DNA of 64,000 nucleotides from Biomphalaria glabrata (taxonomy: Eukaryota), in contig NC_074716.1 in the NCBI RefSeq assembly GCF_947242115.1, forward strand, positions 24,112,637 to 24,176,636, in the 5' to 3' direction. Below, one piece after another: positions 1-64,000 of this stretch. Position 1 is the stretch's first letter, and each line of letters opens with the position of its first letter. A model generated the notes under the pieces. That model ran no database searches. It worked only from the letters and a program-made list of their open reading frames with translations, and was not told where the DNA came from. The translations under genes and the position numbers were made by a program.

Positions 1-1224
1 AGAATGATATATAGAGATATTTCAAAACAGACCAATTGTGCACATTTTTTCTCCAACAGCTAAAAATCGGCATTACATCTCTAGATACTTTAAACTACTT
101 AATACAATTTTTTGGGATAAAAATCCAGTTCTGTATTTCAAACTTGTAAATAGAAGTATTAAAGGATTTTACTTCATTTTCAAAAAGGTTCATGTCGCTA
201 AGGATTTTGTCCACCTGCTGAGAAACATTTCCTTCACATTTAACATGTTTTTGTTTTTTTTTAAAATAGCGAATGTCAATGTTGTAATTATTTTCTCGAC
301 AATATTTCAATGAGTATGGAAAGTGTATTAGAGTTTCTTTTTCTATGTCTTTGGCAAAATGAGGCAATTTTTTTTCAACTAAAAAATAATTCTAACATCG
401 AAATAAAAGTTTTTCCTTTTCCTTTAACTTACAATAAAGTTAATTTAGACGAGAAGTAACTGCCGCAATGAAATCACTTTTCTTGTTCCAAAGAGCATTC
501 GTAAGTCCTGTATAGTGAACACTCTTCTCAAGAAGAAATGCTTTTATTTCAGTAAACACTGAAGCAAAATTGTTTTAACTTGAATTCGAACTGGACGGCT
601 AAAGCCTCCGTGTATTTCACTGTACCACTAAGCCAGCTAAGTGCTTATGAAAATAGAAGCTTTTTTGATATCTAGGTAGTTTTTAATTTTTTTTTAGACG
701 ACGACCTAATTTTCTACACAGGCTTATCTCCCCTTATCAAGTACTGTTTCCATATAAAACGAAATTAGCTAGATCTAATTTTTCTAATTGATAGAATAAT
801 TGGTCATTTTTAGCGGCCCCCGAAAGGGGAAAAGACGCTATTAGTTTTGTGCGAAATGTCTGACCGTCTGTCCGTCCGTCCCGTTTAGATCTCGTAAACT
901 AGAAAAGATATTGAAAATCCGACAGCACAATATTTTAGGCCTTTCAAAGTTCTGATGCAACGGCTACTTTTTTTTTTCTGAAAGCGAAAAATCTAATTTT
1001 TAAAATCAGTTATGCAAACAGTTTTTTTTAAGAGGAAAAGCTAATTAGTATGCATTATAATTTAGACCTAAATTAACACGAATAGTAATCTTGTAAATGT
1101 CATTTTCGTGCACTTTTTTTTTTATTGCGAAAATACTTTTTTTTTTTTTTTTTTGCTGAGCATTCGAATAAGAGATTGAGCCTTTTCAAAACAATTATAT
1201 CAATTATAAGACTTCAGTTAGGCC

Positions 1225-1480
1225 AGGAGAGGCGCGGTAGCTGAGCGGTAAAGCGCTTGGCTTCCGAACCGGGGGCCCCGGGTTCGAATCCTGGTGAAGA
1301 CTGGGATTTTCAACTTCGGAATCCTTAGGCGCCTCTGAGTCCACCCAGTTCCAATGGGTACCTGATATTAGTGGGGAAAAGTAAAGGCGGTTGGTCGTTG
1401 TGCTGGCTACATGACAACCTCGTTAATCGTAGGACACAAAAACAGATGAACTTTACATCATCTGCCCTATAGACCACAAG
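1225..1480 (+). mobile_element. tRNA-derived SINE, copy 1 (A box and B box GGTTCGAATCC, conserved body ...CCACCCAGTTCCAATGGGTACCTG...GCGGTTGGTCGTTGTGCTGGC...)
   Basis: Shares about 85% identity with copies at 26810-27066 (+) and, in reverse, at 1564, 11403, 23343 and 48421. Confidence 0.8.
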
Positions 1481-1563
1481 GGTAGTGTAATGTAGTCTAT
1501 TTAGCGATTTCTTTCTTCTCTTTCTAGTCAAGTAAGAGAAAAAAAAGGTATCCATCTTAAACC

Positions 1564-1790
1564 TTGCAATCTATAAGGCAGATGTTTCTTTGACCAAAGG
1601 TTAACGAGCAGGATGTCATGTGACCAGCACAACGACCAACCTCCTTTACTTTCCCCAACCAAAGCCAGGTACCCATTAGAATTGGGTGGACTCAAGGGCG
1701 CCCTAAAAATCCCGAAATTTAAAATCCCAGTATTCACAGAGATTCGAACCCAGGACCCAGGGTTCTTAACCACTAGCCCCCTTCTTCTAT
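1564..1790 (-). mobile_element. tRNA-derived SINE, copy 2 (inverted, tail-to-tail with copy 1)
   Basis: Reverse complement of the SINE consensus: catgtgaccagcacaacgaccaacc...cccattagaattgggtggactc...gattcgaaccc. Confidence 0.75.
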
Positions 1791-2159
1791 TTCTGGTGAA
1801 AATATTTGATTTCAGAAACAAAAAAACAATATTTGTGTTTATGGCGAAACGAAACAAAACGAAACATCAACATGTATGGAACGATGTATTTTAGACTAAA
1901 TCTATTTCAGTATAGACTGCCAGGTAGTTGGCTCATTGATTTTCCTGTCAACCTGACGCGCTAAGTCGAAAGAGAAAGTGCACATTAGATTTGGCATTTC
2001 ATTTCAAACATGGAGATGACACTGTGATAAAAAAAATGTCACACAGTGTGTTAAAGAACTTCAGTAGCTGTGTGAATTCTTCTCGTTTGATAAATTGAAC
2101 TATGTAAAAATAAATTGTGCCGGTAGAATTCAATAATTTCAATGATTCTATTCTCTATT

Positions 2160-2400
2160 AGTATTTTCTCAGGCCACTCCCGTGAAACAGAAAATTATAA
2201 ACTACGTACAAATGCTCCTTCTTACCTAGTGCTATTAGAGACTGGAATAGGTTGCCTGAATCAGCCAGGAAAACCAACGACTTAAAAGAGTTTAGGTCAC
2301 TTATTAACATGCATGACTAGATTAACTCATGAAATGCGTAGGACGTAATTATCTTCTCTTTTGAAGAAACGTCTGTAATCTATAAGATAAGATATTGGTC
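2160..2400 (+). mobile_element. 3' end fragment of CR1/RTE-like LINE (ORF2 C-terminus ...SFLPSAIRDWNRLPESARKTNDLKEFRSLINMHD* plus 3' UTR)
   Basis: Conserved LINE ORF2 C-terminal motif (F.P..IRDWN.LP.....S...FK..L) followed by the shared tail aacgtctgtaatctataagataagata. Paralogs at 4925, 57045 and 59345. Confidence 0.7.
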
Positions 2401-4924
2401 TTGATATGTTTTTATTGATTGGATTGAGGTGCAGGGTTAAATTTGAATCTATTTTCAATCTAGTGATGATCACTCTTGTTTGTTAGAAAACTATGTGACT
2501 GACAAACATGAAATCGCCATTAAATTTATTTACCCTTAACATTTAGTTCTTGCAGAGAAAAAACAAAAGTAAAGATATGTTCTCTATTGCGGGACGTGGC
2601 TTATCAGCCTGTACACCGGATGCACTAAAGAGTTACTTCCGATGTTCATGAAGATCTCTAAACTTTTTTTAAAAACATTTCTTGATGCGATAGTCGAACT
2701 TTTTACAAAAATTTTATTATTTTGTTTTTGTCCTTTTTTTTTTATAACCAAAAGACAGTAGCAGTCAGACATGTAAGATTTTATTTTCTGTTCATTTTTC
2801 CTATTTATTATCCGTTCGGAGAGGTCATAGGGTGTAGAGTTGTATTTTACCCCGTTAAGTTTTTCTACTTGTTACAAAAAAAAAGAAAGGTGTTCGATTT
2901 ATTTATTTTAAAGAGTTCAATAGTTTTCAGTCGAATAAATGAAAAGATGAAGGGGGGGGGGGTAGGTGGGAGCAGGTCAGCAAGTATCAATGTCATCAGC
3001 AAAAATCCAAATTCTAATTAAAAACAAATTAAAATGTGTAAAATTTAGCCTGAGTTTTTTTTTGACATGACAAATTGACAGATTTACCGCTGTGCTTGGT
3101 CTTATGAATAGGTTCGTCTAGTCGTGTTTCCCTCTGAACTGAAGTGATCCAAGAGCTATGAGTAGCAATGCTTTTATTGGACGTTTTATTCCGCTCATAT
3201 TAAATAAATATTTTCCTGAACCCGAAATCTGTGAATGTGTCTAGGACTCAAGATCGAGATCAATTGGAGAATAACTAAAATCATATTTGCTCTAATAACT
3301 TTTGACAGGCGGACAAGGTGACATCAAACAAAGAAACGCCTATGTAGGCCTAATATGTTCATTTCTATTTTAGTATTTAATAACATATATCAGAATAATT
3401 TATTTGTGAACAAAACAGGGTTGAAACCAATATTATTTACATATAAAATTAATCATAAACCATAAGAGTTAAGTGACAAACGGACTGGCTACTTGGGTCA
3501 TCGGGCAAATGACAATAAGTACCATAAATGTGATTGGCATTCCTTTACCTGTCATAAAAGATCTTTACAGACTTAACTGTGTAATACTAATGAAATACTC
3601 TCGTAATAAAGGAATCATCTAGATCTATAAACATATATCATGCTACAGGTGATTTACAATCCTCTATATACACTAAGCGATTTTAACAAACAACATATGG
3701 TTTATTTGTATAGCTCTGTAGAAGTTGCAGTCGTTTAAACAAACTCGGGTGAATGTATAACGAGACACTGAGTTTATAAACTAGTCATGAATGTCCTGTT
3801 ATAAAGGGGTATTATTGTATACAGTCATCTATAGATTCACTCTGACCAAAAATGACTCAAATATAGCGTGTCCTGTCAAATGTGAATTATATTGGTTCAT
3901 CGCAAGATCTCAGGATTTCCCCGTTACGAATTTTACGCCGCTAGGGCTAGAGAAACGAGTGGAGGTGAACAGAACGATAACTCTTGTAAGTGATGGAGAT
4001 GAGAGCGAAGAGAGTTGTCTTGTAATAACTGTTCAAATGGTTGTTACTGAATTTAAGAAGTACAATTTTTGACTCACGTAACTTGTGAAATTGTTTGGCA
4101 CTTTGAAACGTTTAAAGAGTAGACTAAAAAACATTTTGATAATGGTACAATGACAAGGTTTCATATTTAAGGCTTTTGATAAAGTTTGTGTTTAAAGAAC
4201 CTTTTTATTCTTAATAAGTTAATGTATTGCAAAAACGTTCACATTGCTCCTGTAATAAAGTATTCTATTCAAGCTAATTGTGCTGCAATCGTACAATTGT
4301 TTGTACAAATAGCCATTTCTCAGAATGACCTCTATTTGTAGCATGCTTATTACATTTTATTTGACCGAGGGGGGGGGGCGGATGTTTTCACTACAGTCTG
4401 AGAGAGATTCAGTCCTATAGACATTTCAAGGCCCACATCGATATTTAGTCCTATAGACATTTCAAGGCCCACATCGATATTCAAAATCATGGCTGTCTGG
4501 TTAATAGTCAAGTGTTTTTGTCTTGTTATTTGTTTACCAATTGTCCACTACATCATGTCTAGGCTATATTAGCTATAGACTTGACTTACTTTGGGACTCT
4601 TGGAGTGATGGCATTTAAATTGACAATTTTATTCGACACAGCCTGGTCTAGCGGGATGTCATATTGGTCCTCCATTCTGGACTTGTTTCTGATTCAAAAC
4701 CTGACAGTTCAAGACAAAAAGAAAACAAGAATTCATGTATTAGATTGTTGAAGTGTAACATAGTAGTTTTAAAATCTAACTAAATGTGTTTTTTTTTTAG
4801 TATTTTATGAGCTGTTCTGATAGTCTCCCTTTATTTCTCGGTTGTTTTATATTTCCTTTTCTCTCTTTTCTATTAAATCTCCTTCTTTTTTTTATTCTCT
4901 CCTGTTTCCCTATACCTAACTCTT

Positions 4925-5105
4925 TCCTAGATTAGAGTATGGATCCGGTGGCCTGAATTATCCAGGAAAACCAACGACTTAGCAGAGTTGACGTCTCTAA
5001 TTCACAAGCACGACTAGATGACCTAGATTAACACAGATACATGTAGGACGTAGTGATCTTCTTTTTTGAAGGAACGTCTGTGATTTATAAGACGGAATCT
5101 CAGAC
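4925..5105 (+). mobile_element. LINE 3' tail fragment (same family)
   Basis: ggcctgaattatccaggaaaaccaacgacttagcagagttgacgtctctaattcacaagcacgactag...gaacgtctgtgatttataagacgg. Confidence 0.65.
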
Positions 5106-7784
5106 ATTGCAGAGTAGGGCAAGCATTGTTATTAAAGTCTCAGTGATATTGTACATCACTGTGAGGTTGTATTGTATTCATTTAAATATATGTTACCCAG
5201 CATGCCAATAGAGGAAGTAGACTAAAGTGGAAATAGACTGATCTCTTTAACGTAGGAGAGAACTATTAGTTTTTTAAGATTGAGTTTATTCAATACTTTC
5301 TCAATAACGCAAATAAACGCTCAAAACTTGTCCTCATGTATTCTTGTAGGCCTAGTAGCACCATTGTGCACAATGAGATTCTGTCAACAAAACACAAACC
5401 AACAGAAGCCTACCTTGTGTTGATGTCTAGCTCTCAGTTTCTCGGAGTAGTGTCTTGTTTTTCAGCTTTGCTTCACAGAGGAGCTTTATTCCACACATGA
5501 ACTGAATTACTTTCATTATTTAAACTAGTTTAAACGATGGACATTCCAATCAAATCTGAACTCCCTTTTAGCAGAATGTGAACTGCATGATATAAACTTC
5601 TATTCCTGCTACTTTAATCAAAATTCTCTTTCTGTAATTTTATCCATTCCATTGAAATCAATGAAAACTGATATTTTCTCAAAATCTACAAATTCTGTCA
5701 TGGTGCTTGCAGAGTGAGAAAATACTTTACAGGCAATATTAAATACATTTTAATCCCTTCGTATTTTCAGGATATACGTCCATTATATCCATAAACATTA
5801 AAAAGTCATATTTACAGCGCTAAACCTTTTTGGTCGTCGGTGTCAAGAGATTACCGCCCTTTAGTTTACGATACTTTCAAATGTATACAAATGTCAGTGT
5901 TAAATCAGGGGCGGTAATCGACGAGCGCTTTATTGATCTCACTTTCGCAAGGAGTTGTCCTTTCGCTAACATTTTTTTGCGTGTAAGCTATATAGTACAG
6001 GGGAGTATTTTCTTGTTGACTTTAAAACTTATAAAACTGTTTTGAAAGCCGAGTCAATAGAGAATAGATAGATGGTGTTTACCAATGAAAGCGAGTGCAC
6101 TAGTTAAGAATGTCAAAGGTGATACTCTGCATGGGTAAGGAGTGTTGCGGAGCCTAGCGTCGACACTTGACCCTGTTTCATAAGATGTAGTAGGCCTAAT
6201 TATAGTAGCGACGCAGAAATGCTTATGTTCTATGAATAGCTACCGGAACTAGAATGATTTGCATCCAAATGACTGTCACAGAACAAAATTTAATCGGGCG
6301 TTTGCAATGGTGGTTATGAGAGCGCCAAACCAAGTGTCTTTGACAACTCGAGCTAGATCTAGAACTTTCAGCTCTATATAGGATTATGTTATTTAGTTCA
6401 TGATTAAGTGTTTTTTTAAATTAATGGATTAAAGAGATTCATTATTTTCTTTGAGATCTTGTCGTCTGCAAATTTTTCTCAATAAAATATTTACTTTCAA
6501 ATCTTTTTAAACTCTAATCTCTAAAAGATATGTATTGACGTCATTCGAAGTATAGAGGGGTCGCTCTTATCTATTTATGGCAATTAATTTTAAAAAAAGG
6601 TTTGCGAAAGAGTGGGGTGGGGATTCAACTGGCCTTGAACTTGATGTCAAGATGGTTAGCAGACAACTTTGGAAGCTAGCTGACGTGAAGTGTGTGCATC
6701 AGATGATCAACACGATTATGTTCACTAAGCACCAGACTAGGCAACAACAAAATGGCTGAAACGGTCAAAGAAACAACAGAGATTGTAATTCAATTTCCAC
6801 GGACTGACTTTTTGAAGGGTTCCTAATAAATAACACACTTGGCTTCCTTGTCCAACCACTAAAGAGGCCAGAGAGTGTAGGGTATCAATTATCTGCCCAA
6901 CCATTGAACAGAATGTAGGGTATCAATTAAATGAAGACTTGTGACTTATCGTATCGCAGGCTCGACACCCAACACTTTCCCTACTTCTCAAGTTTATCTA
7001 GTTAAAGTACCATTCTGGGCTACCCGCTTTGGCTTCGGTCGTACGCAACTGTCAACAGACAGATAATAATGATTCGGGGGAAGGGAGAGTGTTTGTTGGT
7101 AATAAAGGCATGCTATTAGAAACTTGTCTTAAAAGGGTCTGTCATTCAAAGTTGTTTGCTGTAGAACTGATCAGCCTTTCCAAAATGTTTCTTATCTTGG
7201 GCGAGCGATCTCTAAATGAATCACTTAACGGGTTTTTGTCTGCGACCGAGGGCTGGCAGCTTGAGGGGGGAAAACAAACTGTGACTTATTTGTCCAGGTC
7301 TCTAGCACTTCTCTTTTAGACGTCCAATAATAGCTTGGTTTAGAGTTCACGTCTTTGGCATTAGCTTTAATATGAACGTTTTAAAACAATGAAATAAGCA
7401 TGTAATAAATAGTGTACAGGTCATGAAAAGTTATCCTAACCTACTTTAGTAAACCAACACAAACAGGTTTGCACTGTATGAGCGCAATGTATTGATTGAT
7501 ATACTTTGACTGTATTGTAGACGTATACAAGGAGTAGATGTAGAATAGTTTTATTTATAATATCCTCATTGAGTGAACATACAAATGTAACTGGTGGAGC
7601 TGGTGACTGGATCTATGCTGTTTATATACAAAGTAAGAGAACTCTTTTCATTAGTTCGCCAGCATTGCCAGGTTGGCTCTAGATATAAATATAATGTATA
7701 GTATGTACAAGCAAAATAAAAATAAAAAGCAATGTAAGGAATATTATAGCAAAAATATGACACAGGACATATCATTCATAAATA

Positions 7785-8010
7785 TCATGTCACTTATGTT
7801 GGCTATGTGACATATTGGCCATGTCACGTATATTGACCATGTGACTCTTACTGTCTTTGTGACATAATGGCCATGTCCTTAGATTGGCTGTGACTTGTGA
7901 CACATTGGCTATGTCACTTAGATTGACAGTGTGTCTCAGACTGGTTTTGTCACATATTAGCCATATTCCTTAGATTGGCCATTCCACTCAGACAAGATAT
8001 ATTGGCCAAG
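7785..8010. repeat. Minisatellite of about 22-26 bp (gtgacatattggccatgtcac.tagatt)n
   Basis: Direct reading. Confidence 0.8.
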
Positions 8011-8439
8011 TAGGTTTTATACATTCAAGAGATTTATGAGGATCTTATACTCTAGGTTAGAAACAAATTTTTTAAAGGTGCAGTGAGTGTGTGACTTCAT
8101 GTTTAGATGACAAATAGTAACAGATGCATCTGATTTTGAGCAATCTATAGATAATTGCCAAATTGGATTTAAATGTGACAGACAGACAGACTGCACAACA
8201 GAATCCTTTTGGAGGCCATAGAAAAAAACCCACAGTTATGGTTCTTTTTAAAAGCAGGAGATACAGATGGCTCTTTTTCTCAATAACAAAGAACAGATTT
8301 AGTCACAGCAAATTAAGAAGTTTTTTTTAAAAACTGTGTTTTCTAATTGTGACTATTATGTTGCAACTTTAAATGCAATTCTTACTACAAGTTTTTATAT
8401 AATAATAATATGATACATTGAACAGCTGAAACAAGTACA

Positions 8440-8590
8440 TATTTGATTGCTTTATTAAATACATTGAAACGATGACATATTTGATAGCTACATATAATAC
8501 ATTGAAACGATTACATATTTGATAGCTACATATAATACATTGAAACGATGACATATTTGATAGCTACATATAATACATTGAAAAATGGAC
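8440..8590. repeat. 37-bp tandem repeat x4 (acattgaaacgatgacatatttgatagctacatataat)
   Basis: Direct reading. Confidence 0.85.
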
Positions 8591-10671
8591 ATATTTGGTA
8601 GCAGAATTAACTAATAAAAATATCTCTTATAACTATAAAACAATTTTATGAAACCAATGGACTTTAAATTCTTAATAACTTTGAATATTGCAGATTTTTT
8701 GTATTAGCTGTTACTAATGCTGGTATCATTAAAAAAAAAATTTTAAAAAATAAGTTCTAACAAAATAAGATAATACACAAAATGATCACACAAACTAAGT
8801 TGCCCCTGATTTGTCCTCCCATGGGTCCACAATGCAGGTTAACATTTTCAGCACAAATATCAGAATCTATAAACTACAAGCTACCAATCACAATCCTACC
8901 ACACTCCATACAAAATATTCATGTTAAAAGATGATTGCCTGCTTGTCTGAATACAGCATAACATCACATGACTTTCTACATGTAAACAAAGAGATGAGAA
9001 ACGTCTGGCAACATTTAAGTCCCACTGCCAATGAAGTCTTCTTTCATGGTGAATCAAATTGATGGCAATATCTAGTGCAGTTTCTCAAACTGTGGCGCTC
9101 AAACATTCTTAAAGCCCTCCCTCAAGGAGACACTATGATAGCCTACAGTGCTCTCCAAAGCTCCTAGCTGGCTAAGGAGGGCACTAATGAAATTCTTTTT
9201 TTCTAGAGGGGCGCAGCTGGCAAATGTTTGAGAAACATTGATCTAATGTAAATTGTATTTTCTCACCCTTATTATGGCACCCTAGTGGAGAAGTTTATAA
9301 CATGGAACCTCAAGTTGGCTTACAAAGTACAGAGTGGATTGCAGGTTGTTAAGAAGGAAGGGCTCACTAGTCCATGTCCCTTCCACCATCTCATTCATTC
9401 AATACATTGTGGGAGTATACCTTTTAAGGCCTCTGCATGGCATGGGCAGCCACGCAAAGGCTAAAAATTGGATGGGATTAAATGATCATCTAGAGGAAAC
9501 TTTGGACATCGGTTTGGACAAAAACTTATCCCTTAAATTGTCTATAAAAGAAGTTGTTCACTTCTGTCATGTGTTTTGAGAGCCATTGGCACCACTCTAT
9601 TAGTTGAAGATAGGCACAGAAGACAAAAAGAAAACTTAAATAGACCCCCAGCCAATAACAGTTTTCTAGGCACCAGATGTGGAAAAATATGTAGGCAGAG
9701 ACATTGCTGTTATTAGTACATGGGCAGCAGTGCAGTATACCAAAAAAATAAAACACTTCCAATAAAAAATCTCATTTTAAAATAAATATGTAGAATATGT
9801 ACCATAAATGTGATTTCTAACTTACTTCTTTAAAAAAATAAATGTTTTGTTAGCTATTAGTAGCTTATACACCAGAAACACATAATAAAGTTTTACATTT
9901 CTATAACATTTTTTTGACTAATAACAAAATTAATTTGGAATTTTTCCTAAAATAGAGCATAATTATTTCCCATTCTTAATCCTCATTTCTCTTATCTTGA
10001 TGTATTCTTTGAAAAGTGATGTATTGTCAAGAAACAAAATGGCTTGAAACACAAATTGGTAAGCTTTCAAAGAAAAAAAGTAGTTAACACCTAAACTTTC
10101 CAACTAAAATATCATGAAATAGGATTGTCTGTAGCCACAAATGTTCCAACTACTTAGCACTAATTCTATATTGACAAACAAGCTAAAAAGTCATGTAATA
10201 GATACAGGAGGATAAAAAATTAATTTTTTTTTTAGTTTGTATTATAAAAAATGGAGAGAATCAAATATATTCGGATAAAGAAACAAAATGTATTTTGAAT
10301 GATTAATAAATGTTTATTATTTGACAATGAAATAAAATATGCTAACTCAACAAACTTTAAAATAATTTTAATAAAATGTTTAAGAAAAAAATTCTATTGT
10401 TTTATAAGAACAGCTGGGACACACATTGACATTATTTACTTTAAAAACAAAAATAGAATAGGAAAAAGAAATAAAAACATAAGTACATATAATTTACATG
10501 AAACTAATTACAAAGGTTACTACCCTCCTTGATAAGGATTAGAGGGGAACAAAATTATAAGCTAGATTCAAACAGACAAGGGACATAATTATTGAATTAG
10601 AAACAAATGCAGTGTTAACAAGTTCATGTAAAAAATAAAGCAGTTTCTCTCACCAACTTTGAGTCTGAGAC

Positions 10672-10994
10672 TCAATACTTCATCATAGTGAACACCACAT
10701 GGTACCAGCTGGGCCCCAGTTCCAATGTGCTGCAGGCTATGGGATACATGGTGTCCATAGATTGGCAGAACCTAAAGGCCTTGTTGATTGCTGAAGTTGT
10801 CCTTGACATTTCCTCTGAGGTCAACCCTAGACTTCTGAAGGTCTCTTCATTGTTCTCTAGGAAGCTGACTATATTTGACAGCCGCAGCTTCAGCAAAACT
10901 TCCAGGTCCAAAACAGGCTCCACCAGCTCATAGAGAGAAATAAGCACCAAAAGAGTGGCCAAGTATTTTTGGATGTTCTGTTCAGCAGTGCTTC
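10672..10994 (-). CDS. PARP4: Candidate terminal exon (MVP-binding-region-like): ...YLATLLVLISLYELVEPVLDLEVLLKLRLSNIVSFLENNEETFRSLGLTSEEMSRTTSAINKAFRFCQSMDTMYPIACSTLELGPSWYHVVFTMMKY*
   Basis: Resembles the human PARP4 C-terminus ('LIATMLVLQFIRTRL...YPSICPRLELGNDW'). Ends with TGA at 10672-10674. The 5' boundary is uncertain. The acceptor chosen at 10994-10996 is phase 1, whereas the upstream giant exon ends in phase 0, so intermediate exons are probably missing. Confidence 0.45.
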
Positions 10995-11402
10995 CTGTTG
11001 AATTGTATTCAAATGAATTTCAAGACTAGATCAGACAAATCTAAGGACTTTAGGACTTAACCGAACAAACTTGATAAGTTAGAACAATCTTACTAGTCCG
11101 AAAACTGATTAAGAAATAAGCATTAACTTTAATTTAAAAAAAAAAAGTTTAATCCTCTAGACCAGTGTTTACCGAATTGTGTTAGGTGGACCACTAGGCT
11201 GTATAAGGTGTTCCACAAAACTAATGGAGTAATTAACAAGTAGGCCACCAAATAAATGAATCTCCAAGTAAAATGCAGGGGAAAAAAAGATTTGTATAAG
11301 TTCTTGTTAATAAAATAAGTTCTAAAACATCAATTTGAACTTTGAACTGTTCTATATTCTGAATCTAATTTGAAACAAAGTTCCCCTTTCAGACCATGCT
11401 GT

Positions 11403-11650
11403 CTGCAGGGTAGATAATGTTAAGGTCATCTCTTTCTTTGGCTAACATTTAACTAGCAGGGTGTGATATGGCCAGCACAACCACCTACCACCTTTATTTC
11501 CCCCACTAAAGTCAGGTACCCATAAGAATTGGGTGGACTCAAGGGCTCCCTAAAAATCCTGAAATTCAAAATCCCAGCCTTCACCCAAATTCAAATGCAG
11601 GACCTCAAGTTCAGAAGCCAAGCACTTAAATACTCAGCCACTGCGCCCCA
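11403..11650 (-). mobile_element. tRNA-derived SINE, copy 3
   Basis: Reverse-complement match to the SINE family (ggccagcacaaccacc...cccataagaattgggtggactcaagg...). Confidence 0.75.
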
Positions 11651-12719
11651 ATTGGAAACAAGAGATACAATAAAATGATTTCAGGTTGAGTTTTTCTCAA
11701 GAGCATCAAAACATTGTAAAACAAGCTTTCTTTTTTCACTTCAGTTTCATACAACTTATTTCTAAGGAACAGGATTTTCTTATTTTGTTGCAACAAAGTC
11801 AAGGTCTAGAAACTGGCTTGACGTAACATCAATATAAGAAATCAGATTTTTATGTATAGATATATCTATATATATTTTTAAAAAGTTTTATACTTAATTG
11901 ATGTCTTAATTATTTTTTTAATTTAAAAAAAAATAGAAAAAAAAATCCAAACTATAATAAAAGGAAAGTGTTCCACTAAATACTCAGAATGTGCAAAATG
12001 TTTTGTTAAGGACAAGTTTAGGAAACACTGCTCTAGACGAATTGTGAGTCGGACTCTAGATCTATTAATTTTTTTCATATATTCTTATAAATATACAGTT
12101 GAAATAATATTCAGAGTTATCCTCCAATAAATTTACTAACTTTTATTATAGTTCTACATATCCTGAATAAGGTGCTTACATCATTAGTTATCAAGCATCT
12201 AAAAATGGAATTAATTTGTTTTCCAACAATAACTGAATGTTAAAGGACAATATTATTGTTGTTTGTAAGAACCATGCAACTTCTCTAGCTACCATTTATA
12301 TCAGAATTTCGATAAGATCAAAATATCATCATGCACCAGCTAACATGTGGGGTAAGCTTTTTTTGATAACATAATAAACAAACAAAACAATTAATGAATA
12401 ATATGCTAACAAAAATTAATGAATAATATGCTAAGTTTTTTTTTTCTATGCCATACCAAGTGACTTGAGTCCACTTTGAATGAGAATATGTTGACATTGT
12501 CCACTATTGATTCCTAGGAGTTGGTCAAGTGTCATGCCAAACTGCCAGCTACCATCCTGTTGGAGGTTTGAGGACAAATAAAAGGTGGACTTAGAAGTAA
12601 TAAGAGGTTTACCATTTGACTGTGACTACAACATAGGTCTAGGCCTAGAGTAAGCTACAGAGACAAGGAACATTAGAATTAGCTTACATTCTGAAGAGAC
12701 TACATAGATCTAGAAGTAA

Positions 12720-13600
12720 TTGTGTGTAATGGAGTTTAAGTCTGAACTTACAAATGAGGTCATTCAAATTAGAAATAAAATAGGAGACAGCGTAGAGTCT
12801 TCTAGAGACTTAGGCGATCTAGCATTTGTAAGCCTCCATGCACTAAGGCTCCGTACTGGGATTAATCCTTTACAGCAAGGTCCATTTATCTGGCAATGGT
12901 CTGCCTGTCTCCGTACAGAGCGAGACCCCAGCATGCACCAGTTCTGTTTCAAGACTAGTCGTATCTTTGAATGTGTTTCTAAGCACACTGCAGTCGTACA
13001 GGATGTATGTAACTGTCTCGTCTTCCTCGTAGCAGTGTCGACATCTGGGATCGTGATTCTCTCGCGAAATAGGCTCCTATCGGACAGCGTCCAGTGCGGA
13101 ATCTTGCCAAGATTTCTTGCTCCTTTCTGTCTAGCTGCCACCATTCATATTTTCTGTTTGGGCGTTTGAGAACATTACAGACATCCCGTCCCTTGCTGCA
13201 ATGGTCCCAGCTTTGTACCATTTGGATTTGATCCATTCACAAATCTGAACTTTTGCAGTCTCGTATGTTTGCGGCTCCTCTGGTGGGTCTAAAAGCGTTC
13301 CTAGCTTCGCCAAACTGTCGGCCCTCTCGTTTCCTCTGATTCCACAATGCGATGGATCCCATTGCATCACCATACGTACCTGATATTTCCTTTCTGGGCG
13401 CTCCACGTACGACAGTTTTTGCCAGTTGTGTAGGCCATGCCTCTGTGCTCTCGAGATCTTGCAGGCAAGAAAGTGTTTGTAAAAAGAGTTACATTGGCCG
13501 GTGCCGCAGTTCCTCCTCAATACGTCTTTCAAAATGCTGCAAGGCATTCTTGATTCCTTACATTTCCGCAACGTAATTGCTTTCTCCTGCACATGGGCCT
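12720..13600 (-). mobile_element. Degenerate non-LTR retrotransposon 3' portion (RNase H domain plus C-terminal Cys/His motif), with frameshifts
   Basis: Minus-strand ORFs give ...VRMVMQWDPSHCGIRGNERADSLAKLG (RNase H signature W.PsH.GI.GNE.AD.LAK). A shifted frame gives ILARFRTGRCPIGAYF..., the RLRTGHTRLN-like motif of LINE ORF2 C-termini. Confidence 0.7.
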
Positions 13601-16600
13601 ACTAGTTAGTCGTTTTCTGTTGCACCAGGGAAACTGACTAGGCTCCATAGCCCGAGTTTGTTCTGCCTTAGACTTCTCTGGTTGATTCGTCCGTATAGAC
13701 CTTGATGGTAGGCCTAACTTTCGGGAATTGGACTATGGTTTCTCTTGCATTTAGTAGGTTTTGTGTACATTTCTTGTTTACTTTTGGGTCGATCAGTGTT
13801 TATCTCACCTCCGGCAGCTCAGGAACAGTTACCGGGTGGAAAGCCCCATAACAGAGAGCGTGGCTCTTTCCTTAGGAGGGGGGGGGGGGCAAGCTCTTGG
13901 GACAGTCCTGTTGCTGTTTGCATGCAGAATTCAATATCACGTTAACGTTAGTGTTAGTTCTTCAAAAATTCAATGTTAAACTGTTTCGTATGTTTGCTGT
14001 CCAATCACTCAAATACAGTAATCAACGGCAAGTACAAATTAGACTTTAACATCTTCAAGTAATTACTCTAGCAAAAAGTAAACATACCCCAGCAGTATGC
14101 TACTAGAGACCTAAAATAGAGTTATATTAAACAGAATAAGATCACAGTTACACAAATGTATACCTTAAACAGAACAGTTATAGAGCTGTAAGCCACTTCT
14201 TTAAAACAGAATAGTTATAGATTTTTTTTTTAAATACATAAGACAGAGATATACAAAATAAAAGGCTGTAGACCTGCAATAGAGAAAGACTATAATATTC
14301 ACAGCAAGGTTCCAAAAGAAAAAAAGACTATCTTTAGACAAGGAAGTTAATAGTTGACAAGGAAAAATATATATTCTAGTACCTGACAAAAACAAGAATA
14401 AATAAAAAAAAATAACCAATTAGTTAATTAATTAGGTAATTAATTATTTATTTTGGCATCTCGAACAAGGAAAAAAAAATTACTTGACAGAATCATTGTA
14501 TAAGCTGAATAAGTCCCTTTTTGCCAGAATAATGCAGAATAATGCAGACAAAGCCATTGTCCATCAGGAATCTATGTACGTTTTCTTTTGTTATTTGCGC
14601 TTGTCTTTGCAAGTTAACTTTTTTTTTAAAGCGATCACAGTAACATTCACCCAGATACCCCCTTCTGACTGACACCCCTTTTTGTTTTCCCAACTAGTCC
14701 AGACAAGTGATAGAATCATAGCCCATTGAGAAAGCTAAAAGCATGAAATTGCGCTAAACAAAAAACAATTGGTAATAATATTTCTACATTTGGATATGGT
14801 GTAAAGCTGGGGTGTGTGCATATAAACACTTTTCACAATAGTTTAAAATAATGCTGAATAGAATGAGGCGACGTCAGCAAGAGAGTTTCTACATCAAGTT
14901 TCAGACTGAAGACAACTTAGGGTCCTACTCTTCCATGATAAAATTTAAGAGATGATTGTTCCTGAGTTTCTTATGCATTCTTTCAAACATTGAGAAGGAG
15001 CTTCAACTAGCTGTCAATGCATTAGCTGAGGCTGCTGCCTTGTTTGGTCGGTCTACCAACATCAACATGCTCCAGAACTCCTCCAAAGAGATAACTCACT
15101 CACTTCAGATATAAAGGCAGCATAGCGTCCAACTCTCAACATGAGTATGCCAGAATAGGTCTCTTCGCCTTCCAAAAATAAATCAATATTTATAAAGAAG
15201 TGAGCACACTTTTGAGACCTGAGTGCTCTATAGTGTCGTGCGCGCGTGAAGTTTTCTTTGCATTTAGTATTGGTGTTTTAGCGTAAAAGAAGTAGTTTCT
15301 TTTAAGTGTGTTTGGTTGTCTAGAATATTGTGTGTGTGTGTGTGTTTACGTCATCCTTAGTTCCCGCAAGAGAGAGAGAGAGAGCTTCTTTTGTGAGCTG
15401 GGTAGCTGGATTTTTGTTTCTCCCTTGTAAGGAGTGTTAGGCTTTGGGCTATGGGAAAGTGTGTCGTCTTTCCGCCCTTGGAGTTGTGTAGTAACTATCG
15501 GTGTTGAGGTGTAGGGAGTTGAGGTTCTGTTGGACGCCGAGATGGAGTGTGAAGGTGTGTTATGGAAACTTATTGGTGTGATATTAGACTAATTATTAAT
15601 CCAACGATAACTTCAATGATATTGATGTATATGTAAATATGTTTGAAAATTACAATTAAGTATAATTAAATATTGTTCCTGTTGACAACTGTTGTTATTC
15701 ACTAAATGTTCAGTTGAATAACTGTTATTCAATGTTCGTATTTTACATGCCATTATTTAGGTTCTTGTGTTACTCTGTTCAGGCTGGGGATACGGGACCA
15801 TAATATCATACCCTACCTAAGCGACTAAACCCACCTGACATATAGAAGGCTTCTCAAATGCCTCCACCTGATAATTGGCCTACATTGGCATGACTATCTT
15901 ACAAATAATAGTTCTGCTGATACCTTAGGTCGACAATATAAAAGCACTACTTACTATTCAACAGCTGCGCTGAGTTGGACATCTATCCAGTAAGGAAACG
16001 ACCTTATCCCATAGGCAATCCTTTTTTTTTTTTGGGCGAGCTTAAAGAAGAATGGCATAACATCGGTTTCCCCTGGAAGTGCTATAAAGTTCAACTTAAG
16101 CACCATTTTGTACTCACTGACATAAATGAAAGCAGTTGGAAACAGATAGCCTCCAAAATAAACAGCAGTAGAACTTTTACAAAGGTAGCGGAACACAAGT
16201 CAGACCCAAAGAAAAGCCCTGGCCCAAATGACACAACAAAACTTAAATAGACCCCAGACGGACAATGGCCTTGTCGGCATCTTTCTGGAAAACAAAAATA
16301 CATGTCAACCATGTTTTTGCATGACGTGAAAAATTGCACTCATCCTTAATCTTTGGAATCGAAGCCAATGTTTTATAATTTAAATTATACAAATTATTCA
16401 AAAAAATGTTTGAACTACAAATAATGTTACTTACATTAAATAACAGATTAGCACATTAGGTAAGAGAAATAGAAACATAAGATAAACTTACAGTAGAGTA
16501 GGCCTGCTTAAAACTTTCAATTAAATTATGCAAAATTTTCTGACAACTAAAAAACTATTGTTCAGGTGTGGTTTGGCTAACATACTAAATGCCAACTGAA

Positions 16601-16964
16601 CCATTAAGAAAAACCCTATGCCTCTTAGATTTGGATGAGTGCAGTTTTAGGTAATTCTGTGGGAGTGATGGGAGTTTCTATGCAAAGCAAAAAGAGAACT
16701 AACTCAAAACTAATGCAAATCCAAACTGAAAAGGGCCACAACTACGTATGCCCGTTTTCAATTGTATCAGCTTTTTAGTGTAAAAATTGGTAATTCAAAT
16801 TATTTGGAAAAGACATTTTGTTTACTGTCAAGAAGAATATTTTTATCAAAGATAGTTTAGATTGAAAAGCTAGTGAATTTGAAAAGTTCATTAGAAGCTG
16901 AAGAATATTATTTAGAAACACTAAAACCAAAGTAAAAAAAAAAATACATAGCAAATAGTCTTAC

Positions 16965-18535
16965 CACTGCTTGACAGCTCATCAGTCTGATCAAAGTCTC
17001 ACGGTCAAGTTTTCTGTATGTACATCTTACATTCGTAACATCAGTCCCAATGCCAAGGTCGAAGAGATGCTTACTTCTGATTGGCTGACTCCCTTCTATT
17101 GCTTTATAATCCTCACTTGACATTGGAAGGGTTTTGTCTTCATACATGTCAAGCTGTTCATTAAAATCAAATAGAAGATTATCTCCCATTTCTATATCAT
17201 GGCAATAACTGTCTTGTACTTCTCTGGCCATAAGGGTTTCAGCTCTCTTGGAATAAACTGCTGAGTTCTTCAATACAACACTCTTAGTGTCATTGAAAGG
17301 TAAAGGTTGAATTGACTCTGGTTGTAGCTGATAATGACTTTTAAATACATGCCTTGCTGGTAAGCTGAATGCTCTTGGAGATGAAATGCCTTCACAACTG
17401 GGCATTATTGGCATTTCTAACCCTTGGTACTGCTGGGACTCTGCTCTAGCGCTAACGCTTGAGACATCTGATCTTGAGACATCTAATTGTACTGGTTCTG
17501 AAAGCTCTACACAACCAATCCTAATGTCTGCAGATGATAAAATCCTATCTACAGAAGCAGATTTAGAATGTTTAGAGCTTGAGGGTTTTAACACTGGTGG
17601 TGCTTTACATTTTTCAGCAAAAAGAAAGGTAATGTTGCTTCTCTGCAAAGATTGGTTTGAAAGTTGTGTATGCTCACCAGGAGATTCAGACTGTGGTGGT
17701 GAATGTAACAAGGATTTAGTAGTTGATAATGGTTTTCTCCTCATGCTAAACAGAGGCGGAGGAATATGGGGTAGTGCATCCTCTTCTCTTTTGTGGTCAA
17801 TAATAAGTGCAACAGGTTGGACTTGAAGGGAGGAAGATAGTGGTATTGGTACATCACATGGAGGTGGTGGTGGTGGTACAGCACATTTAGTTGAAGATCC
17901 TACAGCATGTGAAGGTAGTGATGGTACTGAACCAAATAAGTTAGAAGAATATCCTGTGCCAAAAGATGCACTAGGCAGTGGGGCTGCACCTTGAGAAGGA
18001 GTTAAGTTAAAGGGTGACCTTGAGACAGAATGAGCTACACATGATGCTGGTGGCACTTCATCTCCTGCTCCAAACCCAAAGACACCAGAGGAAGATCCTG
18101 TGCTAACAAGCATTGTGGGAGGTGGTGCTGCTCCCCAGAATTTAGAACCAAGTGTATCAGAAAACAAAGATCCTGTGCCCAATGGAGATCCCTGAATAGT
18201 GTTGCTCATCTTCACAGAACCAAAGACTTTAGAGAGTGGTGGAGCTTCATATACATCAACCGCATCCATAGTTTTTGACTTCTGTATTGCCTTAGGTAAC
18301 GGAAATGTAGACTTCAATAATTTGGATGCAGGTTTTTGTTTAGAACTGTAACAATGTTCTAGACTTTTCTCTAAATCTAAAGAAATCGAACTATTTGATG
18401 TAGGATCGGTTATCATTGATGGCATTGATAAATCATAATCCCCAGGATGCCCTTTAAAACTTTCCTTTATTAGTGATTTCCTACTTAAAAGCTGTGGTGA
18501 ACCAAGTGTTTCAGCTGTTTTTGAAGATGCCTTTC
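16965..18535 (-). CDS. PARP4: Giant S/P-rich exon (523 codons) with FG/GxFG motifs and PPPPPP. Equivalent of the PARP4 S/P-rich C-terminal region upstream of the MVP-binding domain.
   Basis: 1.57-kb open frame; the ORF track gives 505 aa from the internal Met. Acceptor ttattcag|GA, donor GTG|gtaagac. Phase 1 start matches the upstream exon. Low-complexity S/P composition like the human PARP4 large 3' exon. Confidence 0.7.
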
Positions 18536-19482
18536 CTGAATAAAAGTATCAAACAAATAGGTTGAAATGGTTTTGTTTCATAAAGAAACTGTCTATCTAT
18601 GCACATGTAAGACTTATATCAGCTAGTTACATTAATCAAATCCTTCACACGTAGCAGTTGCAAATAGTGTTCCCACCCCCAATTGAGAACCCCAAATTAT
18701 CCTCATCCAAAACTAGTCCACCCCTCTCTCAACATTGCCTTTATAAATGTTAAATTGTACCTTTGAGAAAAGTGGGAAGGGGCAAATATTCCCCAATATT
18801 TTTAGGCCATCTGCTAATTAGAGTTGAAATTAAATTAAAATTAAACTTAGCAACTCATTTGTGGTTCAATCACATGGTAAGGAAGAGTTCTTAAAAGCGT
18901 TGTCCTTGCATATACAATATGAAATGTGTTTTATCATTGTATCTATTTCTGACTTTCAATTTGATCATGATATTGTAATTTATTATTTTTGAATTTTGTG
19001 TTTTCATTAATTTAAGTAATTATAACTGATACATTTTCAAATCTTGCCAAGACTAAATGGACTGAAGTAGCTTTAGATAAGAGAAAGCTGTACTATCTGC
19101 TAGCCCTAAATACAAATGCATTCTCATGCATGAACTGTGAAGTTTGCTGCTACATAATCAGCTTGCTTAGTCAAAGAAGATTCTAGCCCAACTCAAAAAA
19201 ACCTAAACTGGCTTGGTAGCATCAATTGTCTTTCAAAACAGAAAGAGACATATGTAACAATGTTTTCTAATCTACTGCCTAAGAGAGTTTCTAGACTTTG
19301 TCATTTTACTAATGATGTTACTTTTTGTAGATATTAATATTGTAACTGAACTGTGATGCTGGTCGGTGTAGCCCTATGGGTAATCAGCCGACACATGCAA
19401 CACAGGCCTGTGTACTTAAAAAAGACTGATGTAAAATTTCTCCATTTAGGTCAATAGGGTTTTGGTTATCTGACTATGAACT

Positions 19483-20618
19483 GGTGACCGGTCATTTCAT
19501 CCCCGGTCACTTCATCCCCAGTCACTTCATTACCGGTCACTTCATCCCCGGTCATTTCATCCCCAATTAAGTATTTTATTTATAAATATGATTATGTAGA
19601 ATGCTTTTTGACATTTTATGACTTGTTACTAATGCGTTTATAGTGTCTCCTCTTCCACTTTGTTTTCTTAATGAGAAATCTTATATTATATTGTAAATCT
19701 GGGTGTCTACTTAACTATGGCGCTTCTATTGGATGTGGGGATTGTAATATCATAATTTTATCCGGATCGAAGGCCAAGGTTTGATGGAAGTAGTAAAAAA
19801 TCATTTGAGAGATAGAAGTGCGATTACAATAATTATGACCGTGCCGCTGATAACTTATCTTCAAAGGCCAAGGTGTGGTGCAAGTAGAGGAAATCTTTTG
19901 AGAGATAGAAATACGATTACAATAATTATAACCATGCCGCTGATAACTTATCATCAAAGGCCAAGGTGTAGTGAAAGTACGACCATGTTTCACTTTATTT
20001 TGTTTTTCAATCGCTCTTTCTTGAAAATGGGCGCGTCATTTTTAGCCCTGAAATAAGGTTTTATTTTTTTCTAATAAAGGCGGAGTTCACCCATCCTCGG
20101 GATATATGTCGCCTGTATAAGTTTTGCTTTAATTCCTTTTAAACATTAACGTGTTAAATTTTGTCATTTATATAAAAAAATGAATATATTAAATATCGCT
20201 CATTTCATGATTTTTTAAATTAAAATTTGGTAGATAAAAATGATCAGATGATGAAAATATCAGGGGATGAAATGACCGGGGATGAAGTGACCAGGGGATG
20301 AAGTGACCAGGGGATGAAGTGACCAGGGGATGAAATGACTGGGGATGAAGTGACCGGGGATGAAGTGACCGGGGATGAAATGACTGGGGATGAAGTGAGC
20401 GGGGATGAAATGACCGGGGATGAAGTGAGCGGGGATGAAATGACTGGGGATGAAGTGACCAGGAGATGAAGTGACCAGGGGATGAAATGACTGGGGATGA
20501 AGTGACCGGGGATGAAGTGACCGGGGATGAAGTGACCGGGGATGAAGTGAGCGGGGATGAAGTGAGCGGGATGAAATGACCGGGGATGAAGTGAGCGGGG
20601 ATGAAATGACCGGGAACC
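19483..20618. mobile_element. Foldback-type non-autonomous DNA transposon, copy 1. Terminal inverted arrays of the 15-mer GGTCACTTCATCCCC / GGGGATGAAGTGACC, internal 120-bp tandem pair, 8-bp TSD TATGAACT.
   Basis: Left end ggtgaccggtcatttcatcccc at 19483. Right end ggggatgaaatgaccgggaacc at 20618. The identical 8-mer tatgaact flanks it at 19475-19482 and 20619-20626. About 24 copies of the 15-mer on the right arm. Confidence 0.75.
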
Positions 20619-21239
20619 TATGAACTATGTGTTTCTTTAAAAAGGTTGGGTCAAGTCAGTCAGACTCATGGAGGAAATAGAAGGTTAAGGCAAGAACGAC
20701 ATTCACTTTTACAAGTTGTGTATAGCTGTTATATTCAGACACTGACCTTTGCCCATTTGTAAAGTATTTGATTGTTTTATCTTCATTATTTTTTACACTC
20801 ATTAAAGTGTCTCGTTATATCAGAGCCCTAGATGTCTGGTTCTTGACTTAGCCACATTGTTTTGTCAAGGGTTTAGAGAGAATTGTAACAATTTTATATT
20901 TTGAAGAAGTAAATTGTAGGACAGTCTCATTCAAAAAAACCATATAAAAAGGGAATTAGAAAAACCATATAAAAAAATAACACAGATTTAAACAAAAAAT
21001 ATTGGCTCATCCAACATGTGACTAAAGGTGTCCAATGATGGAATTCTATGGCTGACATCAATAACAAATCAAAAGAAAGTTAAAATAATTTTTTCCAAGA
21101 CATAAGCACATAGCTGCTAAACTTATAGTAGAATCCCATTTAACCTTAGCTACACTGATACATGCTTGAATTAAATTTGCTTTCTAAGCTTTGAGGAATA
21201 TTTATTTAATTTAAATCCCAAAACCATTCAAAACACAAG

Positions 21240-21358
21240 ATTTCATTCCAGATACTTAAACATGGCTTCATAGAAAGAAACTTAAACATGGCTACTTAGA
21301 AAGAAACTTAAACATGGCTACTTAGAAAGAAACTTAAACATGGCTACTTTGAAAGAAA
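21240..21358. repeat. 25-bp tandem repeat x4 (cttaaacatggctacttagaaagaaa)
   Basis: Direct reading. Confidence 0.8.
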
Positions 21359-21610
21359 TTTAAACATGGCTAGTATTAGATCGTCTTTGAAGTTTTGTGT
21401 TAGGCCACAGCTGGAACTGCAAAGCCACTTGAAGTATTACAGGACTCCTTGATCTTCAGGCTCAATGACAAGCCTTACTATTAATTTCAGTCCACAATAT
21501 TTGATTCCAGACACTGAAAGACATTGCTAGTGTTGAATGGAACCGTAGGAAGCAAAGATGATGACAAATACCAAGAATCTTATCATTTGTAACAGTTGAA
21601 CAACAATCAC

Positions 21611-21715
21611 CTAATAAGGATCTTGTAAATGAGCTCTTCTGTGACTCTCTTTCTTGATCAGCTCTTTCTATTGCTTCTTCTGAGATCAAAAGTTGTGAAC
21701 CCATGTCCATATCAC
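21611..21715 (-). CDS. PARP4: Acidic exon: (G)DMDMGSQLLISEEAIERADQERESQKSSFTRSLL
   Basis: Acceptor aatcag|GT, donor TTAG|gtgatt. 105 bp, phase 1-1. In frame with flanking exons. Confidence 0.45.
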
Positions 21716-22218
21716 CTGATTAGGATTATTTAAAAAAAAACAAAGTCAAGATAATGTGTAGATAACATATATCACACTTCATTTTAATACTACTATATAT
21801 GTGTGTGAAACTAAGAATATATATTATAGCTCAAGACATAACAGAAAGTCTAGATAATTATTCATCATATTTGTGCTAATATGTTTATATTGCGTAACTG
21901 TTTGTTGTGGATGTTTTTGTGAGAAAGTACTTAAAAAGGATATGACATACTAAAAGGACAGAGTTCAATGTCTACTTCTATCAACACAAAGTCTCTATTC
22001 ATTCATTGTTATTATTAATGTCTACAGTATTTTATTGATTTCTCTGTGACAACAGAACAATTTTCATCATTTTATTAAATGAACAAAACATTGTCAAAAC
22101 TACCTCAAAACATGGAGCTTCCAGCAATAGGCTTATATTCAGATGTTAGCCAACAGTTTCAAATGTGAAACCATTTCACTAATTCATGATCTATTAAACT
22201 CTCCAACAATTATCTTAC

Positions 22219-22272
22219 CTGAGCCCCCTCTACGGGAATATCTTGGTCTCCTTGACATTCTTTTTTTCATAG
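22219..22272 (-). CDS. PARP4: K/R-rich exon: (A)MKKRMSRRPRYSRRGGS
   Basis: Acceptor cactag|CT, donor CAG|gtaaga. 54 bp, phase 1-1. Resembles the human PARP4 basic stretch 'LSKRKHRKIPFSKRKMELS'. Could alternatively be a first coding exon. Confidence 0.45.
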
Positions 22273-23342
22273 CTAGTGAGTAAAAAAAATTCAATACTTT
22301 AGGAAAATTCATTACAGTTTTAATTAAAATCAATTAATAAATGCCACTAGAGATTCTACTTATTACCTAACAGAAATAACAGCTGTTTTTCATGGACAAC
22401 TGGTTTTAATGTACAATCAAAATTTAATTTTGTATTTTGTCTGATTTTAATCTTGTTTTTAGTTATCATGTCAAGTAGACCCTACTACATTAACCAGTCA
22501 TTCAGCAGTAAGTCTGTCTTAAACAGCACAGGCAGACTCTCATGGTGAGGGTAAAACCTGTGTAGGGCAATTATCCATCGCCAAAATGCACAACATGGTA
22601 TTTTGACAAAATAGCCACAGTACAACTTGCTATGGTGATGCATACCAAATTCTGGAAAACTAAAACTTATTGAATATAATAAAAGATAACATCACATTTG
22701 ATTATCTTTTATAAGTGCTGTAACAAATCTGGATTATTTCACTAATTCTAGGAAATTCTCTACTAAAAATAAAAACATGTGTTTTGAAATATGGACACAT
22801 ACAATATTGTTTAGGATTGTGCTTCTATGTGGCATGATTTCCATTACTAGTACGCCATTGAATAATTTTCACAAGCAATTAGATAATTATAAAGCAACAT
22901 TAGGTTACTTATTCAATTATTCTCATTTAAAACTTTGGTTATTTTTGTAGTATGCTCCCGTGAATGTTTAAAATATTTAATTGCTTGAAGATGTTCTTTG
23001 CCTTCTTTTGTTATCCAACATATGTATGATAAACTTGATAACTTATTTTATTTGCACTGTTGGGGATGGAGCTATAATCATCAACTTATTTTATTTGCAC
23101 TGTTGGTGATGGAGCTATAATCATCATAATAACTTCAAGTTTTACATTCTCAGAAACATTAATAATAATCTTCACTCCTAAATTAAAAATCTCTCCTCCA
23201 AAGCAAGGTAAACAAAAATTTTCTTTTCAGTCACAAAACAAGCAAAATAATTTTTTTTCCCCCTTTAAACAAAACTTATCTAAGGAAAAGAACTGAAAAA
23301 TAGCTGCAGTATATCTCAATAAGTTCCCTTTTCAGATCTTTA

Positions 23343-23500
23343 TGGCAGATGATGTAAAGGTCATCTGTTTTTGTGGCCCATGGTTAATGAAGGTGTCATG
23401 TGGATAGCACACTGACCAACTACCTTTATTTTTCCCAGACTCCTGTCAGGTACCCATTAGAGCTGGGTGGACTTAGAGGCGCCCAAAGATCCTGAAATTA
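23343..23500 (-). mobile_element. tRNA-derived SINE, copy 4 (truncated, lacks head)
   Basis: Reverse-complement match to the SINE tail and body (catgtggatagcacactgaccaac...cccattagagctgggtggactt). Confidence 0.65.
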
Positions 23501-23805
23501 AGTATATATCTCAATAGGAATAAGCTCCTTTTTTCTATTTAAAACAAAATTTATTAACCACTTATGGCATAACTAGTTGGTAAATTTTAAAAAATTGATA
23601 CATGTTTCTGTTAGATATAACAAATAATTTTGCAAAGTTTCAATTTGATGCCAGAATGGGTGAGGGGGAAATAATGTGTAAAAAAAATATTATTTGTTAA
23701 AAATCACTGACTGACTTGAGTCACGAACAAGTGGGCACAAGCAAAACCCAAATTAGAAACAACCTTGAGCAAACAAACACAAGCACAGAGGCAGGCATCC
23801 AATAC

Positions 23806-24799
23806 GGTTCCTGGTCATTTCATCCCCGTCACTTCATCCCTGGTCACTTCATCCCTGGTCATTTCATCCCCTGGTCATTTCATCCCCTGGTCATTTCATC
23901 CCCCAGTCATTTCATCCCCTGTTATTTTCATCATCTGATCATTTTATCTAACGAATAGTAATTGTAAATATCATGAAATGAGCAATATTTAATATATTTA
24001 TTATTTATTTAAATGACAAAAAGTGTAACACACATGATAATAAAATTAAAATTAAATGGCATTAAAAACTATAAAAATTTAACATGTATAAATATAGAAG
24101 TAATGTATACAAGTGTTATCCTGATATTATTAGAAAACAAAATAAAACCTTATTTCAAGGCTAAAAATGATGCGCCCAATTTCAAGAAAGAGCGATTGAA
24201 AAATAAAATTAAGTGAAACATGGTCATACTTTTACCACAGCTTGGCCTTTGATGATAAGTTATCAGCAGCACGGTCATAATTATTCTAATCGCACTTCTA
24301 TCTCTCAAAAGATTTCCACTACTTGCAACACACCTTGGCCTTTGATGATAAGTTATCAGCGGCATGGTCATAATTATTATAATCGCACTTCTATCTCTCA
24401 AATGATTTTCACTACTTCCACTAAAACTTGGCCTTTGATCATTACGTCATGCGCAGAATAATATTTTAATATTACATCCACCACATCCACTAGAAGCCCT
24501 ATAGCTAAGTACACACCTAGATTTACAATATATTATAAGATTTCTCATCAAGAATGCAAAGTGGAAGAGGAAACACTATAAACGCATTAGTAACATGTCA
24601 AAAAATATCAAAAAGCATTCTACATAATCATATTTATATATTAGATAAAATGAGGGCTTAAAGTCAAAGCCATAACAGCACAATTAAACAATGAAAAAAG
24701 AAAAATATTTAATTGGGGATGAAATGACCAGGGGATGAAATGACCAGGGGATGAAGTGACTGGGGAATGAAGTGACTGGGGATGAAATGACCAGTCACC
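23806..24799. mobile_element. Foldback-type element, copy 2 (inverted relative to copy 1), TSD (a)TCCAATAC
   Basis: Termini ggttcctggtcatttcatcccc and ggggatgaaatgaccagtcacc. The internal 120-bp repeats at 24213-24461 are the reverse complement of 19790-20040. Flanked by atccaatac on both sides. Confidence 0.7.
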
Positions 24800-24812
24800 A
24801 TCCAATACATAC

Positions 24813-24872
24813 CAGAGAATTTGGGTGAAATAGACTTCTCTTCAGATTCATCTGCATCCACTTCCATTTCAT
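24813..24872 (-). CDS. Cassette exon A-a: (D)EMEVDADESEEKSISPKFS
   Basis: Acceptor cattag|AT, donor TCTG|gtatgt. 60 bp, phase 1-1. The donor abuts the foldback element that ends at 24799. Confidence 0.4.
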
Positions 24873-25094
24873 CTAATGATAAAAAAAAAGTTAGGTTAAA
24901 CATAAGTTTAAACATACTTGAATTTTGAGATTTTTTTTTTTTCTATTCAATACCTCTTACCTAGTCTAAAGCAACAAATAAATTCATATTAGTCAATACA
25001 GGGGACATAATGACAGGATGGTACTTTTGAACTGAGATTTTCAAGATTTTTTAAGACATTCCTGAGTCCGGTCAGCTCTAATTAATACATGACA

Positions 25095-25200
25095 TAGGTT
25101 GTGACCTTGTGTGACATGATTGGTTGTGACCTTGTGTGACACGATTGGTTGTGACCTTGTGTGACATGATTGCTTGTGACCTTGCGTGACATGATTAGTA
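25095..25200. repeat. 25-bp tandem repeat x4 (tgtgaccttgtgtgacatgattggt)
   Basis: Direct reading. Confidence 0.8.
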
Positions 25201-25413
25201 ATAGAAATAGATGGGATTTACATCATCTAACTCATGGAGTGCAAGGTCTGATAGAATCAGTTAATACTGATCTTAACTGGTTAGTTTATTCTATTTCCAG
25301 TAAGTCAAGACTTATCCAAATCTAAAATAACCTTTACAAATAGGAACAATGTAAGTGAGACATATTTTTTAATTATACACACTTTCTCTATATTAATAGA
25401 AACTAATAGTTAC

Positions 25414-25488
25414 CAATAATTTCAGATGATTTACTTAAACTTGATAAGCTTAAAGAACATGGTATGACTTCCTTTTCTAAAGAAAGTT
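25414..25488 (-). CDS. Cassette exon A-b: LSLEKEVIPCSLSLSSLSKSSEII
   Basis: Acceptor ctccag|AA, donor ATTG|gtaact. 75 bp, phase 1-1. Confidence 0.35.
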
Positions 25489-26492
25489 CTGGAGAGAAAA
25501 AAAATAAATTTCTTCACAACATTATAAGTTAGTTGATTTTAAAATGCATGAGTTAGCTCAAGTCTATAATTAGTTTGAATAGTTTTTGTGCTGTAAAGCT
25601 AATGGTGGACAGAGGTGATCAACAGGTCTACATAACCTAAACAATTATAACAAAACTGTTGTAAGTATTCTTCTTCTGCATTCTCATGATCATGTTGAAG
25701 GGTTCATAAAACTACTCCAATATTGGAGATGAACTATGCAGGCAGTTCCTCAGAGTTTTCCTATATGGTATGATTTGTCATTACAAGGCACAGCAGTATG
25801 AGACAGCAAATGTTCTAGAATATGAAACTAGGAACAAAAGAAACACATGCTATTGTGGTGTATCACCCAAGGAGGCTGATAATATCTCTAATGCGGAATA
25901 CTTAATGACAAGATACTGTTCGAAATCCCTTAGACAAACATGGAAAATAACCTGATTTGACAATCACTGGGCAGTTATCTGAATGCTCCAACTAGATAAT
26001 GAAGATGATGAAATATGCTAACAAACACTTCAGTGTTTAGAATGTAAAACATGCTTGAATGAATAAGATGTAGAAAAGTCAAGGCAGTTACTGCCTTCAA
26101 GTCAGCTACAAAGTCTCTTAGGTACATCAAAAGCAAGTGGCGCAAGGAAATATCATCCATGTTCATTTCATCACTACATTAGACTATGTTTAGCAACTGA
26201 TTGGTCTAGATTTCCACTTTAACATTTAGATGCAGAACTGCAAGATATTTTTTGCCTAAGTTTAGCTTATATGATTCTCAAATACTGAAAAGTCTAGTTA
26301 AACTTACTAAACAAATAAAGGGAAAAAACACAAGAACTTTTGATTATCTTTATAAGCACTGAAACACATCTGGATTATACATATTTTCTCTCTAAATATT
26401 TATCTATCTCATGGTTTTAAATTATCACCAACAGAGTAGGCAGCAGCATACAAACAAATATAGTGATGGAAAATGATAATAGTAATAATTAC

Positions 26493-26582
26493 TTGGTGAG
26501 CTGTCAGACATCCAAATCATACTAGCACTTTTGGATGAAGTAGCATCATCTACAGACCCATCTGCATAAACATCCGCTTCGT
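26493..26582 (-). CDS. Cassette exon B-a: EADVYADGSVDDATSSKSASMIWMSDSSP
   Basis: Acceptor gatcag|AC, donor CCAA|gtaatt. 90 bp, phase 1-1. Confidence 0.4.
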
Positions 26583-26809
26583 CTGATCATTAGAAACACA
26601 ATGAATGTTAGACTAAACATATTTGAATTTTTAGATTTTTGTTTCTATTTTATAATCTGTATGTTTAGCCTAGAATAAAGAAAAAAAAATTATTCATATG
26701 AGTCAAAAGAGGAGGCATGATGGTAAAACACATTCCTTGTGAACTTCAGTCTCTGTGAAGACTAGGATTTTGAACTTCAAGATTTTAAGTATATTCCTGA
26801 GTCCACTCA

Positions 26810-27066
26810 GAGGTGCAGTGGCTGAATGGCAAAGTGCTTGGCTTCCGAACCAAGGAGTCCTAGGTTTGAATCCTGGTGAAGACTGGGATTTTTAATTTCG
26901 GGATTTTTAGGGCACCTCTGTGAGTCCACCCAGCTCTAATGGGTACCTGAATTTAGTTGGGTAAAAGTAAAGGCGGTTGGTTGTTGTGCTGGCCACATGA
27001 CATCCTCCTTAAGTGTGGGCCACAGAAACATATGAACTGTACATTATATGTTCTATAGATTGCAAG
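26810..27066 (+). mobile_element. tRNA-derived SINE, copy 5 (inside tandem unit B)
   Basis: Head aggtgcagtggctgaatggcaaagtgcttggcttccgaacc...ggtttgaatcctgg, then body and tail. Absent from paralogous units A and C, so it inserted after the duplication. Confidence 0.8.
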
Positions 27067-27301
27067 ATATGAAAGCTTTCATGGGTACCAGACATTGGTT
27101 GTGTCATATGATTGGTAAAAGAAGCAGATGGGCTTTACATTAAGTACCCGATGAATGGCAAGGTTTATAAGAAACTAGTTAATACTGGTATAAACTGGTT
27201 AGTTTATTCTATTTACAGTAAATCTCTTCTAAAATAGCTTCTACAAATAGAGACATTGGTGTCAAATCTATTTTAATAAATCAATAGAAACTAATAGTTA
27301 C

Positions 27302-27367
27302 CAATAATTTTAAATGAACTACCCCAACCTCTCAGGCCAAATGAACCACCCAGCATGTCTTCTTTAT
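27302..27367 (-). CDS. Cassette exon B-b: KEDMLGGSFGLRGWGSSFKII
   Basis: Acceptor ctttcag|AT, donor ATTG|gtaact. 66 bp, phase 1-1. Confidence 0.35.
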
Positions 27368-28567
27368 CTGAAAGTTAAGGATAGAAACAAAAATGTATTC
27401 AAGATGATCATTTTTAAAAATGCATGTGTTAGATCAAGGCAATAATTAGTTTGAATGGTTTTAATGCTAAAGCTAATGGTGGACAGTGATGAGCAGCAGA
27501 TCTAATTACAAGAAAAATTATATGAAAATGTGTTGTTGTAGTCTTTTTCAGCGGCTTTCTCCTTATCATGTTTGAGGGTTATATCTGAGATAAACTACAC
27601 AGTTCTGTCCTGAATGGGCAGCTCTCCATATAGTTGTTCTATATGGTATAATTTATCTCTTCCAAACATGGCACAGCAGAAGTAGACAGCAATTGGTTTA
27701 GAAGAAGAGCATTGGAACTCATGTGGTGTGTTATGAAAGGATGCTGACAATATCTTTAAAGCTGCATACTTTATTCAAAATGATCCAGATACTGTTCCCA
27801 GAAATCCCTTAACACACCAATATTAGGAAAAATTGCCTAATTTGGGAATCACTGTGCACATATCTGAATCTGCCAACTTGATAATGAGAATGAAGAAGTA
27901 GATGAAATATGCTAACAAATACTTCATCGTTTAGAATGTAAACATGCTTGAATAAAATGCAGAAAAGTCAGAGCAGTTACAGCCTTCAAGTCAGCTACAA
28001 AGTGTCTTAGGTACATCATCTTTTTTAATTTTAGAAGCAGAATTGCAAGATATTTTTTGCCTAAGTTTAGCTTATAAGATTCTCAAATAGTGAAAGGTCT
28101 AGTCAAACTTCAGAAACAGAATAAAGGAAAACAACACTGGGACATTTGATTAGCTTTACAAACATTGAAACAACTAGGACATTGAAACAACTAGGACATT
28201 CTGTACTTAAAAACATGTTTTATCTAATATTGACAGCCACAATAAATTGTGCCAATATGTGTCACAATTTCATTTACTAGTAAACCAGTGCCACTTGTAT
28301 AGTAGGTAGCCAATTACATTTTAGTAGACAACATTTTCCTATCACAGCAGAAGATTATAAAAGTCTGTCTTATGGTATGAAATGAGATGTTGTAACACTT
28401 TAGGAATAGTTCACATACCTACCATGACAAAATCTATTTACTATTGCTCTGCTACACAAATCCACATTTTCTCTCTACTCTCAAGATTTAGAATCATTAC
28501 CAACAGAGTAGGCAGCAGCATACAACAACAAAATGTAATGATGGAAAATGAAAAGAGAAATAATTAC

Positions 28568-28657
28568 TTGGTGAGCTGTCAGACATCGAACTTGTACTAA
28601 AACTTCCTTTTAAAAAACAATCCTCTCCAAACTCATCGGTATCCACTTCCACTTCAT
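28568..28657 (-). CDS. Cassette exon C-a: (D)EVEVDTDEFGEDCFLKGSFSTSSMSDSSP
   Basis: Acceptor atcatcag|AT, donor CCAA|gtaatt. 90 bp, symmetric phase 1-1. Paralogous to exons at 26493-26582 and 24813-24872. Confidence 0.4.
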
Positions 28658-29123
28658 CTGATGATTTAAGACACAATGAATTTTAAGCTAAACATATTTG
28701 AATTTTTAGATATTTTTCTTCTTAATAATATGTATTATAGCAAAAAGTAAGCAGAATTTTTTTTTTTTAATTTATCATGTTAGTCAATAGAGGAGACATT
28801 GTGGCAGAATGGTAAAACACATTGCTTTTGAACTGAGAGGTCAAAAGATTTTTAAGGACATCTCTGGATACTTCCCGTTAGCCATGTCCTTGTATCACAT
28901 GACTGGCGGCAATAGAAGCAAAGAGGCTTTAAATCATTGAACTCAAAGTTTGAAAGACAAACTAGTTCATACTGGTCTTAACTGGTTAGTTTATTCTAGT
29001 TCCAGTAAGTCAAGAATTATCCAAGTCTCTTTACACAAATCTACTACAAATAGATACTTTTGTATGAAACTCAATTTGAATATTATACACACTTTAAATA
29101 TATCAATAGAAAGCCATAGTTAC

Positions 29124-29186
29124 CGTAAATTTCAACTGATCTACAAGATCTTGTTGTGCGATATGAAACCTTCATGTCTACCTTAG
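29124..29186 (-). CDS. Cassette exon C-b (unit C of tandem triplication): KVDMKVSYRTTRSCRSVEIY
   Basis: Acceptor gtttag|CT, donor TACG|gtaact. 63 bp, symmetric phase 1-1. Only one frame is open. Confidence 0.35.
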
Positions 29187-30657
29187 CTAAACAAAGTTCA
29201 GAAAGGAAATAAAAACATCAGAAGCATTATAAGTTTTTTTAAATGCATGTGTTAGTCAAGACTATAATTAGATTGAATGAGTTTTGTGCAATAAGCTTAG
29301 GGTGAACAGTGGTGATCAACAGGTGATCAACAGATCAACAGGTCAAAAGAACATGAAAAGTAATTTGAAAAATTGTTGATTGTTTTTATCTTCTTCTGCA
29401 TTCTCATTATCATGTTTGAGGGTACAGATAACTATTCCTATATCTGAGATCAACTTTGCAGCACTTTCCAGATTAGGCTACTTATCCTTATAGTTTTTCT
29501 TCTAAAGGGATTCTGTGAAGCTAATGTTCTTGTTCTGGCCTCCCGATAGATCAGGAATAGCCAACATTTGGCTTCCAAGTGCCAATTTTTCTCACTTTTC
29601 ATTCAGAAACACACATTTTTCCCCTTTCACTCCTTCAAAGTAATGGTCATGTGGACACATTTGTTTTCAGTTTTACATACCAACATAGATAGTATAATGT
29701 GAGCAGATGTAGAGGAAGGGATTTCTTCAATCAAAAAAAGATAAACTTTACTTACTTTTTGTCACTTAATTTGCTTTGATAAATTTAATTGATAGTTTCT
29801 AAATGTACCAATAATGTATAACACTGTTAGAAGTTTGAAATAAAACTAATTTTACATACAGACAAATTAAGCAAAACTAGCTTTAGTGATATTAGGAGTT
29901 AAATTTGTAATTGAACACCACAGACAAATCTTCAAATTTGAATCAGGCAAAACAACTTCAGTTTGTTCTTGATCATTTCCCTGAATGAAAATGCTTGCCC
30001 ACAACCAGTATGATGATCTGAAGTCACAAGCATAGCTTAAGTAAATTTAAATTTTCTTAGTTCTATAAATCTTCACAGGATGACATTGCCAAAAATTACG
30101 AATTTCAGATGCATTCAGGAGAGAGGAAAGCTAAAGAAATTTCAATTATAGCACTGAATTTTGTATAAGATTAATGATTTCCATCTGTATATCATCAGAA
30201 GATTTCGTTCACTAAGTGAAAAAAGATTTTTAAAAGGAACTATGCAGGGCAATGGTCATTCAAATGATTATCAAAGGATTCTGTAATAATGTAATATTTT
30301 TCATTGATGTTCACCAGATTCATTTTGTTCTTTTAAATGAGTTTAAACTTCATTTTGAATCCACTGATATTTATTAAGCTAGACAACAAATCTGTCCTGC
30401 ACCTGTAATTTTAAATTAAAGTCATTGAGTTGGCTTGTGGCATCCACTAAAAATGGTAAATGTTAACCCTATCTTTTATTTTTTTCATTACACAAATTGC
30501 CTTTTCCTTGGACAGCTCATCTTTCTCTTCTAGATAATCATGAACAATATTTTTCAACTTCCAAAATCTTCTGAGAACTTGTCCTCTAGAAACACAGGGT
30601 AATGTCCAAAAAAAAATACAAAGCATGTATTAAAAACTACAACTGTCGAAAACAAAC

Positions 30658-30924
30658 CTTTCTGTTTTTCTGTTTCCTGATCCTCTGCTAATCCACCTCT
30701 AAGCTTAAGCACAAGATGAATACAGTCACCAAAGTTCAAACCACTCTCCCCAATGACAGCATTGTCCTCTAAATTACAACCTTTGTAGATTAATCTCTGT
30801 TGTTCTAGAGGCACCCCTTCTTTTTCAAGGAGGATATGTTTCAGGTCAAGGACAGTCATAGAGTCTGAAGCAGGGCAGCTTACAGATTTGCCAGTTAAAT
30901 TTTTGACAATTAAAAACCTCCCAT
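30658..30924 (-). CDS. Ubiquitin-like domain exon: (D)GRFLIVKNLTGKSVSCPASDSMTVLDLKHILLEKEGVPLEQQRLIYKGCNLEDNAVIGESGLNFGDCIHLVLKLRGG-LAEDQETEKQK
   Basis: About 43% identity to ubiquitin over 76 aa. Conserved VKxLTGK, KEGxPxxQQRLI, LED and HLVLxLRGG motifs. Acceptor accacag|AT, donor AAAG|gtttgt. 267 bp, phase 1 to 1. Confidence 0.75.
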
Positions 30925-31290
30925 CTGTGGTAAAATAAAAAAATATTGATACCCATTTTAGTGATGGAAACATTAAATAATGGCAAATTATTCAAATTTT
31001 CATTCTTTTTTAAACTTGTGCCTTATGTTAGGTTTTAAAAGTTTTATTTTGGTTTCATTTTTAGATCCTTATGTACATACTAGTTAAATGTGAAGCTGAG
31101 TTGCATAAACCACTTGAATCTTGACTCAAGCTAAGTTGTTTTTTCTGAGAAACTAAATGCAGCAGGAAAACCTTCTCCCAGATACCCCTCCTCCCATAGG
31201 TAAAGAGAAGAGATTCACTCAGCATGACAGAAGAGATTGTACTATAGTACATGAAAGATGCACTATACAAAAGTAATTTTTGTTAATTAC

Positions 31291-31437
31291 CATGAACAGG
31301 AAGTGAACTGATAGGCTTCAACCTGTGCTCTACCTCTGGAATCTTCAAAGCTTCAGTCCTCAGCTCATGCAAGTAAGTAATGACTTTAGGATAAACATCA
31401 GCATTCTCAACCACATTAGTGAGTTCATCTACACCAG
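31291..31437 (-). CDS. Exon 29: (A)GVDELTNVVENADVYPKVITYLHELRTEALKIPEVEHRLKPISSLPVH
   Basis: Acceptor tttttttcaag|CT, donor CATG|gtaatt. 147 bp, phase 1 to 1. In frame with exons 28 and 30. Confidence 0.55.
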
Positions 31438-32325
31438 CTTGAAAAAAACAAAATAAAACAATGTCAGCATTTCTAGAACAAAAAACATTTTTATTATAAT
31501 CTATAGAAATTCGTAAAAAAAAAACGGTATTGCAGATATGAGCTTGAAGAGCAGTTTGTGCCATGACTGATATAAAAAAAAAATTAAAACCAATACACAT
31601 AAATTTTCTAAAATAAAACTTTGGTACTTTTAAAAAGGCTAATATGGCATATTTAATCGGTTTGTTTCACTATACTTAATGATACAAGCTGTCAGTAAAA
31701 TAAAACTTTGGTACTTTTCAAAACTTGTATGTGACATATTTAATCTGTTTGTTTCACTATAATAAATAGTACAAGTTGTCATGAAGTCATGTTAAGCTTT
31801 TGGGTACATGTGTGTTGCATATTCTTTTAATTTAAGGACATTCCTTCCATTGCATAATTGTGTGCAAATCTACTCATCATGTTCATTGAAACTATACTAC
31901 ATTTTCATGGTTATTTCATCCAGTCTATTCAATTTGTGTTTTAGATTTGGGAAACTAGAGCTCTTTTATAAGTTTGTTCTTATTGGAAGGCTGCTTGATT
32001 GAGTGATATGTGTTTTGAACTGTTGTCTGATGATCCAGAGTTCAAACCCTGCTCACCCTCATCCCCCAGGTGTAAAGCCTAATAATCTTCATTTCTGAAA
32101 GAACGTTCAAAACTCATAAAACAAAGAAAAAAGTGTTTTTTAAAATCCTACACCTCTATTGTCATGTTATAACCCAATAGCACACATCCTAAGGTGGCTT
32201 AAAAAAACATTTTTTATGTTGTTTTTTTCTTTTCGGAATAAGGTCATTATTATCTGTTAAAAGAAAATTTAAAAGAAAAAAAACATAATTTTGTTAATTT
32301 TAATAATAATATTGAGTATTTTTAC

Positions 32326-32407
32326 CATTGAAGATCTCAACAGCCAAGTCTACAGCTTTACTAGTTTCTGACTGTAAGGTATAGGCTTTCACTAGAAGTT
32401 TAGCATT
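32326..32407 (-). CDS. Exon 28: NAKLLVKAYTLQSETSKAVDLAVEIFN
   Basis: Acceptor ttttcacag|AAT, donor AATG|gtaaaaat. 82 bp, phase 0 to 1. Confidence 0.5.
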
Positions 32408-32453
32408 CTGTGAAAATGAGGCAAATAATGTTTAAAAATACAAAATTGATATT

Positions 32454-33891
32454 CAGTGGCGTAGCTAGGGTATATGATGCCCAGTGCAGCAGCTTCTCGT
32501 GAGGCCCCCCTCCCTCTTAAAAAAACTAAATAAAACAGCGAAATGATTTTTTTTTCGACCTAATGTGTATTTTTTGTTTAAGTAATGCTAATTTGCAAAA
32601 AAAAAACAAAAAACAATTTAACAACAAGAAATATTAAAATAAAGACAATATTTAGAACTGAATCATCTAGACAAAATTTTAAAAATTAAAACTCAATATC
32701 TCAAGCAGGTCCTAGTTTCGGAAGTTCAAATGCTTCTGAAGAAACTGCAACAAACCATTAAAGTCTCTTTCGCTCCAGATGAAATTCATATTTGTCAATG
32801 CCGTCATGAGTTGGGATGGTGACAAACATTTATATTTACCTACCACATCATGATATGTTCATATGTCTTGAACTATCCCGTCCAAGGAAGAATACATTTC
32901 CATCCTAGGCTCTTTCTTGTGTATGTTAATAAAGAATCTTCAAATTTTTCGCCTGACATCTTGTGGTTAACACATCTTTGAGTTTCTGCGCTAATCACCA
33001 AATCTGAGCACATGCATTTTGTAAAGGTAACACTGGCTTCAGCAATGTTCTTCTGACTAGTAGCTAAGAATGTTTTTAATCTTTTCCATTTAAGTGCGCA
33101 GTCTCGAATAGCCAATCTCTTGTTTTTGAAGGTAGACTTACGCATCCTTAATTCAGTTAATACAGGGCCCCAAAACCCAAGGTTGGTGAAACAAATGAAG
33201 ACTGCATAGCAACTAACAATCCGCCTTATTCAGACCTAGTAGAAGAGTTTTCATCTGTTCTAGTCAATGTCTCTAGAGTTTCTATAATTTTTGAAAATGA
33301 ATCCATAACTATCTTAACGACTTCTCCTCTGGCACTCCAGCGCATTTTAACCAAGCACTTAGGGCTAGTTTCAGTTATTTTGTTGATGACATCCTAGTGG
33401 TGTGCTGAAGTGGATACAAAAGCTGTGTAAACGGTCCAGTGTACCGAAAAATGTTACTGAATAGATTTCAGCTTCAGCTCAAATTCCAGCCAAGCTCAGA
33501 GAATGGTTCGAGTAAATAATGAATTAAGATGATGTCAATGAAAGACTACAGAATTTGTATCACCTTGTTATCCATGACAATGTAACCTCAACAATTACAA
33601 AAATTAATCCAGTTTGGTGATGATTTAGAGTCTAAGGCATTTATTTATAAGCTCTAGATCTAAATGAAACCTGCGTACTGAACAATGGAGTAACAAAAAA
33701 AACATTGGAGATTAATTAAGTAAGTGAGTAAATCAATTTCTAGTTAACATTTAAAATTCAGTACTTTGTCTTTGTTCATGTATGTAAAATGCATTTATTT
33801 TATTGAGAAAATTGATCCTTAGTTTGATGCCCCAAACCATGTGATGCCCCATGCGGCCAGCACCACTTGCACATGGCTAGCTATGCCACTG
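32454..33891. mobile_element. hAT-like non-autonomous element (TIR CAGTGGCGTAGCTAGG..., perfect 8-bp TSD TTGATATT) in the PARP4 intron between exons 28 and 27
   Basis: Left end cagtggcgtagctagggtatatg. Right end catggctagctatgccactg is the reverse complement. ttgatatt lies directly outside both ends (32446-32453 and 33892-33899). TIR fits the hAT YARNG rule (CAGTG). Confidence 0.75.
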
Positions 33892-34806
33892 TTGATATTA
33901 CTGTTCTGTGAATAAAATGCAAGATCAAAAGATTCATGTCCATGAATAAACTAGAGTTCATTTAAATCTCATTTTAAAATCCAACTTACTTAATGTATGC
34001 TCAAATAGCTTTGAATTCTGTTTTGTTTTGTTGAGCATTTTGTTGCCTCAATTGTAGGTGAAAATATATTTCTGCTTTCTCTTTTTCTAGTAGTCATGGA
34101 TAACTCTTTTTAACAGATATACATAACCCATAATAGCACAGATCCCTCAAACTCATTATTCATTCATGTATCTTCAATCGCTAAACCCTGCTCCAAGTTT
34201 CTTATTCTTCTTCATCTAACCAGCATTTTACTGGCAGTAAGCCCTTTGCAAAGTAGCATGCTGTTATTCTCTGCTGTCCCACATTGCCATATAATCTTTT
34301 GAAACTTTTTCTATACACTAAACTATACAACTGCTTAACTTCAATGACATAGCCCTGTAACTTCCAGGATACAAGGACCTTAAAAGCTAGGCAATAAGTT
34401 GTGATTTAGTTCTTTGGGATTAGGGTTAGTTAAGGTGCTGGATAACAGAAACTTTTTCTTATGTTCATAAACAGCCTCACTGACCAATAAATATTTTGAA
34501 CTTAATATCAATAGAATTAGTTTTGATTAGTAGGCAGCTGCCTAAGTCATGTGATGCTATTTCCAGATTGCCATTTTGATGGTCCCAGGTTTGAACTCTT
34601 CCCACTGTTATTCTGCCGGAGGTTTGGGCTAGGACGTAATAACCTTGATTTCTGATTGTTTTTAACCCAAGAAAGATTCATAGTATTTACAACAAATGTC
34701 CAATAAGGATAACTAAATCAGTCTTAGTCTTAGAAACTTACAGGTAAAGTCAAATCTAGTTGTTACTCTTACAAAAAAATGAATATCTGACTGTGGAAAC
34801 GAATAC

Positions 34807-34968
34807 CTGAATGACATCCTTGTTGCAGGCTCCTGTTTTTTCTTTCATCATTTCCAGCTTCTCTTCCATTGCTTCCAGTTGACTGATTGTCTTATTGGAC
34901 AGAGACCCATTGTTAATGTCTTCCCCAAGCTGCTGTAGCATCAGTTCCAGAGAAAGATCATCTCCAGT
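34807..34968 (-). CDS. Exon 27 (species-specific insert region): TGDDLSLELMLQQLGEDINNGSLSNKTISQLEAMEEKLEMMKEKTGACNKDVIQ
   Basis: Acceptor cacttcag|ACT gives phase 0, matching exon 26. Donor CAG|gtattc. An alternative acceptor 22 nt upstream would be out of phase. 162 bp. Confidence 0.5.
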
Positions 34969-35827
34969 CTGAAGTGTGAAATACTCAACTGAACTTACAT
35001 TCATCAAAATAAATACATAGACATTTACACTGGTTCTTGATATTGTCAGAGTGACATTTAGATAGACCTTGTATGAATTGTATGAATGTACTAGAATATA
35101 TTTTTAAAAAAGGAGCACTGGGCACTGCAAAGGAACAAAATATGTTTGACCTAGCACAGGGACATGTACAAGAAGTATTAACCATAATGAACAAAAACAT
35201 TTTTGGAAACATTTGATCAAGTATTGCTCAATAAAAGATCACACTGAAAGTAAGTTAGTACATAGAAGTGCATGTATAAAGTCCAGTGTGAAGGGACAAT
35301 CTAGTATATTTACTTAAGCATTTATGCATGTTGCATGCCTAAAGGAAAACAAATACAAGTTTTAAAAAATGCATTTTTCAATCAGTGGTTCTTGTTTTTG
35401 TAGTTGTATGCCCAAAGAAAATGGCATTTTTTATTTACAATGCATGAAAGGGAGAGAAGTTGAGCTCAGATTGTGACACAAGAAAGGTTGGAAATCACAT
35501 TTTAGTTATTAGTTCATTAACCATCAGAATAACTAGTCGCAACCATCTTATTGAACTTACATTATTTCATCTAATCCATTTAATCCCCTTTAAGTAGTTA
35601 TCGCAATCCATTTTATCCTGCAACCCATCCCTCCTGAATCATTATATAAATTTCTGCTTGAATCATAACACACATTTTTTGGTTTGCACAAAACATGTGT
35701 CTGCATATGACTGTTAACTTCACATCAAAGTTCAAACCTTTCACTACAAGCCACTATCAAAAGAAACCATAATGAAAGCTTCTTGTGTCCACATTAACAG
35801 TGTACACTAATGCCATGGATGACTCAC

Positions 35828-35926
35828 CAATCCTTTTGTCCAGCCCATATAAGGCAAAATGTCCACATTCTCTTTATTCAGTAAATCTTTAATAGATGGG
35901 CCAGTTGGCAAAACATCTTTCTCATT
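35828..35926 (-). CDS. PARP4: PARP4-like exon 26: NEKDVLPTGPSIKDLLNKENVDILPYMGWTKGL
   Basis: Human 'PFPDIPKVSELIAKEDVDFLPYMSWQG'. Acceptor ttgcag|AAT, donor TTG|gtgagt. 99 bp. Confidence 0.75.
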
Positions 35927-36314
35927 CTGCAATTCGAAACCAGTGTAATGAGGAACATTTTTCAAACAATCACTCTTTTACTTCATTGTGCATGTACTAG
36001 TAAATAAAGTAAAACATCTGATACATAAAGGCCAAAATAGTAAGATAAATACAACTTACAAAAAGAAAAAAAAAAGAAAAATACCTTTTTTTTATCTAAT
36101 TGATTTTTTTTTTAAAAGCAATTGTTAACTAATTTCAAAAACTTTACACATTTAAGTTATCATATTTTTAAAATAATTTTTGTTTCTTATTTCAAAGCTC
36201 ATGCGGGACATTGCTTTGCCATGAGGCAAAGAAGCATTCTGTCAATAATACAAAATATATTTAATATACAATGACTGCTGGTTGGAATGAAGAAATAAAA
36301 TAAGGGTCTACAAC

Positions 36315-36416
36315 CTCTTCCCTTTTCTCAACTGCAATAAAGCTGGTGAACTGTGTGACAATAGAGAATTGTTTGCTCAACTCTATGATGCCATTCTTCT
36401 GATCCATCTTTGCGAT
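36315..36416 (-). CDS. PARP4: PARP4-like exon 25: IAKMDQKNGIIELSKQFSIVTQFTSFIAVEKREE
   Basis: Human 'LKSLIIKLSKENSLITQFTSFVAVEKRDE'. Acceptor ttggcag|ATC, donor GAG|gttgta. 102 bp. Confidence 0.75.
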
Positions 36417-37414
36417 CTGCCAACATAAACATTTTTAGACAATTATCAACAAATATGCTTGCCTTGCAGAAGAACATGGAAGTAAGAAACGACTGAACAA
36501 ATTTACAAAAAGAGTTTATGTTATGATATAAACTCAAGCAACACCTGGGGCATGGGTAGATTGACAGGTTTTAAAGGTTTTCAGCAAGAATATCAGAAGC
36601 CATGAAGTACAAGCTACCAATAACCACTATCTCCCTTCATACAAACAAATGAATGTTAAAGTATGGTTGCCTTTGATCACTTTCATACAATACATAAGGT
36701 CTTGGTACCTTTCAGAATATGGCCAGCATCACGAACATTGCATGATTTTCTGCATGTAAAGAAAGAGATTTATGGCAAACTTAATGTCCTGGTGAACATG
36801 TACTAATTCCCCTTAACAGGCATGTGTATAAGGTAGCCAAGATCTACATTATTAGCAAACACCATTGAAGTAATAACCATTTAGTCTTATCTATATAGAT
36901 CTAAAATACAAAAAAATATTCACACCATGGTCTTTTATGGATTAATAAAAGTAATATCTCAATGTTCTAATTCTGATTTTGCTTTATTCACTATCAGAGT
37001 AATTGAGACGATTCATAGAGGGGCCAGGCATAACACTGCAGAATTTCCACAATTGACAAAACCGTATGTGTAATTATTACTAAAAAAAAGACAATATATT
37101 ATCTTTCTTTGTTAATTTTATCTCTCTTATTTTAAGGTATTGTTTTAAAAAAGGTGTATTATAAAACAAACAACTTGCATAATAATTTTTAAAGATAAAA
37201 CGTTTTGCTTTCAGAAGACCAAAAGTAGCCAATACATCTAAACTTTGCAAGCCACAAAAGATGGTGAAATTAGATTTTCAATACCTCTTCTAGTTTTTGG
37301 GATCTAAACATGACAGACAGACAGATCGACTACACAAAACTAATAGTGGCTTTTTCCATTACGGGGACCACTTTAAAAAAGTCATGGATGACCAGATATG
37401 TAAAATATGAGCAC

Positions 37415-37495
37415 CTCATGCCCTGTTCTGTCCGATGATAACATTCCATCTTCCCAGTCTCTGATTACAGCTCTTGCAGTCAAACGGTGGACAAG
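37415..37495 (-). CDS. PARP4: PARP4-like exon 24: LVHRLTARAVIRDWEDGMLSSDRTGHE
   Basis: Human 'MIHKLAARALIRDYEDGILHENETSHE'. Acceptor cctttcag|CTT, donor GAG|gtgctc. 81 bp. Confidence 0.7.
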
Positions 37496-37850
37496 CTGAA
37501 AGGAAAAAATCAACACAATGCATTGAATATTCAACAATGAAGCTTAACATGATTCATGTCTTGAAAAAGATCAGGCAGCTGAAGAGCGACAGAAGATCTA
37601 CAGGTACATATATATATGGTGTCAACCATAAGATTTTACTCAGCAAAATCAGGTGTTTAATGGGATGATAATGATAGTAACTGTACTAGCCAAACGTAAG
37701 CTTTAGCATTTAGAAATGTGTGTACTTTACTTGACTTTGCCTCATAATAGAACACAATGACTAAAATTTACAATACATTTTACATTTAAAATTTGATTTA
37801 AGGGCTGCCGATAGATGTCCTAACTGATTCTATGTTAATGTTACTCTTAC

Positions 37851-37931
37851 ATTTCCTTCAGTAATGGAGAGTTCAGAAGTGGAAACAACTGTGGAAGCTT
37901 GTTGCCCTCCAACATTGGCCGACAGGGTTGC
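37851..37931 (-). CDS. PARP4: PARP4-like exon 23: ATLSANVGGQQASTVVSTSELSITEGN
   Basis: Human 'ATLCALIQEKEFRTMVSTTELQKTTG'. Acceptor ttgaag|GCA, donor AAT|gtaaga. 81 bp. Confidence 0.55.
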
Positions 37932-38066
37932 CTTCAATGAAATGAAAAAGTTTAGTTACTGACATCATGCTATATTGAATGTAATAGTTTTTAGTGACAG
38001 ACTATTATGATTAATTATTGTATTAGTTTGTTATAGGAATGAAATGAAAATGTTTCTTTTTCTTAC

Positions 38067-38237
38067 CATAGTACAATTGGGCACAAAGCCATAAATAACT
38101 TGTCGTGACCCATTGAACAAGGCAGTGATTTGATGAGGAGCCTGTATGGGTGGTGGCAGATTGTCATTATACTGGCGCCATTCTACTGAGACAGAAGTCA
38201 GCCCTGGTTGGCTGGCCTTGTTGAGCTGAGTTTTCAC
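38067..38237 (-). CDS. PARP4: PARP4-like exon 22: VKTQLNKASQPGLTSVSVEWRQYNDNLPPPIQAPHQITALFNGSRQVIYGFVPNCTM
   Basis: Human 'SVSVKWQQLNPDVPEALQAPAQVPSLFLNDRLLVYGFIPHCTQ'. Acceptor gtgatag|GTG, donor ATG|gtaaga. 171 bp. Confidence 0.7.
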
Positions 38238-38560
38238 CTATCACAGATAGTAGATGAGGTGACACTTAATGTCTATATACAAGAGGTTTAATGCTAATTG
38301 AGATCTGTATTGAAGCTGATTATATTAATTAGTAATGGTAATCATGTATAGTAGGACTAATAAACTTTTTTATCATTGCATATGAAAACAGTAAAAGAAA
38401 GATACAAAGATGCGTGTGCATTTTATTATATCTTTTTGTTAGTTGCCTTTTGACATCAAGGGATGAATTCAGAAAGTGGCTGATTAAATACAAACAAAAA
38501 ACTGTACTAGAACTTTTTCAGTATTCATCAAAAAGAAAAAAAAAGTGTTGAATTATTTAC

Positions 38561-38660
38561 CTTAGACTCCCACTTGGACTTAGTTTTAATGTTGAAGAAC
38601 TCAAAGGCACCTCCAGAAACACGAGCTAATGCCTTTAGAGCATAGTTGTTGCAGGTAGCA
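38561..38660 (-). CDS. PARP4: PARP4-like exon 21: (S)ATCNNYALKALARVSGGAFEFFNIKTKSKWESK
   Basis: Human 'STANRHVLRILSQCGAGVFEYFNAKSKHSWRKQ'. Acceptor tttttcag|T, donor AAG|gtaaat. 100 bp. Confidence 0.7.
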
Positions 38661-39746
38661 CTGAAAAATAAAAGAAAGTATTTTGGTATGAGTTTGGTAA
38701 AAATTATAATTTTATGTCAATCAGTATGTTGTTATTCTTTGTTTATTAGAACTATTAATACCATGATAAGTAAAGAACTTCTACAATGACCATAGAAAAA
38801 CATTTGAGACCAAAAAAAAATATAAAATAGGACAACTTATTGGACCACTGGCAGGTTACTTGGATGGAAACGATTACTTGAGGAAGTAATTAGGCTAAAT
38901 GAATAGCAAAACAAAACTCCTGTGGGAGTGCCCAAGGGAATGCGAGAGCTTTCCCATTGCAAGTTGCGGAGTTGAAAGAGAGCTTCCATGTCCCTGTCGA
39001 TAATCCATGCGTTGTTCCTTCAGGGACCATTACAATAATGGCGAGTTCCCAGTGTACTCGGCCTTTGGCCATGCATTCTAGTTCATGAGCCCAGAGTGCC
39101 AGATACATCGGAAATAGCAATGCTTTACATAGGCATTGACTTGGACCTCTTCCAGACAGAACGGTTCATTCAAGCAGGCTTAAAAGCCTAGAGCTCGAAG
39201 AGCATTCGGTTAAGCTCTTTTGAAAATCAAACGGTTTAGTCTGTATCAAATGTGTTAAGTGTCAGCATCAAGTGTGACTAAAAAAATATGCCTCATAATT
39301 ATAATATAACAAAATTTCAACTAATGTAAATTTAAGTTATAATCTGACCATTTTTAACTCTATAAAGATGGACCATAATCTCAGCATTTAGCAACACAGA
39401 ACAGAAGTAATATGGAAAACACTTTTATCTATTGGAATACATAGGCAAGAAAGTTTCACAAGAAAGACAGTCGTATAGCTTATTTTTATGAGCAAATTCA
39501 AGCCTAAATTGTTAAATTGAGTATTTGAAGGTGACTGAAGGATTTCTATCTGATGTTACAAGTCTTATTGACAAGAACAACCTGCACAAATTGAGGCTTT
39601 CATTGTGAGTGATTTCTGTTTTTGCAATCCCCTCCCCCCCCCCCCAAAAAAAAAAAAAAACAACAACACTGTAATAAAACTACATTTCAATTTCATTTTA
39701 TCCTTGAAAATTATCTCAAAGCTGCCAGTTCTAGCCCTAAACTCAC

Positions 39747-39934
39747 CTTACACCAAAAGTAAAGATTCTGGTATGTAAAGAGTTGGCACGAGCATGTTTC
39801 ATCACCAGGTCATTATTGTTCAAATGGCCATCAGAAATGAGACAAACATTTCTTTGTGTTTTTTGGTTTGGGAGCAGATAAAGTGGCCACAGTGGACGGA
39901 TCACGTCAGTATTGCCACAGGTGGCCATAGAGAT
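39747..39934 (-). CDS. PARP4: PARP4-like exon 20 (vWA): ISMATCGNTDVIRPLWPLYLLPNQKTQRNVCLISDGHLNNNDLVMKHARANSLHTRIFTFGV
   Basis: Human 'ATPTMGNTDFWKTLRYLSLLYP...NILLVSDGHLQDESLTLQLVKRSRPHTRLFACGIG'. Donor AG|gtgagt. 188 bp. Confidence 0.75.
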
Positions 39935-40267
39935 CTTGGTTAATAAAAAAAGTAATGCAGATAAGAAGCATGATTCTTATTAATTTGTTTTTTTAAATAA
40001 CATAGTTTGGATTTTCCTAACCAAAAGAAAATAAGGCAAAATAAAATATCATTCAATTAATTTGTTTTTCAAAAACAAAAATCCGATTTAAAGATAATTG
40101 CTTTAATCAAAAATATTAATGAGGACATAATAGAAAAAGATGAAAAATGAATTAATTCAAAGTAGACGAGGTAATAAAAACATTTAGGTTTATAATTATT
40201 TTCATGTTAACAATTTTCATTCATAAAAAACAAAACATAATAAAGTATTCATTAGACAAAGTATGAC

Positions 40268-40341
40268 CTGGATGAAATGATCTGCTAATTCCAGATTTTC
40301 TTGAGTTTTCAGCTTTGGAGCAGGGAACAGCTCTTCATAAT
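40268..40341 (-). CDS. PARP4: PARP4-like exon 19: (D)YEELFPAPKLKTQENLELADHFIQ
   Basis: Human 'GYKELFSYPKHITSNTMAAEFIMS'. Acceptor tattgcag|AT, donor CAG|gtcata. 74 bp. Confidence 0.65.
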
Positions 40342-41286
40342 CTGCAATAAAAACATTGAAATAAATTATTTGAGCATACATTCATACATGTGTTGCTTCT
40401 TTCAATATACAATTTATGTTTACATTTGAACAATGACATTACTGTATCATATTTTTCTTATATAAGGTAGGTGTTTCTTTGAAATCAATCTCTCTATTTG
40501 AGTAGGTAAATTTAGATGTTTTGAGGGAATATTACGCAAAAAAAGATGAATCATGGACACACAAAAATGAAACTACTGATTCTGTTTGTGTTTCTGAGTT
40601 CTTATTTACTTTTAAAAAAAATTAGTTTAAAAATGTGGCACAGAAAACTAAAAGAATCTGTTGGATTTTGATAGGCTTAATAAATTCATAGAACCAGGAT
40701 GCAGAAGGTTCTGAGGATGCTTTTAAAAAACTGTTCAAAGATCAAAAAGGTGATTGGGGTATTTCTAAAACATACAAATTACAACAATATTCAAATTAAA
40801 GAGGAAGAATGTCAGACATTAACTTTTTTTTTTAAACACACAGTTTTATAACGTATTAGTAACAGAGTATTCTATTGCCTGAGTTTCAGTGTTTAAAATC
40901 ATAAATTTGTTTAAAGTGTCCACTTGATGGGAGAATGTGTGCAGGAGAAATAGCATTAACAATTATTTAAGTGGATTAAACCCTACATATTTAGCCATAT
41001 ATTAGAAAACTGAAGAATTATTTCCTTTGTCGGTATTTAACAAAATAATTAATTACCAGTAATTAATTGAATAATTGGCTTTTTTATTTTTTAAATGATT
41101 CTTGTCCTGTCTATACTAATGAATAATTCTGTAAAGTTTGAACTTGATCCGAGAATGGGCATAGGAGAAATAATAAATACACTTTTTACCAGATAGACAA
41201 ACAGAGTTGATTTAAGCTTTTTAAAAAACTATCACAACTAAGAAAAAATACAGAAAAGTATTTTTTAAAAGCTAATTTTTTTTTAC

Positions 41287-41473
41287 CTGAACCAAATTTA
41301 ACAATATTAAAATGCCAGTTTGGCTGCAAAGATTTCAAAATGAGAAGTGCCACTTTCTTAGCTTCATTTAAAGCTTTGTCCTTCATGGAGTTTGAAACAT
41401 CTAACAGAATAATGATTTCTCCTTCTGTACTTTCCTGTGCTTCAAACTCTGGGAAAAATGTCAGCATACAAGC
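41287..41473 (-). CDS. PARP4: PARP4-like exon 18 (start of vWA domain, MIDAS DxSxS): ACMLTFFPEFEAQESTEGEIIILLDVSNSMKDKALNEAKKVALLILKSLQPNWHFNIVKFGS
   Basis: Human 'ACMLVFQPDLDVDLPDLASESEVIICLDCSSSMEG...VNIIQFGTG'. Acceptor attccag|GCT, donor TCAG|gtaaaa. 187 bp. Confidence 0.8.
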
Positions 41474-41960
41474 CTGGAATATTGCAAGACATTATAGAAA
41501 AACTATGTTTGTTTAAATGTTAAAGCACTTCAATAGTTGGGATTATGAATGAATGAATGATTTAGAAGTGAAACTACTTGGGACAAAGTGTAGAATTTAT
41601 ATCTATAGACCAATCATTTGTTACTCAGTAAAACATTTGTCCAGATTGTATTAGATGAGACCCTGCATACAATGGTAGGCCTAAGCAATGTTTTTAGAAA
41701 AAAGCTTGAACTATTGTACTAAATGGTTCTAGGGCTCACCCAGAACATGTCATATTTAATTAATTATTCAGTACAATTTCACTAGTCATATAATGTTGTA
41801 TTTGGCCAATTAATTTGTATGATAGGAATCTACATTAGAGTTTATTGTCAAAATTCTTTACAGGCACTTAAATTAAGCACTTTATTTCTCAGCACCAAAA
41901 TATAGTATTAATCCCATCTTATACTAACATGCATTTTGAACAATTGACAAGCTTGGTTAC

Positions 41961-42095
41961 CTGGTCCTGTGATTCAGGAAGTCGTTCCACCCACATTCTG
42001 GGCACATGGATTTCAGCCAGACCAATCAGCAACTGAAATCCTGACCCAAAGTTCTGCCTACGGGACATTTCAACATAGGCCTTGGTGGATGTTTG
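41961..42095 (-). CDS. PARP4: PARP4-like exon 17: QTSTKAYVEMSRRQNFGSGFQLLIGLAEIHVPRMWVERLPESQDQ
   Basis: Human 'SSGFSLHIGLSAAYLPRMWVEKHPEKESE'. Acceptor gtctag|CAA, donor CAG|gtaacc. 135 bp. Confidence 0.7.
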
Positions 42096-43006
42096 CTAGA
42101 CATTAAATTTGAAGGGAAAAAAAATTAGTAAACTCTTTTTTTTTTTTCTAGCGTTTTAATTATTTTACTTTTATCCACAATTGTTACACTGCTATAATTT
42201 TTTTCACAAACCACTCACATACCTTACATACATTGACTTTAAGTATTTTGTAGACTTAAAATAATAACTTTTTTTTCTCTAAAAAGGCCAAGCTGCTGAT
42301 TTTCTAAATGTAATTTCATACTGCTCTTTTTCCTATAGCTTAAAAGAGGACAAACACAAAGGTAACATATTTTGTCCTCACTGGCATAGAGAAAAGTAGC
42401 TGGCAGCAGATGGCGTCTGAAAGAGACAGCTGGAAAGCTCTCACCAACGTTGCAGGACAAACATTTGAGACCCAAAGAAAGCCTTTGATGAAAGCAGGCA
42501 AAGACCATGATAGAAAACAAATAAAAACATCAGAGGACAACAGCTTTGACTGAATTAGATGTGGCTGAATATACAGGTAGCAAAGGTTTGCATGGTCCTG
42601 AAAAATACTGCCCTCATTCTAAATCTTTGGAATTAAAGACAATGACTTATACCCATTGCTATACACACACTACTTAAAACACATTACTGCACACAGAACA
42701 ATTTCAACATTCATAACCACTTAATAATAATAATAATAATTTTATTTATAAAGCGCTGTTAACAAACAAAATGTAGGCTAAAGGCGCTGTAACAACATTA
42801 CAAACAAAAACACGAGAGCTAAAATGACAGTTAATCTAAAAAAGTTTTAAACAGATAGGTCTTAATGTTCTTCTTAAAAGTGGTGTAGCATGTTGTCTGT
42901 CTGAGATCAATGGGGAGTGAGTTCCAAACCACTTGAGCCTAAGTGTTACATTGTTACTCTGGGTTGCATGTATATGTGTTAAGTAAAACATATTCAAATG
43001 GCTGAC

Positions 43007-43120
43007 CTTAATCTTAACTTTGTGTGTAGGGCAGTGCAAACTTCTGATTTCAAATGGCATTTCTAAGGCAACTTGGACTGTTGTATTAGCAGCAGCCATT
43101 TTGTGACTTTTCAGTTCTTC
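43007..43120 (-). CDS. PARP4: PARP4-like exon 16: EELKSHKMAAANTTVQVALEMPFEIRSLHCPTHKVKIK
   Basis: Acceptor aatggcag|GAA, donor AAG|gtcagc. Human 'SFSLTMSIEMPYVIEFIFSDTHELKQKR'. 114 bp. Confidence 0.65.
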
Positions 43121-43362
43121 CTGCCATTATAAAAATACAGAAACAAGTTATGAAGATTCTTTTCTTTGATGTTAAGTCAGTGATTAAGCAGATATCCTTT
43201 ACAATTTGTTAGATAATGCTTTTATGTTGTCTGTGATAAAACAATATTAATAATCAATGTAAGATAATGCTTTCAAATTAATTGTGATAAAAGAAAATTA
43301 ATAACAAAGCTAATGACAGATCAAAGTCTAACAATCCCAAATTCAATTCTTATGTTTAGAAC

Positions 43363-43527
43363 CTGAGTAGAGTACTTCAGAGCTGAGTCTTCTTTCCATG
43401 GAGCTACAGTTGCTGGCAGTATAAAACTGATCAGCTCATCCTCCACTTGCAGCTCAGCAACATAAGTTATTTTGATCAACACACAGGCACTGGGAGGAAG
43501 ATTGCCCACACTGACTGTAAACACATC
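43363..43527 (-). CDS. PARP4: PARP4-like exon 15 (VIT): DVFTVSVGNLPPSACVLIKITYVAELQVEDELISFILPATVAPWKEDSALKYSTQ
   Basis: Human 'DVFTVSVGNLPPKAKVLIKITYITEL...MPATVAPWQQDKAL'. Acceptor ttcaag|GAT. Donor CAG|gttcta is weak. 165 bp. Confidence 0.8.
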
Positions 43528-43873
43528 CTTGAAGAATATTTAAAAAAAACAATGTTTATACACAATGGTTTTGTTTTAAATAAGAATCTGTTACAAAATA
43601 ATTGTAATTGATAACAAAACAAAAACAAATTTCTTGAAAAAAATAAATAGACATGGTGAAAATGACATTGACATACTTCTTTGTTAAATGCCTGGTAATT
43701 GATTTTAAATAGCATTATTCAAGCACCAATTCTTTTAAAGAGTAAAGAATACAACATTGATGAATTGTTTTTAAAAATCTCACTATTGCTAAAAGTACTT
43801 TAAAATAGTTTGGAAACAACCCCCCCCCCCCCCAAAAAAAAAAACCAACAGCAAGACTAATTGAGTTTCTCAC

Positions 43874-44098
43874 AGGTGTTTCTTCATCCTGGTCCATTAA
43901 GTATGCTCCATGACCTTGACTAATGGCTTCCTTGTACTCCTTGTGGGCCACTTCTTTTTCTTTCACCTCACCCACTATGTGCTTGCCATTGATGAAAGCC
44001 TCAAAGCCGCAAACAGCAGCAGCGTCATCAAGAGGAAACACATACTTGGCCTCAATAGACTCCCCAGTGTTGTTGTAGTACTCCTGAAGCACAACCAC
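43874..44098 (-). CDS. PARP4: PARP4-like exon 14 (VIT domain): VVVLQEYYNNTGESIEAKYVFPLDDAAAVCGFEAFINGKHIVGEVKEKEVAHKEYKEAISQGHGAYLMDQDEETP
   Basis: Near-identical to human 'PIEAKYIFPLDDKAAVCGFEAFINGKHIVGEIKEKEEAQQEYLEAVTQGHGAYLM'. Acceptor caccag|GTG, donor CCT|gtgaga. 225 bp. Confidence 0.85.
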
Positions 44099-45249
44099 CT
44101 GGTGATGAAGAGAAGAAATAGAAAACAGGACTCAAATAATGCAATGAAAAATCATTTATTTAAAAGGTAATAAAACAAATATTGAAGTAATTCATTTAGT
44201 TAATATAAATATTTTTGCAAGCAATGCCAAAATAAAAAAAATGTTCCTAATACCCATTCAAAGCAATAATTTAAAAAAAAAAGGTTCTTGTCTATGCCAG
44301 TGAGAGAAAAGTTAAAACTGCGATGGTCTTTAAAAAGTGCTCAAGGTGCTCCTAAGGTAATCCACAAATAAGATCATCTCTTTCATATGGTCATCCAACA
44401 CAAGGGTTAAGTGTCCTAGCTAGAGCAGTTGTGGAACATTATTTGCCTGGTAGTCTTGCGAATGTATGCACATTCTAGACTGCAGGCACTTTAGATGGAA
44501 GTTTTCATGAAGCTTCAGATGTTTCCAAATGAGCAACCAGGCATGGAAGTCACTACTGCATGGTTGAGAGGCTAGTACGCTTGAACTTGGCTAACTACAA
44601 AGGCAGCATGAGGTTCGACACCCGACTCAAGCAGAGTTGTGCCTAAAGGCAGCACAGAAAACTTTCTCCCAGATACCCCCTTCCCCACTGGTCCACAAAT
44701 GAGATTGGACCATAGCGCTCTGAGCATGCTATAAGCATGAAAGTAGAGCTGTATAAAAGCTATAATTTATTTATTTATTTTATTATTATAGACAATTGAT
44801 TTGTTGGCAGTTAGAGAGGTCCTGACCTAAGCCTGACAGTTATCTATTTTTCTCATCAGTGATGTGTCCTGTTCCAAGAGTCTCTCAATGGAATTTACTT
44901 AGCTCCACAATCACTGGGAAGGACCATCAGTGGTAGGCCACTTTATGTAACTTGGCAGCACAGTAATCTTATCTACATAACTAAATACTAAAATAAATAC
45001 TAATCATCATCATTAAACTCCATAAACGTTAAGACTTCAGAGATTCAAATCATCTCTAACAATAAGCTAATAGCGCTGCTAATAGATGCAAGATTTCAAG
45101 AGAAACTATTTAATCTATTTAAGGATATAGCAGTTGGGCCACCGACATTTTTTTTTTTAATTTAAGTTACATATGACAGTACTATCACTAAAGCAGAAGA
45201 ACTGCTGCTGATGCCCATCTATTCCAGAAGAGCCACTGCTGACACCTAC

Positions 45250-45380
45250 CTGAGCTGCAAGATCTATGAGTTTAGCTCTAATGTGTACTCCTCTCAGTTC
45301 AACTTGGGCATTTTTATTCCCAACAAGACCTGGAACTACTTTTAACAATGGATCTGATACGCCAATCACATCATTGAGGG
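45250..45380 (-). CDS. PARP4: PARP4-like exon 13 (pre-VIT): (T)LNDVIGVSDPLLKVVPGLVGNKNAQVELRGVHIRAKLIDLAAQ
   Basis: Acceptor aaaatag|CC, donor CAG|gtaggt. Human '...LVPLEDVHIKGRIIDTVAQ'. 131 bp. Confidence 0.7.
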
Positions 45381-46875
45381 CTATTTTAAGGGAGAGCAAA
45401 AAGAAAATAAAAAAAAAAGAAATTTAGGAAATTGTTATAGAAGTATTGTGATTTATTGGTTTAACTTTTTGTATCATTTAAGGGCTATTTTTAGGGTGGG
45501 GGAGCAATAACAAATATAGAGAAAAAGAAAATTTGCTATACAAATATTTAATTTATTATTGGTTTATTTTTCACTGTCATTATCGATAATGTAAATAATA
45601 GTAATAGTTGTGAAAGATTTAGAGCATTTGACTATTAAGGAAAAGATTCTTGATACATTTTTAAGATTTGAGAATTTTACAAAAGAAGGCTTAGTTTTAA
45701 GGAAAAAGTAATAGGAAATTTATATCTAAAAAAGTATGTTTAACTGTGACTTTTATTTGTTAAAAAGTTCTATAGATTTTGAAAAAACAGCTAACAAATA
45801 AAATTTAAGTTGAGTCCTCTTCTATCAAACTTGTTAGTCAAAGGTACTGTAATTATAACTGAGCAATAAAGTACTGATAATACCATCAAATATTCATTAA
45901 TGTACACACTGGTATTAAAATTTGGACAGAACCATGGGAGATAGCAAAAAAAAAAAAAAAAATATCTGTGTGAATATTGCCTTATATTCCTGCTAGAATA
46001 ATTTGACTCAATTAAGAAATATACCAGCTATATGAAGAACCCTCCATTGTGACGGAAATAAAAAGGAACAGATTACGTTGGGCAGGTCAACTTAAAAGAA
46101 TTCCAGTGAACAAAGGAGCAAAGATTTTTCACCGGCAAAAACCAAAAAGCAGGTACCCCATGAATACAGTGGCTTGATGACATAGAGGCAGATCTACAGC
46201 AGCTAAAAGTCTGATCAAGGAGACGTAAGGCACAAGATAGATTTGAATGGAGAGATGTGCTAAAGCAGGCCAGAGCCCTCCATGGTATGTAGTGCCACTG
46301 GGATGATGATCATGATGATTAATTTTCTGTTTTTCAAAGATAAAAGGGATGTGTGGCTGAGACATAAACCGCTTGTTAATTTGTTAACCTTATAAGGGGG
46401 CTTGAGTTCAAATCTCAACTTGACATTTACAAAATGACTAAGTGCAACAAACAGAATGAACATTAGATGACTTCTGAAATTAACTATCAGGTTAAAGCAT
46501 GTAAACATTTATTTGACAATGAAGTCAAAAAACAATAAGATAAATTTGTAGCATACTCTCCAAGAACCACATATGGCAAAGAAAACTAAACATTGTAGCT
46601 GGATAGAATAAGGCCTTTACATAAGAAAACCATCCATTAGGATAGCCTTAATGACATGCTAAACTCCAATACCTATGATGAATTAAAACTTAATTCTCTA
46701 ATCTTTTTAAACTTTATAAACTAATCAATTATCAATAATTATATTTTGTTTTTGAAGTTTTATTAAAAATAAAAGATACATAAACTTTTCCTTTTTTTCT
46801 CTGATTTATGATGTCATATTATCTTATGAATGAATATGCAGATTCAGTTTTATTTTAGACATTGGATGAAATTAC

Positions 46876-47020
46876 TTGTGTTCTCCAGATCATCGCACAA
46901 AAGGTTGGAGTCTATTTCAGTTGTTTTGGGCATAGATTTCACTTGATCTCCAGCTACCATAAATTCAACTAGGTAACGGACTCTTTGCTGATTCACTGTG
47001 TACACCACATACTCATCATG
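46876..47020 (-). CDS. PARP4: PARP4-like exon 12: HDEYVVYTVNQQRVRYLVEFMVAGDQVKSMPKTTEIDSNLLCDDLENT
   Basis: Acceptor ctgtag|CAT, donor ACAA|gtaatt. Human 'DDEFVVYKTNQVKMKYIIKFSMPGDQIKDFHPSDHTELEE'. 145 bp, ends phase 1. Confidence 0.75.
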
Positions 47021-47208
47021 CTACAGAAAGAAAGTGTAGATCAACTGAAAACATTTCAAATTCATAAATAATGTAAAGTTGTTTTTCAAAAATCACAATT
47101 TTTAAATTTCATTTTATTTTTATTATTGTTTTGAATCAGCATAAATATAGTTTCCATGAATTGAATGTTTTGAATTTACAAGATCAAAATAAGTGGAAAA
47201 TAAATTAC

Positions 47209-47455
47209 TTCAAACAAAGATGATTTGTCACATTTTTTGCTCACTCCATGAGTGCTATTGTATCCTGGTGGTGGCGCCACAAGACTTGTTTCATGTGTAG
47301 TGTAATCTTTGATTTGTCCGAGGGCTACCTCATTGATAAGTAATAAACGTGATCCTTTGGTTTTGCTTGGTGTAGAGTATTGAACACTGGTACTATCAGA
47401 CACAAATTGTTCAAACATATATAACAAAGGTTTCAATAAAGGTTGATAATTGAAA
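47209..47455 (-). CDS. PARP4: PARP4-like exon 11 (catalytic core): (N)FNYQPLLKPLLYMFEQFVSDSTSVQYSTPSKTKGSRLLLINEVALGQIKDYTTHETSLVAPPPGYNSTHGVSKKCDKSSLFE
   Basis: Matches human 'GTRLLLICDVALGKCMDLHEKDFSLTEAPPGYDSVHGVSQT...DFE'. This is the PARP signature. Acceptor aatatag|T, donor GAA|gtaatt. 247 bp. Confidence 0.8.
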
Positions 47456-47613
47456 CTATATTGTTTGTTAACAGCAGTATATACATTTTATTTTTATTAA
47501 ATTATAATAATAATAAAATGGAACAGCTCAAGACATTATAATTAATTATTAAGTATAATTAAACATAAGCATAATTGATTAATTAAAGGAGGTATAATTA
47601 AACATAAGCATAC

Positions 47614-47712
47614 TTGAAATCACTAGCAAAATAAATGCCACATCCCAGAGATCCCTCATCAGTTCGACTTCCTCCCATGTCGTCCACAACAGCTTTAGGT
47701 AACAGTAAGCCT
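47614..47712 (-). CDS. PARP4: PARP4-like exon 10 (catalytic domain): (R)GLLLPKAVVDDMGGSRTDEGSLGCGIYFASDF
   Basis: Acceptor gtgtttag|A, donor TTCAA|gtatgc. Human 'RGLLLPKVVEDRGVQRTDVGNLGSGIYFSDS'. 99 bp. Confidence 0.75.
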
Positions 47713-48037
47713 CTAAACACAATTTTTAAAAGCATTTGATAAATTGTTAGAAATTGTAAAAATCTGAGTGTTTTTTTTTAAAGGATAATGTCAACAAAGG
47801 TATTTTAGAAATCATTGAATATAAATAAATTCATACTTTTAACTTTAAACCATATTACATCTGCATGTCAAATAAATCTAGTACAAAAAAAAAACAAAAA
47901 AAAGTCTTCTTTATCACTTTCCCTTACTTATGACATTGTTGAGGTTCAACAAAAAAAAAAGGTTTGTTAAGGCAAACATATGCATATGCCATACATTTTA
48001 ATACAAAACAATATGCATCATTAAGAAACAAGAGTAC

Positions 48038-48178
48038 CTAGATAAGATACCAACAAAGTTCTCAATTTTAGATGAATGAAATAGCAAACGTTTTGGTTCA
48101 ATGTCAAATCTGAAATCAATATCTTCCACTTGTCTCCAGACTTCAAAAACATTGGATATCAGCAAATCTTGGTTTGGA
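48038..48178 (-). CDS. PARP4: PARP4-like exon 9: (S)PNQDLLISNVFEVWRQVEDIDFRFDIEPKRLLFHSSKIENFVGILS
   Basis: Acceptor ctactttag|T, donor CTAG|gtactc. Human 'SPVDVLQIFRVGRVNETTEF...RPLLHGSPVQNIVGILCRG'. Phase 2 to 2. Confidence 0.75.
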
Positions 48179-48420
48179 CTAAAGTAGAATAAAAGGGTTG
48201 AGCAAGTTTTTTAGTATCTAATAAATGATGTGAAACAGAGAATAAACAATTATTGTAATAATAAATTTTCTTAATTTCTAGATGCTATATGAACATGCTC
48301 AAAAAAAATAAATCTTTTAGTTTGTAAAAATGTATAATTCTGGTTATCTAAGCTATTATATTAAAATAATAAAGTTGCAATATTAATAAAAATATAAAGT
48401 ACTCCTTTCAGAACTTGGGA

Positions 48421-48647
48421 TCTATAGGGTAGATGATGTAATGGCCATCTGTTATTTGGTCCACAGTTAACAAGAATGTTATGTGGCCAGCACAACGACC
48501 AACCAACTTGACTTTCCCCAACTAATGTCAGGTACTCATAAGAGTTAGGTGAACTCAGAAGACATCACAAAAATCCCAAAGTTCCACTTTACTGAAATTG
48601 GAACTAGAGACCCCTTGGTTTGTAAACTAAGCAACCAAACCCCTGAC
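48421..48647 (-). mobile_element. tRNA-derived SINE, copy 6 (in the PARP4 intron between exons 8 and 9)
   Basis: Reverse-complement SINE body (atgtggccagcacaacgaccaacc...ggtactcataagagttaggtgaactc). Confidence 0.7.
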
Positions 48648-48825
48648 AATATTTAGAAGTTCAGGGAAATTTCTAGTCAAACTTGATGTGGCATTTCAAA
48701 ATGAAAACAAAACTGTGATAGAAAAAGTGTAGCAATACTAAAGCCTCTACATGACTTGAAAATCTGACATTTAATTCAAGATCAAGGAATGACATTACAG
48801 CTGATTTGGTGAGTTTATAACTTAC

Positions 48826-48980
48826 CTATCCATGGAAGATCTGATTAAATCTTCAACGTCTTGTCTCTCACTGTTAGCCAACTGTCTGATCTGACATCTA
48901 AGAGCAGCATACTTGGCGTCTGTGAAACTTCTTTCCTGAAAGTTGGTCATCTCACTTGCCGAGATCATGTCTTTCACCAA
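48826..48980 (-). CDS. PARP4: PARP4-like exon 8: LVKDMISASEMTNFQERSFTDAKYAALRCQIRQLANSERQDVEDLIRSSMD
   Basis: Acceptor gtgttcag|TTG, donor GATAG|gtaagtt. Human 'LIRDMVNVCETNLSKPNPPSLAKYRALRCKIEHVEQ'. Ends phase 2. Confidence 0.7.
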
Positions 48981-49073
48981 CTGAACACATGCAAAGAAAA
49001 ATTTATAGATAAAAGTTATAAATAAAAACTAAACTAGAACATAAATGTTTTTAAAGCTCTAATAAAAGCAAAA

Positions 49074-49139
<66 letters not shown>

Positions 49140-49143
<4 letters not shown>

Positions 49144-49625
49144 TTACGATCTTCTCTACCAGGCCTTCTGTAAACACTGCTAAACACAAAGCACATCTAA
49201 CACAAGAACTTGACAACAAGATTTTCAAGTAACAATGTGGCGGTTTAATGACAAATACATCAACAGCCAATAAAACACTATTGGCTTCACAAACTTCAAA
49301 TGCTTTAACACAATAGAACTCCTAAATAAACACTACAAGTTTCTCTTTCCACTCCTGGACTCGTACAGCTACATTTTCAAGGACTCACATTCTACCGCAC
49401 AGCCATTACTGACTTACTGTCCTGGACTCAACAGTCCTTTCTTACACATTGTCTCTCAACCATAAAAGCTTTCGATTAAATGACCATAACACTGGTCATA
49501 TTTGCGTGTACTAGCAGTAATGTCCCTTGTTCAACAACCATGACCTCTGTGATTCCCCTTAGTCTCGTGTGTCAGTAGGTCACACACACTTTAACCCTAT
49601 CAGTCCACCACTGGAGTTACAACAA
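49140..49625 (+). mobile_element. MITE-like repeat of about 490 bp, copy 1, adjacent to (TA)n
   Basis: About 75% identical to 63030-63535 (ctaccaggccttctgtaaac.ctgct.aacacaa...gaccataacac.ggtcatatttg...gtcacacaca.tttaacccta.cagtccaccactggag). Short inverted termini ttgttac.../...gttacaacaa. Confidence 0.6.
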
Positions 49626-50012
49626 TATATATATAATAATTGCTTTAATAAAGCCACTAAAAACCTTGATGTCATCTTTTAACTAAGTAGACCATGTGCT
49701 GAATATCTTATCTACTGGAGAAGGTTGTCTCATGTTTAAGCTGTCTTAATTTAATAGGTATATATAAAAAGTATTCACTAAAGTAATACAATTAAAAAAA
49801 TGATAAAGGTTATATATATATATTTTTCAAGCCTTTGTCAGAAATTATCAACCTAAAAACACTAAGTCTAAATGAATAGATCAGAGGAGGGTGCATAACT
49901 TTTGATAGTAGGGTGAAATGCCAAGTAATAACAATGCTAATTTGACATTTTTATTGTATTATATTGTGATAAATTGTATGTCTGTTACAAGCTTAATTAG
50001 TCAGCCATTTAC

Positions 50013-50195
50013 CTGGCACATGTCCTGTTTCTGAACACACCATTTTTTCCTTTCAGACTCTTTGATGTCTGTATTTTCATTTCTGTGTTTCAATATGGAA
50101 TAAAATTCTGAAATGAGGGACTGAATTTTAGAGTCTGAAGCTGAAACCTTCATAGCCTCTCGGATTTTAACAAGAATGGCTTCTGCTTTTTCAAC
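50013..50195 (-). CDS. PARP4: PARP4-like exon 7 (PARP helical/regulatory): VEKAEAILVKIREAMKVSASDSKIQSLISEFYSILKHRNENTDIKESERKKWCVQKQDMCQ
   Basis: Acceptor tataatag|GTT, donor CAG|gtaaat. Human 'VSKAEGILLLVKAALKNGETAEQLQKMMTEFYRLIPHKG...ADLCQ'. 183 bp. Confidence 0.7.
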
Positions 50196-50689
50196 CTATT
50201 ATAGGACAAAAAAAGGCTATTATAATTTTTACAAATAAGATCTTCTAAGAGTGAATTTATTAAAATGCAAAGCCAATAAGCTTTTAGCTTTAACAAATAA
50301 TTACCACTTTAAAAGCTACCATAGTTCAGTGAAAGTACCCACACAGACACTCCCATACATGCATGCATACATACATATAATTCTATAGAACGCCTAGGCA
50401 AAGAATCCCAAAAACAGAATACCCACAAAACTTACACTTTGACTAAGTCAAGAAATCTTTCTTCTTATATATTATCTTATATATTACAGACGTTATTTCA
50501 AAAAAGAAGATAATTATGTCCTACGCATTTGGTGTGTCAATCTAGTCATGCTTGTAAATCAATGACTTAAACTCTGCTAAGTTGTTAGTTTTCCTGGCTG
50601 ATTCAGGCAACCCATTCCATTCTCAAATGGCACTAGAAGAAATAAATGTGATAAAGCAAATCCTGCTACTGTGAAGGTCCTTATACTGA

Positions 50690-50824
50690 CCTGCTCTAGA
50701 CGAATGCTACTTAATTCACCCAAAAGTGTTGTAATCTCAGACATTGCTTCCTGCCAGATGTGTTCAACCAGTTCCTTAACATCAGCACTGCAGCCAACAT
50801 TCAATTGTGAAGATTGTGCCATCA
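50690..50824 (-). CDS. PARP4: PARP4-like exon 6: LMAQSSQLNVGCSADVKELVEHIWQEAMSEITTLLGELSSIRLEQ
   Basis: Acceptor ttgttcag|TTG, donor GAGCAG|gtcagt. Strong match to human 'VSDLVEMIWAEALGHLEHML'. 135 bp. Confidence 0.75.
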
Positions 50825-51326
50825 ACTGAACAATAACACAAGAAATATATTAATTAAGGTAAAAACAAAAATTTAAACTACTATTTTTTTTTTACTCTAC
50901 TGATATCTAAAATGCATTGATTTTGGAGATGTAGAACTATTGAAATAAAGCTATACACTAATGTAGTAGAAAAACAAACATTAGTTGTTTTATTTATATT
51001 TTAAGTGATATTTCGTTTTTACAATATATTGCATGGTACTATTAATAACATCCAAGAGCATAAGCTTCTGGGTTCAAATTGGCTAATATTAAATTAGTTG
51101 ATTAGGATAATAAATCTACTTTAGATAAAAAAAAGTTAAACAAAAATGTGTTCTTCTCATCTTCAGAGTTTTCTGTTTACCAGTTTTGTGGTCAGTTTGT
51201 TAACTAAGTGAAAACAAAATTAATTTTGTCTAAAACACAAAAAAAAGTGTAAAAATTTAGGATGCAAGGAAAAGAGTATAAAATCAATTTCTAACTAAAT
51301 ATTTCTACAGATTAAGACAGAAATCT

Positions 51327-51360
<34 letters not shown>

Positions 51361-51501
51361 TATGTATTATCATAAAGAGGACAAAGCATGTTGTTAGTGT
51401 TACTTTGTATTTAACATAAGAGTTTATAAGCATTTTGAACTTATTTAGAAAGCCCATTGCTTGATGTTTCAAAAAATAGGAAATATAGAGTTTAAGCTTA
51501 C

Positions 51502-51657
51502 ACGCTGAAGTTTCAGAGAACCTACTCCACGAATAGGGCCAACTTGTTTTGTCAAATCTGGTTTCTTCTTTAGTTCTTCATAGAGCATTGAGAAACAAGC
51601 TAGAGCTTGTTCTGCTGTTGGTACATACCGAAATTCTGTATTACAAATGTTACCTTT
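51502..51657 (-). CDS. PARP4: PARP4-like exon 5: KGNICNTEFRYVPTAEQALACFSMLYEELKKKPDLTKQVGPIRGVGSLKLQR
   Basis: Acceptor tttttttccag|AAAGG, donor CGT|gtaagc. 156 bp, phase 0-0. Human 'EYFENYIEELKKQGF'. Confidence 0.6.
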
Positions 51658-51958
51658 CTGGAAAAAAATAATAAATGTTAATCAGAATAATTAGCATAAA
51701 AGTGTTGAAAAATATTTTCTTTATGTTAACCAGGTAGTTAATTAGGACCAACAGTAGATAGATAGCACAATGATTTGAATCTCAATTTTGTTTTTGGGTT
51801 GAGCCATCCTTTCATGATCACAAACTTTCATATCTAAAAAAAAACCCATGAAATTCATTGAAAATGTTTTAAAATTATTAATCAACTTTAAAAATGTGTC
51901 TACTAAAGCCTGCTATCAAATAAAAATAAAAATTTAGATACATATATCTGCATCTTAC

Positions 51959-52123
51959 TTCCAAATCTTTCATGTTTCCTTGCTGATAGACAATTCTATA
52001 TAAAGATGGGCCTTTATCATTTTCTTCCTCCATATTTTCAACTGAGGTTTTTTTTGATAAAAGAATGGATGAATGAAGCTCAACAATGTGAGCCACTTCA
52101 CTTTTTGACAGCTTGTTGTAACC
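51959..52123 (-). CDS. PARP4: PARP4-like exon 4: GYNKLSKSEVAHIVELHSSILLSKKTSVENMEEENDKGPSLYRIVYQQGNMKDLE
   Basis: Acceptor ttttttatag|GGT, donor GAA|gtaaga. 165 bp, phase 0-0. Resembles human 'EAVVVELQCS...'. Confidence 0.65.
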
Positions 52124-52517
52124 CTATAAAAAAAAAAAGAAATGAAATGAATACTACTTTAATGATTATGTTTAGATTTGATGGTAGATTTTAACATTGT
52201 TATTTCAGAAATAGTTACATAATAATATATTATTGGAACCTTTAAACATATTTTTAATATTTTTATTTATTTTCAAGATTTCTTTTTCTTAATTACTTTT
52301 AATGCTAGCAGTAGCAAACAAATACTTAGTGACAGAGGATTGAGAGGATTAAGGATTAGTCCCAGTGCAGGATCATCCTTGAGTGTTGTCCACAATGGTG
52401 ATGACAATTAATCAAAAAGGACACAACAAAGTGTTTTAAAAAAAAAAAAAAAAAACTGGAATAGAAGATTGATGGAGATACACATGCTATTTCAAATCAT
52501 TAAGCTAAATAACTTAC

Positions 52518-52663
52518 AAGAAAAATACAGAACTTTGCAACTTCATAGCTTTCTTCTTCAAAATAAGGCTGGGATTCATCTCCGTGATGCCAAATCTTCA
52601 CTGATTTTGGATTAAATGGGGCTTTGGAGGCAAATGATTTAGACTTCTCAGGTGGATTTAAAG
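52518..52663 (-). CDS. PARP4: PARP4-like exon 3: (A)LNPPEKSKSFASKAPFNPKSVKIWHHGDESQPYFEEESYEVAKFCIFL
   Basis: Acceptor atcatcag|CT, donor CTT|gtaagt. Phase 1 start matches exon 2. Human '...PQDFEVAKYNTLEK'. Confidence 0.65.
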
Positions 52664-53099
52664 CTGATGATAAAATTATGAACCAAATACTTTTTAATAA
52701 ATACATAAAGTGATATCTCTTTCATATAACTCTCTTCTTCATAAAAAAGAACTTATGCCACTGAGATTTGATAGGATTTTACTTGGGTGCTATGCTTCTA
52801 GCAGAAAAATAAAATGCATTTAACTTTACAGATAGACCAATAAAGTTTTTGAATGCAGCATAAAAATTGTTACTGTCCTTAAAAACTCAGAACTTTTAAT
52901 TTGTATCCATATGCTCTACAACTAAAGCCTCCATTTTTCCTCCATAAGAAATGCCACTTGTTAATTTGAAACAATTCCTTCTTTCTGAGCTGTCTCGGAT
53001 GAAAATTTGAAGGAAGTCACTCTAGAGGTGTCATGAAAATATATATAACTATGACTGGCTGTATTTAAAACCAATTCACTTTTTTAAACAAATGCTTAC

Positions 53100-53298
53100 C
53101 TGAAATTTTTCCAGACTTGAAATCTAAAAATTTGCTCTTTCCTCCAACAATATAAGACTCTGTAGGCAAAAGTTTCTCAGCTTGTAAACAGTCCCAGATG
53201 TAATCCAGATTGAGAACTGGTAGACCATATTTGGAGGCCATTCTACATTTTGTTGACAGCTGGCATTTTTCAGGATCACTTGTTACAACAAAATGGCA
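53100..53298 (-). CDS. PARP4: PARP4-like exon 2 (BRCT): CHFVVTSDPEKCQLSTKCRMASKYGLPVLNLDYIWDCLQAEKLLPTESYIVGGKSKFLDFKSGKIS
   Basis: Acceptor catttcag|TGCC, donor CAG|gtaagc. Matches human 'CTHIILDNADVLSQYQLNSIQKNHVHIANPDFIWKSIREKRLL'. 199 bp, ends phase 1. Confidence 0.75.
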
Positions 53299-54464
53299 CT
53301 GAAATGTTGAATTAAAACTAAATAAAACTTAGCTTAAGACTGCATAAATTACAAATACTTGTAGGCTAACATAATGAATGTGTATTAATAAATACCTAGT
53401 AATTGAACTTCAGTTTCATTGCCCCCTTCCACTCAATAAGATCCCTAATAAAACGCAAGCATTAAGTATATTTAGATTATTTTTATCCTAAAAAAAATTA
53501 GAACAAGGGGCTTGGTTCTTAATCTAGCAGAGGTCAGAAGTAAACATTCCTCAGTCCACCAAGATTTGTTGTAAAACCTAGATAGATTTGGCATGTAAAG
53601 AAAAAAGGTTACTTTGCTGTCTGGGGTGTTAATTGCTTATCAACCAGTTCTGAAAGAGATTAAGACTGAAAAGACCTTCTAAGATTTGTAGGTAAACTTT
53701 TTTTTATATGGACATGAATAAAGCCTTGTAGGTGTGAAAAGAGAGAAATCTCTGATCAAATTATCATTACCACAAATCTTATGTTATGTCATCTGCATCT
53801 AATTTTCTGTGGTTGATTTGAAACATAGCATTAAGCAAAATCACAAGCTTTTTTTTAGTACATTTAGATTATTTTTATCCTAAAAAAAATTAGAACAAGG
53901 AGCTTGGTTCTTAATCTAGCAGAATCTGCTAAAAAAAATGTTGCTAAGGAACTGCATTTAGAATTTGTGATTATAATTTGGCTGAAAATCCATTGAAGAT
54001 GCAAGTAGTCATGGTTTTAGGGGTGACTATGCAGAACAACACACATAGTCTACTTAACTGCCCTATAAATCAAAATGTCTTATAAGAGATCTAAATTTAC
54101 TTTTAAAAAATACCACTAATGTAACTGCTGTTTCTGAGTAAGTATTGAACATTTGAAACACAGAAGATGTGAAAAAAAAATTCACAGCTTTCTCTACAAT
54201 CAATATAGTGGGGAAAAAAAACTTGCTGTAGGTCCTCTTTTAATAATTAAAGTGTTGATTGCAGAAGTCTGCACTACTTTGTTTTGTGGAGAGGTACCCA
54301 TTGAAAATGAGAAAAGAGTGTTCCAAGGATGTGATGATCAAAAGTGGTATTCTCAGAGGTCAGTCAAAATAATTTAAAGTTATCTCACACTATTTCTCTG
54401 TGGCACAGACTGTACAAGAGCCTACAATTTAGAGCATCAAAATAAAGTGTTAAATTCAGAAAGT

Positions 54465-54650
54465 TCTTGTTCAAAATAAATTTAGTGTTTATGTGAATGA
54501 ACAAAGTGAGTCACTTAGTTTCAGAAAGTTCTTGTTCAAAATAAATTTGGTGTTTATGTGAATAAACAAAAAGAGTCACTTAGTTTCAGAAAGTTCTTGT
54601 TCAAAATAAATTTGGTGTATATGTCAATGGACAAAGTGAATTACCTTCTT
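54465..54650. repeat. Roughly 60-bp tandem repeat x3 in PARP4 intron 1
   Basis: ttcagaaagttcttgttcaaaataaatttggtgtttatgtgaat.aacaaa..gagtcacttagt repeated. Confidence 0.8.
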
Positions 54651-54773
54651 TGTAACAATAAAACTGATGATGCCTCCATTTTCAACAATCTTCTTACGCA
54701 TCTCTAATTTTTTCTTAAAGCCTAGATTGTAACCAAAATCAGCAGCTATTTGAATTCCTTTGAATATAGCCAT
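54645..54773 (-). CDS. PARP4: PARP4-like exon 1 (start codon, BRCT N-term): MAIFKGIQIAADFGYNLGFKKKLEMRKKIVENGGIISFIVTKK
   Basis: ATG in good Kozak context (acaaaaATGG). Aligns to human PARP4 N-terminus (...KKKLQTDIKENGGKFSFSL). Donor AAG|gtaattcac. Phase 0 end. Confidence 0.7.
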
Positions 54774-55039
54774 TTTTGTTTTATGCAACTGTGAATATGT
54801 AAAATATTTTATTAAATAAAGAAAGAATAATATTAATAATATTATTAATAGATCTATGACTACTCAGTTCAGTTCAAACTCAGTACTATATCTAGATCTA
54901 GGAGATGAGCAAGCAGTAGCTATTGAGTTTCATGACTTTGTAAGGTTGTCTTCCTTTTTGAGGTAGTGTCATCTGACTGGCAGGCATTGAACTAATTTGT
55001 AAAAATGTCCAACTTTAATTCTTTTGTTTACTGTAAAGA

Positions 55040-55630
55040 CAAATATTGTCTCCTTCCTCTGCCTCCTAGCCATTAACTTCATAATGAGGAAAGCAATGAA
55101 TCAGACTGACTTCAGTATTCCATGGCATGAACAGAATCGAATGATGGACTTGGACTAGAACTAGCCATTAACTTCATAATGAGGAAAGCAATGAATCAGA
55201 CTGACTTCAGTATTCCATGGCATGAACAGAATCGAATGATGGACTTGGACTAGAACTAGCCATTAACTTCATAATAAGGAAAGCAATGAATCAGACTGAC
55301 TTCAGTATTCCATGGCTGAACAGAATCGAATGATGGACTTGGACTAGAACTAGCCATTAACTTCATAATGAGGAAAGCAATGAATCAGACTGACTTCAGT
55401 ATTCCATGGCATGAACAGAATCGAATGATGGACTTGGACTAGAACTAGCCATTAACTTCATAATGAGGAAAGCAATGAATCAGACTGACTTCAGTATTCC
55501 ATGGCATGAACAGAATCGAATGATGGACTTGGACTAGAACTAGCCATTAACTTCATAATGAGGAAAGCAATGAATCAGACTGACTTCAGTATTCCATGGC
55601 ATGAACAGAATCGAATGATGGACTTGGACT
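55040..55630. repeat. 119-bp tandem repeat of about 5 units, roughly 270-860 bp upstream of the PARP4 ATG
   Basis: Unit ctagccattaacttcataatgaggaaagcaatgaatcagactgacttcagtattccatggcatgaacagaatcgaatgatggacttggactagaa repeated head-to-tail. Confidence 0.85.
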
Positions 55631-57044
55631 TCGCTGATGATGTTGCACACTTCCAATGGCTGCCTGGTCATCTGGTATGCACATACTGGACTGTTGTTTG
55701 GTTGTCTTGATGTTCCTGAGTTAATTTCCTGCCCATGCCTTCCCCTATTGTCCTGTGGGAGGTTTGGAGTAGGGTTAGGGTTAGCGAGTTTGGAGTAGGA
55801 AGTAGATCTAAATTATCTTCAACTCTGAAGGTACATCCAAAAACATGCAAAACAAAAACAAACAAGAAATGATGGAGAGCCTAGATAGAGTACAGTGGCA
55901 CTGAAAAAAATCCCATAACTTGATTAAAACTAAAATTGTGCAAGTGGGATATAAGGCTAAGAGTGCCCCCATCTGAATCAGAGCTTGAAGAGTTGGATAA
56001 GTTCACACACTGACTGAGGCAGCATAATATAAAACTCACTATAGGAGTATGGTGCATAAAATTTAAAAATATGATTTAAGTATCGGTATGATGATAATGA
56101 TAAAAAATGATACTTGATTATAGATCTATCTACATCTATGATCTAGTTGATACTTCGTTATTACTTGACATACTGTCACTAGTGTCACATACTATGATAC
56201 TTGTTTGTAACTTGTATCTACAGTCTGCACAGATCCAGATTGTCCAGATCTCATCTGACTCATCTGTCTCTTTCTACTAAACTAATTCTACTGGCTAGAT
56301 CAGATCTATACTCACTTGATCTAGACTCAATTAATATAGATCGTGAATGTATCGATTGGAAGAGTTAGAATATATCTAGATATATTTATATAAATGCAGG
56401 AAGGAAAGATGATTATAATGGATAAGGGTTTTTGCGTGAATCCTAAAATAGAAACTGAGTCGCTGAATTTCTGTTTACATGATTGGACTATTGTTGTTTC
56501 CAACTGGTGAGATTCCTGAATGAACGGATTCATTTCACTTGTCTATATATTTTTCTTCATAAAAAAAATAATGTGTCTGTGATAGTTCTATTTTTAAAAA
56601 TCTCATTAAAATTTATTTATTTTTAAATTAAATCACATGCTGACAACAGTATATTCTTGTTAATATTGTAAATATAGAAAGTCACGAGAAAATAATATAA
56701 ATATTTATACAGATCTAGACGATTTATTTTAAATCGCTTCGCATTATCATGATTATAGAATTTCCGTTCGTACAACATGATTATATATAGGAATTCCCTG
56801 AACAAGACCTGTAAAGGCACGTGACACCGCCCTCCCCCATCTCTCTCTCTCCCTCTCTCTTGTTAACTGCGTTAGGGACCCTTAATTAATTAGTTTTACA
56901 TTTTTCGGATTTTGATATGAAGCGTCATTTGATGTCAATAGTTTAGTAATAAGTTTAGATCTAAAGTCTAAAATCTTATTCTATACGCTAGAACAAATTC
57001 GTAAACTACAGGTGCTCACTGCTCCTTCTTATATTATACCAAGT

Positions 57045-57245
57045 GTCATTAGAGAATGGAATGGGTTGCCCGAATCAGCATCAGCCAGGACATGCACGCA
57101 GAGTTTAAGTCATTGATTAACATACATGATATTAAGATTGACATGCGTAGGACGTAATAATTATTATTTTTTATTTTTATTTATTTAGGCCTATTTATTT
57201 TTAAATAACGTCTGTAATGTAGACTATAAAAGATAATTTAGACCA
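57045..57245 (+). mobile_element. LINE 3' tail fragment (same family)
   Basis: ...VIREWNGLPESASARTC... followed by acgtctgtaatgtagactataaaagataattt. Confidence 0.65.
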
Positions 57246-57299
57246 AACCTCCCGCAGGTCTCCGGGGTTGAACGACACGTATGGCCTACAACTAGTCAT

Positions 57300-57990
57300 T
57301 TAAACTGGAAGTGTGCTCAAACCAATAAAGATTGAAACTTGTCAGGAATATAGAGTCTATTATAGAGACAATTTGTTGTCACTGCCTTCACACTTGTATA
57401 CTTCACTGTGTATACGGTCCAGTAAACTGAAACAGGATACTGAATTGATTTCAGCCTCAGCATCCCGAATTTCTGCCAAACTCTGAGACTTGTTCGAGCA
57501 GACAAAAGAATTGAGATGATGTCAATGAAATAGAATACCACAGAATTAGTAGGCCCTACCCCGTCATTATCCATGACAACGAATCTTAACATTTTGGGAA
57601 AATTTATCAAGTTATGAGATGTCAGGTGTACTGTCAAAATAAAATCGAGAAATATTTGGCTCGTAATCACCCAATATTACACTAAGTACGTTTGTATGTG
57701 TGAAGTGACTAGCTTGGTTAAAAATCCGAGCTCACGTTCTCTCACGGGTGGATCATACTTGAATAGCCATTTCACAAACTTCTAGAAATTACCTAGATTT
57801 TGCCTTTGGAATTCTTCTTCGACTTGTTCACGATGCCCATTGAGTGCCAGATTCTGCTTTGATAGAAGCTTTGATAGCCAAGATTCTTTTCAGGTAGCAC
57901 TATCAGATTTGTTGTTTTACAGAGAAGATTTATCCTTTAGCACATTGCTAGCTACGCCTCTGGAATTAGCCTACGCCAGCCAAGGGCTAG
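57300..57990. mobile_element. Degenerate partial copy of the 32454-33891 element interior
   Basis: 57380-57640 aligns to 33400-33620 (ctgtgta.acggtccagt...gatttcagc.tcagc...gatgatgtcaatgaaa...ttatccatgacaa). TIR-like ggcgtagctagc is in reverse orientation near 57944-57955. Confidence 0.5.
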
Positions 57991-59344
57991 CTCTCTTTTT
58001 TTAAATAACCAAATATGGAATATATTCTTGTTTTACGGTTAAACAAATTGACCTGCAAAGAAAAGTCCTAAATTGTCTACAAAAAAAAAAAAAAAACAAC
58101 GAAAGCCCTTATAATTACGATGGTGCCTTCGTCATATAAGTAGACAGAACCACAAATTTAAACACCATAAGCAGTGTTCGTGAAGTGGAAGGTTTCTATG
58201 ATTTGATGCAAAATGTGTAGGCTTTGTGTGTTTTTCATCGCATATCACATAAGCGATTCTGTGACTCAATAGAACGAGTTTGATCTATAGGACACTCTAT
58301 AGGACACTCTATAGGACACTCGACCAGCGTAATGTCTTACAACATGGTCGTCAATTAATGGTGGTCTAAAAGCATTACGATTTACATATTTATTTTGTGT
58401 TCTCCAAGTTATTCTGCTTATTGTCCATATTGTCCAGTCCAAAAGTTCGAGCACAAATATCGTCAAAATGTTGAAAACTCAGCTACACAATCTAGCCTAT
58501 ATAAATGTTTGAGTCAACTGAAAAAAAAAACTCAAGCCCTCACTCTAATGGAGTTTGATGATGATGATGATACTAGGCTACTATATACCCCAAAAATACA
58601 AAACGAATTCTTGAAATATCACGTTAAAAACATATCATACAGACTGAATATTTCTCAAATGTTTTGGACAGTAGGCCTATACGTATGATATCCCAAATCT
58701 GAGTCAAGCTTTCTCAATTTTACGGTACGTTGTCATGGATAATGACCGGGTACACGTTCGTAAGTTTTTCATTGACTTCATCAACACTAATTCAGGCATG
58801 ACGCTGGAATCTCAACATCGATCTAGGATAAGGTGACCAGACGTCCCGACTTAGGCGTGACAGACCCGCTTTGGACCGCCTGTCATTAGAGTCACGCTTT
58901 TCACAAAATGTCCGGGCGGGTCGGCAAATATCATAAAAAAGACATCTTTGAAAACTCTAATGCTGAATTGTGGTTGTAACAACAATATTCCATGCAGCAG
59001 TTCTGTTTATTTAGGGAAATTTATGTCAGCACTCCTAAAGTAGCATATCTTCTACCATTGCTTCAGACATGCACGGAAAAAAAGCATGCATCCTCTGTTT
59101 GGGACCCCTCAACTCAAGAAAACATTAAGAAACTGGAACAGACACAAAATAGAGCAGTGAGATTCATAACAAACGAATATTCACATTTGACTAAAGTAAT
59201 TATATACACCTTTGAATTAGTAAAATCCCTAAATTTAGAAAGCCTTCGGACAGAAGACTCAAAAGTAAAGTAGCAATCATACATAAAACACTGAACCATA
59301 ATCTTCAAATACAAAAACAAAATTTAATAAAATACCCAGAAAGA

Positions 59345-59565
59345 CACGCAAAGATAAAGGCACATTCCTCATCCCATATGCTAGTGCTATTAGAGCGTGG
59401 AATGGGCTGCCTGAGCTAGCCAGGCAAACCAGTGACTTGGCAGAATTTAAGTCAGTGGTTAATAACTTAATATGCATATGACTGAGTGCATGATGCGTAA
59501 GACGTAATCATCTTCTTTTTTGAAGTAACGTCTGTATTGTATAAGATAAGATAACGCCAAAGAAG
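59345..59565 (+). mobile_element. LINE 3' tail fragment (same family)
   Basis: FLIPYASAIRAWNGLPELARQTSDLAEFKSVVNNLICI* followed by gtaacgtctgtattgtataagataagata. Confidence 0.7.
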
Positions 59566-59654
59566 TTAAACGGGACGACCGTTTTGGGGATGGAGGTTTT
59601 TGTCTGAGGATCAGACTGACCTTAGGGGTTTAATTAGATTATAAGTTATTAATC

Positions 59655-59663
59655 GGACAAAAG

Positions 59664-59729
<66 letters not shown>
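59655..59729. repeat. (TA)n microsatellite. Others at 49075-49140 and 51325-51358.
   Basis: Direct reading. Confidence 0.9.
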
Positions 59730-59731
<2 letters not shown>

Positions 59732-59874
59732 TGGGCGTAGCCAGGGGGGCTTTTGGGGGTTCAAACCGCCCCCCCCCGAAATGATATCCCCCCTGAGGGG
59801 GGGGGGGGGGAGACGGACTTTAGTGACTGATTTTTTGCTTTGATTTTCTTTATTTTAGGTGAGATTTTAATACT

Positions 59875-60250
59875 AAGCCATCACTTGCCCCAGCGCAGCC
59901 AAAGGGGTTTTGAGTTTAAAACCCCTACCATGGGGTTTTGAGTTTGAAACCCCCTAACAAGGGGTTTTGAGTTTGAAACCCCCTACCACGGGGGGGGGGG
60001 GAAGACGCACTTTAGTGACATGTTTTTTGCTTTGATTTTGTTAATTTTAGGTGAAATTTTAATACTAAACCATCATTTGCCCCAGCACAGCTAAAGGGGT
60101 TTTGAGTTTAAAACCCCTACCAGGGGGGTTAGAGTTTAAAACCTCTACCAGGGGGTTTTGAGTTTAAAACCCCTAACAGGGGGTTTTGAGTTTAAAACCC
60201 CCTACCAGGGGTTTTGAGTTTGAAACCCCCCTACCAGGGTTTTTTGTAGT
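59875..60250. repeat. Roughly 30-bp tandem array (ggggttttgagtttaaaacccctaccagg)n plus a roughly 140-bp higher-order duplication
   Basis: Direct reading. Lies inside the 59730-61774 element. Confidence 0.8.
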
Positions 60251-61080
60251 TAAATCCCCTTCTTCTATAAAACAAAACACACAAAAAATGCAAACGATAA
60301 TCCCCAAATTCCAAGTGCACAGTTAAGGAAGATTTTGATTTAAAAACCCCCTCCAAAATTTACGATAGACCCCCTCTTCAATATGAAAAAAAAGCAAATT
60401 ATGCACTCAAAATGTTATGAGCGCTGCTAAATGGGTTTTGACTCAGTTTTAAGTTTTAACTCCCCTCCAGTGGAGTTTGAAGCAAAAAATACTATCAATA
60501 ATAAAAAAAAAAAGCAAATTACACACTCTAAAATCTAAGAGCGTAGCCATATGGGTTTTGAGTTTAAACCCCCCGCCAGCGGGGTTTGAAGTTAAAAAAT
60601 ACATCTTCATGTAAAAAAAAAAGCAAATTACACCCTAAAATTATTTGAGCGTAGCCAAGCGAATTGGGGGTTTTGAGTTTAAACTCCTTTTCTCCAGATG
60701 GTTTTGAGTTTAAAATCCCCCTACAGAGCGTTGTGAGGTGGAAAACCTCTATCTTCAATATTACTCTAAAGCAAACTACAGTTACCAAATTATATGATCG
60801 TAGCTAAATTGGGTTTTGAATTTAAAAAACAACAATAAAGTCCTGAGATTTTTAGTTTAAAACCTCTAACAGATGATTTTGACGATAAAACTTCACTTTT
60901 CGATATAAAATCTAAAGCAAACTACAGTCACCCAATTCCAAGAGCGTATCCAAGAGAGGTTACACATTTCTACCAGTGGCGGGGTTCCATTAATAATGTG
61001 CAGTGAATAGTCATCTGCCGAAATTGAAAAACACTAAATGTGGCTCAAAAAAGATGGCTAAGAGAGATTTTAGGAGTTAG

Positions 61081-61240
61081 TTATTGAGATCGGGTCTTAA
61101 TCAAGGAAATCCTCAGCCGAACTGGGAGTCGACCCCTTAGTAAAATTGTGACAGAGCGTCGCATGAGGTTTGCGGGACATGTTCTCCGACAAAATAAATT
61201 ACGCATAATAAGAGTTGCGATAACATCCTAGTACAACTTT
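61081..61240 (+). mobile_element. RTE-type LINE ORF2 fragment: DRVLIKEILSRTGSRPLSKIVTERRMRFAGHVLRQNKLRIIRVAIT
   Basis: Classic RTE/BovB-like conserved block (..RRLRW.GHVLRM..). Lies inside the TIR-bounded composite element 59730-61774. Confidence 0.65.
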
Positions 61241-63029
61241 GCGCCACACATTCATGGAGGTCCTCGGAGCAGGTGAAAAGAGGCTTCAGAAATTACCAGT
61301 GACAGATTTTTGTGGAAACAGCTTGACGGCTAATGCGCCGAACGGCGCGGCAGGGTCTTAGTCAGTAATTATAGCACATACATTTTTGAAATAAGACTTT
61401 TTAATAGCAGAAAAATGCACTGTAGATACCTCAGAATATGCATTTTGTTGGCATTCTATGCCCGAAATAGTGCTTGGCGGCGGGGCTCCGCCCCGTTCTA
61501 AGGTGAGCACATAGAGCTCCCCCAGACCCCCTTGCTGGTAATGGAGGAGAGTCAACAATTTTTTCACTAACTCCAGGAAGAACCTATTCTAGGGCACAAT
61601 AAACGTGTTCCAAAAGAATGAAGGGTCAGAATGTAATAAAGATTATGAACACACACACACATACATATATACAAATATTTTTTCGCGAGGGGGGGGGGGC
61701 GGGGGATGGGGAGAAAAAATCCCCCCTAACCCCCCCCCCCCCCCCCCGAAATAAAAATCCTGGCTACGCCCATGATATATATATTTATTTAAAATAGTGT
61801 TTTTTGTAGTTTTTTTTTTTTGTACAATTTAATTTTAATAATTCGATCTACATTAGGTCGAAACGGTGGGTAACGCTAGTCTTTTCTAATTACTGTGATT
61901 TAAGCGGGACGGAAGGACACAAACTAATATCGGCTATTTTTCTTTCTAGGGCTTCTAAAAAAAAAGTAATAGTAGGTAGGCCATGGTAGGCTAATATTTG
62001 GTTCAATTTGTGGCGACCTTCAAGGGATGTAATTCCCCGGAACTAGATCTAGACTGTTTTTATAAAATGGCGTAGTAAAGGAAAAGGTAAAGTCTTCCAA
62101 AAAACATATTGCCACCAACGTTGGAAAAGCCATTATGAATATTGTTTTTAGAGTTGCATTTTGATAATAAAAGTAAGTTTGCAGGTGTAAAAATTGCGGT
62201 AAATTTTCATATGGATTATTTGTTTCCGCTAAGCGTGTGCATTGGACTCAATTGGAGTGACTGGTACTTAGTTAACTTAGTTAGTACTACTGCTAGTACT
62301 GGTAGAGTAGTCAGTAACTCTGAGTAACTGTAGTCAGTGTAGACTAGTGTAAGTGTAGTGATGAGTCGTCTGAGTAAGAAGTAGAAGTTTCTCAGTTTTC
62401 TGAAGAGTAACTCTGTAGTCAGAGTAGTGAGAGTAAGTAAATGAGAGTCGACTCAGTTACTCAGTCTGAGAGTTGAGAGTACTGAGTAGTCTACTCAACT
62501 GGCTACTACTACTACTGGTGTACTCACACACAGTACTGCACTCCTGTTGACTGCTCAGTTGATACTTCTGTAATCTGTATTAGTACTATTACTCTAGTAT
62601 TGGATATTGGTCTACTCAATACTTATATAATAAAATATAAATACTGTGAGTGTGATGTATTCAAATTGTTACTGTTACTCATTTACTGTTATGTTAGTAG
62701 TGTTAGTACTGTTCTGAGTCTTAGTGTTCAGCAGTTGTTTAGTCTTAGTAGTAAATAGTTAAAAAAGTACATAGTTAACATAGTAGATGAAGAAAATTCT
62801 AGATTTAGATCTTGTGACACTCTACTGAGTCTACTCTAGTGATTGTAATCAACTCAAGTGACTAGTCACTATAGAAGTACTGTACTGTAGTAGTATACTA
62901 GATCTAGAGTCTAGTAGTGACTTTCTAGTCAATCAAGAGTATAATAATATATATATATATGACTTTGGATTCTTGATCTAATAATAATAAATAAATCTTT
63001 TTTTTTATAGTTTTTTTTAAAGATCTATA

Positions 63030-63535
63030 TTGTTAAGATTTTTTCTACCAGGCCTTCTGTAAACGCTGCTCAACACAACACATCTAATAAAAGAAGTTGA
63101 CAACAAGAGCTCCAAATAATATTATATTATATATAATATGTGGTTTAATTAATAACCGTAGAAATATATCAACAGCCAAAACTACACAATCGGCTACTCA
63201 CTGCTGCTATACTGTACTAACTTTACTAGACTAGTCTCCCAGGACGCTACATTTTTGAGGACATATTATATATTGTACCACACCGTCCTTGATGTCCTGA
63301 CCTGAACTCCTTACACACTCTGACTCTGGTCCAGGAAAGCTTTTGATCACATGACCATAACACAGGTCATATTTAATTTGTATAATATTATATATAGGTA
63401 CTAGTAGAACTACACCTTGCCAATTGACAGCTGTTGACCTGTGTCATTTGCCTGAGTCACGTGTGTGAGTAGGTTTCACACACATTAACCCAGTCAGCCA
63501 CTGGAGCTAAAACAAAGGCTATTATAGGCCCCTAT
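63030..63535 (+). mobile_element. MITE-like repeat, copy 2, adjacent to (AT)n
   Basis: See copy 1. Confidence 0.6.
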
Positions 63536-64000
63536 ATAATATTAGTCAATCATCTTACATAACAGCAACAATGTTGCTTCAAAAGAAAAGATTACACCCT
63601 AGGTGCATTTCACACACATTTCAATCAAGACATGTATGTTAACCATTGTTTTAAACTCTGCTAAGTTGTTGTTGATGTTTTCTGGCTAATTCCATGCTCT
63701 AGTTCTTATGGCAATGGGGAAGAAGGAGCACTTGTGTACGATTTTGTCATAAATTTGGAATAAGAAAATATGTACCTTTGTCTTTGTGTCTTTCTGAGTA
63801 TCTTTAAAGATTTTGTTTTTGTATAATTTGTAAATTATGTATAGTATGTTTTTTTATGTATAATTACTACTTTACTTGATTGTCTTCTTAATTTAGTTCT
63901 ATATTTAGTGATTTTACCAATGGTGTTACTCTTAATCAAATGTGAATATTTATTTGCTATAAATTTCAAGGCTCTATTTTGCATAGAATCTGTTTGTTTC

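Follow-up and report, generated by a model that had tools for sequence, protein, structure and literature searches.

A probable snail ortholog of PARP4 encoded by 41 exons, with a ubiquitin-like exon in its linker

The window analyzed here, a 64,000-nucleotide stretch of DNA, very probably carries on its minus strand a single protein-coding gene, the ortholog of the vault-associated ADP-ribosyltransferase vPARP/PARP4 in a planorbid freshwater snail of the Biomphalaria type. Rebuilt independently and blind to the earlier exon list, the gene runs from an ATG at 54773 to a stop codon ending at 10672 and comprises 41 coding exons separated by 40 introns of 135 to 4,339 nt, all 40 of which are GT-AG, in agreement with the original prediction of about 40 exons over about 44 kb. 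The CDS of 7,014 nt encodes a product of 2,337 amino acids, and the terminal stop is the only one among its 2,338 codons. Judged from its sequence, this PARP4 copy is intact, single, and made up of 41 exons. Its domains follow in the order BRCT, helical PARP regulatory, PARP catalytic, VIT, and vWA, after which a linker of ∼1,100 amino acids leads to a C-terminal helical region. The gene is already known, because its chain of exons 1 to 39 equals two near-identical B. glabrata models in UniProt; a ubiquitin-like exon in the linker is unusual and is the sole mildly novel aspect of an ordinary gene.

We placed exons 1 to 26 (54773..35828; all coordinates are window positions on the minus strand) by spliced comparison with the PARP4 proteins of Candidula, Pomacea, Lottia, and Acropora. 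The best-scoring junction was GT-AG in every case. The 1,230-amino-acid product of these exons is colinear with PARP4 of Candidula (71%), Pomacea (64%), and Lottia (59%), and likewise with PARP4 proteins of corals and vertebrates; the best database matches to its PARP-VIT-vWA part bear the name PARP4 or PARP4-like and span gastropods to vertebrates. Exon 27 was anchored by conserved counterparts 3′ of the LPYMGW exon at the two Candidula loci, exons 28 to 39 by an exact match from mapping of the B. glabrata protein A0A2C9KRH5 (P0122), and exons 40 and 41 by comparison with the homologous C terminus of PARP4 in vertebrates, including human. The earlier exon numbering was reproduced at all its anchors (VIT in exons 13 to 15, the MIDAS motif in exon 18, and the 1,571-nt giant exon as exon 39, hence 38 junctions ahead of it), but the chance expectation of (1/3)^38 attached to the phase compatibility of these junctions is an invalid null. 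On average, 13 GT/AG pairs lie within ±30 nt of each junction, ∼5 of them frame preserving and stop free, with more than one such option at 37 of 40 junctions. Anyone free to pick the sites will thus almost always obtain compatible phases, and the real support for the exon chain is homology.

The conserved ATG opens exon 1 (54645..54773, aa 1 to 43), which encodes the first half of the BRCT domain; Met1 of the Pomacea protein (P0003) aligns to 54773, and the exon 1 ORF contains an upstream in-frame stop. Exon 2 (53100..53298, aa 44 to 110) adds the second half, and the Pfam BRCT match at residues 4 to 81 (E = 5.3e-9) bears out the assignment of this domain to exons 1 and 2. The transcript probably starts further upstream, at 55671-55585, where a probable 5′ exon (exon 0, 55585..55671), coding or 5′ untranslated, can be spliced to an acceptor at 54788. 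Its donor GAA/GTCAGT and the acceptor CACAG/ leave the frame open into exon 1; B. glabrata UniProt models use exon 0 as the coding start (MTRQPLEV...), and residues 1 to 30 of A0A2C9KRH5 map to it at 97% identity. Exon 0 sits at the edge of a 95-bp tandem array. Exon 3 (52518..52663, aa 110 to 158) and exon 5 (51502..51657, aa 214 to 265) flank exon 4 (51959..52123, aa 159 to 213, phase 0-0), which was read directly from its TATAG/ acceptor and /GTAAGA donor and to which A0A2C9KRH5 maps at 95%.

The helical PARP regulatory domain begins in exon 6 (50691..50825, aa 266 to 310), occupies exon 7 (50013..50195, aa 311 to 371), and ends in exon 8 (48826..48980, aa 372 to 423), where the catalytic domain starts. 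Pfam places PARP_reg at residues 303 to 387 with 25.4 bits, 1.4 bits under the cutoff of 26.8 (E = 1.7e-5), and the PARP catalytic domain with an E value of 2.7e-28. The catalytic His lies in LLFHSS of exon 9 (48038..48178, aa 423 to 470; LLHGS in human PARP4), the Tyr in GIYFA of exon 10 (47614..47712, aa 470 to 503), and the Glu in HDEYVVY of exon 12 (46876..47020, aa 565 to 613), which closes the domain; all three align with human PARP4. Between them, exon 11 (47209..47392, aa 503 to 564) reads SRLLLINEVALG...APPPGYNSTHGV, and SRLLLINEVALG had been quoted in the prediction, which assigned helical and catalytic PARP domains to exons 6 to 12, as found here.

The VIT domain starts in exon 13 (45250..45380, aa 613 to 656), has its core in exon 14 (43874..44098, aa 657 to 731; EAKYVFPLDDAAAVCGFEAFINGKH, including the EAKYVFPLDD quoted earlier), and ends in exon 15 (43363..43527, aa 732 to 786), with a Pfam match at residues 642 to 753 (E = 1.4e-36) that confirms its placement. 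Exons 16 (43007..43120, aa 787 to 824) and 17 (41961..42095, aa 825 to 869) lead to the vWA domain, matched by Pfam VWA_3 at residues 888 to 1040 (E = 1.5e-16) and VWA at residues 889 to 1037, so that the PARP, VIT, and vWA domains expected of the assembled CDS are all present. The vWA domain begins in exon 18 (41287..41473, aa 870 to 932), where the predicted DxSxS signature is DVSNS, and continues through exon 19 (40268..40341, aa 932 to 956), exon 20 (39747..39934, aa 957 to 1019), and exon 21 (38561..38660, aa 1019 to 1052). By reading, the Thr (in GNTD) and the Asp (in LISDGH) of the MIDAS motif both fall in exon 20, and the DxSxS...T...D pattern is complete. Exons 22 (38067..38237, aa 1053 to 1109), 23 (37851..37931, aa 1110 to 1136), and 24 (37415..37495, aa 1137 to 1163; LVHRLTARAVIRDWEDG) follow, and then the two segments quoted in the prediction, TQFTSFIAVEKR in exon 25 (36315..36416, aa 1164 to 1197) and LPYMGW in exon 26 (35828..35926, aa 1198 to 1230), the latter exon being kept in Candidula, Lottia, Acropora, and fish.

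The linker opens with a helical segment in exon 27 (34807..34968, aa 1231 to 1284), which is conserved in the two Candidula loci (E = 3e-10 and 5e-6) and had the top ab initio score, 32.6. Exon 28 (32326..32407, aa 1285 to 1312), the best phase 0-to-1 ab initio candidate, forms the bridge to exon 29 (31291..31437, aa 1312 to 1361; score, 22.0); they are identical to A0A2C9KRH5 at 28/28 and 49/49 residues, respectively. Exon 30 (30658..30924, aa 1361 to 1450) encodes a complete ubiquitin-like (Ubl) domain ending in LRGG (Pfam ubiquitin, E = 1.1e-16) in an intact 89-codon frame of symmetric phase, bounded by strong splice sites with a polypyrimidine tract and CAG/. It is identical to A0A2C9KRH5 at 88 of 89 residues, compared with ∼90% in neighboring linker exons, which suggests purifying selection. 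Since no ubiquitin-like segment is present at the PARP4 locus of Lottia, the Ubl exon is not universal in gastropod PARP4. Next to it, in keeping with the predicted Ubl/cassette region, lies a triplicated two-exon cassette, in which the second exon of each unit is acidic: exons 31 (29124..29186, 63 nt) and 32 (28568..28657, 90 nt) in unit A, exons 33 (27302..27367, 66 nt) and 34 (26493..26582, 90 nt) in unit B, and exons 35 (25414..25488, 75 nt) and 36 (24813..24872, 60 nt) in unit C. An alternative donor for exon 36 is possible at 24792, and a shorter B. glabrata model (P0121) skips exons 33 to 35. Exon 37 (22219..22272, 54 nt; AMKKRMSRRPRYSRRGGS) is the K/R-rich exon of the prediction and is followed by exon 38 (21611..21715, 105 nt). 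Exons 29 to 38 are all phase 1-1, so that any of them could be kept or skipped without loss of frame. An unconstrained exon scan of the sense strand from 34.8 to 18.6 kb, in which phase was not selected for, recovered the acidic exons and exons 37 and 38, and seven of its eight best candidates were phase 1-1; at scores of at least 15, confirmed introns gave no candidates and the antisense strand gave three. The giant S/P/FG-rich exon corresponds to exon 39 (16965..18535, 1,571 nt, aa 1651 to 2174, phase 1 to 0), a single ORF with an ab initio score of 71 whose 16% Ser, 10% Pro, and five FG dipeptides make up a probably disordered linker. Among 1.84 billion representative proteins, its relatives were B. 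glabrata PARP models only (A0A2C9KRG3 as the match itself and A0A2C9KRH5 as its cluster mate), and protein database searches detected no homologs of exons 28 to 39 outside Biomphalaria. The support for these exons therefore consists of the B. glabrata automatic gene model and the ab initio scores.

At the C terminus, the prediction had one exon resembling the MVP-binding region; the homology holds, but it is spread over two exons. Exon 40 (12457..12625, aa 2175 to 2231; DGSWQF...GLKSLG) aligns with human PARP4 from residue 1580 and fits the vertebrate motif DGYWEL...GINSLG, and exon 41 (10672..10994, aa 2231 to 2337 plus TGA; ATLLVL...YPIACSTLELGPSW) was the sole match (E = 1e-7) when a vertebrate PARP4 C-terminal HMM was run against the 2,038 six-frame segments of the window. 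By tblastn, exon 41 found many fish and bird PARP4 isoforms. Searched against the whole PDB, exons 40 and 41 matched only human PARP4 residues 1580 to 1696, and on this sequence evidence they are homologous to the human MVP-interaction (MINT) domain. The AlphaFold model of exon 41 is weak (pLDDT of 66) and found no fold match in the PDB.

That all these parts form a single PARP4 ortholog, as predicted, is supported by the database matches, the Pfam domain order, the catalytic and C-terminal homology, the B. glabrata models, and the Lottia locus. It is very improbable that the chain instead joins, through easy GT/AG sites, at least two independent genes, a PARP4-like one ending near exon 27 and one or more downstream genes with the Ubl, Ser/Pro-rich, and MINT-like parts. 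The abundance of frame-compatible site pairs and the lack of detected homologs for exons 28 to 39 would fit such a split, as would the many database PARP4 models that end near the LPYMGW exon and the Pomacea protein, which ends past the exon 24 equivalent. However, the two B. glabrata “Poly [ADP-ribose] polymerase” models carry exons 1 to 39 in the same order in one product (97.1% identity overall, 99.0% over exons 1 to 29), none of exons 28 to 41 has a conserved start, and the phase 1-1 exons 29 to 38 fit the phase 1 acceptor of exon 39. In both B. glabrata models, the frame shifts at a T-run and the protein ends before exon 39 is complete, so that continuity from exon 39 to exons 40 and 41 rests on the open frame, the phase, and the arrangement in Lottia. 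There, the PARP4 head (L003 7356) and a tail counterpart of exon 41 (L003 28194-28505) lie on one strand, the tail downstream, with no other gene called in the interval, and the MINT-like end is part of vertebrate PARP4 itself.

A decaying pseudogene copy is scarcely credible. In its favor, transposon remnants and satellites crowd the introns, and exon 39 carries a frameshift in the B. glabrata counterpart. However, the CDS has no internal stop or frameshift, its introns are uniformly GT-AG, its catalytic triad and MIDAS motif have been preserved, and the domain exons show 99% identity to B. glabrata versus 90% for the linker, the pattern expected under constraint. We also consider it unlikely that the mature PARP4 lacks the Ubl exon along with part or all of the cassette, which would be a captured ubiquitin fragment and duplicated intronic pseudo-exons included only by gene predictors. 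The absence from Lottia and the skipping of exons 33 to 35 would agree with this, paralogous cassette copies are 75 to 79% identical in exon interiors versus 85 to 92% in neighboring intron pieces, and an initial homolog search with this part returned nothing. Against it stand the intact frame, splice sites, and near-invariance of the Ubl exon and its inclusion in both B. glabrata models, and in each of the three cassette copies, the frame, the length class, and the splice sites are preserved.

Taking the gene as a PARP4 ortholog, what is known of the human protein (PMC12280208, PMC2964712, PMC12212138) suggests that the catalytic domain would transfer ADP-ribose from NAD+, that the N-terminal modules would bind nucleic acid or protein partners, and that the C-terminal domain would dock the enzyme on the major vault protein inside the vault cage. 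Three residues of human MINT have been highlighted as contacts to MVP, S1614, K1618, and R1689 (PMC12280208); only the first is conserved in the snail, whereas the other two are both Thr. The Ubl domain shares 30 of 74 residues with ubiquitin and retains the L8, I44, H68, and V70 equivalents and LRGG. Among solved structures, the catalytic region is closest to human PARP4 (8swy; E = 7.5e-42), ahead of PARP2 (3e-17) and PARP1 (4e-12).

The window is AT-rich (32-36% GC) and holds only seven open reading frames of at least 120 amino acids in 64 kb, and it is therefore spliced eukaryotic DNA; a prokaryotic reading was ruled out by these figures together with the clear spliced structure. Pieces of PARP, VIT, vWA, ubiquitin-like, and Ser/Pro-rich sequence are recognizable already in the stop-free segments of the minus strand. 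When the PARP-to-vWA pieces were roughly joined and used as the query, we retrieved 446 proteins at an E value of ≤1e-20, the best relatives being PARP4 or PARP4-like proteins from Candidula unifasciata (71% identity), Pomacea canaliculata (64%), and Lottia gigantea (59%), followed after the gastropods by those of corals, Trichoplax, and many vertebrates. Searching the window with these PARP4 proteins by tblastn, a check that the original prediction had itself named, yielded minus-strand matches in strictly colinear order from 54776 to 35840. Splice junctions were chosen by pairing GT (or GC) donors with AG acceptors near the match ends and scoring the spliced peptide against the reference, and the best-scoring intron between neighboring matches was GT-AG in every case. 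One exon skipped by BLAST, at 52123-51959, was read straight from the sequence. Joined in this way, exons 1 to 26 comprise 3,690 nt with no stop and encode a product of 1,230 amino acids.

This product carries the domains that had been predicted for it by eye, since Pfam models for PARP (residues 409 to 584; E value, 2.7e-28), VIT (residues 642 to 753; 1.4e-36), and VWA_3 (residues 888 to 1040; 1.5e-16) all match the conceptual translation, as do VIT_2 (7.3e-11) and VWA (2.1e-10). At the N terminus, a BRCT domain spans residues 4 to 81 (E value, 5.3e-9; 36.6 bits against a cutoff of 21.3), and BRCT_2 scores 29.4 against 27.3. The helical PARP_reg domain (residues 303 to 387; E value, 1.7e-5) lies slightly under its Pfam cutoff, with 25.4 bits against 26.8, and in mollusc PARP4 proteins, with which it is colinear, the match is equally weak. 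Against PDB sequences (phmmer), the catalytic region is closest to human PARP4 (E value, 7.5e-42), ahead of PARP2 (3e-17) and PARP1 (4e-12), and the motifs FHSS, GIYFA, and DEYVVY of its His-Tyr-Glu triad align with HGS, GIYFS, and DEFVVY of the human protein. In the model sequence, exons 18 and 20 supply the MIDAS residues of the vWA domain (DVSNS, GNTD, and SDG). The anchoring of the PARP region in exons 6 to 12, VIT in exons 13 to 15, and MIDAS in exon 18 thus coincides between the original prediction and our independent rebuild.

Both Candidula PARP4 loci conserve exon 27 (34968-34807), directly past their LPYMGW exon. For the exons after it, a protein search with the spliced product of exons 27 to 41 gave no match at an E value of ≤1e-3; this search is insensitive, as relatives of less than about 50% identity escape its word prefilter, and it overlooked even a near-identical B. 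glabrata protein of 1,924 amino acids. Among the single 3' exons, Pfam reported nothing apart from ubiquitin. We also scanned the region with codon log-odds and splice position weight matrices trained on exons 1 to 26, leaving the phase unconstrained. On the sense strand between 34.8 and 18.6 kb, seven of the eight top candidates were phase 1-1 exons, including the ubiquitin-like exon at 30924-30658, and the eighth was a transposon-like open reading frame. At a score of at least 15, the same scan gave no candidates in confirmed introns and three on the antisense strand. Farther downstream, the open reading frame of 1,571 nt at 18535-16965 (exon 39) has a phase 1 acceptor and a phase 0 donor, and the acceptor of exon 40 is phase 0. 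A search of 1.84 billion representative proteins with this contiguous exon alone as the query returned a single match, A0A2C9KRG3, at 92% identity.

A naive gene finder trained in this way was rejected as a source of exons: it predicted too many, about 70, when the exon penalty was low, and with high penalties it wrongly took the transposon open reading frames at 33393-32896 and 13586-12939 as exons. Its use was confined to ranking and to the phase test. The former region, in intron 27 (32896-33393, minus strand), contains two adjacent transposon-like open reading frames (…MRWSARGEVVKIV…) with coding-like composition and no Pfam match. In intron 39, a retroelement remnant at 12767-13598 on the minus strand has an RNase H-like open reading frame (Pfam RNase_H; E value, 0.008, below cutoff) with 44% protein identity to a copy within a Candidula PARP4 intron.

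A0A2C9KRG3 is annotated as "Poly [ADP-ribose] polymerase" of B. glabrata (1,924 amino acids) and has a cluster mate, A0A2C9KRH5, of 2,001 amino acids; near-identical models of this PARP4 are thus already public, and the gene itself, which is conserved among metazoans, is already known. Mapping of A0A2C9KRH5 on the window reproduced all rebuilt exons in its range and added three short phase 1-1 GT-AG exons (29186-29124, 27367-27302, and 25488-25414). Both models follow the exon chain of the window from exon 1 to exon 39, including the ubiquitin-like, cassette, and K/R exons, except that the shorter one skips exons 33 to 35. Identity between the window and A0A2C9KRH5 is 97.1% overall, 99.0% over exons 1 to 29, and 88 of 89 residues in the ubiquitin-like exon, compared with about 90% over exons 33 to 39, a linker divergence of 10% that suggests different strains of B. 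glabrata or two closely related species as the sources of the two sequences. In its final form, the model comprises 41 exons separated by 40 GT-AG introns of 135 to 4,339 nt and encodes 2,337 amino acids before the stop. It ends where the original prediction did, with the ATG at 54773 and the stop at 10672, and the giant Ser/Pro-rich exon is exon 39, exactly as the 38 junctions counted up to it had implied.

These data confirm the predicted gene structure and support the view that the locus is one intact PARP4 ortholog. The phase compatibility of all 38 junctions had been assigned a chance expectation of about (1/3)^38, a figure that does not hold: the ±30 nt around a junction contain 13 GT/AG pairs on average, of which about 5 keep the frame and are stop-free, and 37 of the 40 junctions have alternative frame-keeping site pairs available. 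Phase compatibility of hand-picked splice sites is weak evidence. What makes the gene model right is that homology settles the frames flanking 26 junctions, that the models from another genome agree over exons 28 to 39, and that a scan without phase constraint yields a uniform 1-1 pattern.

The public models and the window differ at both ends of the protein. At the 5' end, the UniProt models extend 34 amino acids upstream, to a start in an exon whose place in the window is 55671-55585 and which is spliced in frame to 54788. The transcript therefore probably starts about 0.9 kb beyond the upper coordinate predicted originally, and translation may begin either at the ATG of this upstream exon or at the conserved ATG at 54773. 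A 95-bp tandem array of six copies with 99% identity (55066-55630) lies directly upstream of the ATG exon. On the upstream edge of the array we place the putative 5' exon, whose final 16 codons are found again in every copy. At the 3' end, the UniProt models share with the window only the first ∼310 residues of exon 39, after which their frame shifts at a T-run and they end within the exon (…ITFFLLKNVKHHQC; …FFLLKNVKHHQC), without its last ∼215 residues and the whole MINT (MVP-interaction) domain. Their shifted end corresponds to the window's other frame after the T-run at ∼17625 (about 17591-17644). The window frame stays open for ∼215 codons past the T-run and onward into the MINT exons, so that the complete protein is supplied here. 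The frameshift in the UniProt models is probably a homopolymer assembly error and not a real truncation of the protein.

The C terminus beyond exon 39 was identified from vertebrate relatives. The C-terminal ends of several fish and bird PARP4 isoforms match 11016-10705 weakly but consistently, and a profile built from 19 vertebrate PARP4 C termini had its sole match among 2,038 six-frame segments at 11019-10675 (E value, 1e-7). The sequence DGSWQF...GLKSLG at 12625-12457 is the counterpart of DGYWEL...GINSLG, which precedes the C terminus in vertebrates, and phase 1 is found both at the donor of exon 40, which follows SLG, and at the acceptor at 10994. Searched against the whole PDB, exons 40 and 41 together (163 amino acids) gave one match, human PARP4 residues 1580 to 1696 (E value, 0.002). 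This segment falls within the MINT domain (residues 1562 to 1724), which docks human PARP4 onto major vault protein (MVP) repeats 3 to 5 through contacts that include S1614, K1618, and R1689 (PMC12280208). In the PDB-match alignment, the snail protein keeps S1614 and has Thr at the positions of K1618 and R1689; the Lottia MINT domain likewise has Thr at the latter. Given these two replacements, we do no more than infer from the alignment that the snail MINT domain may dock onto the vault. Pfam reported no family on exons 40 and 41; the copy used did not report PF26156 or PF26166, two families that are given for the vertebrate matches. An AlphaFold2 model of exon 41 from a 13-row alignment is all-helical and of low confidence (pLDDT, 66), and a Foldseek search of this model against the PDB gave no match with an E value below 6. 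The MVP gene itself is absent from the window.

Between the enzymatic/vWA module and the MINT domain, the linker contains a complete ubiquitin-like domain in a single exon (exon 30, 30924-30658, 267 nt). It matches Pfam ubiquitin (PF00240) over profile positions 2 to 72 of 72 (E value, 1.1e-16; 60.7 bits against a cutoff of 25.4) and ubiquitin chains in the PDB with an E value of about 2e-15. As a full-length beta-grasp unit with 30 of 74 residues identical to ubiquitin, it keeps the equivalents of Leu8, Ile44, His68, and Val70 and the terminal LRGG, whereas Lys48 and Lys63 are not conserved. Unlike ubiquitin, it is encoded by one phase 1-1 exon in the middle of a protein of 2,337 amino acids, so the LRGG is internal, and after its Gly-Gly the protein continues with LAEDQETEKQK and about 890 residues more. 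Conceivably, the domain might serve in cis as a ubiquitin signal, or else a deubiquitinase might cut after the Gly-Gly and so uncouple the vault anchor from the ADP-ribosyltransferase module. Only 74 nt past the donor of this exon lies a tandem acceptor, tag|ag| (30468-30583, minus strand): use of the first AG would reach a stop after 10 codons, giving a possible short isoform that ends just past the ubiquitin-like domain, and splicing to the second would give an open frame of 39 codons that has a weak donor. The B. glabrata models use neither AG.

Adjacent to this domain, exons 31/32, 33/34, and 35/36 form three copies of a two-exon unit of phase 1-1, within a segmental triplication at 24700-29460 with units of about 1.9 to 2.1 kb, each bearing such a pair of exons. 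All three copies keep their frame and splice sites, and copy-to-copy identity is 75 to 79% in exon interiors, compared with 85 to 92% in several intron pieces. The skipping of exons 33 to 35 in A0A2C9KRG3 suggests that the cassette is alternatively spliced. In the papers that we searched, we found no description of a ubiquitin-like domain in any PARP4. The Lottia locus has no ubiquitin-like segment at any point along it, so the exon is not universal in gastropod PARP4; this comparison rests on Lottia, as the Candidula loci end 2 to 4 kb past exon 27. That PARP4 of the Biomphalaria lineage acquired a genuine domain of ubiquitin origin, spliced in constitutively and with its Ile44 patch and LRGG, and beside it an alternatively spliced, triplicated acidic cassette is a reading that we regard as rather doubtful.

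Several repeats lie in the introns of this region. An inverted repeat of ∼510 bp with 88% identity (19581-20077 and 24127-24638) brackets exons 37 and 38, each of its arms containing a 93-bp tandem duplication; inverted intronic repeats can favor exon skipping or back-splicing. A 15/16-nt minisatellite, GGGGATGAAGTGACC, is present in introns 36 to 38 in either orientation, with as many as 23 copies (arrays at 20263-20614, 24715-24794, 23810-23948, and 19488-19564), and one array adjoins a possible alternative donor of exon 36. SINE-like repeats of ∼250 bp with 75 to 86% identity are found in introns and flanks (1228-1473, 1585-1765, 11401-11647, 23335-23501, 26809-27059, and 48396-48576), as is a second family of about 170 bp at 2226-2395, 4931-5092, 50467-50636, and 59381-59553. 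The flanks (1-10600 and 54900-64000) contain no convincing second gene, only repeat-derived open reading frame fragments, and a piece at 58980-59270 on the plus strand resembles reverse transcriptase by eye.

With the frame open through exon 39 and the two MINT exons, the window provides the C terminus that the UniProt models lack. The snail protein keeps the full BRCT-PARP-VIT-vWA-MINT architecture and an intact H-Y-E triad, which is relevant because Biomphalaria is an intermediate host of Schistosoma. The only mildly novel element of the gene is the ubiquitin-like exon with the triplicated linker cassette, both of phase 1-1, where exon insertion and duplication have remodeled a probably disordered linker and left the domains untouched.

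Human PARP4/vPARP (1,724 amino acids; PDB 8swy, 8sx1, 9bw6, and 9bw7), a member of PARP clade 5A (Citarelli et al. 2010, PMC2964712), has the same order of BRCT, helical (a borderline Pfam match in the snail), PARP, VIT, and vWA domains, long linker, and MINT. Over the domain part, the snail and human proteins are about 44% identical; over MINT, where the C-terminal 163 amino acids conserve DGxW, SLG, ATLLVL, and YP..C..LELG..W with human residues 1580 to 1696, the figure is about 30%. The snail protein is about 600 amino acids longer, and its linker contains the ubiquitin-like domain and the triplicated acidic cassette, both of which human PARP4 lacks. In Lottia (LOTGIDRAFT_119348 plus flanks), the exon series from BRCT to LPYMGW is colinear with the snail gene, and about 8 kb downstream of this head, the same strand carries the terminal MINT exon; the locus is more compact, at about 21 kb versus about 45 kb, and no counterpart of exons 27 to 39 was detected in it. 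Inter-alpha-trypsin inhibitor heavy chains (ITIH) and VWA5A share with snail PARP4 the VIT and MIDAS-containing vWA domains found by Pfam, as well as the motif family of the LVHRLTARAVIRDWEDG region. They lack BRCT, PARP, and MINT, however, and the best database matches of the snail gene are PARP4 proteins.

Follow-up and report, generated by a model that had tools for sequence, protein, structure and literature searches.

The 64-kb stretch of DNA analyzed here (the window), probably from a snail-like mollusc, contains two elements of ∼1.0–1.1 kb with no coding capacity, copy 1 at 19483–20618 on the plus strand and copy 2 at 23806–24799 on the minus strand, lying 3.2 kb apart in inverted orientation; no further copy or fragment was found elsewhere in the window. 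Both are situated within the transcription unit of a minus-strand PARP4-like gene, where they are most likely intronic. Each is bounded by defined termini and an abutting direct repeat: copy 1 lies between two exact occurrences of the 8-bp TATGAACT (19475–19482 and 20619–20626), for which the chance probability is 4^-8 per element, and copy 2 between two exact occurrences of the 9-bp ATCCAATAC (23797–23805 and 24800–24808), which adjoin both termini. These findings uphold the boundaries and the inverted, foldback-type arrangement proposed in a first-pass annotation of the locus. The same annotation had assigned a clean 8-bp target site duplication (TSD) to each copy, which was accurate for copy 1 but not for copy 2; with the termini placed as in copy 1, the 8-mer quoted for the latter (TCCAATAC) is not adjacent to the right terminus, and the repeat that adjoins both ends is 9 bp long.

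Each copy has one End A (GGTGACY) and one End B (GGTTCCY), copy 1 ending in GGTGACC and GGTTCCC and copy 2 in GGTGACT and GGTTCCT, with GGTCATTTCATCCCC next in each. The arms consist of 5–23 tandem units of 14–16 nt (unit GGGGATGAARTGACC, also written GGTCAYTTCATCCCC), consistent with the 5 to more than 20 tandem 15-mers described earlier. In copy 1, the End-A arm (19483–19564, plus strand; TRF period 15×5.1 and unit parse) runs from GGTGACC through GG into 5 units (TCAYTTCATCCCCNG) and is 90–94% complementary to the right arm, and the End-B arm (20263–20618, plus strand; TRF period 15×23.2 and unit parse) has 23 units closing in GGGGATGAAATGACCGGGAACC, or GGTTCCCGG read inward. In copy 2, both arms are on the minus strand, the End-B arm (23806–23919; TRF, copy alignment, and unit parse) beginning with GGTTCCTGG followed by 7 units, and the End-A arm (24715–24799; TRF and unit parse) comprising 5 units that close in GGGGATGAAATGACCAGTCACC (inward, GGTGACTGG). 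The arms are thus inverted arrays of a short tandem repeat, and arm length varies by end and by copy. When the 14-mer GGGGATGAARTGAC was searched with up to 2 mismatches, 40 of its 42 matches in the window fell inside the four arms; 0.58 matches were expected, and none of 100 shuffles reached 42.

Folded as single-stranded DNA, the arms are predicted to pair at −145.5 kcal/mol, as compared to −81.8±5.0 in shuffles (z = −12.8); in copy 2, the two arms pair with each other. This very strong foldback potential of the single strand (DNA or RNA) could be taken to indicate an exapted host element, for instance hairpins within the introns of the PARP4-like gene that are a source of small RNAs or that alter how the gene is spliced. 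A putative minus-strand exon would also have its candidate 5′ splice site near copy 2, which would start 13 nt downstream of it. However, divergence between the copies has been unconstrained, as seen in their indels and altered array sizes, and the exon model near copy 2 has neither Pfam nor homologue support, so that we regard exaptation as very improbable. Nothing suggests a host function for either copy.

Between the arms lie internal segments at 19565–20262 (copy 1, plus strand) and 23920–24714 (copy 2, minus strand; delimited by TRF and by alignment to copy 1), which are ∼89% identical in alignable stretches. Each includes a tandem repeat, described previously as two ∼120-bp central repeats; TRF instead resolves a 93-bp period, repeated 2.3 times at 19766–19979 in copy 1 (plus strand) and 2.2 times at 24236–24439 in copy 2 (minus strand). 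No Pfam family was found in the ORFs of the copy 1 interior, and no transposase family was matched in Pfam by the 109 ORFs of at least 70 aa in the window. The interiors differ by ∼11% and by eight indel events (60, 15, and 14 bp and smaller), they are interrupted by a ∼100-bp patch that is non-homologous between them, and the copies also differ in array lengths and unit variants. Recent mobility within the locus, as had been suggested, is contradicted by this divergence, by the eight indels, and by the unequal arrays. Because the copies are this diverged, have unrelated flanks, and carry different TSDs, they are old, independent insertions, which descend from different, diverged source copies.

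Two copies 3.2 kb apart and inverted might also be expected from something other than a transposon, if a segment bearing a satellite had been duplicated locally in inverted orientation or if the 15-bp unit were simply a generic satellite. Related 15-mer arrays that are solo or run in one direction without a second arm do exist elsewhere (L004 and L020, below). Against such readings, similarity between the two copies stops at identical terminal bases, beyond which the flanks outside the TSDs do not align, and a separate direct repeat adjoins each of the copies; the termini are also shared in another genome (the B. glabrata record below), and related termini occur at other loci with TSDs of their own. 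We therefore give these non-transposon explanations next to no credence. Readings as a composite transposon or as an inversion were likewise rejected, since the outer flanks of the pair share no duplication and each copy has its own matched TSD; both copies keep matched TSDs, and therefore no inversion has occurred between them. Very probably, then, these are two old, independently inserted, non-autonomous copies of one foldback-type cut-and-paste DNA transposon family. They represent an ordinary kind of mobile element that has not been recently active at this locus.

An exhaustive HMMER search identified a protein record from Biomphalaria glabrata (KAI8735132.1) reading ...SRFPVTSSPVTSSLVTSSPVISSP...GHFIPRSLHP, which corresponds to GGTCAYTTCATCCCC translated in all three frames with a translated GGTTCCC terminus ahead of it; a word-indexed protein search with the concatenated array translation produced no match. 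A sister family was found in environmental eukaryotic metagenome contigs, with the unit GGTCACTTTGTCCCC and ends GGTGTCC/GGTTACC, the full termini being GGTGTCCTTACACTTTGTCCCC and GGTTACCCKACACTTTGTCCCC. Two independent insertions of this family have TSDs of 9 bp, GTTTGTTAC in L016/L018 and GTTTCGGAC in L021, and no TSD was seen at sister copies L015 and L019. With the sister-family copies counted, defined termini and TSDs are thus found on copies at unrelated loci. The window and sister families thus conserve both the asymmetry of the GGTG/GGTT ends and the core CAYTTYRTCCCC; no homology was detected by blastn between the interiors of the two families (E>0.08). A metagenome scan for two adjacent units returned 5 loci, of which only L004 held a true array, solo and lacking termini; the same scan gave 4 chance matches in prokaryotic genomes and 0 in viral contigs. 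Locus L020 (P0146) has a one-directional array of GGTCATTCCATCCAA, with 12 of 15 bases as in the window unit. A possible MULE lead (P0153/L017) was rejected: it has a different 15-mer (CGGTCAGTCTGCACC) in a one-directional array, no inverted partner within 14 kb, and a low-complexity match only. The 14-mers were not mentioned anywhere in a full-text literature search.

When the GG ends are taken as fixed points, the four informative insertions (the two in the window, L016, and L021) have TSDs of 8, 9, 9, and 9 bp, in the range of MULE/Foldback elements (8–10 bp, typically 9). Elements of the hAT superfamily have a strict 8-bp TSD and YARNG-type termini, and elements of the P superfamily have CATG-type ends, a TSD of 7–8 bp, and a THAP-domain transposase, the P element itself having a 31-bp TIR that starts CATGATGAAATAAC reading inward. 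The first-pass annotation had favored P or hAT, likening the 15-mer to the start of the P TIR, taking the 8-bp TSD to fit either superfamily, and suggesting recent mobility within the locus. Copy 1 does have an exact 8-bp TSD, GATGAAATGAC does agree with the P TIR segment GATGAAATAAC at 10 of 11 positions, hAT elements are ubiquitous across molluscs (PMC10294476), and Galileo, of the P superfamily, has foldback-like TIRs with inner tandem repeats (PMC3688188). However, GATGAAATGAC reads outward from each end (inward, the sequence is GTCATTTCATC) and is subterminal and repeated, and the match to P was a post hoc pick among thousands of known TIRs and hence no evidence. Furthermore, the window termini (GGTGACY/GGTTCCY) start with GGTG/GGTT rather than with a CATG or YARNG motif, an 8-bp TSD is a possible reading for copy 1 alone, three of the four informative TSDs (copy 2, L016, and L021) being 9 bp, and the divergence, indels, and unequal arrays of the copies speak against a recent hop. 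A P or hAT foldback is accordingly quite improbable, and we conclude that the element is a further family within a known kind, the foldback transposons, and not P-related.

The pattern of TSD lengths instead fits MULE/Foldback (PMC5225508, PMC3169594) or Merlin (PMC8101967). Foldback architecture is polyphyletic (PMC3169594), and the superfamily call made here is one of TSD length, terminal bases, and architecture only. On these features, the transposase would most likely be of the Mutator-like (MULE/Foldback) superfamily, whose autonomous copies encode a MULE DDE transposase (PF10551), an assignment we make tentatively and at a little short of even confidence: the MULE Muta1 gives 8- or 9-bp TSDs experimentally (PMC5225508), and MULEs occur in all mollusc genomes surveyed (PMC10294476). 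Second, although unlikely, would be a non-autonomous element belonging to Merlin (IS1016/IS1595-like), a superfamily in which all families have 5′-GG termini and 8- or 9-bp TSDs, with TIRs of 24–462 bp and many with tandem repeats (PMC8101967). The window element resembles them in its GG at both ends, its TSDs of 8 and 9 bp, and its inner tandem repeats. However, Merlin is almost confined to cephalopods among the molluscs surveyed (PMC10294476), whereas the present family is linked to the gastropod Biomphalaria; the window has no IS1595-type DDE gene; and 7-nt ends that differ slightly and are followed by ∼15-nt tandem units are documented for the MULE Tm1 and not for Merlin.

Tm1 of Meloidogyne is a Phantom/MULE foldback with asymmetric 7-bp ends, variable 13–15-bp tandem repeats, and TSDs of 8–10, mostly 9, bp (PMC3169594). 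It and the window element have in common outer 7-bp motifs that are not identical, arms made mainly of tandem repeats with lengths that vary within and between copies, TSDs of 8–10 bp, mostly 9, with no target consensus, and a preponderance of MITE-like, non-coding copies. The two are alike in architecture but different in family, as none of the Tm1 motifs quoted in PMC3169594 (A1 CGGTTAA, A2 CCTACCC, B GGA, and C CGATTCAGTATCCGC) corresponds to GGTGACY, GGTTCCY, and GGTCAYTTCATCCCC. Moreover, the two window ends share 5 of 7 bases with each other, the GA-rich inner motif is absent here, and the host of Tm1 is a nematode, whereas that of the window is a mollusc-like animal.

Galileo has 7-bp TSDs, P-type termini, and a P-like transposase, and the termini and TSD lengths in the window do not fit it. 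It is alike in its foldback-like TIRs, in which tandem repeats bear multiple THAP binding sites (PMC3688188). Drosophila Foldback (FB)/Tetris elements (PMC4079207) also have long inverted arms that are internally repetitive, non-coding middle segments that vary, and TSDs of 8–10 bp, and are mostly defective. The repeats of Tetris are ∼220 bp in arms of up to 1.7 kb, as compared to 80–355 bp of 15-mers here, and units and termini are unrelated. The sea-urchin TU elements, the subject of Liebermann et al. 1983 and Hoffman-Liebermann et al. 1985, reportedly have inverted repeats with an outer domain of tandem 15-nt units, an 8-bp target duplication, and heterogeneous middles, with one class said to have inverted repeats made of the outer domain alone. 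In a comparison by description only, the window arrays do have a 15-nt period, but most TSDs in the present set are 9 bp and the host link is to a gastropod and not to an echinoderm. The GGTG.C/GGTT.CC end pair together with GGTCAYTTYRTCCCC-type 15-mer arrays may conceivably mark a mollusc-wide foldback clade that comprises two or more families, unrelated in their interiors, and has a transposase outside the superfamilies considered, or else a relative of TU at the sequence level; we rate this as improbable. If the link to TU were true, TU-type foldback elements, which have never been classified, would finally be tied to a transposase superfamily.

How such an element might move can be proposed by analogy with Galileo, in which the THAP domain binds repeated sites within the tandem repeats of the long TIRs (PMC3688188). 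A transposase supplied from another genomic locus would bind the repeated 15-mers as multiple sites, synapse the two arms, and cut at the GG termini, and integration would follow through a staggered cut of usually 9 and sometimes 8 bp. The arrays may later expand or contract through slippage or unequal exchange; End A has 5 units in both copies, whereas End B has 23 in one copy and 7 in the other.

Recognition of these arrays has value for annotation, as they would otherwise be taken for minisatellites or give rise to spurious protein predictions like KAI8735132.1, and the GGTG/GGTT end pair, being conserved across two families, provides a simple search key for the autonomous partner and the superfamily. 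Should the family be abundant in planorbid snails, which are schistosome hosts, inverted copies within genes and a few kb apart could potentially form hairpins and undergo ectopic inversion. No homologue was found for the 505-aa terminal exon, and an Rfam scan gave only a tRNA-like match. The relatives of the VIT exon are exon-sized calls from accessions for which a literature search gave no match, the best with 91% identity (Logan SRR32535475) and others in ERZ25073814, GCA_012263305.1, and GCA_022702875.1.

The element is a genuine transposon of an ordinary kind: a non-autonomous DNA transposon of the foldback type. Direct reading of positions 19300-25000 and alignment of copy 1 (19483-20618, 1136 bp) with the reverse complement of copy 2 (23806-24799, 994 bp) bore out the two homologous, mutually inverted elements of the first-pass annotation, whose structural description was largely right. 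Similarity ends at identical terminal bases in both copies, and in the same alignment their flanks do not align to each other. The 22-nt ends are GGTGACYGGTCATTTCATCCCC and GGTTCCYGGTCATTTCATCCCC; read inward, the two ends of each copy run GGTGACY GG TCATTTCATCCCC... (End A) and GGTTCCY GG TCATTTCATCCCC... (End B). Because the 7-nt end motifs mismatch at positions 4-5 in copy 1 and copy 2 alike, this asymmetry is a property of the family and not random decay. Each end is followed inward by tandem 14-16-nt units composed of TCAYTTCATCCCC and a 1-3-nt spacer; these number five at End A of either copy and, at End B, 23 in copy 1 versus 7 in copy 2. Every arm both begins and ends with the "T" variant of the unit, and the two copies share their inner array boundaries. 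TRF recovered the same 15-mer arrays, and the 14-mer GGGGATGAARTGAC (up to two mismatches) had 42 matches in the window versus 0.58 expected, 40 of them inside the four arms. As single-stranded DNA, copy 2 folds by pairing of its arms (−145.5 kcal/mol versus −81.8 ± 5.0 for shuffles; z = −12.8). The central section, previously described as two ∼120-bp repeats, has a period of 93 bp, present 2.3 times in copy 1 and 2.2 times in copy 2 (TRF). No further copies or fragments of the element were found elsewhere in the 64-kb window, and none of its 109 ORFs of at least 70 aa matched a transposase family.

Both copies had been assigned 8-bp target-site duplications (TSDs). Copy 1 indeed has an exact 8-bp flanking repeat, TATGAACT, or a 9-bp repeat, CTATGAACT, if one End B terminal base is counted as target; at copy 2, however, the proposed 8-mer leaves a stray A beside the right end, and it is the 9-mer ATCCAATAC that abuts both termini (23797-23805 and 24800-24808). 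Since each copy retains its own matched TSD, inversion by recombination between the pair is ruled out; a composite element made of the two copies was likewise rejected. Outside the arrays, the copies are ∼89% identical in alignable stretches (overall p-distance 0.158, K2P 0.18, counting a ∼100-bp non-homologous patch), eight indel events separate them, among them 60, 15 and 14 bp, and their units are mostly 15 nt long in copy 1 and 16 nt in copy 2. The ∼11% divergence, the indels and the differing unit lengths speak against the recent hop within the locus that had been suggested. The two copies are diverged family members that inserted independently.

DNA pattern scans for relatives yielded one solo array with a unit identical to that of the window, on a eukaryotic metagenome contig (L004) and with no recognisable terminus; all other matches were attributable to chance. 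Since four reading frames of the array are open, its translation was searched exhaustively. A Biomphalaria glabrata protein record (P0239, NCBI KAI8735132.1) reads ...LKSRFPVTSSPVTSSLVTSSPVISSP...GHFIPRSLHP, which corresponds to three frames of GGTCAYTTCATCCCC, and the preceding RFP is a translated (A)GGTTCCC, the End B terminus; the family therefore exists in a planorbid snail. Although named "hemocyanin-like 1 (Hcl-1) gene", this record consists of one translated arm of the window's transposon family and is thus an annotation artefact. A full-text search of the available literature collection for the unit gave no match.

A sister family, found in metagenome contigs, has a different unit, GGTCACTTTGTCCCC, whose translations form at least 12 representative clusters (GHFVP/VTLSP/SLCPR). 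Its elements, ∼1.0-1.2 kb long, lie on contigs L015, L016/L018, L019 and L021, with ends GGTGTCCTTACACTTTGTCCCC (End A) and GGT(T)ACCCKACACTTTGTCCCC (End B) and TIRs reaching ∼180 bp into a unique inner domain. Two independent insertions have exact 9-bp TSDs, GTTTGTTAC (L016/L018) and GTTTCGGAC (L021), so that with termini fixed the TSDs of the two window copies and these two insertions measure 8 (or 9), 9, 9 and 9 bp. No TSD is seen at the copies on L015 and L019, perhaps because of recombination or chimeric short-read assembly. On sequence comparison the two families have unrelated interiors; both conserve the CAYTTYRTCCCC core and the end pair GGTG.C / GGTT.CC, which is where recognition by a transposase would be expected. 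The End A array on L015 also carries a nested ∼365-bp insertion (2771-3135) that has terminal inverted repeats of its own (GAGCCCAAGACTTT... / ...AAAGTTTTGGGCTC). Two further arrays were seen in gene models: 16 copies of CGGTCAGTCTGCACC at L017 12715-13007 (GCA_025402995.1), incorporated as (VSLHP)n into an annotated 794-aa model that also holds MULE-like fragments and is probably a chimera of repeats, and a one-directional array of GGTCATTCCATCCAA, matching the window unit at 12 of 15 bases, at L020 ∼1920-2110 (GCA_022702835.1), where its translation, (SFHPR)n, opens a C2H2 zinc-finger model.

The P/hAT assignment of the first-pass annotation drew on a P-element-like 11-mer and an 8-bp TSD. 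P elements have CATG termini and hAT elements YARNG, to which GGTG/GGTT and TSDs of mostly 9 rather than 8 bp are a poor fit; moreover, the 11-mer is found in repeated, subterminal copies that point outward instead of inward, and we consider either superfamily highly improbable. In the 15-nt period of their units, the arrays may resemble the outer-domain repeats of sea-urchin TU elements. The closest documented architecture is that of Tm1, a Phantom/MULE foldback family whose ends carry asymmetric 7-bp motifs, then 13-15-bp tandem repeats in varying number, and whose TSDs are 8-10 bp, mostly 9 bp, long (PMC3169594). MULEs in general have 8-10-bp TSDs, and the Muta1 transposase experimentally yields both 8- and 9-bp TSDs (PMC5225508); FB-like Tetris also has 8-10-bp TSDs (PMC4079207). 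Merlin agrees in its GG termini and 8-9-bp TSDs (PMC8101967) but among molluscs is almost restricted to cephalopods, in contrast to the ubiquitous MULE and hAT elements (PMC10294476); we consider a Merlin assignment unlikely. Foldback architecture is polyphyletic (PMC3169594), so a superfamily call made without a transposase is inferential; we tentatively favor MULE/Foldback, at somewhat under even chances, and leave the remainder of our estimates to some other or unknown superfamily. A DDE transposase would mobilise the element in trans, and the repeated 15-mers may be multiple putative binding sites for it, as in Galileo, where footprinting placed the THAP domain on tandem repeats within the TIRs (PMC3688188). 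Cleavage would occur at the GG ends and integration with a 9-bp, occasionally 8-bp, stagger, and the arrays, mainly that of End B, would later have expanded and contracted.

The window (34.1% GC) contains, on the minus strand, exons for BRCT (53.1-53.3 kb), PARP catalytic (48.2-47.2 kb), VIT (44.1-43.3 kb), VWA (41.5-41.2 kb) and ubiquitin-like (31.0-30.6 kb) domains and an open terminal ORF of 546 codons (18.5-16.9 kb). BRCT-PARP-VIT-vWA is the domain order of PARP4 (vault PARP). In homologue searches the long terminal exon and the VIT exon had no full-length match, for which reason the window probably derives from a mollusc related to B. glabrata and not from that species. Both copies have the ubiquitin-like exon on one side and the terminal ORF on the other; they therefore sit inside the transcription unit and are probably intronic in a PARP4-like gene. 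Copy 2 starts 13 nt downstream (24800-24812) of a putative 5′ splice site (…AAATTCTCTG/GTATGTATTGGAT/element), upstream of which lies a candidate 60-nt acidic exon, DEMEVDADESEEKSISPKFS (minus strand, 24809-24880), with no Pfam match and no homologues. Upstream of the BRCT exon is a near-perfect tandem repeat (55066-55630; six copies of 95 bp at 99% matches, or two of 284 bp in an alternative scoring).

Other repeats were also present. Small tandem repeats at 21250-21372 (26 bp x 4.7), 23040-23126 (43 bp x 2) and 25097-25196 (25 bp x 4), between or just outside the foldback elements, are unrelated to the 15-mer. A tRNA-related SINE-like repeat occurs four times (1207-1422, −; 1580-1891, +; 23336-23510, +; 26819-27060, −), once between the two elements, with a common core ...CAGGTACCCATTAGAACTGGGTGGACTCAGAGGCGCC... 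and a tRNA-like end; an Rfam tRNA match (26819-76, 29.8 bits) falls within one copy. A retroelement remnant at 12720-13600 has overlapping ORFs on both strands and shows weak similarity to RNase H (WDPSHCGIRGNERADSLAK; Pfam E = 0.008). Finally, at 59902-60657 a 28-29-bp unit that is internally dyad-symmetric (GGGGTTTTGAGTTTGAAACCCC...) forms arrays, accompanied by a 109-bp x 2 repeat; together these may represent another repeat-armed element.

Follow-up and report, generated by a model that had tools for sequence, protein, structure and literature searches.

Tandem triplication of a frame-neutral pair of candidate exons in the tail of a gastropod PARP4 gene

A stretch of 64,000 nt from the genome of Biomphalaria glabrata (GCF_947242115.1, NC_074716.1:24112637-24176636; ‘the window’ below) contains a repeated segment in which an earlier note, made from the sequence alone, had recognized three units, each with a pair of small exons (‘b’ and ‘a’), in what appeared to be the tail of PARP4. 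Are these exons additions that lengthened the protein, alternatively used cassettes, or open frames that survived by chance in a duplicated intron?

By sequence comparison, the host gene of the array is PARP4, as had been proposed; it is a gastropod PARP4 and lies on the minus strand. The best match was PARP4 of Bulinus truncatus, which in a tBLASTn search produced 29 exon-sized matches, collinear on the minus strand. The exons follow the domain order BRCT - PARP catalytic - VIT - vWA that defines PARP4 (vault PARP), and the best 120 protein matches were PARP4 orthologues with BRCT, PARP, VIT and vWA Pfam domains. The ubiquitin-like (Ubl) exon aligns with the Ubl of Bulinus PARP4; the repeat units lie directly downstream of it, and it ends in phase 1, both as the earlier note had it. 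The next constitutive exon of the tail is presumably a large Ser/Pro-rich one (Table 1); we infer from its strand, order and phase only that it belongs to the same transcript.

Table 1. Positions of the repeat units, predicted exons, mobile elements and inverted-repeat arms in the 64-kb window (^, exon border)
Feature	Positions	Strand	Remarks
Ubl exon of PARP4	30658-30924	-	Pfam PF00240, 55.6 bits; acceptor ccacag^ATG, phase 1; donor AAAG^gtttgt at 30658, phase 1
Repeat unit C	27641-29500	-	first in transcription order; 1860 bp; self-BLAST, three-way alignment
Inverted-repeat ‘head’ arm, upstream of bC	29384-29430		homologous arm in unit A, 25669-25706
Exon bC	29124-29186	-	63 nt, phase 1-1; peptide (A)KVDMKVSYRTTRSCRSVEIY
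Exon aC	28568-28657	-	90 nt, phase 1-1; peptide DEVEVDTDEFGEDCFLKGSFSTSSMSDSSP
Inverted-repeat ‘tail’ arm, downstream of aC	27861-27907		unit B homologue, 25973-26012
Repeat unit B	25742-27640	-	1899 bp including SINE; self-BLAST, three-way alignment
‘Head’ arm of unit B	~27525-27579		degenerate
Exon bB	27302-27367	-	66 nt, phase 1-1; carries a 3-nt in-frame insertion that bC and bA lack
tRNA-derived SINE-like repeat	26809-27075	+	b-a intron of unit B; antisense to gene
Exon aB	26493-26582	-	90 nt, phase 1-1; peptide DEADVYADGSVDDATSSKSASMIWMSDSSP
Repeat unit A, portion upstream of transposon	24801-25741	-	self-BLAST, three-way alignment
Exon bA	25414-25476	-	63 nt, phase 1-1; peptide (K/E)KEVIPCSLSLSSLSKSSEII
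Exon aA	24813-24872	-	60 nt, phase 1-1; shortened copy
Foldback-type transposon	23810-24800		~1 kb; terminal 16-mer arrays; inside ancestral ‘a’ exon of unit A
Tail remnant of unit A	22586-22860	-	array end; homologous to C 28290-28105 and B 26378-26230
Large Ser/Pro-rich exon	16965-18535	-	ORF, at least 523 codons; acceptor ttattcag^GAAAGG, phase 1, PWM 7.23; donor GTG^gtaaga, phase 0
b^a junction peptide (predicted), example			...SVEIYDEVEVDTDEFGEDCFLK

Direct-repeat search and self-BLAST both recovered the tandem triplication: three units arranged head to tail on the minus strand. The direct repeats fell into families (n = 11) with spacings of 1710-2075 bp, and the collinear self-BLAST pairs (29500-28944 with 27640-27159, 29461-28930 with 25741-25228 and 28018-27099 with 26129-25182) reached, in the last pair, an E-value of 6e-118, giving the collinear genomic repeat expected of tandem exon duplication. 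Identity between units is 57-86% overall and 64-86% within the self-BLAST matches. The unit measures 1.86-1.90 kb, somewhat less than the 2 kb first given, and the range of 24813-29186 assigned to the array was too short: it runs from ~29500 to ~22600, with unit A reaching ~22.6 kb. Neither a fourth unit nor further copies of a or b were found elsewhere in the 64-kb window. Tandem Repeats Finder (longest period 500) misses the array.

The positions of all six exons were reproduced exactly, and so were the quoted peptides. Every exon has a length of 3n, an AG acceptor, a GT donor, symmetric phase 1-1 borders and a single open frame, that of phase 1, the other two frames containing stops. The proposed donor consensus GTAAKT fits two of the six (GTAATT in aC and aB); the b exons have GTAACT and aA has GTATGT. 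Acidic, conserved sequence is confined to the opening half of the ‘a’ exon; the ‘b’ exons lack this acidic character. The predicted peptide across the b^a junction has a conserved core, ..EI(I/Y)^DExEVDxD.., short and hydrophobic-acidic, followed by a Ser-rich part. Homologous exons with acceptor, donor and open frame are present in every unit, with one exception: the donor of aA is shifted 30 nt upstream, and in the three-way alignment it sits within sequence that is still exonic in aB and aC. Among the six exons, confidence is lowest for aA.

We compared the PWM scores of the splice sites with those of 25 sites mapped by homology in the host gene and with decoy GTs. The cassette sites score within the range of the mapped sites, including those of bC (acceptor 4.35, donor 4.44). 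The aC donor (CAA^gtaatt) scores 8.57, a value attained by no more than the highest 0.7% of decoy GTs, and the aA donor scores 7.28. The GTAACT donors of the b exons are weak, in the bottom fifth of true sites and the top 10% of decoys, which counts against the explanation that we favour below. Since the Ubl donor and the acceptor of the large exon are both in phase 1 and the exons between are symmetric, any subset of cassettes would be read in frame; moreover, the junction codons always begin with G or A, so that a stop is impossible in any combination of exons. The idea of an expandable module fits this frame well: with the acceptor at 18535 in phase 1, the module could grow without breaking it.

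How far the exons depart from neutral expectation can be judged from the alignment of the three units. None of 505 three-way aligned 60-nt windows in the intron, which overlap and thus amount to a much smaller effective sample, was jointly open with a length of 3n; the only qualifying windows overlap the two exons, b and a. In a simulation of neutral substitution, the probability that all three copies stay open was 0.07-0.13 for b and 0.10-0.18 for a. Intronic AG or GT dinucleotides are kept in all three units in only 25% of cases; at the exon borders, by contrast, the acceptors of b and a and the donor of b persist in every unit, and the donor of a in two of three. The intron has an indel roughly every 40 nt, and 73% of these are not 3n, as against a single 3-nt indel across 137 aligned exonic nucleotides. 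Between units, identity is lower in the exons (57-70%) than in the intron where it can be aligned (71-75%). Values of dN/dS between copies are about 0.6-2.2, reaching at least 1 in most pairs; no purifying selection at the codon level was detected between exon copies by dN/dS. Exons less conserved than intron, together with such ratios, offer no indication that the peptide is under purifying selection, and this too counts against the favoured explanation. The copies appear, from this alignment, to be held spliceable and open while their peptide sequence is not conserved, as if the constraint acted on these two properties and not on the amino acids.

We consider it probable that old duplications copied a frame-neutral exon pair and thereby lengthened a disordered PARP4 tail; that the exons enter the mRNA, and in which combinations, is predicted from their anatomy. 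An ancestral piece of ~1.9 kb just past the Ubl exon, with exon b followed by exon a, would have been tandemly duplicated twice, long ago, in the PARP4 gene of a planorbid-like snail. With each duplication the disordered C-terminal tail would have gained ~50 residues of low-complexity linker; since the exons are 3n, in phase 1-1 and flanked by phase-1 borders, duplication leaves the frame undisturbed. Loose constraint would then have kept splice sites and open frame as the amino acids drifted or diversified. Later, a transposon split the ‘a’ exon of unit A, where the shorter exon would now end at a donor that precedes the insertion by 12 nt. This reading draws on what is observed directly: the duplication, the exon anatomy, its compatibility with the frame, the constraint signature and the matching architecture of other gastropods.

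In animals, tandem duplication of symmetric exons lengthens repeat or linker regions or creates alternative exons. The snail array resembles such cases in that whole exons with their splice sites were copied head to tail, in symmetric phase 1-1, and diverged later; it differs in its two-exon unit, in the unequal lengths and in the unusual divergence of the copies (dN/dS mostly at least 1). It is an ordinary route of lengthening a fast-evolving tail, with no new kind of element or mechanism, and would offer a clean, datable case of a disordered tail growing by tandem duplication of symmetric exons.

Comparable exons follow the Ubl exon in other gastropods. In Aplysia californica the Ubl exon (phase 1) precedes two phase 1-1 exons of 27 nt and 93 nt, the latter acidic; in Gigantopelta aegis (XP_041352467) a Ubl exon of 306 nt, phase 1-1, precedes five short phase 1-1 exons (~51-99 nt) with acidic or Ser-rich peptides. 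The window has in common with both species a Ubl exon bounded by phase-1 junctions, after which come short phase 1-1 exons (27-99 nt in those two) of acidic or Ser-rich content. Unlike the window, however, their tails carry a motif resembling the C-terminus of the ribosomal P-stalk, (S/E)DE(D/E)MGFxLF (PF00428, 35.3 bits in Aplysia). Derivation of the a and b exons from a P-stalk motif (...DDMGFGLFD) was considered but found no support: the conceptual tail gave no PF00428 match at E ≤ 1, and against a profile of six gastropod P-stalk-like motifs the exons scored no better than 1000 shuffles.

In Bulinus, no counterpart of the cassettes was found within 10 kb past the Ubl exon by BLASTn, tBLASTn (PAM30 and BLOSUM62) or a scan for acidic ORFs. 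These 10 kb are full of satellites. The Bulinus PARP4 gene model ends right after the Ubl, and ab initio models of this kind probably miss a long lineage-specific tail. Among 5.8 billion proteins, the tail including the large exon had no homologue; like the negative result in Bulinus, this speaks against the favoured explanation. Whether the query was the whole gene, its tail or the Ubl together with the cassettes, no spliced product from B. glabrata or a close species came up; the sole near-identical entry (Logan SRR16036442) is an unspliced genomic read-through ORF.

The tail has a parallel in vertebrates. The largest exon of vertebrate PARP4 (exon 30 in human) encodes a disordered region, likewise C-terminal to vWA, that is predicted to be unstructured and varies in length and sequence between species with dN/dS above 1 (PMC4038475). 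There the variability lies within one large exon, whereas in the snail it would stem partly from duplication of small ones; the snail tail also has a Ubl domain that human PARP4 lacks, and no sequence similarity was detected. The C-terminal region of PARP4 is probably structurally unstable in molluscs, as it is in vertebrates, by a different genomic route.

Additive lengthening need not mean that every transcript carries all the exons. It is possible, though we hold it to be distinctly less likely than not, that the array is spliced alternatively, with varying subsets (b+a units or single exons) giving PARP4 tails that vary in length and content. Any such subset would stay in frame, all exons being symmetric; the splice sites are moderate to weak, which is typical of cassettes; and the neighbouring Ubl exon is skipped, with the frame kept, in RefSeq isoform X3 of Gigantopelta. 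The units are also flanked by inverted-repeat arms of 38-47 nt. Their head-tail duplexes have energies between -28 and -38 kcal/mol and z between -3.4 and -6.6, the head and tail of unit C forming the extreme one (-38 kcal/mol, z = -6.6), and these arms might loop out a unit in the pre-mRNA. The head arm of unit B, however, has decayed to the level of shuffled sequence (-16 to -17 kcal/mol, z about -0.5 to -0.9), which argues against selection on pairing, and the arms could be relics of an old transposon.

An unlikely alternative is that splicing passes over these exons: the Ubl would be joined straight to the acceptor at 18535, or PARP4 would end near the Ubl, or unit C alone would serve, with B and A carrying decaying pseudo-exons. 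Open frames with AG and GT borders would then have survived by chance within an intron that was duplicated. The exons were indeed chosen post hoc, in a reading that sought open frames, and non-use agrees with the missing purifying selection on codons, with a tail that has no homologues, with a Bulinus model that stops after the Ubl and with an aA already struck by a transposon. Yet it is improbable under neutrality that open frames of 3n length, free of frameshift indels, and their splice sites would be kept in three copies that differ by 30-43%; the separate neutral estimates multiply, roughly, to at most 1e-4. Short phase 1-1 exons also stand at exactly this place in the Aplysia and Gigantopelta models.

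Bolder, and improbable, is the proposal of a combinatorially spliced, fast-diversifying cassette array in the hypervariable PARP4 tail whose flanking arms modulate skipping or back-splicing of units, with ..EI(I/Y)-DE-x-EVD-x-D.. as a repeated functional short motif. If it were true, the motif might serve, for instance, as an xEVD site for cleavage of the caspase type or as a hydrophobic-acidic patch of the SUMO/ubiquitin-interaction kind beside the Ubl, and the array would parallel, in an invertebrate, the disordered exon of vertebrate PARP4 that is under positive selection and has been proposed to face pathogens.

Mutually exclusive use, with exactly one b+a pair per transcript, had also been suggested; we regard it as very unlikely. 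In clusters of the Dscam1 type, mutually exclusive exons are guided by competing RNA structures, and the snail array does recall them: homologous exon pairs are tandemly duplicated at the same position of the gene, and complementary intronic elements nearby could in principle compete. However, the snail exons are poorly conserved (57-70% identity, dN/dS about 0.6-2.2 and mostly at least 1) and of unequal length (63/66/63 and 90/90/60 nt); all are 3n, so joint inclusion carries no penalty and nothing in the frame enforces exclusivity; and the introns of the array, at 466-1200 nt, impose no steric block. A search of the array for docking and selector structures found no single docking site that would pair with one selector in each unit; unlike that system, the array has only arms that flank each unit, one of them degenerate.

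That the triplication is an artefact of assembly (a collapsed or expanded repeat) can be dismissed, the units being only 57-86% identical, separated by many indels and marked by different insertions: a SINE in B, and in A a SINE together with a foldback transposon and its target-site duplication. Judged by the same divergence, the tandem duplication is old, and the earlier conclusion that it predates the SINE insertion of unit B holds. The accompanying statement that unit B alone carries a SINE is correct between 24813 and 29186, but unit A has a copy of its own at 23321-23501. The unit-B element combines the two marks of a tRNA-derived SINE, a tRNA-like 5′ head (26819-26876; Rfam RF00005, 29.8 bits against a gathering score of 29) and dispersed copies, five others occurring in the window at 76-82% identity; ARAGORN found no intact tRNA in it, as expected for a degenerate head. 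The foldback transposon, flanked by a 10-bp direct duplication of its target site (GTATTGGATG), severed the ancestral 3′ end of aA, and a second, inverted copy, 82-91% identical, lies at 19482-20615.

The tail of PARP4, downstream of the ubiquitin-like (Ubl) exon, contains an array of ~1.9-kb head-to-tail units (C, B and A). A repeat search returned 11 repeat families with spacings of 1710-2075 bp, and in self-BLAST the units matched one another collinearly (lowest E-value 6e-118). Pairwise identity between units is 71-75% in aligned intron columns and reaches 86-91% in local blocks. An assembly artefact is excluded because the units have diverged, differ by many indels and carry insertions specific to single units. 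Unit A extends beyond the range proposed in the earlier note: it is interrupted at 24800 by a ~1-kb foldback element, past which homology to units B and C restarts (23756-23721, then 22860-22586). Beyond these segments no further sequence homologous to the units was found; thus the array comprises ~2.7 units and stops at about 22.6 kb. The tandem repeat described in the note is confirmed with these corrected boundaries, and its six candidate exons (b followed by a in each unit) lie exactly where it had placed them.

The window is AT-rich eukaryotic DNA (G+C 34%). Placement of the units in a PARP4 tail is borne out by Bulinus truncatus PARP4 (P0005), which aligns to 29 exon-sized segments in order on the minus strand, and by the best protein matches, which are PARP4 orthologues throughout with gastropods at the top. 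The protein collection is without the species of the window; the only near-identical entry (P0001, from Logan run SRR16036442, 98% identity) is an unspliced genomic ORF in which the Ubl exon reads through into intron sequence. Passages on the vPARP clade in a survey of the PARP family give its architecture as BRCT-PARP-VIT-vWA and do not mention a Ubl (PMC2964712).

Features of the PARP4 region (window positions) and of the Bulinus locus L002
Feature	Position	Strand	Length, evidence or remark
BRCT	near 53.1 kb	minus	alignment to Bulinus PARP4
PARP catalytic domain	near 47-48 kb	minus	alignment to Bulinus PARP4
VIT	near 43-44 kb	minus	alignment to Bulinus PARP4
vWA	near 41 kb	minus	alignment to Bulinus PARP4
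Ubl exon	30658-30924	minus	Pfam PF00240, 55.6 bits
Unit C	29500-27641	minus	self-BLAST; first in transcription order
Exon bC	29124-29186	minus	63 nt
Exon aC	28568-28657	minus	90 nt
Unit B	27640-25742	minus	self-BLAST; second in transcription order
Exon bB	27302-27367	minus	66 nt
Exon aB	26493-26582	minus	90 nt
Unit A	from 25741	minus	self-BLAST; third in transcription order
Exon bA	25414-25476	minus	63 nt
Exon aA	24813-24872	minus	60 nt
Head arms	29384-29430 (C), 25669-25706 (A)		inverted repeat
Tail arms	27861-27907 (C), 25973-26012 (B)		inverted repeat
Large exon	16965-18535	minus	at least 523 open codons, Ser/Pro/Gly-rich
SINE-like copy	1228-1473		related to unit-B repeat; the five copies are 72-82% identical to it
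SINE-like copy	1579-1765		related to unit-B repeat
SINE-like copy	11386-11647		related to unit-B repeat
SINE-like copy	23321-23501		within unit A, between the 23756-23721 and 22860-22586 remnants
SINE-like copy	48405-48559		related to unit-B repeat
Foldback-type element	23810-24800		~1 kb; inside ancestral a exon of unit A
Second foldback copy	19482-20615		inverted; 82-91% identical to 23810-24800
Bulinus satellite	L002 33870-34772		66-bp period, ~96% identical
Other Bulinus satellites	L002 31908-32299, 33250-33550

The Ubl exon ends at its donor in phase 1. Each of the six candidate exons is a multiple of three in length and has stops in two frames, the sole open frame being the one that continues the phase-1 junction. 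The terminal base before every donor is G or A, so a stop is impossible in any junction codon; the predicted product would stay in frame whichever subset of the six is joined. We scored splice sites with position weight matrices (PWMs) built from 25 donor/acceptor pairs of the same gene mapped by Bulinus homology. The a donors reach 7.3-8.6, which places them in the top 0.7-1.5% of decoy GTs; scores are 4.1-4.4 for the b donors (GTAACT; bottom fifth of true sites, top 10% of decoys) and 2.5-8.1 for the acceptors, inside the true-site range.

None of 505 intronic 60-nt windows (these overlap one another, and their effective number is far smaller) was open and a multiple of three in all three copies of the three-way alignment; only windows overlapping the two exons were. 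In a neutral simulation with substitutions only, at the observed divergence, the probability that all three copies stay open was 0.07-0.13 (b exons) and 0.10-0.18 (a exons). All three units keep both acceptors and the b donor, and two keep the a donor; among intronic AG or GT dinucleotides, conservation in all three units is limited to 25%. Introns have ~1 indel per 40 aligned nt, and in 73% of these the length is not divisible by three; across 137 aligned exonic nt there is a single indel, of 3 nt. Together these results argue for selection that preserves an open frame and spliceability in the exons. Between-unit comparison revealed no purifying selection on the peptide: dN/dS is ~0.6-2.2 (Nei-Gojobori), and the exons are 57-70% identical, below the aligned intron. 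Conservation of coding sequence is highest in the last codons of b and in approximately the first nine of a, with the conceptually spliced junction (^) peptide ..EI(I/Y)^DE-x-(E/D)V(D/Y)-x-D...

In the most probable scenario, unequal exchange duplicated the b and a exon pair, along with its introns, twice. Phase symmetry would have let new copies splice in at once, lengthening a disordered linker; afterwards, splice signals, reading frame and a short junction motif would have been under constraint, and a later transposon insertion would have truncated aA. The aA donor (GTATGT) aligns to exon-internal sequence in aB and aC and the transposon separated the original 3′ end from this exon; therefore aA has either been rescued as a shorter exon or is dead.

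The earlier note had read the units as symmetric exon duplication, an expanding module in the PARP4 tail, which is supported, or as mutually exclusive or alternative cassettes; its interpretation is thus borne out in part. All six exons may be constitutive, or they may serve as cassettes. Mutually exclusive use is unlikely since the exons are unequal in length and multiples of three, the copies are of low similarity, the introns are long and a docking/selector layout is absent. Inverted-repeat arms do flank the b and a pair of each unit, with a pairing energy of −28 to −38 kcal/mol between heads and tails (z = −3.4 to −6.6). The arms could derive from old terminal inverted repeats or could act as pairing elements of the intron; as complementarity of the unit B head arm (~27525-27579) has decayed to background, they may be transposon relics rather than regulators. 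The triplication adds an instance to a well-known process in which symmetric exons of a disordered region are duplicated in tandem.

The interspersed repeat at 26809-27075 in unit B is classed as a tRNA-derived SINE because it recurs five more times in the window and its head resembles a tRNA (Rfam RF00005, 29.8 bits). Several of the SINE-like copies lie in PARP4 introns. At both ends of the foldback element a 15-16-nt unit (GGGGATGAAATGACC[A]) is arrayed, and two 93-bp repeats lie in between; the 10-bp GTATTGGATG on both flanks of the copy at 23810-24800 is a target-site duplication.

In PARP4 proteins of other gastropods the annotated tail likewise has a Ubl and then acidic/Ser-rich sequence; we mapped two back to their genomes. 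In Aplysia (L003), a Ubl exon with phase-1 junctions is followed by phase 1-1 exons of 27 and 93 nt, the latter encoding (Q)ESESDEDMGMGLFDAEICSASPRKMAEPEA. In Gigantopelta (L004), a 306-nt phase 1-1 Ubl exon precedes five phase 1-1 exons of ~51-99 nt. Short symmetric phase-1 exons strung together behind the Ubl are thus the usual architecture here. Gigantopelta aegis RefSeq isoform X3 is without exactly the Ubl exon (102 residues, in frame; L004 58457-58764; P0125, P0126), so the Ubl domain is annotated as an alternative cassette there, giving this chain at least one exon with cassette annotation in a snail other than that of the window.

In Bulinus, nothing recognisable was found in the 10 kb downstream of the Ubl exon, and the gene model, which may be incomplete at its 3′ end, stops directly at the Ubl (..RLRGGGGK). 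Neither the cassettes nor the large exon had a homologue at E ≤ 0.01 among 5.8 billion proteins. The tail therefore evolves very fast. Young satellite arrays (L002 31900-36100) dominate the 10 kb that follow the Bulinus Ubl exon. Fast evolution of the snail tail matches that of the largest exon of vertebrate PARP4, whose disordered product differs in both length and sequence and has a dN/dS above 1 (PMC4038475). The large exon is probably a lineage-specific counterpart of this hypervariable vertebrate exon. Its best acceptor (ttattcag^GAAAGG at 18535, PWM score 7.23) is in phase 1 and its donor in phase 0, which implies more exons downstream.

Several gastropod PARP4 tails (P0007, P0010, P0011, P0014, P0015) have, behind a Ubl ending in LRLRGG, one or two copies of the motif (E/S)DE(D/E)MGFxLF(D), which resembles the C-terminus of the ribosomal P-stalk; the Aplysia tail (L003 51460-51552) scores 35.3 bits against Pfam PF00428 (cut-off 28.1). 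It is unusual for a PARP to contain a Ubl that retains its GG and leads into an acidic tail like that of a ribosomal protein, and no description of this was found in the literature consulted. Origin of the a and b exons as degenerate copies of this motif was rejected: the conceptual tail has no PF00428 match, and with a profile of six gastropod motifs the exons score no better than their shuffled versions. The large exon has a weak look-alike of the motif, DIEMGDNLLFDF.

At 12720-13600 (both strands; local G+C 41%), ORFs of 126-153 aa overlap on the minus strand, and one has sequence (..HCGIRGNERADSLAKLG..) recalling an RNase H/reverse-transcriptase region. A piece of a retrotransposon, lying in intergenic DNA or an intron further downstream, is the probable source.

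Follow-up and report, generated by a model that had tools for sequence, protein, structure and literature searches.

Perina et al. 2014 (PMC4245714, section 3.1.2) described PARP4-like proteins to which 14-3-3 and actin domains are appended; their 14-3-3 cases come from lancelet, sea urchin, Capsaspora and amoebae, with no mollusc case given. Ubiquitin-related domains are described there for clade-5 PARPs of Acanthamoeba and none is reported in animal PARP4 (PMC4245714). Human PARP4 has a disordered linker that joins its ITIH-like region to the MVP-interaction domain (MVP-ID; PMC10450202). We analysed a stretch of 64,000 nucleotides from Biomphalaria glabrata (the window), in which a ubiquitin-like domain (Ubl) ending in LRGG had been proposed to lie in frame inside a PARP4 ortholog (the original prediction).

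Exons 27-30 of a heterobranch PARP4 gene

The interval at 30658-34968 comprises exons 27-30 of an intact heterobranch-snail PARP4 (vault PARP) gene, with Bulinus truncatus as the closest available relative. Guided by a Bulinus truncatus protein (Bulinus P0002), the gene was modelled exon by exon with tblastn and then splice-refined, which gave a stop-free minus-strand model of 30 exons and 1449 aa running from the ATG at 54773 to 30658, with GT-AG at 29/29 junctions. The inclusion of exon 30 and its joining to downstream exons are based on splice logic and on the gene models of other species. Pfam placed BRCT at residues 4-81 of the assembled protein, PARP_reg at 303-387, PARP at 409-584, VIT at 642-753 and VWA at 888-1040, with PF00240 following them at 54.1 bits, and the best database matches were all PARP4. 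The H-Y-E motifs, putatively catalytic, are present by inspection as LLFHSSK, GIYFASD and HDEYVVY; their PARP1 counterparts are LWHGSR, GIYFAD and YNEYIVY. The core and the four exons that follow it are:

35828-54773, minus strand: PARP4 exons 1-26, from BRCT through PARP regulatory/catalytic, VIT and vWA to the rest of the ITIH-like core, ending ...DILPYMGWTKGL (tblastn, splice-refined model, Pfam)
34807-34968, minus strand: exon 27, 162 nt, phase 0-0, first part of a diverged 14-3-3-like helical module (profile-profile comparison)
32326-32407, minus strand: exon 28, 82 nt, phase 0-1, middle of the 14-3-3-like module (profile-profile comparison)
31291-31437, minus strand: exon 29, 147 nt, phase 1-1, end of the 14-3-3-like module and linker ...LKPISSLPVH (profile-profile comparison)
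30658-30924, minus strand: exon 30, 267 nt, phase 1-1, ubiquitin-derived domain and tail LAEDQETEKQK, given as 15 aa (PF00240, fold match, Bulinus L002)

The five minus-strand exons of the original prediction (35926-35828, 34968-34807, 32407-32326, 31437-31291 and 30924-30658) are all bordered by AG/GT and form one open frame of 252 aa; the predicted phases (0-0, 0-0, 0-1, 1-1 and 1-1) were recovered, and the numbering of the interval as exons 27-30 agrees with our model. The placement of the Ubl in frame inside a PARP4 ortholog also held, PARP4-homologous exons flanking it on both sides. The exon ending ...DILPYMGWTKGL had been mistaken for the last conserved PARP4 exon, however, as a conserved C-terminal MVP-ID is encoded at 12556-12457 and 10994-10672.

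The stretch of about 130 aa upstream of the Ubl had been described as a helical-looking insertion. The AlphaFold model agrees with the helices (five across residues 19-123, pLDDT ~80), but the stretch is not novel: other invertebrate PARP4 proteins have a homologous 14-3-3-like module. Using hhalign, a heterobranch profile that includes the window (A1) matched a profile of 14-3-3-like PARP4 modules (A2) with a probability of 95.8% and an E value of 7e-9, and A2 in turn matched PDB 14-3-3 chains with E ~1e-32, aligned to 14-3-3 residues ~136-236. The homology of the window segment is seen in profile-profile comparison only: PF00244 gave no match to this segment at E up to 1, and the heterobranch profile alone ranked kinesin light chain TPRs (1.5e-5) ahead of 14-3-3 (0.04-0.4). 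A complete nine-helix 14-3-3 domain was ruled out, as only the C-terminal ~100 residues are represented and PF00244 is not matched. By profile comparison, exons 27-29 represent a diverged C-terminal half of 14-3-3, a module of old standing among the accessories of invertebrate PARP4.

Exon 30 passed the comparison with ubiquitin-family profiles that had been proposed for it, scoring 58.1 bits (E 7e-16) against PF00240, for which the gathering threshold is 25.4 bits. The ubiquitin fold occupies 30919-30692, with LRGG at 30703-30692, and ends in KLRGG followed by Leu. The motifs listed originally (VKxLTGK, KEGxPxxQQRLI, LED and HLVLxLRGG, then Leu) were all found, while the ungapped identity to ubiquitin is 30/76, or 39%, and not ~43%. 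The AlphaFold model has the beta-grasp fold and superposes on ubiquitin with an rmsd of 0.7-1.6 Å over ~75 residues and a TM score of 0.93 (normalised to ubiquitin); the segment after GG is predicted to be disordered (pLDDT <50). L8, I44, H68, V70, R42 and G76 are all retained. The Ubl starts near residue 1360 of the assembled protein, which together with the 39% identity ruled out ubiquitin proper or a ubiquitin fusion precursor.

The ubiquitin module in mollusc PARP4

A search for the same insertion in related PARP4 orthologs had been suggested, and PF00240 was indeed found in the same protein as BRCT-PARP-VIT-vWA in gene models of at least ten mollusc species, four of these models being RefSeq, including Bulinus, Aplysia, Plakobranchus, Elysia, Batillaria, Littorina, Nucella, Gigantopelta and Mercenaria. 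The clam Mercenaria and gastropods from four major groups share the order of core, 14-3-3-like module and ubiquitin module. Neither PF00240 nor PF00244 was detected in ~80 vertebrate PARP4 matches. The statement that known PARP4 proteins have no Ubl thus stands for vertebrate PARP4 and for the papers searched, but not for the mollusc PARP4 entries with PF00240 in RefSeq/GenBank. The arrangement is common to many molluscs and, though undescribed there, is already in public gene models.

These gene models also bear on whether the exons could be foreign to the PARP4 mRNA, either because they form a nested gene of their own or through an error of annotation or reading. On a Logan genomic contig, prokaryote-style gene calling does give the Ubl exon as a stand-alone ORF; against this, every phase and GT-AG site fits the 30-exon stop-free model, Bulinus has an identical exon order, and the mollusc models, made independently, join the Ubl to PARP4. 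In the Gigantopelta RefSeq entries, isoforms X1 and X2 carry the ubiquitin module and X3 omits precisely that module. Together with the PARP4-homologous flanks, the mollusc models and the Gigantopelta isoforms make a nested gene very unlikely, in accordance with the single transcript of the original prediction.

In Bulinus (L002), the Ubl is encoded by the corresponding exon in the same phase. Between the window and Bulinus, this exon gave a pN of 0.26 and a pS of 0.73 (the latter saturated), and as pN lies far below pS, purifying selection is indicated; its non-synonymous divergence is ~3x that of the PARP4 core. With 267 nt and phase 1-1, exon 30 can be skipped with preservation of the frame. 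Such a symmetric cassette would suit an exonised ubiquitin copy without specific function, whose place in a disordered linker and frequent skipping would make it tolerable, and the raised non-synonymous divergence, the Gigantopelta isoform that skips the module and the lack of the module in many bivalve models and in the Lottia interval would all fit. We nevertheless consider a functionless copy improbable, given that the module has survived deep splits among gastropods and is also kept in a bivalve, that its pN is so far below pS, that RLRGG and the I44-patch residues are conserved, and that the frame is intact in every species examined.

The RLRGG tail is retained in 9/11 lineages. In the other two, Batillaria (RGA) and P0122 (RCG), GG was lost and the domain kept. 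GG is followed by Pro in the copies of Littorina, Nucella, Gigantopelta and Mercenaria, which are 59-75% identical to ubiquitin, and by Gly or Leu only in the heterobranch copies, which are 36-45% identical. K29 is lost in 10/11 copies and K63 in 11/11. The Bulinus exon runs from LRGGGGK directly into TAA TAA TAG, and the Plakobranchus model ends in LRGGGEIT.

The tether and its diglycine junction

Downstream of exon 30, the same strand carries a series of candidate and homology-supported exons:

30555-30657, minus strand: candidate 72-nt intron 30657-30586 (GT...AG, strong pyrimidine tract) and possible alternative end EDKFSEDFGS* with stop at 30557-30555 (sequence and translation; inferred)
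28598-28657, minus strand: putative 60-nt acidic cassette exon DEVEVDTDEFGEDCFLKGSF, copy 1 of three tandem duplicates, phase 1-1 (splice sites and phase only)
26523-26582, minus strand: putative 60-nt acidic cassette exon, copy 2, phase 1-1
24813-24872, minus strand: putative 60-nt acidic cassette exon, copy 3, phase 1-1, donor GTATGT
22219-22272, minus strand: putative 54-nt K/R-rich exon AMKKRMSRRPRYSRRGGS, phase 1-1
21611-21715, minus strand: putative 105-nt acidic exon GDMDMGSQLLISEEAIERADQERESQKSSFTRSLL, phase 1-1
16965-18535, minus strand: 1571-nt exon, phase 1-0, disordered Ser/Pro-rich, FG-like, poly-Pro linker (open frame)
12457-12556, minus strand: first MVP-ID exon DGSWQFGMTLDQLLGINSGQCQHILIQSGLKSLG, phase 0-1 (homology to vertebrate and mollusc MVP-ID)
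10672-10994, minus strand: last coding exon, remainder of the MVP-ID and stop TGA at 10674-10672 (homology to vertebrate and mollusc MVP-ID)

Taken jointly, the two MVP-ID exons align with vertebrate PARP4 over its final ~115 aa and match mollusc MVP-ID proteins with E values down to 1.7e-18; one match carries PF26156 PARP4_MVP-ID (P0125) and another is named 'PARP4 MVP-ID C-terminal domain-containing protein' in UniProt (P0130). Sequence of the S/P type also lies immediately upstream of the MVP-ID in the relatives P0122, P0128, P0140 and L006, and the P0122 model joins Ubl, S/P linker and MVP-ID in a single protein. The vault-docking MVP-ID, on the same strand 18-20 kb downstream of the Ubl, can be reached through phase-compatible exons, which places the Ubl module within the predicted tether linking the enzymatic/ITIH-like core to the C-terminal MVP-ID. 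Annotations for Aplysia, Plakobranchus, Elysia, Littorina and Pinctada assign the S/P and MVP-ID part to a gene of its own, located on the same contig, and the Ubl may therefore end a shorter product. In the window, the candidate alternative ending would likewise give a short isoform terminating 25 aa past GG; a Logan contig of the same species has 4 additional bases within 30657-30586, which fits this segment as non-coding.

We tentatively favour, at somewhat less than an even chance, a reading of the Ubl as an optional, normally uncleaved 'built-in mono-ubiquitin' that serves as a docking module in the tether between the PARP4 core and the vault anchor. Alternative splicing would include or omit the module; when included, it would hang on the flexible tether, where its I44 patch and LRGG tail could be read by putative ubiquitin-binding or deubiquitinase-type proteins, thereby linking PARP4 and the vault to partners in the ubiquitin system. 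The junction would be shielded from general deubiquitinases by the Pro after GG in the ubiquitin-looking copies, Ub-Pro junctions reportedly being poor deubiquitinase substrates (Bachmair, Finley and Varshavsky 1986; Johnson et al. 1992, 1995), and in heterobranchs, including the window, by strong surface divergence instead. That Pro follows GG in the four copies closest to ubiquitin, and that two lineages have lost GG, argues against constitutive cleavage in the ancestral state and against a processed or conjugated modifier as the ancestral role, and favours uncleaved docking.

The main rival, put forward with the original prediction, is that a deubiquitinase or Ubl protease cuts after LRGG, either parting the catalytic portion from the vault-docking tail or trimming the propeptide of a short isoform to release a free, conjugatable -LRGG end. 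We regard such processing as unlikely but deserving of serious weight. Invariant RLRGG is unusual in integral UBL domains and more typical of processed ubiquitin-like precursors, and its retention in 9/11 lineages, even where the heterobranch copies have diverged so far, probably weakens the docking reading. In this species the Leu after GG makes cleavage possible in principle; the heterobranch copies have Gly or Leu there, and the post-GG tail is predicted to be disordered. NEDD8 and ISG15 precursors have a short tail past GG, and the Bulinus ending with its three stop codons, the Plakobranchus model terminus and the possible 25-aa short ending in the window appear to resemble such tails. On the other side, the four copies likeliest to be recognised by general deubiquitinases are those with Pro after GG, two lineages keep the domain without GG, and constitutive cleavage would detach the enzyme from the MVP-ID of the same reading chain.

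It is also tempting to speculate that the tether acts as an integrated bait or decoy, bearing mimics of conserved host proteins targeted by pathogen toxins or effectors, with the LRGG ubiquitin trapping or reporting ubiquitin-acting pathogen enzymes at the vault, beside an ADP-ribosyltransferase. The list of such baits in invertebrate PARP4 would comprise ubiquitin, half of a 14-3-3, an N-terminal piece of actin, the tails of the ribosomal P-stalk and of histone H3, calmodulin, and the Hsp70 substrate-binding domain. A lineage-specific mix of modules does occupy this one position: 14-3-3 (A2 against PDB chains), an actin fragment (PF00022, profile residues 5-65, E 7e-11), a P-stalk-like EESDEEMGFxLFD (PF00428) in Aplysia, Elysia, P0122 and others, H3-tail mimics in Littorina, Batillaria and Lottia (0/2000 shuffles reached the score in either of the last two cases), and the Hsp70 substrate-binding domain in Pinctada and Magallana. 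The positive selection reported for the primate PARP4 linker, with a suggested interaction with viral factors, counts in the same direction (PMC10450202). We still judge a bait role doubtful, as the idea is drawn entirely from pattern, some modules may be gene-model fusions (calmodulin in Pinctada), and pieces like actin 1-65 or one half of a 14-3-3 may be unable to fold. The same modules could, moreover, have arisen without function as retrocopies of highly expressed genes, which are the commonest source of retrocopies.

Comparison with known systems

Polyubiquitin, UBA52, RPS27A and FAU/FUBI-S30 precursors share with the window an RGG-ending ubiquitin-family domain followed by in-frame polypeptide. 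In these precursors, however, the ubiquitin is N-terminal or head-to-tail, near-identical (FUBI excepted) and cleaved, whereas the window Ubl stands ~1360 residues into a large enzyme at 39% identity, and cleavage is disfavoured in its most ubiquitin-like relatives by the Pro that comes next. In integral UBL-domain proteins, the RLRGG tail that is conserved in mollusc PARP4 is usually missing. OASL, an enzyme-fold protein with a C-terminal tandem Ubl, shares only the fold with the window Ubl and otherwise has no sequence relationship. The Tetrahymena locus combining an arginine ADP-ribosyltransferase with polyubiquitin-like sequence (PDB 5n9v) differs in being from a ciliate, in belonging to another ART family, arginine-specific and not PARP, and in having multiple Ubls.

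A conceptual link between ADP-ribosylation and ubiquitin is offered by PARP9/DTX3L and by SidE-type ubiquitin ADP-ribosylation, which involve the G76 carboxylate and R42, and the window Ubl keeps both residues; those systems are trans-acting enzyme-substrate pairs, and nothing in the window shows PARP4 modifying its own Ubl. Human and other vertebrate PARP4 proteins share with the window the order of BRCT, PARP regulatory/catalytic, VIT and vWA, the H-Y-E motifs, the long linker and the C-terminal MVP-ID, but their linker is without the 14-3-3-like and ubiquitin modules. The PARP4-like proteins of Perina et al. 2014 likewise carry accessory modules past the VIT-vWA core, and window exons 27-29 are homologous to their 14-3-3; to this arrangement the window adds a true ubiquitin-family domain with LRGG after the 14-3-3-like part.

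The PARP4 gene and its ubiquitin-like exon

Nearly the whole window, with a G+C content of ~32-35%, is occupied by a single long minus-strand gene. Splice refinement was guided by the PARP4 of the planorbid snail Bulinus truncatus (KAH9525129.1), the closest available protein (74% identity, 99% coverage), and gave a model of 30 exons running from an ATG at 54773 to 30658, in which 29 of 29 introns are GT-AG and which encodes a stop-free product of 1449 aa. Pfam assigns to the assembled protein BRCT (residues 4-81), PARP regulatory (303-387), PARP catalytic (409-584), VIT (642-753) and vWA (888-1040) domains as well as a ubiquitin domain (1366-1436), the last with 54 bits against a cut-off of 25.4 (58 bits for the segment alone); the H, Y and E motifs of the PARP catalytic domain were found by inspection. 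The five exons named in the original prediction of an in-frame ubiquitin-like domain (Ubl) have canonical AG/GT borders, a single open frame of 252 aa and exactly the phases it gave, and its numbering of exons 27-30 is that of the 30-exon model. A Logan contig from run SRR16036442 is ~99.3% identical to the window and therefore comes from the same species. The 2.4-kb intron between exons 27 and 28 holds ORFs of 55 and 118 aa with the look of transposon remnants (33393-32876, minus strand).

Exon 30 (30924-30658, minus strand) measures 267 nt and is in phase 1-1, so that its inclusion or skipping preserves the frame. The encoded Ubl aligns gap-free with all 76 positions of ubiquitin at 39% identity (30/76); it retains K6, L8, K11, K27, K33, Q40, R42, I44, H68, V70, L73, R74, G75 and G76 and carries the alterations K29I, K48C, K63F and R72K. 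Between the window and Bulinus, exon 30 shows a pS of 0.73 (saturated) and a non-synonymous divergence of 0.26, compared with 0.09 in the core exons, which indicates fast evolution, yet under clear purifying selection. Fold searches with a two-domain model (14-3-3-like segment plus Ubl) returned mostly ubiquitin.

The 14-3-3-like segment and the distribution of the Ubl

The helical stretch encoded by exons 27-29 (34968-31291) does not represent novel sequence; profile-profile comparison reveals homology to a 14-3-3 C-terminal half. It lies between the conserved '...DILxYMGW' motif and the Ubl, and its counterpart in lancelets, hemichordates, brittle star, coral and the snail Gigantopelta ('AAFDAVAELDTLSEESY') is plainly a 14-3-3 C-terminal half; the profile of these clear segments matches PDB 14-3-3 chains at E ~1e-32 over 14-3-3 residues ~136-236. 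A heterobranch profile that includes the window aligns with it over 105 columns (hhalign probability 95.8%, E 7e-9). Alone against the PDB, the heterobranch profile prefers kinesin light chain TPRs (1.5e-5, the best match) over 14-3-3 (merely 0.04-0.4) because it is too diverged on its own, and in Pfam the window segment does not reach PF00244. Judged from these profiles, the helical part is a 14-3-3 remnant.

PF00240 occurs together with BRCT-PARP-VIT-vWA in single gene models of Bulinus, Aplysia (XP_012936925.2), Plakobranchus, Elysia, Batillaria (two models), Littorina (XP_070191086.1), Nucella, Gigantopelta (XP_041352467-9) and the clam Mercenaria (XP_053398285.1). It is absent from ~80 vertebrate matches and from the oyster, mussel, scallop, chiton, annelid, echinoderm and cnidarian models. 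No ubiquitin exon was found in Lottia between the PARP4 core and the C-terminal MVP-interaction (vault-docking) domain, MVP-ID, and the 10 kb downstream of the Haliotis model hold no Ubl, 14-3-3-like or MVP-ID exon. In Gigantopelta, RefSeq isoforms X2 and X3 differ precisely by the ubiquitin module (102 aa), which X3 lacks, so that the module is an in-frame cassette in these gene models.

The in-frame Ubl in PARP4 thus stands, but the architecture is not unknown as had been proposed: it is conserved in molluscs and already present, unremarked, in public gene models. Our literature searches found no paper describing a ubiquitin domain in an animal PARP4. PARP4-like proteins have been described with an added 14-3-3 domain (amoebae, Branchiostoma, sea urchin, Capsaspora) and with actin domains, as have ubiquitin-related domains in Acanthamoeba clade-5 PARPs (Perina et al. 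2014, PMC4245714, section 3.1.2); the vPARP clade was earlier given BRCT-PARP-VIT-vWA only (Citarelli et al. 2010). The Ubl architecture belongs to this known habit of PARP4-like proteins of bearing accessory modules. Two things are new here: the presence in an animal PARP4 of a true ubiquitin-family cassette whose LRGG tail is conserved, and the relation, at the Ubl junction, between a following Pro and divergence from ubiquitin.

The exon layout differs between lineages. In the Mercenaria locus (L003; 59337-59447, 60330-60512, 60897-61061) the ubiquitin module occupies two exons and GG closes an exon, as opposed to the one exon extending past GG in the heterobranchs (window, Bulinus, Aplysia), so that a single origin cannot be proved by shared intron positions. 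Shared substitutions alone (E24A/N25D-type, Pro after GG) suggest that the module may have arisen once.

Downstream exons and the split annotation of PARP4

On the same strand, 3' of exon 30, lies a chain of candidate exons with compatible phases and canonical splice sites.

Candidate exons downstream of exon 30, with the basis of each call
28657-28598, 26582-26523, 24872-24813, minus strand: three tandemly duplicated acidic exons, 60 nt, phase 1-1 (splice sites and phase)
22272, minus strand: K/R exon, 54 nt (splice sites and phase)
21715, minus strand: acidic exon, 105 nt (splice sites and phase)
18535-16965, minus strand: Ser/Pro/FG-rich exon, 1571 nt, disordered linker (open frame)
12556-12457, 10994-10672, minus strand: two MVP-ID exons, the second ending in a stop (PARP4 alignment)

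Joined to exons 26-30, this candidate chain is stop-free over 1029 codons. Over their full length, the two exons that close it align with the C-terminal ~115 residues of vertebrate PARP4 and, in an exhaustive HMMER search, match 20 proteins with E down to 1.7e-18, among them a full-length PARP4 of 2363 aa from the mussel Potamilus, a Branchiostoma PARP4 fragment holding a 14-3-3 piece and the MVP-ID together, and proteins labelled PARP4 MVP-ID. The Ubl is hence flanked by PARP4-homologous coding sequence on either side, as originally supposed; that it is a nested gene or an artefact appears very improbable, and we reject the nested-gene idea. Pfam gave no match for the downstream ORFs of the window, and the same Pfam copy gives no MVP-ID family for shark and jellyfish PARP4 either. 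A tblastx comparison of the downstream 31 kb of the window with the 10 kb downstream of the Bulinus gene recovered the Ubl exon only and no conserved downstream exon.

The three 60-nt exons lie in tandem duplicated units of ~2 kb with common flanking intron sequence, and a fourth look-alike near 26178, a pseudo-copy, meets a stop in phase 1. The exon at 18535-16965 contains the FG-like repeats 'VFGFGAG', 'SFGTG' and 'NLFGS' and a poly-Pro run. In the intron between it and the MVP-ID exons (13592-12764, minus strand), ORFs with an RNase H-like motif ('...HCGIRGNERADSLAKLG...') are, judged by eye, probably a retrotransposon remnant. Introns downstream of the Ubl exon also carry a minisatellite of 15-16-nt units (GGGGATGAAGTGACC or variants thereof, in up to 23 copies; 20263-20614, 19488-19564, 23810-23948, 24715-24794), which gives rise to long spurious ORFs in every frame.

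The annotations of Aplysia, Plakobranchus, Elysia, Littorina and Pinctada place the S/P-rich and MVP-ID part in a gene of its own on the same contig, labelled POM121 (Aplysia), RNA polymerase II Rpb1 (Plakobranchus), SRRM1-like (Elysia) or "uncharacterized"; the first three names look like low-complexity misannotations of the C-terminal half of PARP4. Mollusc annotations accordingly show adjacent models, one with the core and the Ubl or actin module, the other with the S/P linker and MVP-ID. In the Lottia locus (L005) the MVP-ID exon (28194-28511) is unannotated and lies ~8 kb 3' of a truncated model that has the same orientation. The Aplysia locus, where continuity to the MVP-ID gene was sought, is riddled with assembly gaps. 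The two adjacent models represent either two real transcripts or model breakage. The UniParc model P0122 joins Ubl, linker and MVP-ID in one protein. L006, a Logan transcript contig whose 5' end is open, does not extend as far as the Ubl region. As annotated at present, mollusc PARP4 is divided between two genes, the second half bearing the wrong name POM121, Rpb1 or SRRM1-like.

The diglycine junction and the modules of the tether

The Ubl comparison covers 11 lineages. RLRGG (KLRGG in the window) is retained in 9 of them, even where the rest of the domain is 36-45% identical to ubiquitin, and selection hence acts on the tail. That the exon is merely an exonised copy of ubiquitin devoid of function seems unlikely. 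GG is missing in Batillaria (RGA) and P0122 (RCG), with the domain still retained. No copy keeps K63, only that of Gigantopelta keeps K29, and K48 has been lost from the Ubls of the window, Bulinus and Aplysia. GG is followed by Pro in each of the four copies with 59-75% identity to ubiquitin (Littorina, Nucella, Gigantopelta, Mercenaria); Bulinus, Aplysia, Plakobranchus and Elysia have Gly at this position, and the window has Leu.

Ubiquitin-Pro junctions resist deubiquitinases, and on sequence grounds the simplest reading of the ancestral module would be an uncleaved in-cis ubiquitin. The explanation that we therefore favour, while holding it at somewhat less than even odds, is that the Ubl serves as an optional docking module on the tether, the linker between the enzymatic/ITIH-like core and the MVP-ID. 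It would be read via the I44 patch and the LRGG tail, and its junction would be shielded either by Pro or, among heterobranchs, because the surface recognised by general deubiquitinases has diverged. Such docking explains why ubiquitin-likeness correlates with Pro and why the domain persists where GG is lost, but does not fully account for the strong retention of RLRGG.

The main rival, which we consider possible though distinctly less probable, is real processing after GG in heterobranchs, either releasing the enzyme from its vault anchor or trimming a short propeptide; the original prediction had likewise raised a linker cleavable by deubiquitinases. Propeptide trimming is suggested by the Bulinus Ubl exon, which reads 'LRGGGGK' followed by TAA TAA TAG, and by a possible short ending in the window, where splicing of a 72-nt GT-AG intron that adjoins exon 30 would bring in a stop codon 25 aa past GG. 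The species may make a long product, a short one or both. A 4-base indel polymorphism within this 72-nt stretch, seen in a Logan contig, is consistent with non-coding sequence.

To our knowledge, PARP4 is the sole enzyme of the vault particle, and the function of neither is understood. A conserved, alternatively included Ubl with an intact LRGG between enzyme and vault anchor offers a concrete handle, predicting either that PARP4 has partners in the ubiquitin system, such as deubiquitinases or ubiquitin-binding domains, or that its release from the vault is regulated. In human PARP4 the linker from the ITIH-like region to the MVP-ID is disordered, has undergone positive selection in primates and could be cleaved or modified by viruses, according to a 2023 re-annotation of human PARP domains (PMC10450202).

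The tether carries other modules as well. An N-terminal piece of actin of ~60 residues ('VMDMGSLFMKAGFAGDDAPRAEF..VGRPRHQGVMVGMGQKD', also '...MKAGFAGDDAPRAEF..VGRPRHQGVMVGMGQKD') is found in oysters, mussels, Pinctada, brittle star, acorn worm and jellyfish, in tails after the 'FTSF[IV]AVEKR...YMGWE' motif (relatives P0018, P0026, P0028, P0014, P0027, P0025, P0035; PF00022 E 7e-11 in Rhopilema), roughly where gastropods have ubiquitin; actin on PARP4-like proteins is known (Perina 2014, PMC4245714). After the Ubl or actin module, mollusc tethers carry a motif, 'EESDEEMGFxLFD', that closely matches the ribosomal P-stalk C-terminal tail, in Aplysia (twice), Elysia, Batillaria, Nucella, Gigantopelta, Mercenaria, P0122, Littorina, Pinctada, Magallana and Lottia (relatives P0003, P0011, P0006, P0008, P0009, P0012, P0122, P0140, P0130, P0028; Lottia L005 at ~22100). 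This motif beats all 2000 shuffles in Aplysia, Elysia and P0122, and PF00428 is precomputed for Aplysia. Mimics of the histone H3 N-terminal tail occur in Littorina ('RTNQTARMSTGGKAPAR', P0007/P0146), Batillaria ('SRTRQTARRSTGGRAPR', P0006) and Lottia ('RTTQSARFSTGGKA' and 'GVKKPHRYRPG', L005 ~22400-22650), with 0 of 2000 shuffles attaining the observed scores. An Hsp70 substrate-binding domain (PF00012 E 2e-35) sits just upstream of the MVP-ID in the pteriomorph bivalves Pinctada (P0130, residues 403-544) and Magallana (P0028), and a complete calmodulin is present in one Pinctada model (P0014), possibly because an adjacent gene was fused into that model. Among these tether pieces, the literature found notes 14-3-3 and actin only. 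P-stalk-like and H3-like stretches in the window itself (17201-17157, 21715, 22272, 28657) are no better than shuffles and are not claimed.

Such pieces of abundant conserved proteins may point to what PARP4 and vaults interact with. As a pattern, the collage motivates a further, speculative reading to which we give little weight: the Ubl exon could be one of several lineage-variable 'integrated baits' in the tether (ubiquitin, 14-3-3 half, actin piece, P-stalk motif, H3 mimics, Hsp70 substrate-binding domain, calmodulin) that catch or sense pathogen toxins and effectors. If so, a vault-bound ADP-ribosyltransferase would capture or sense effectors targeting conserved host proteins, and the tether modules of PARP4 would resemble the integrated decoys of plant NLR receptors.
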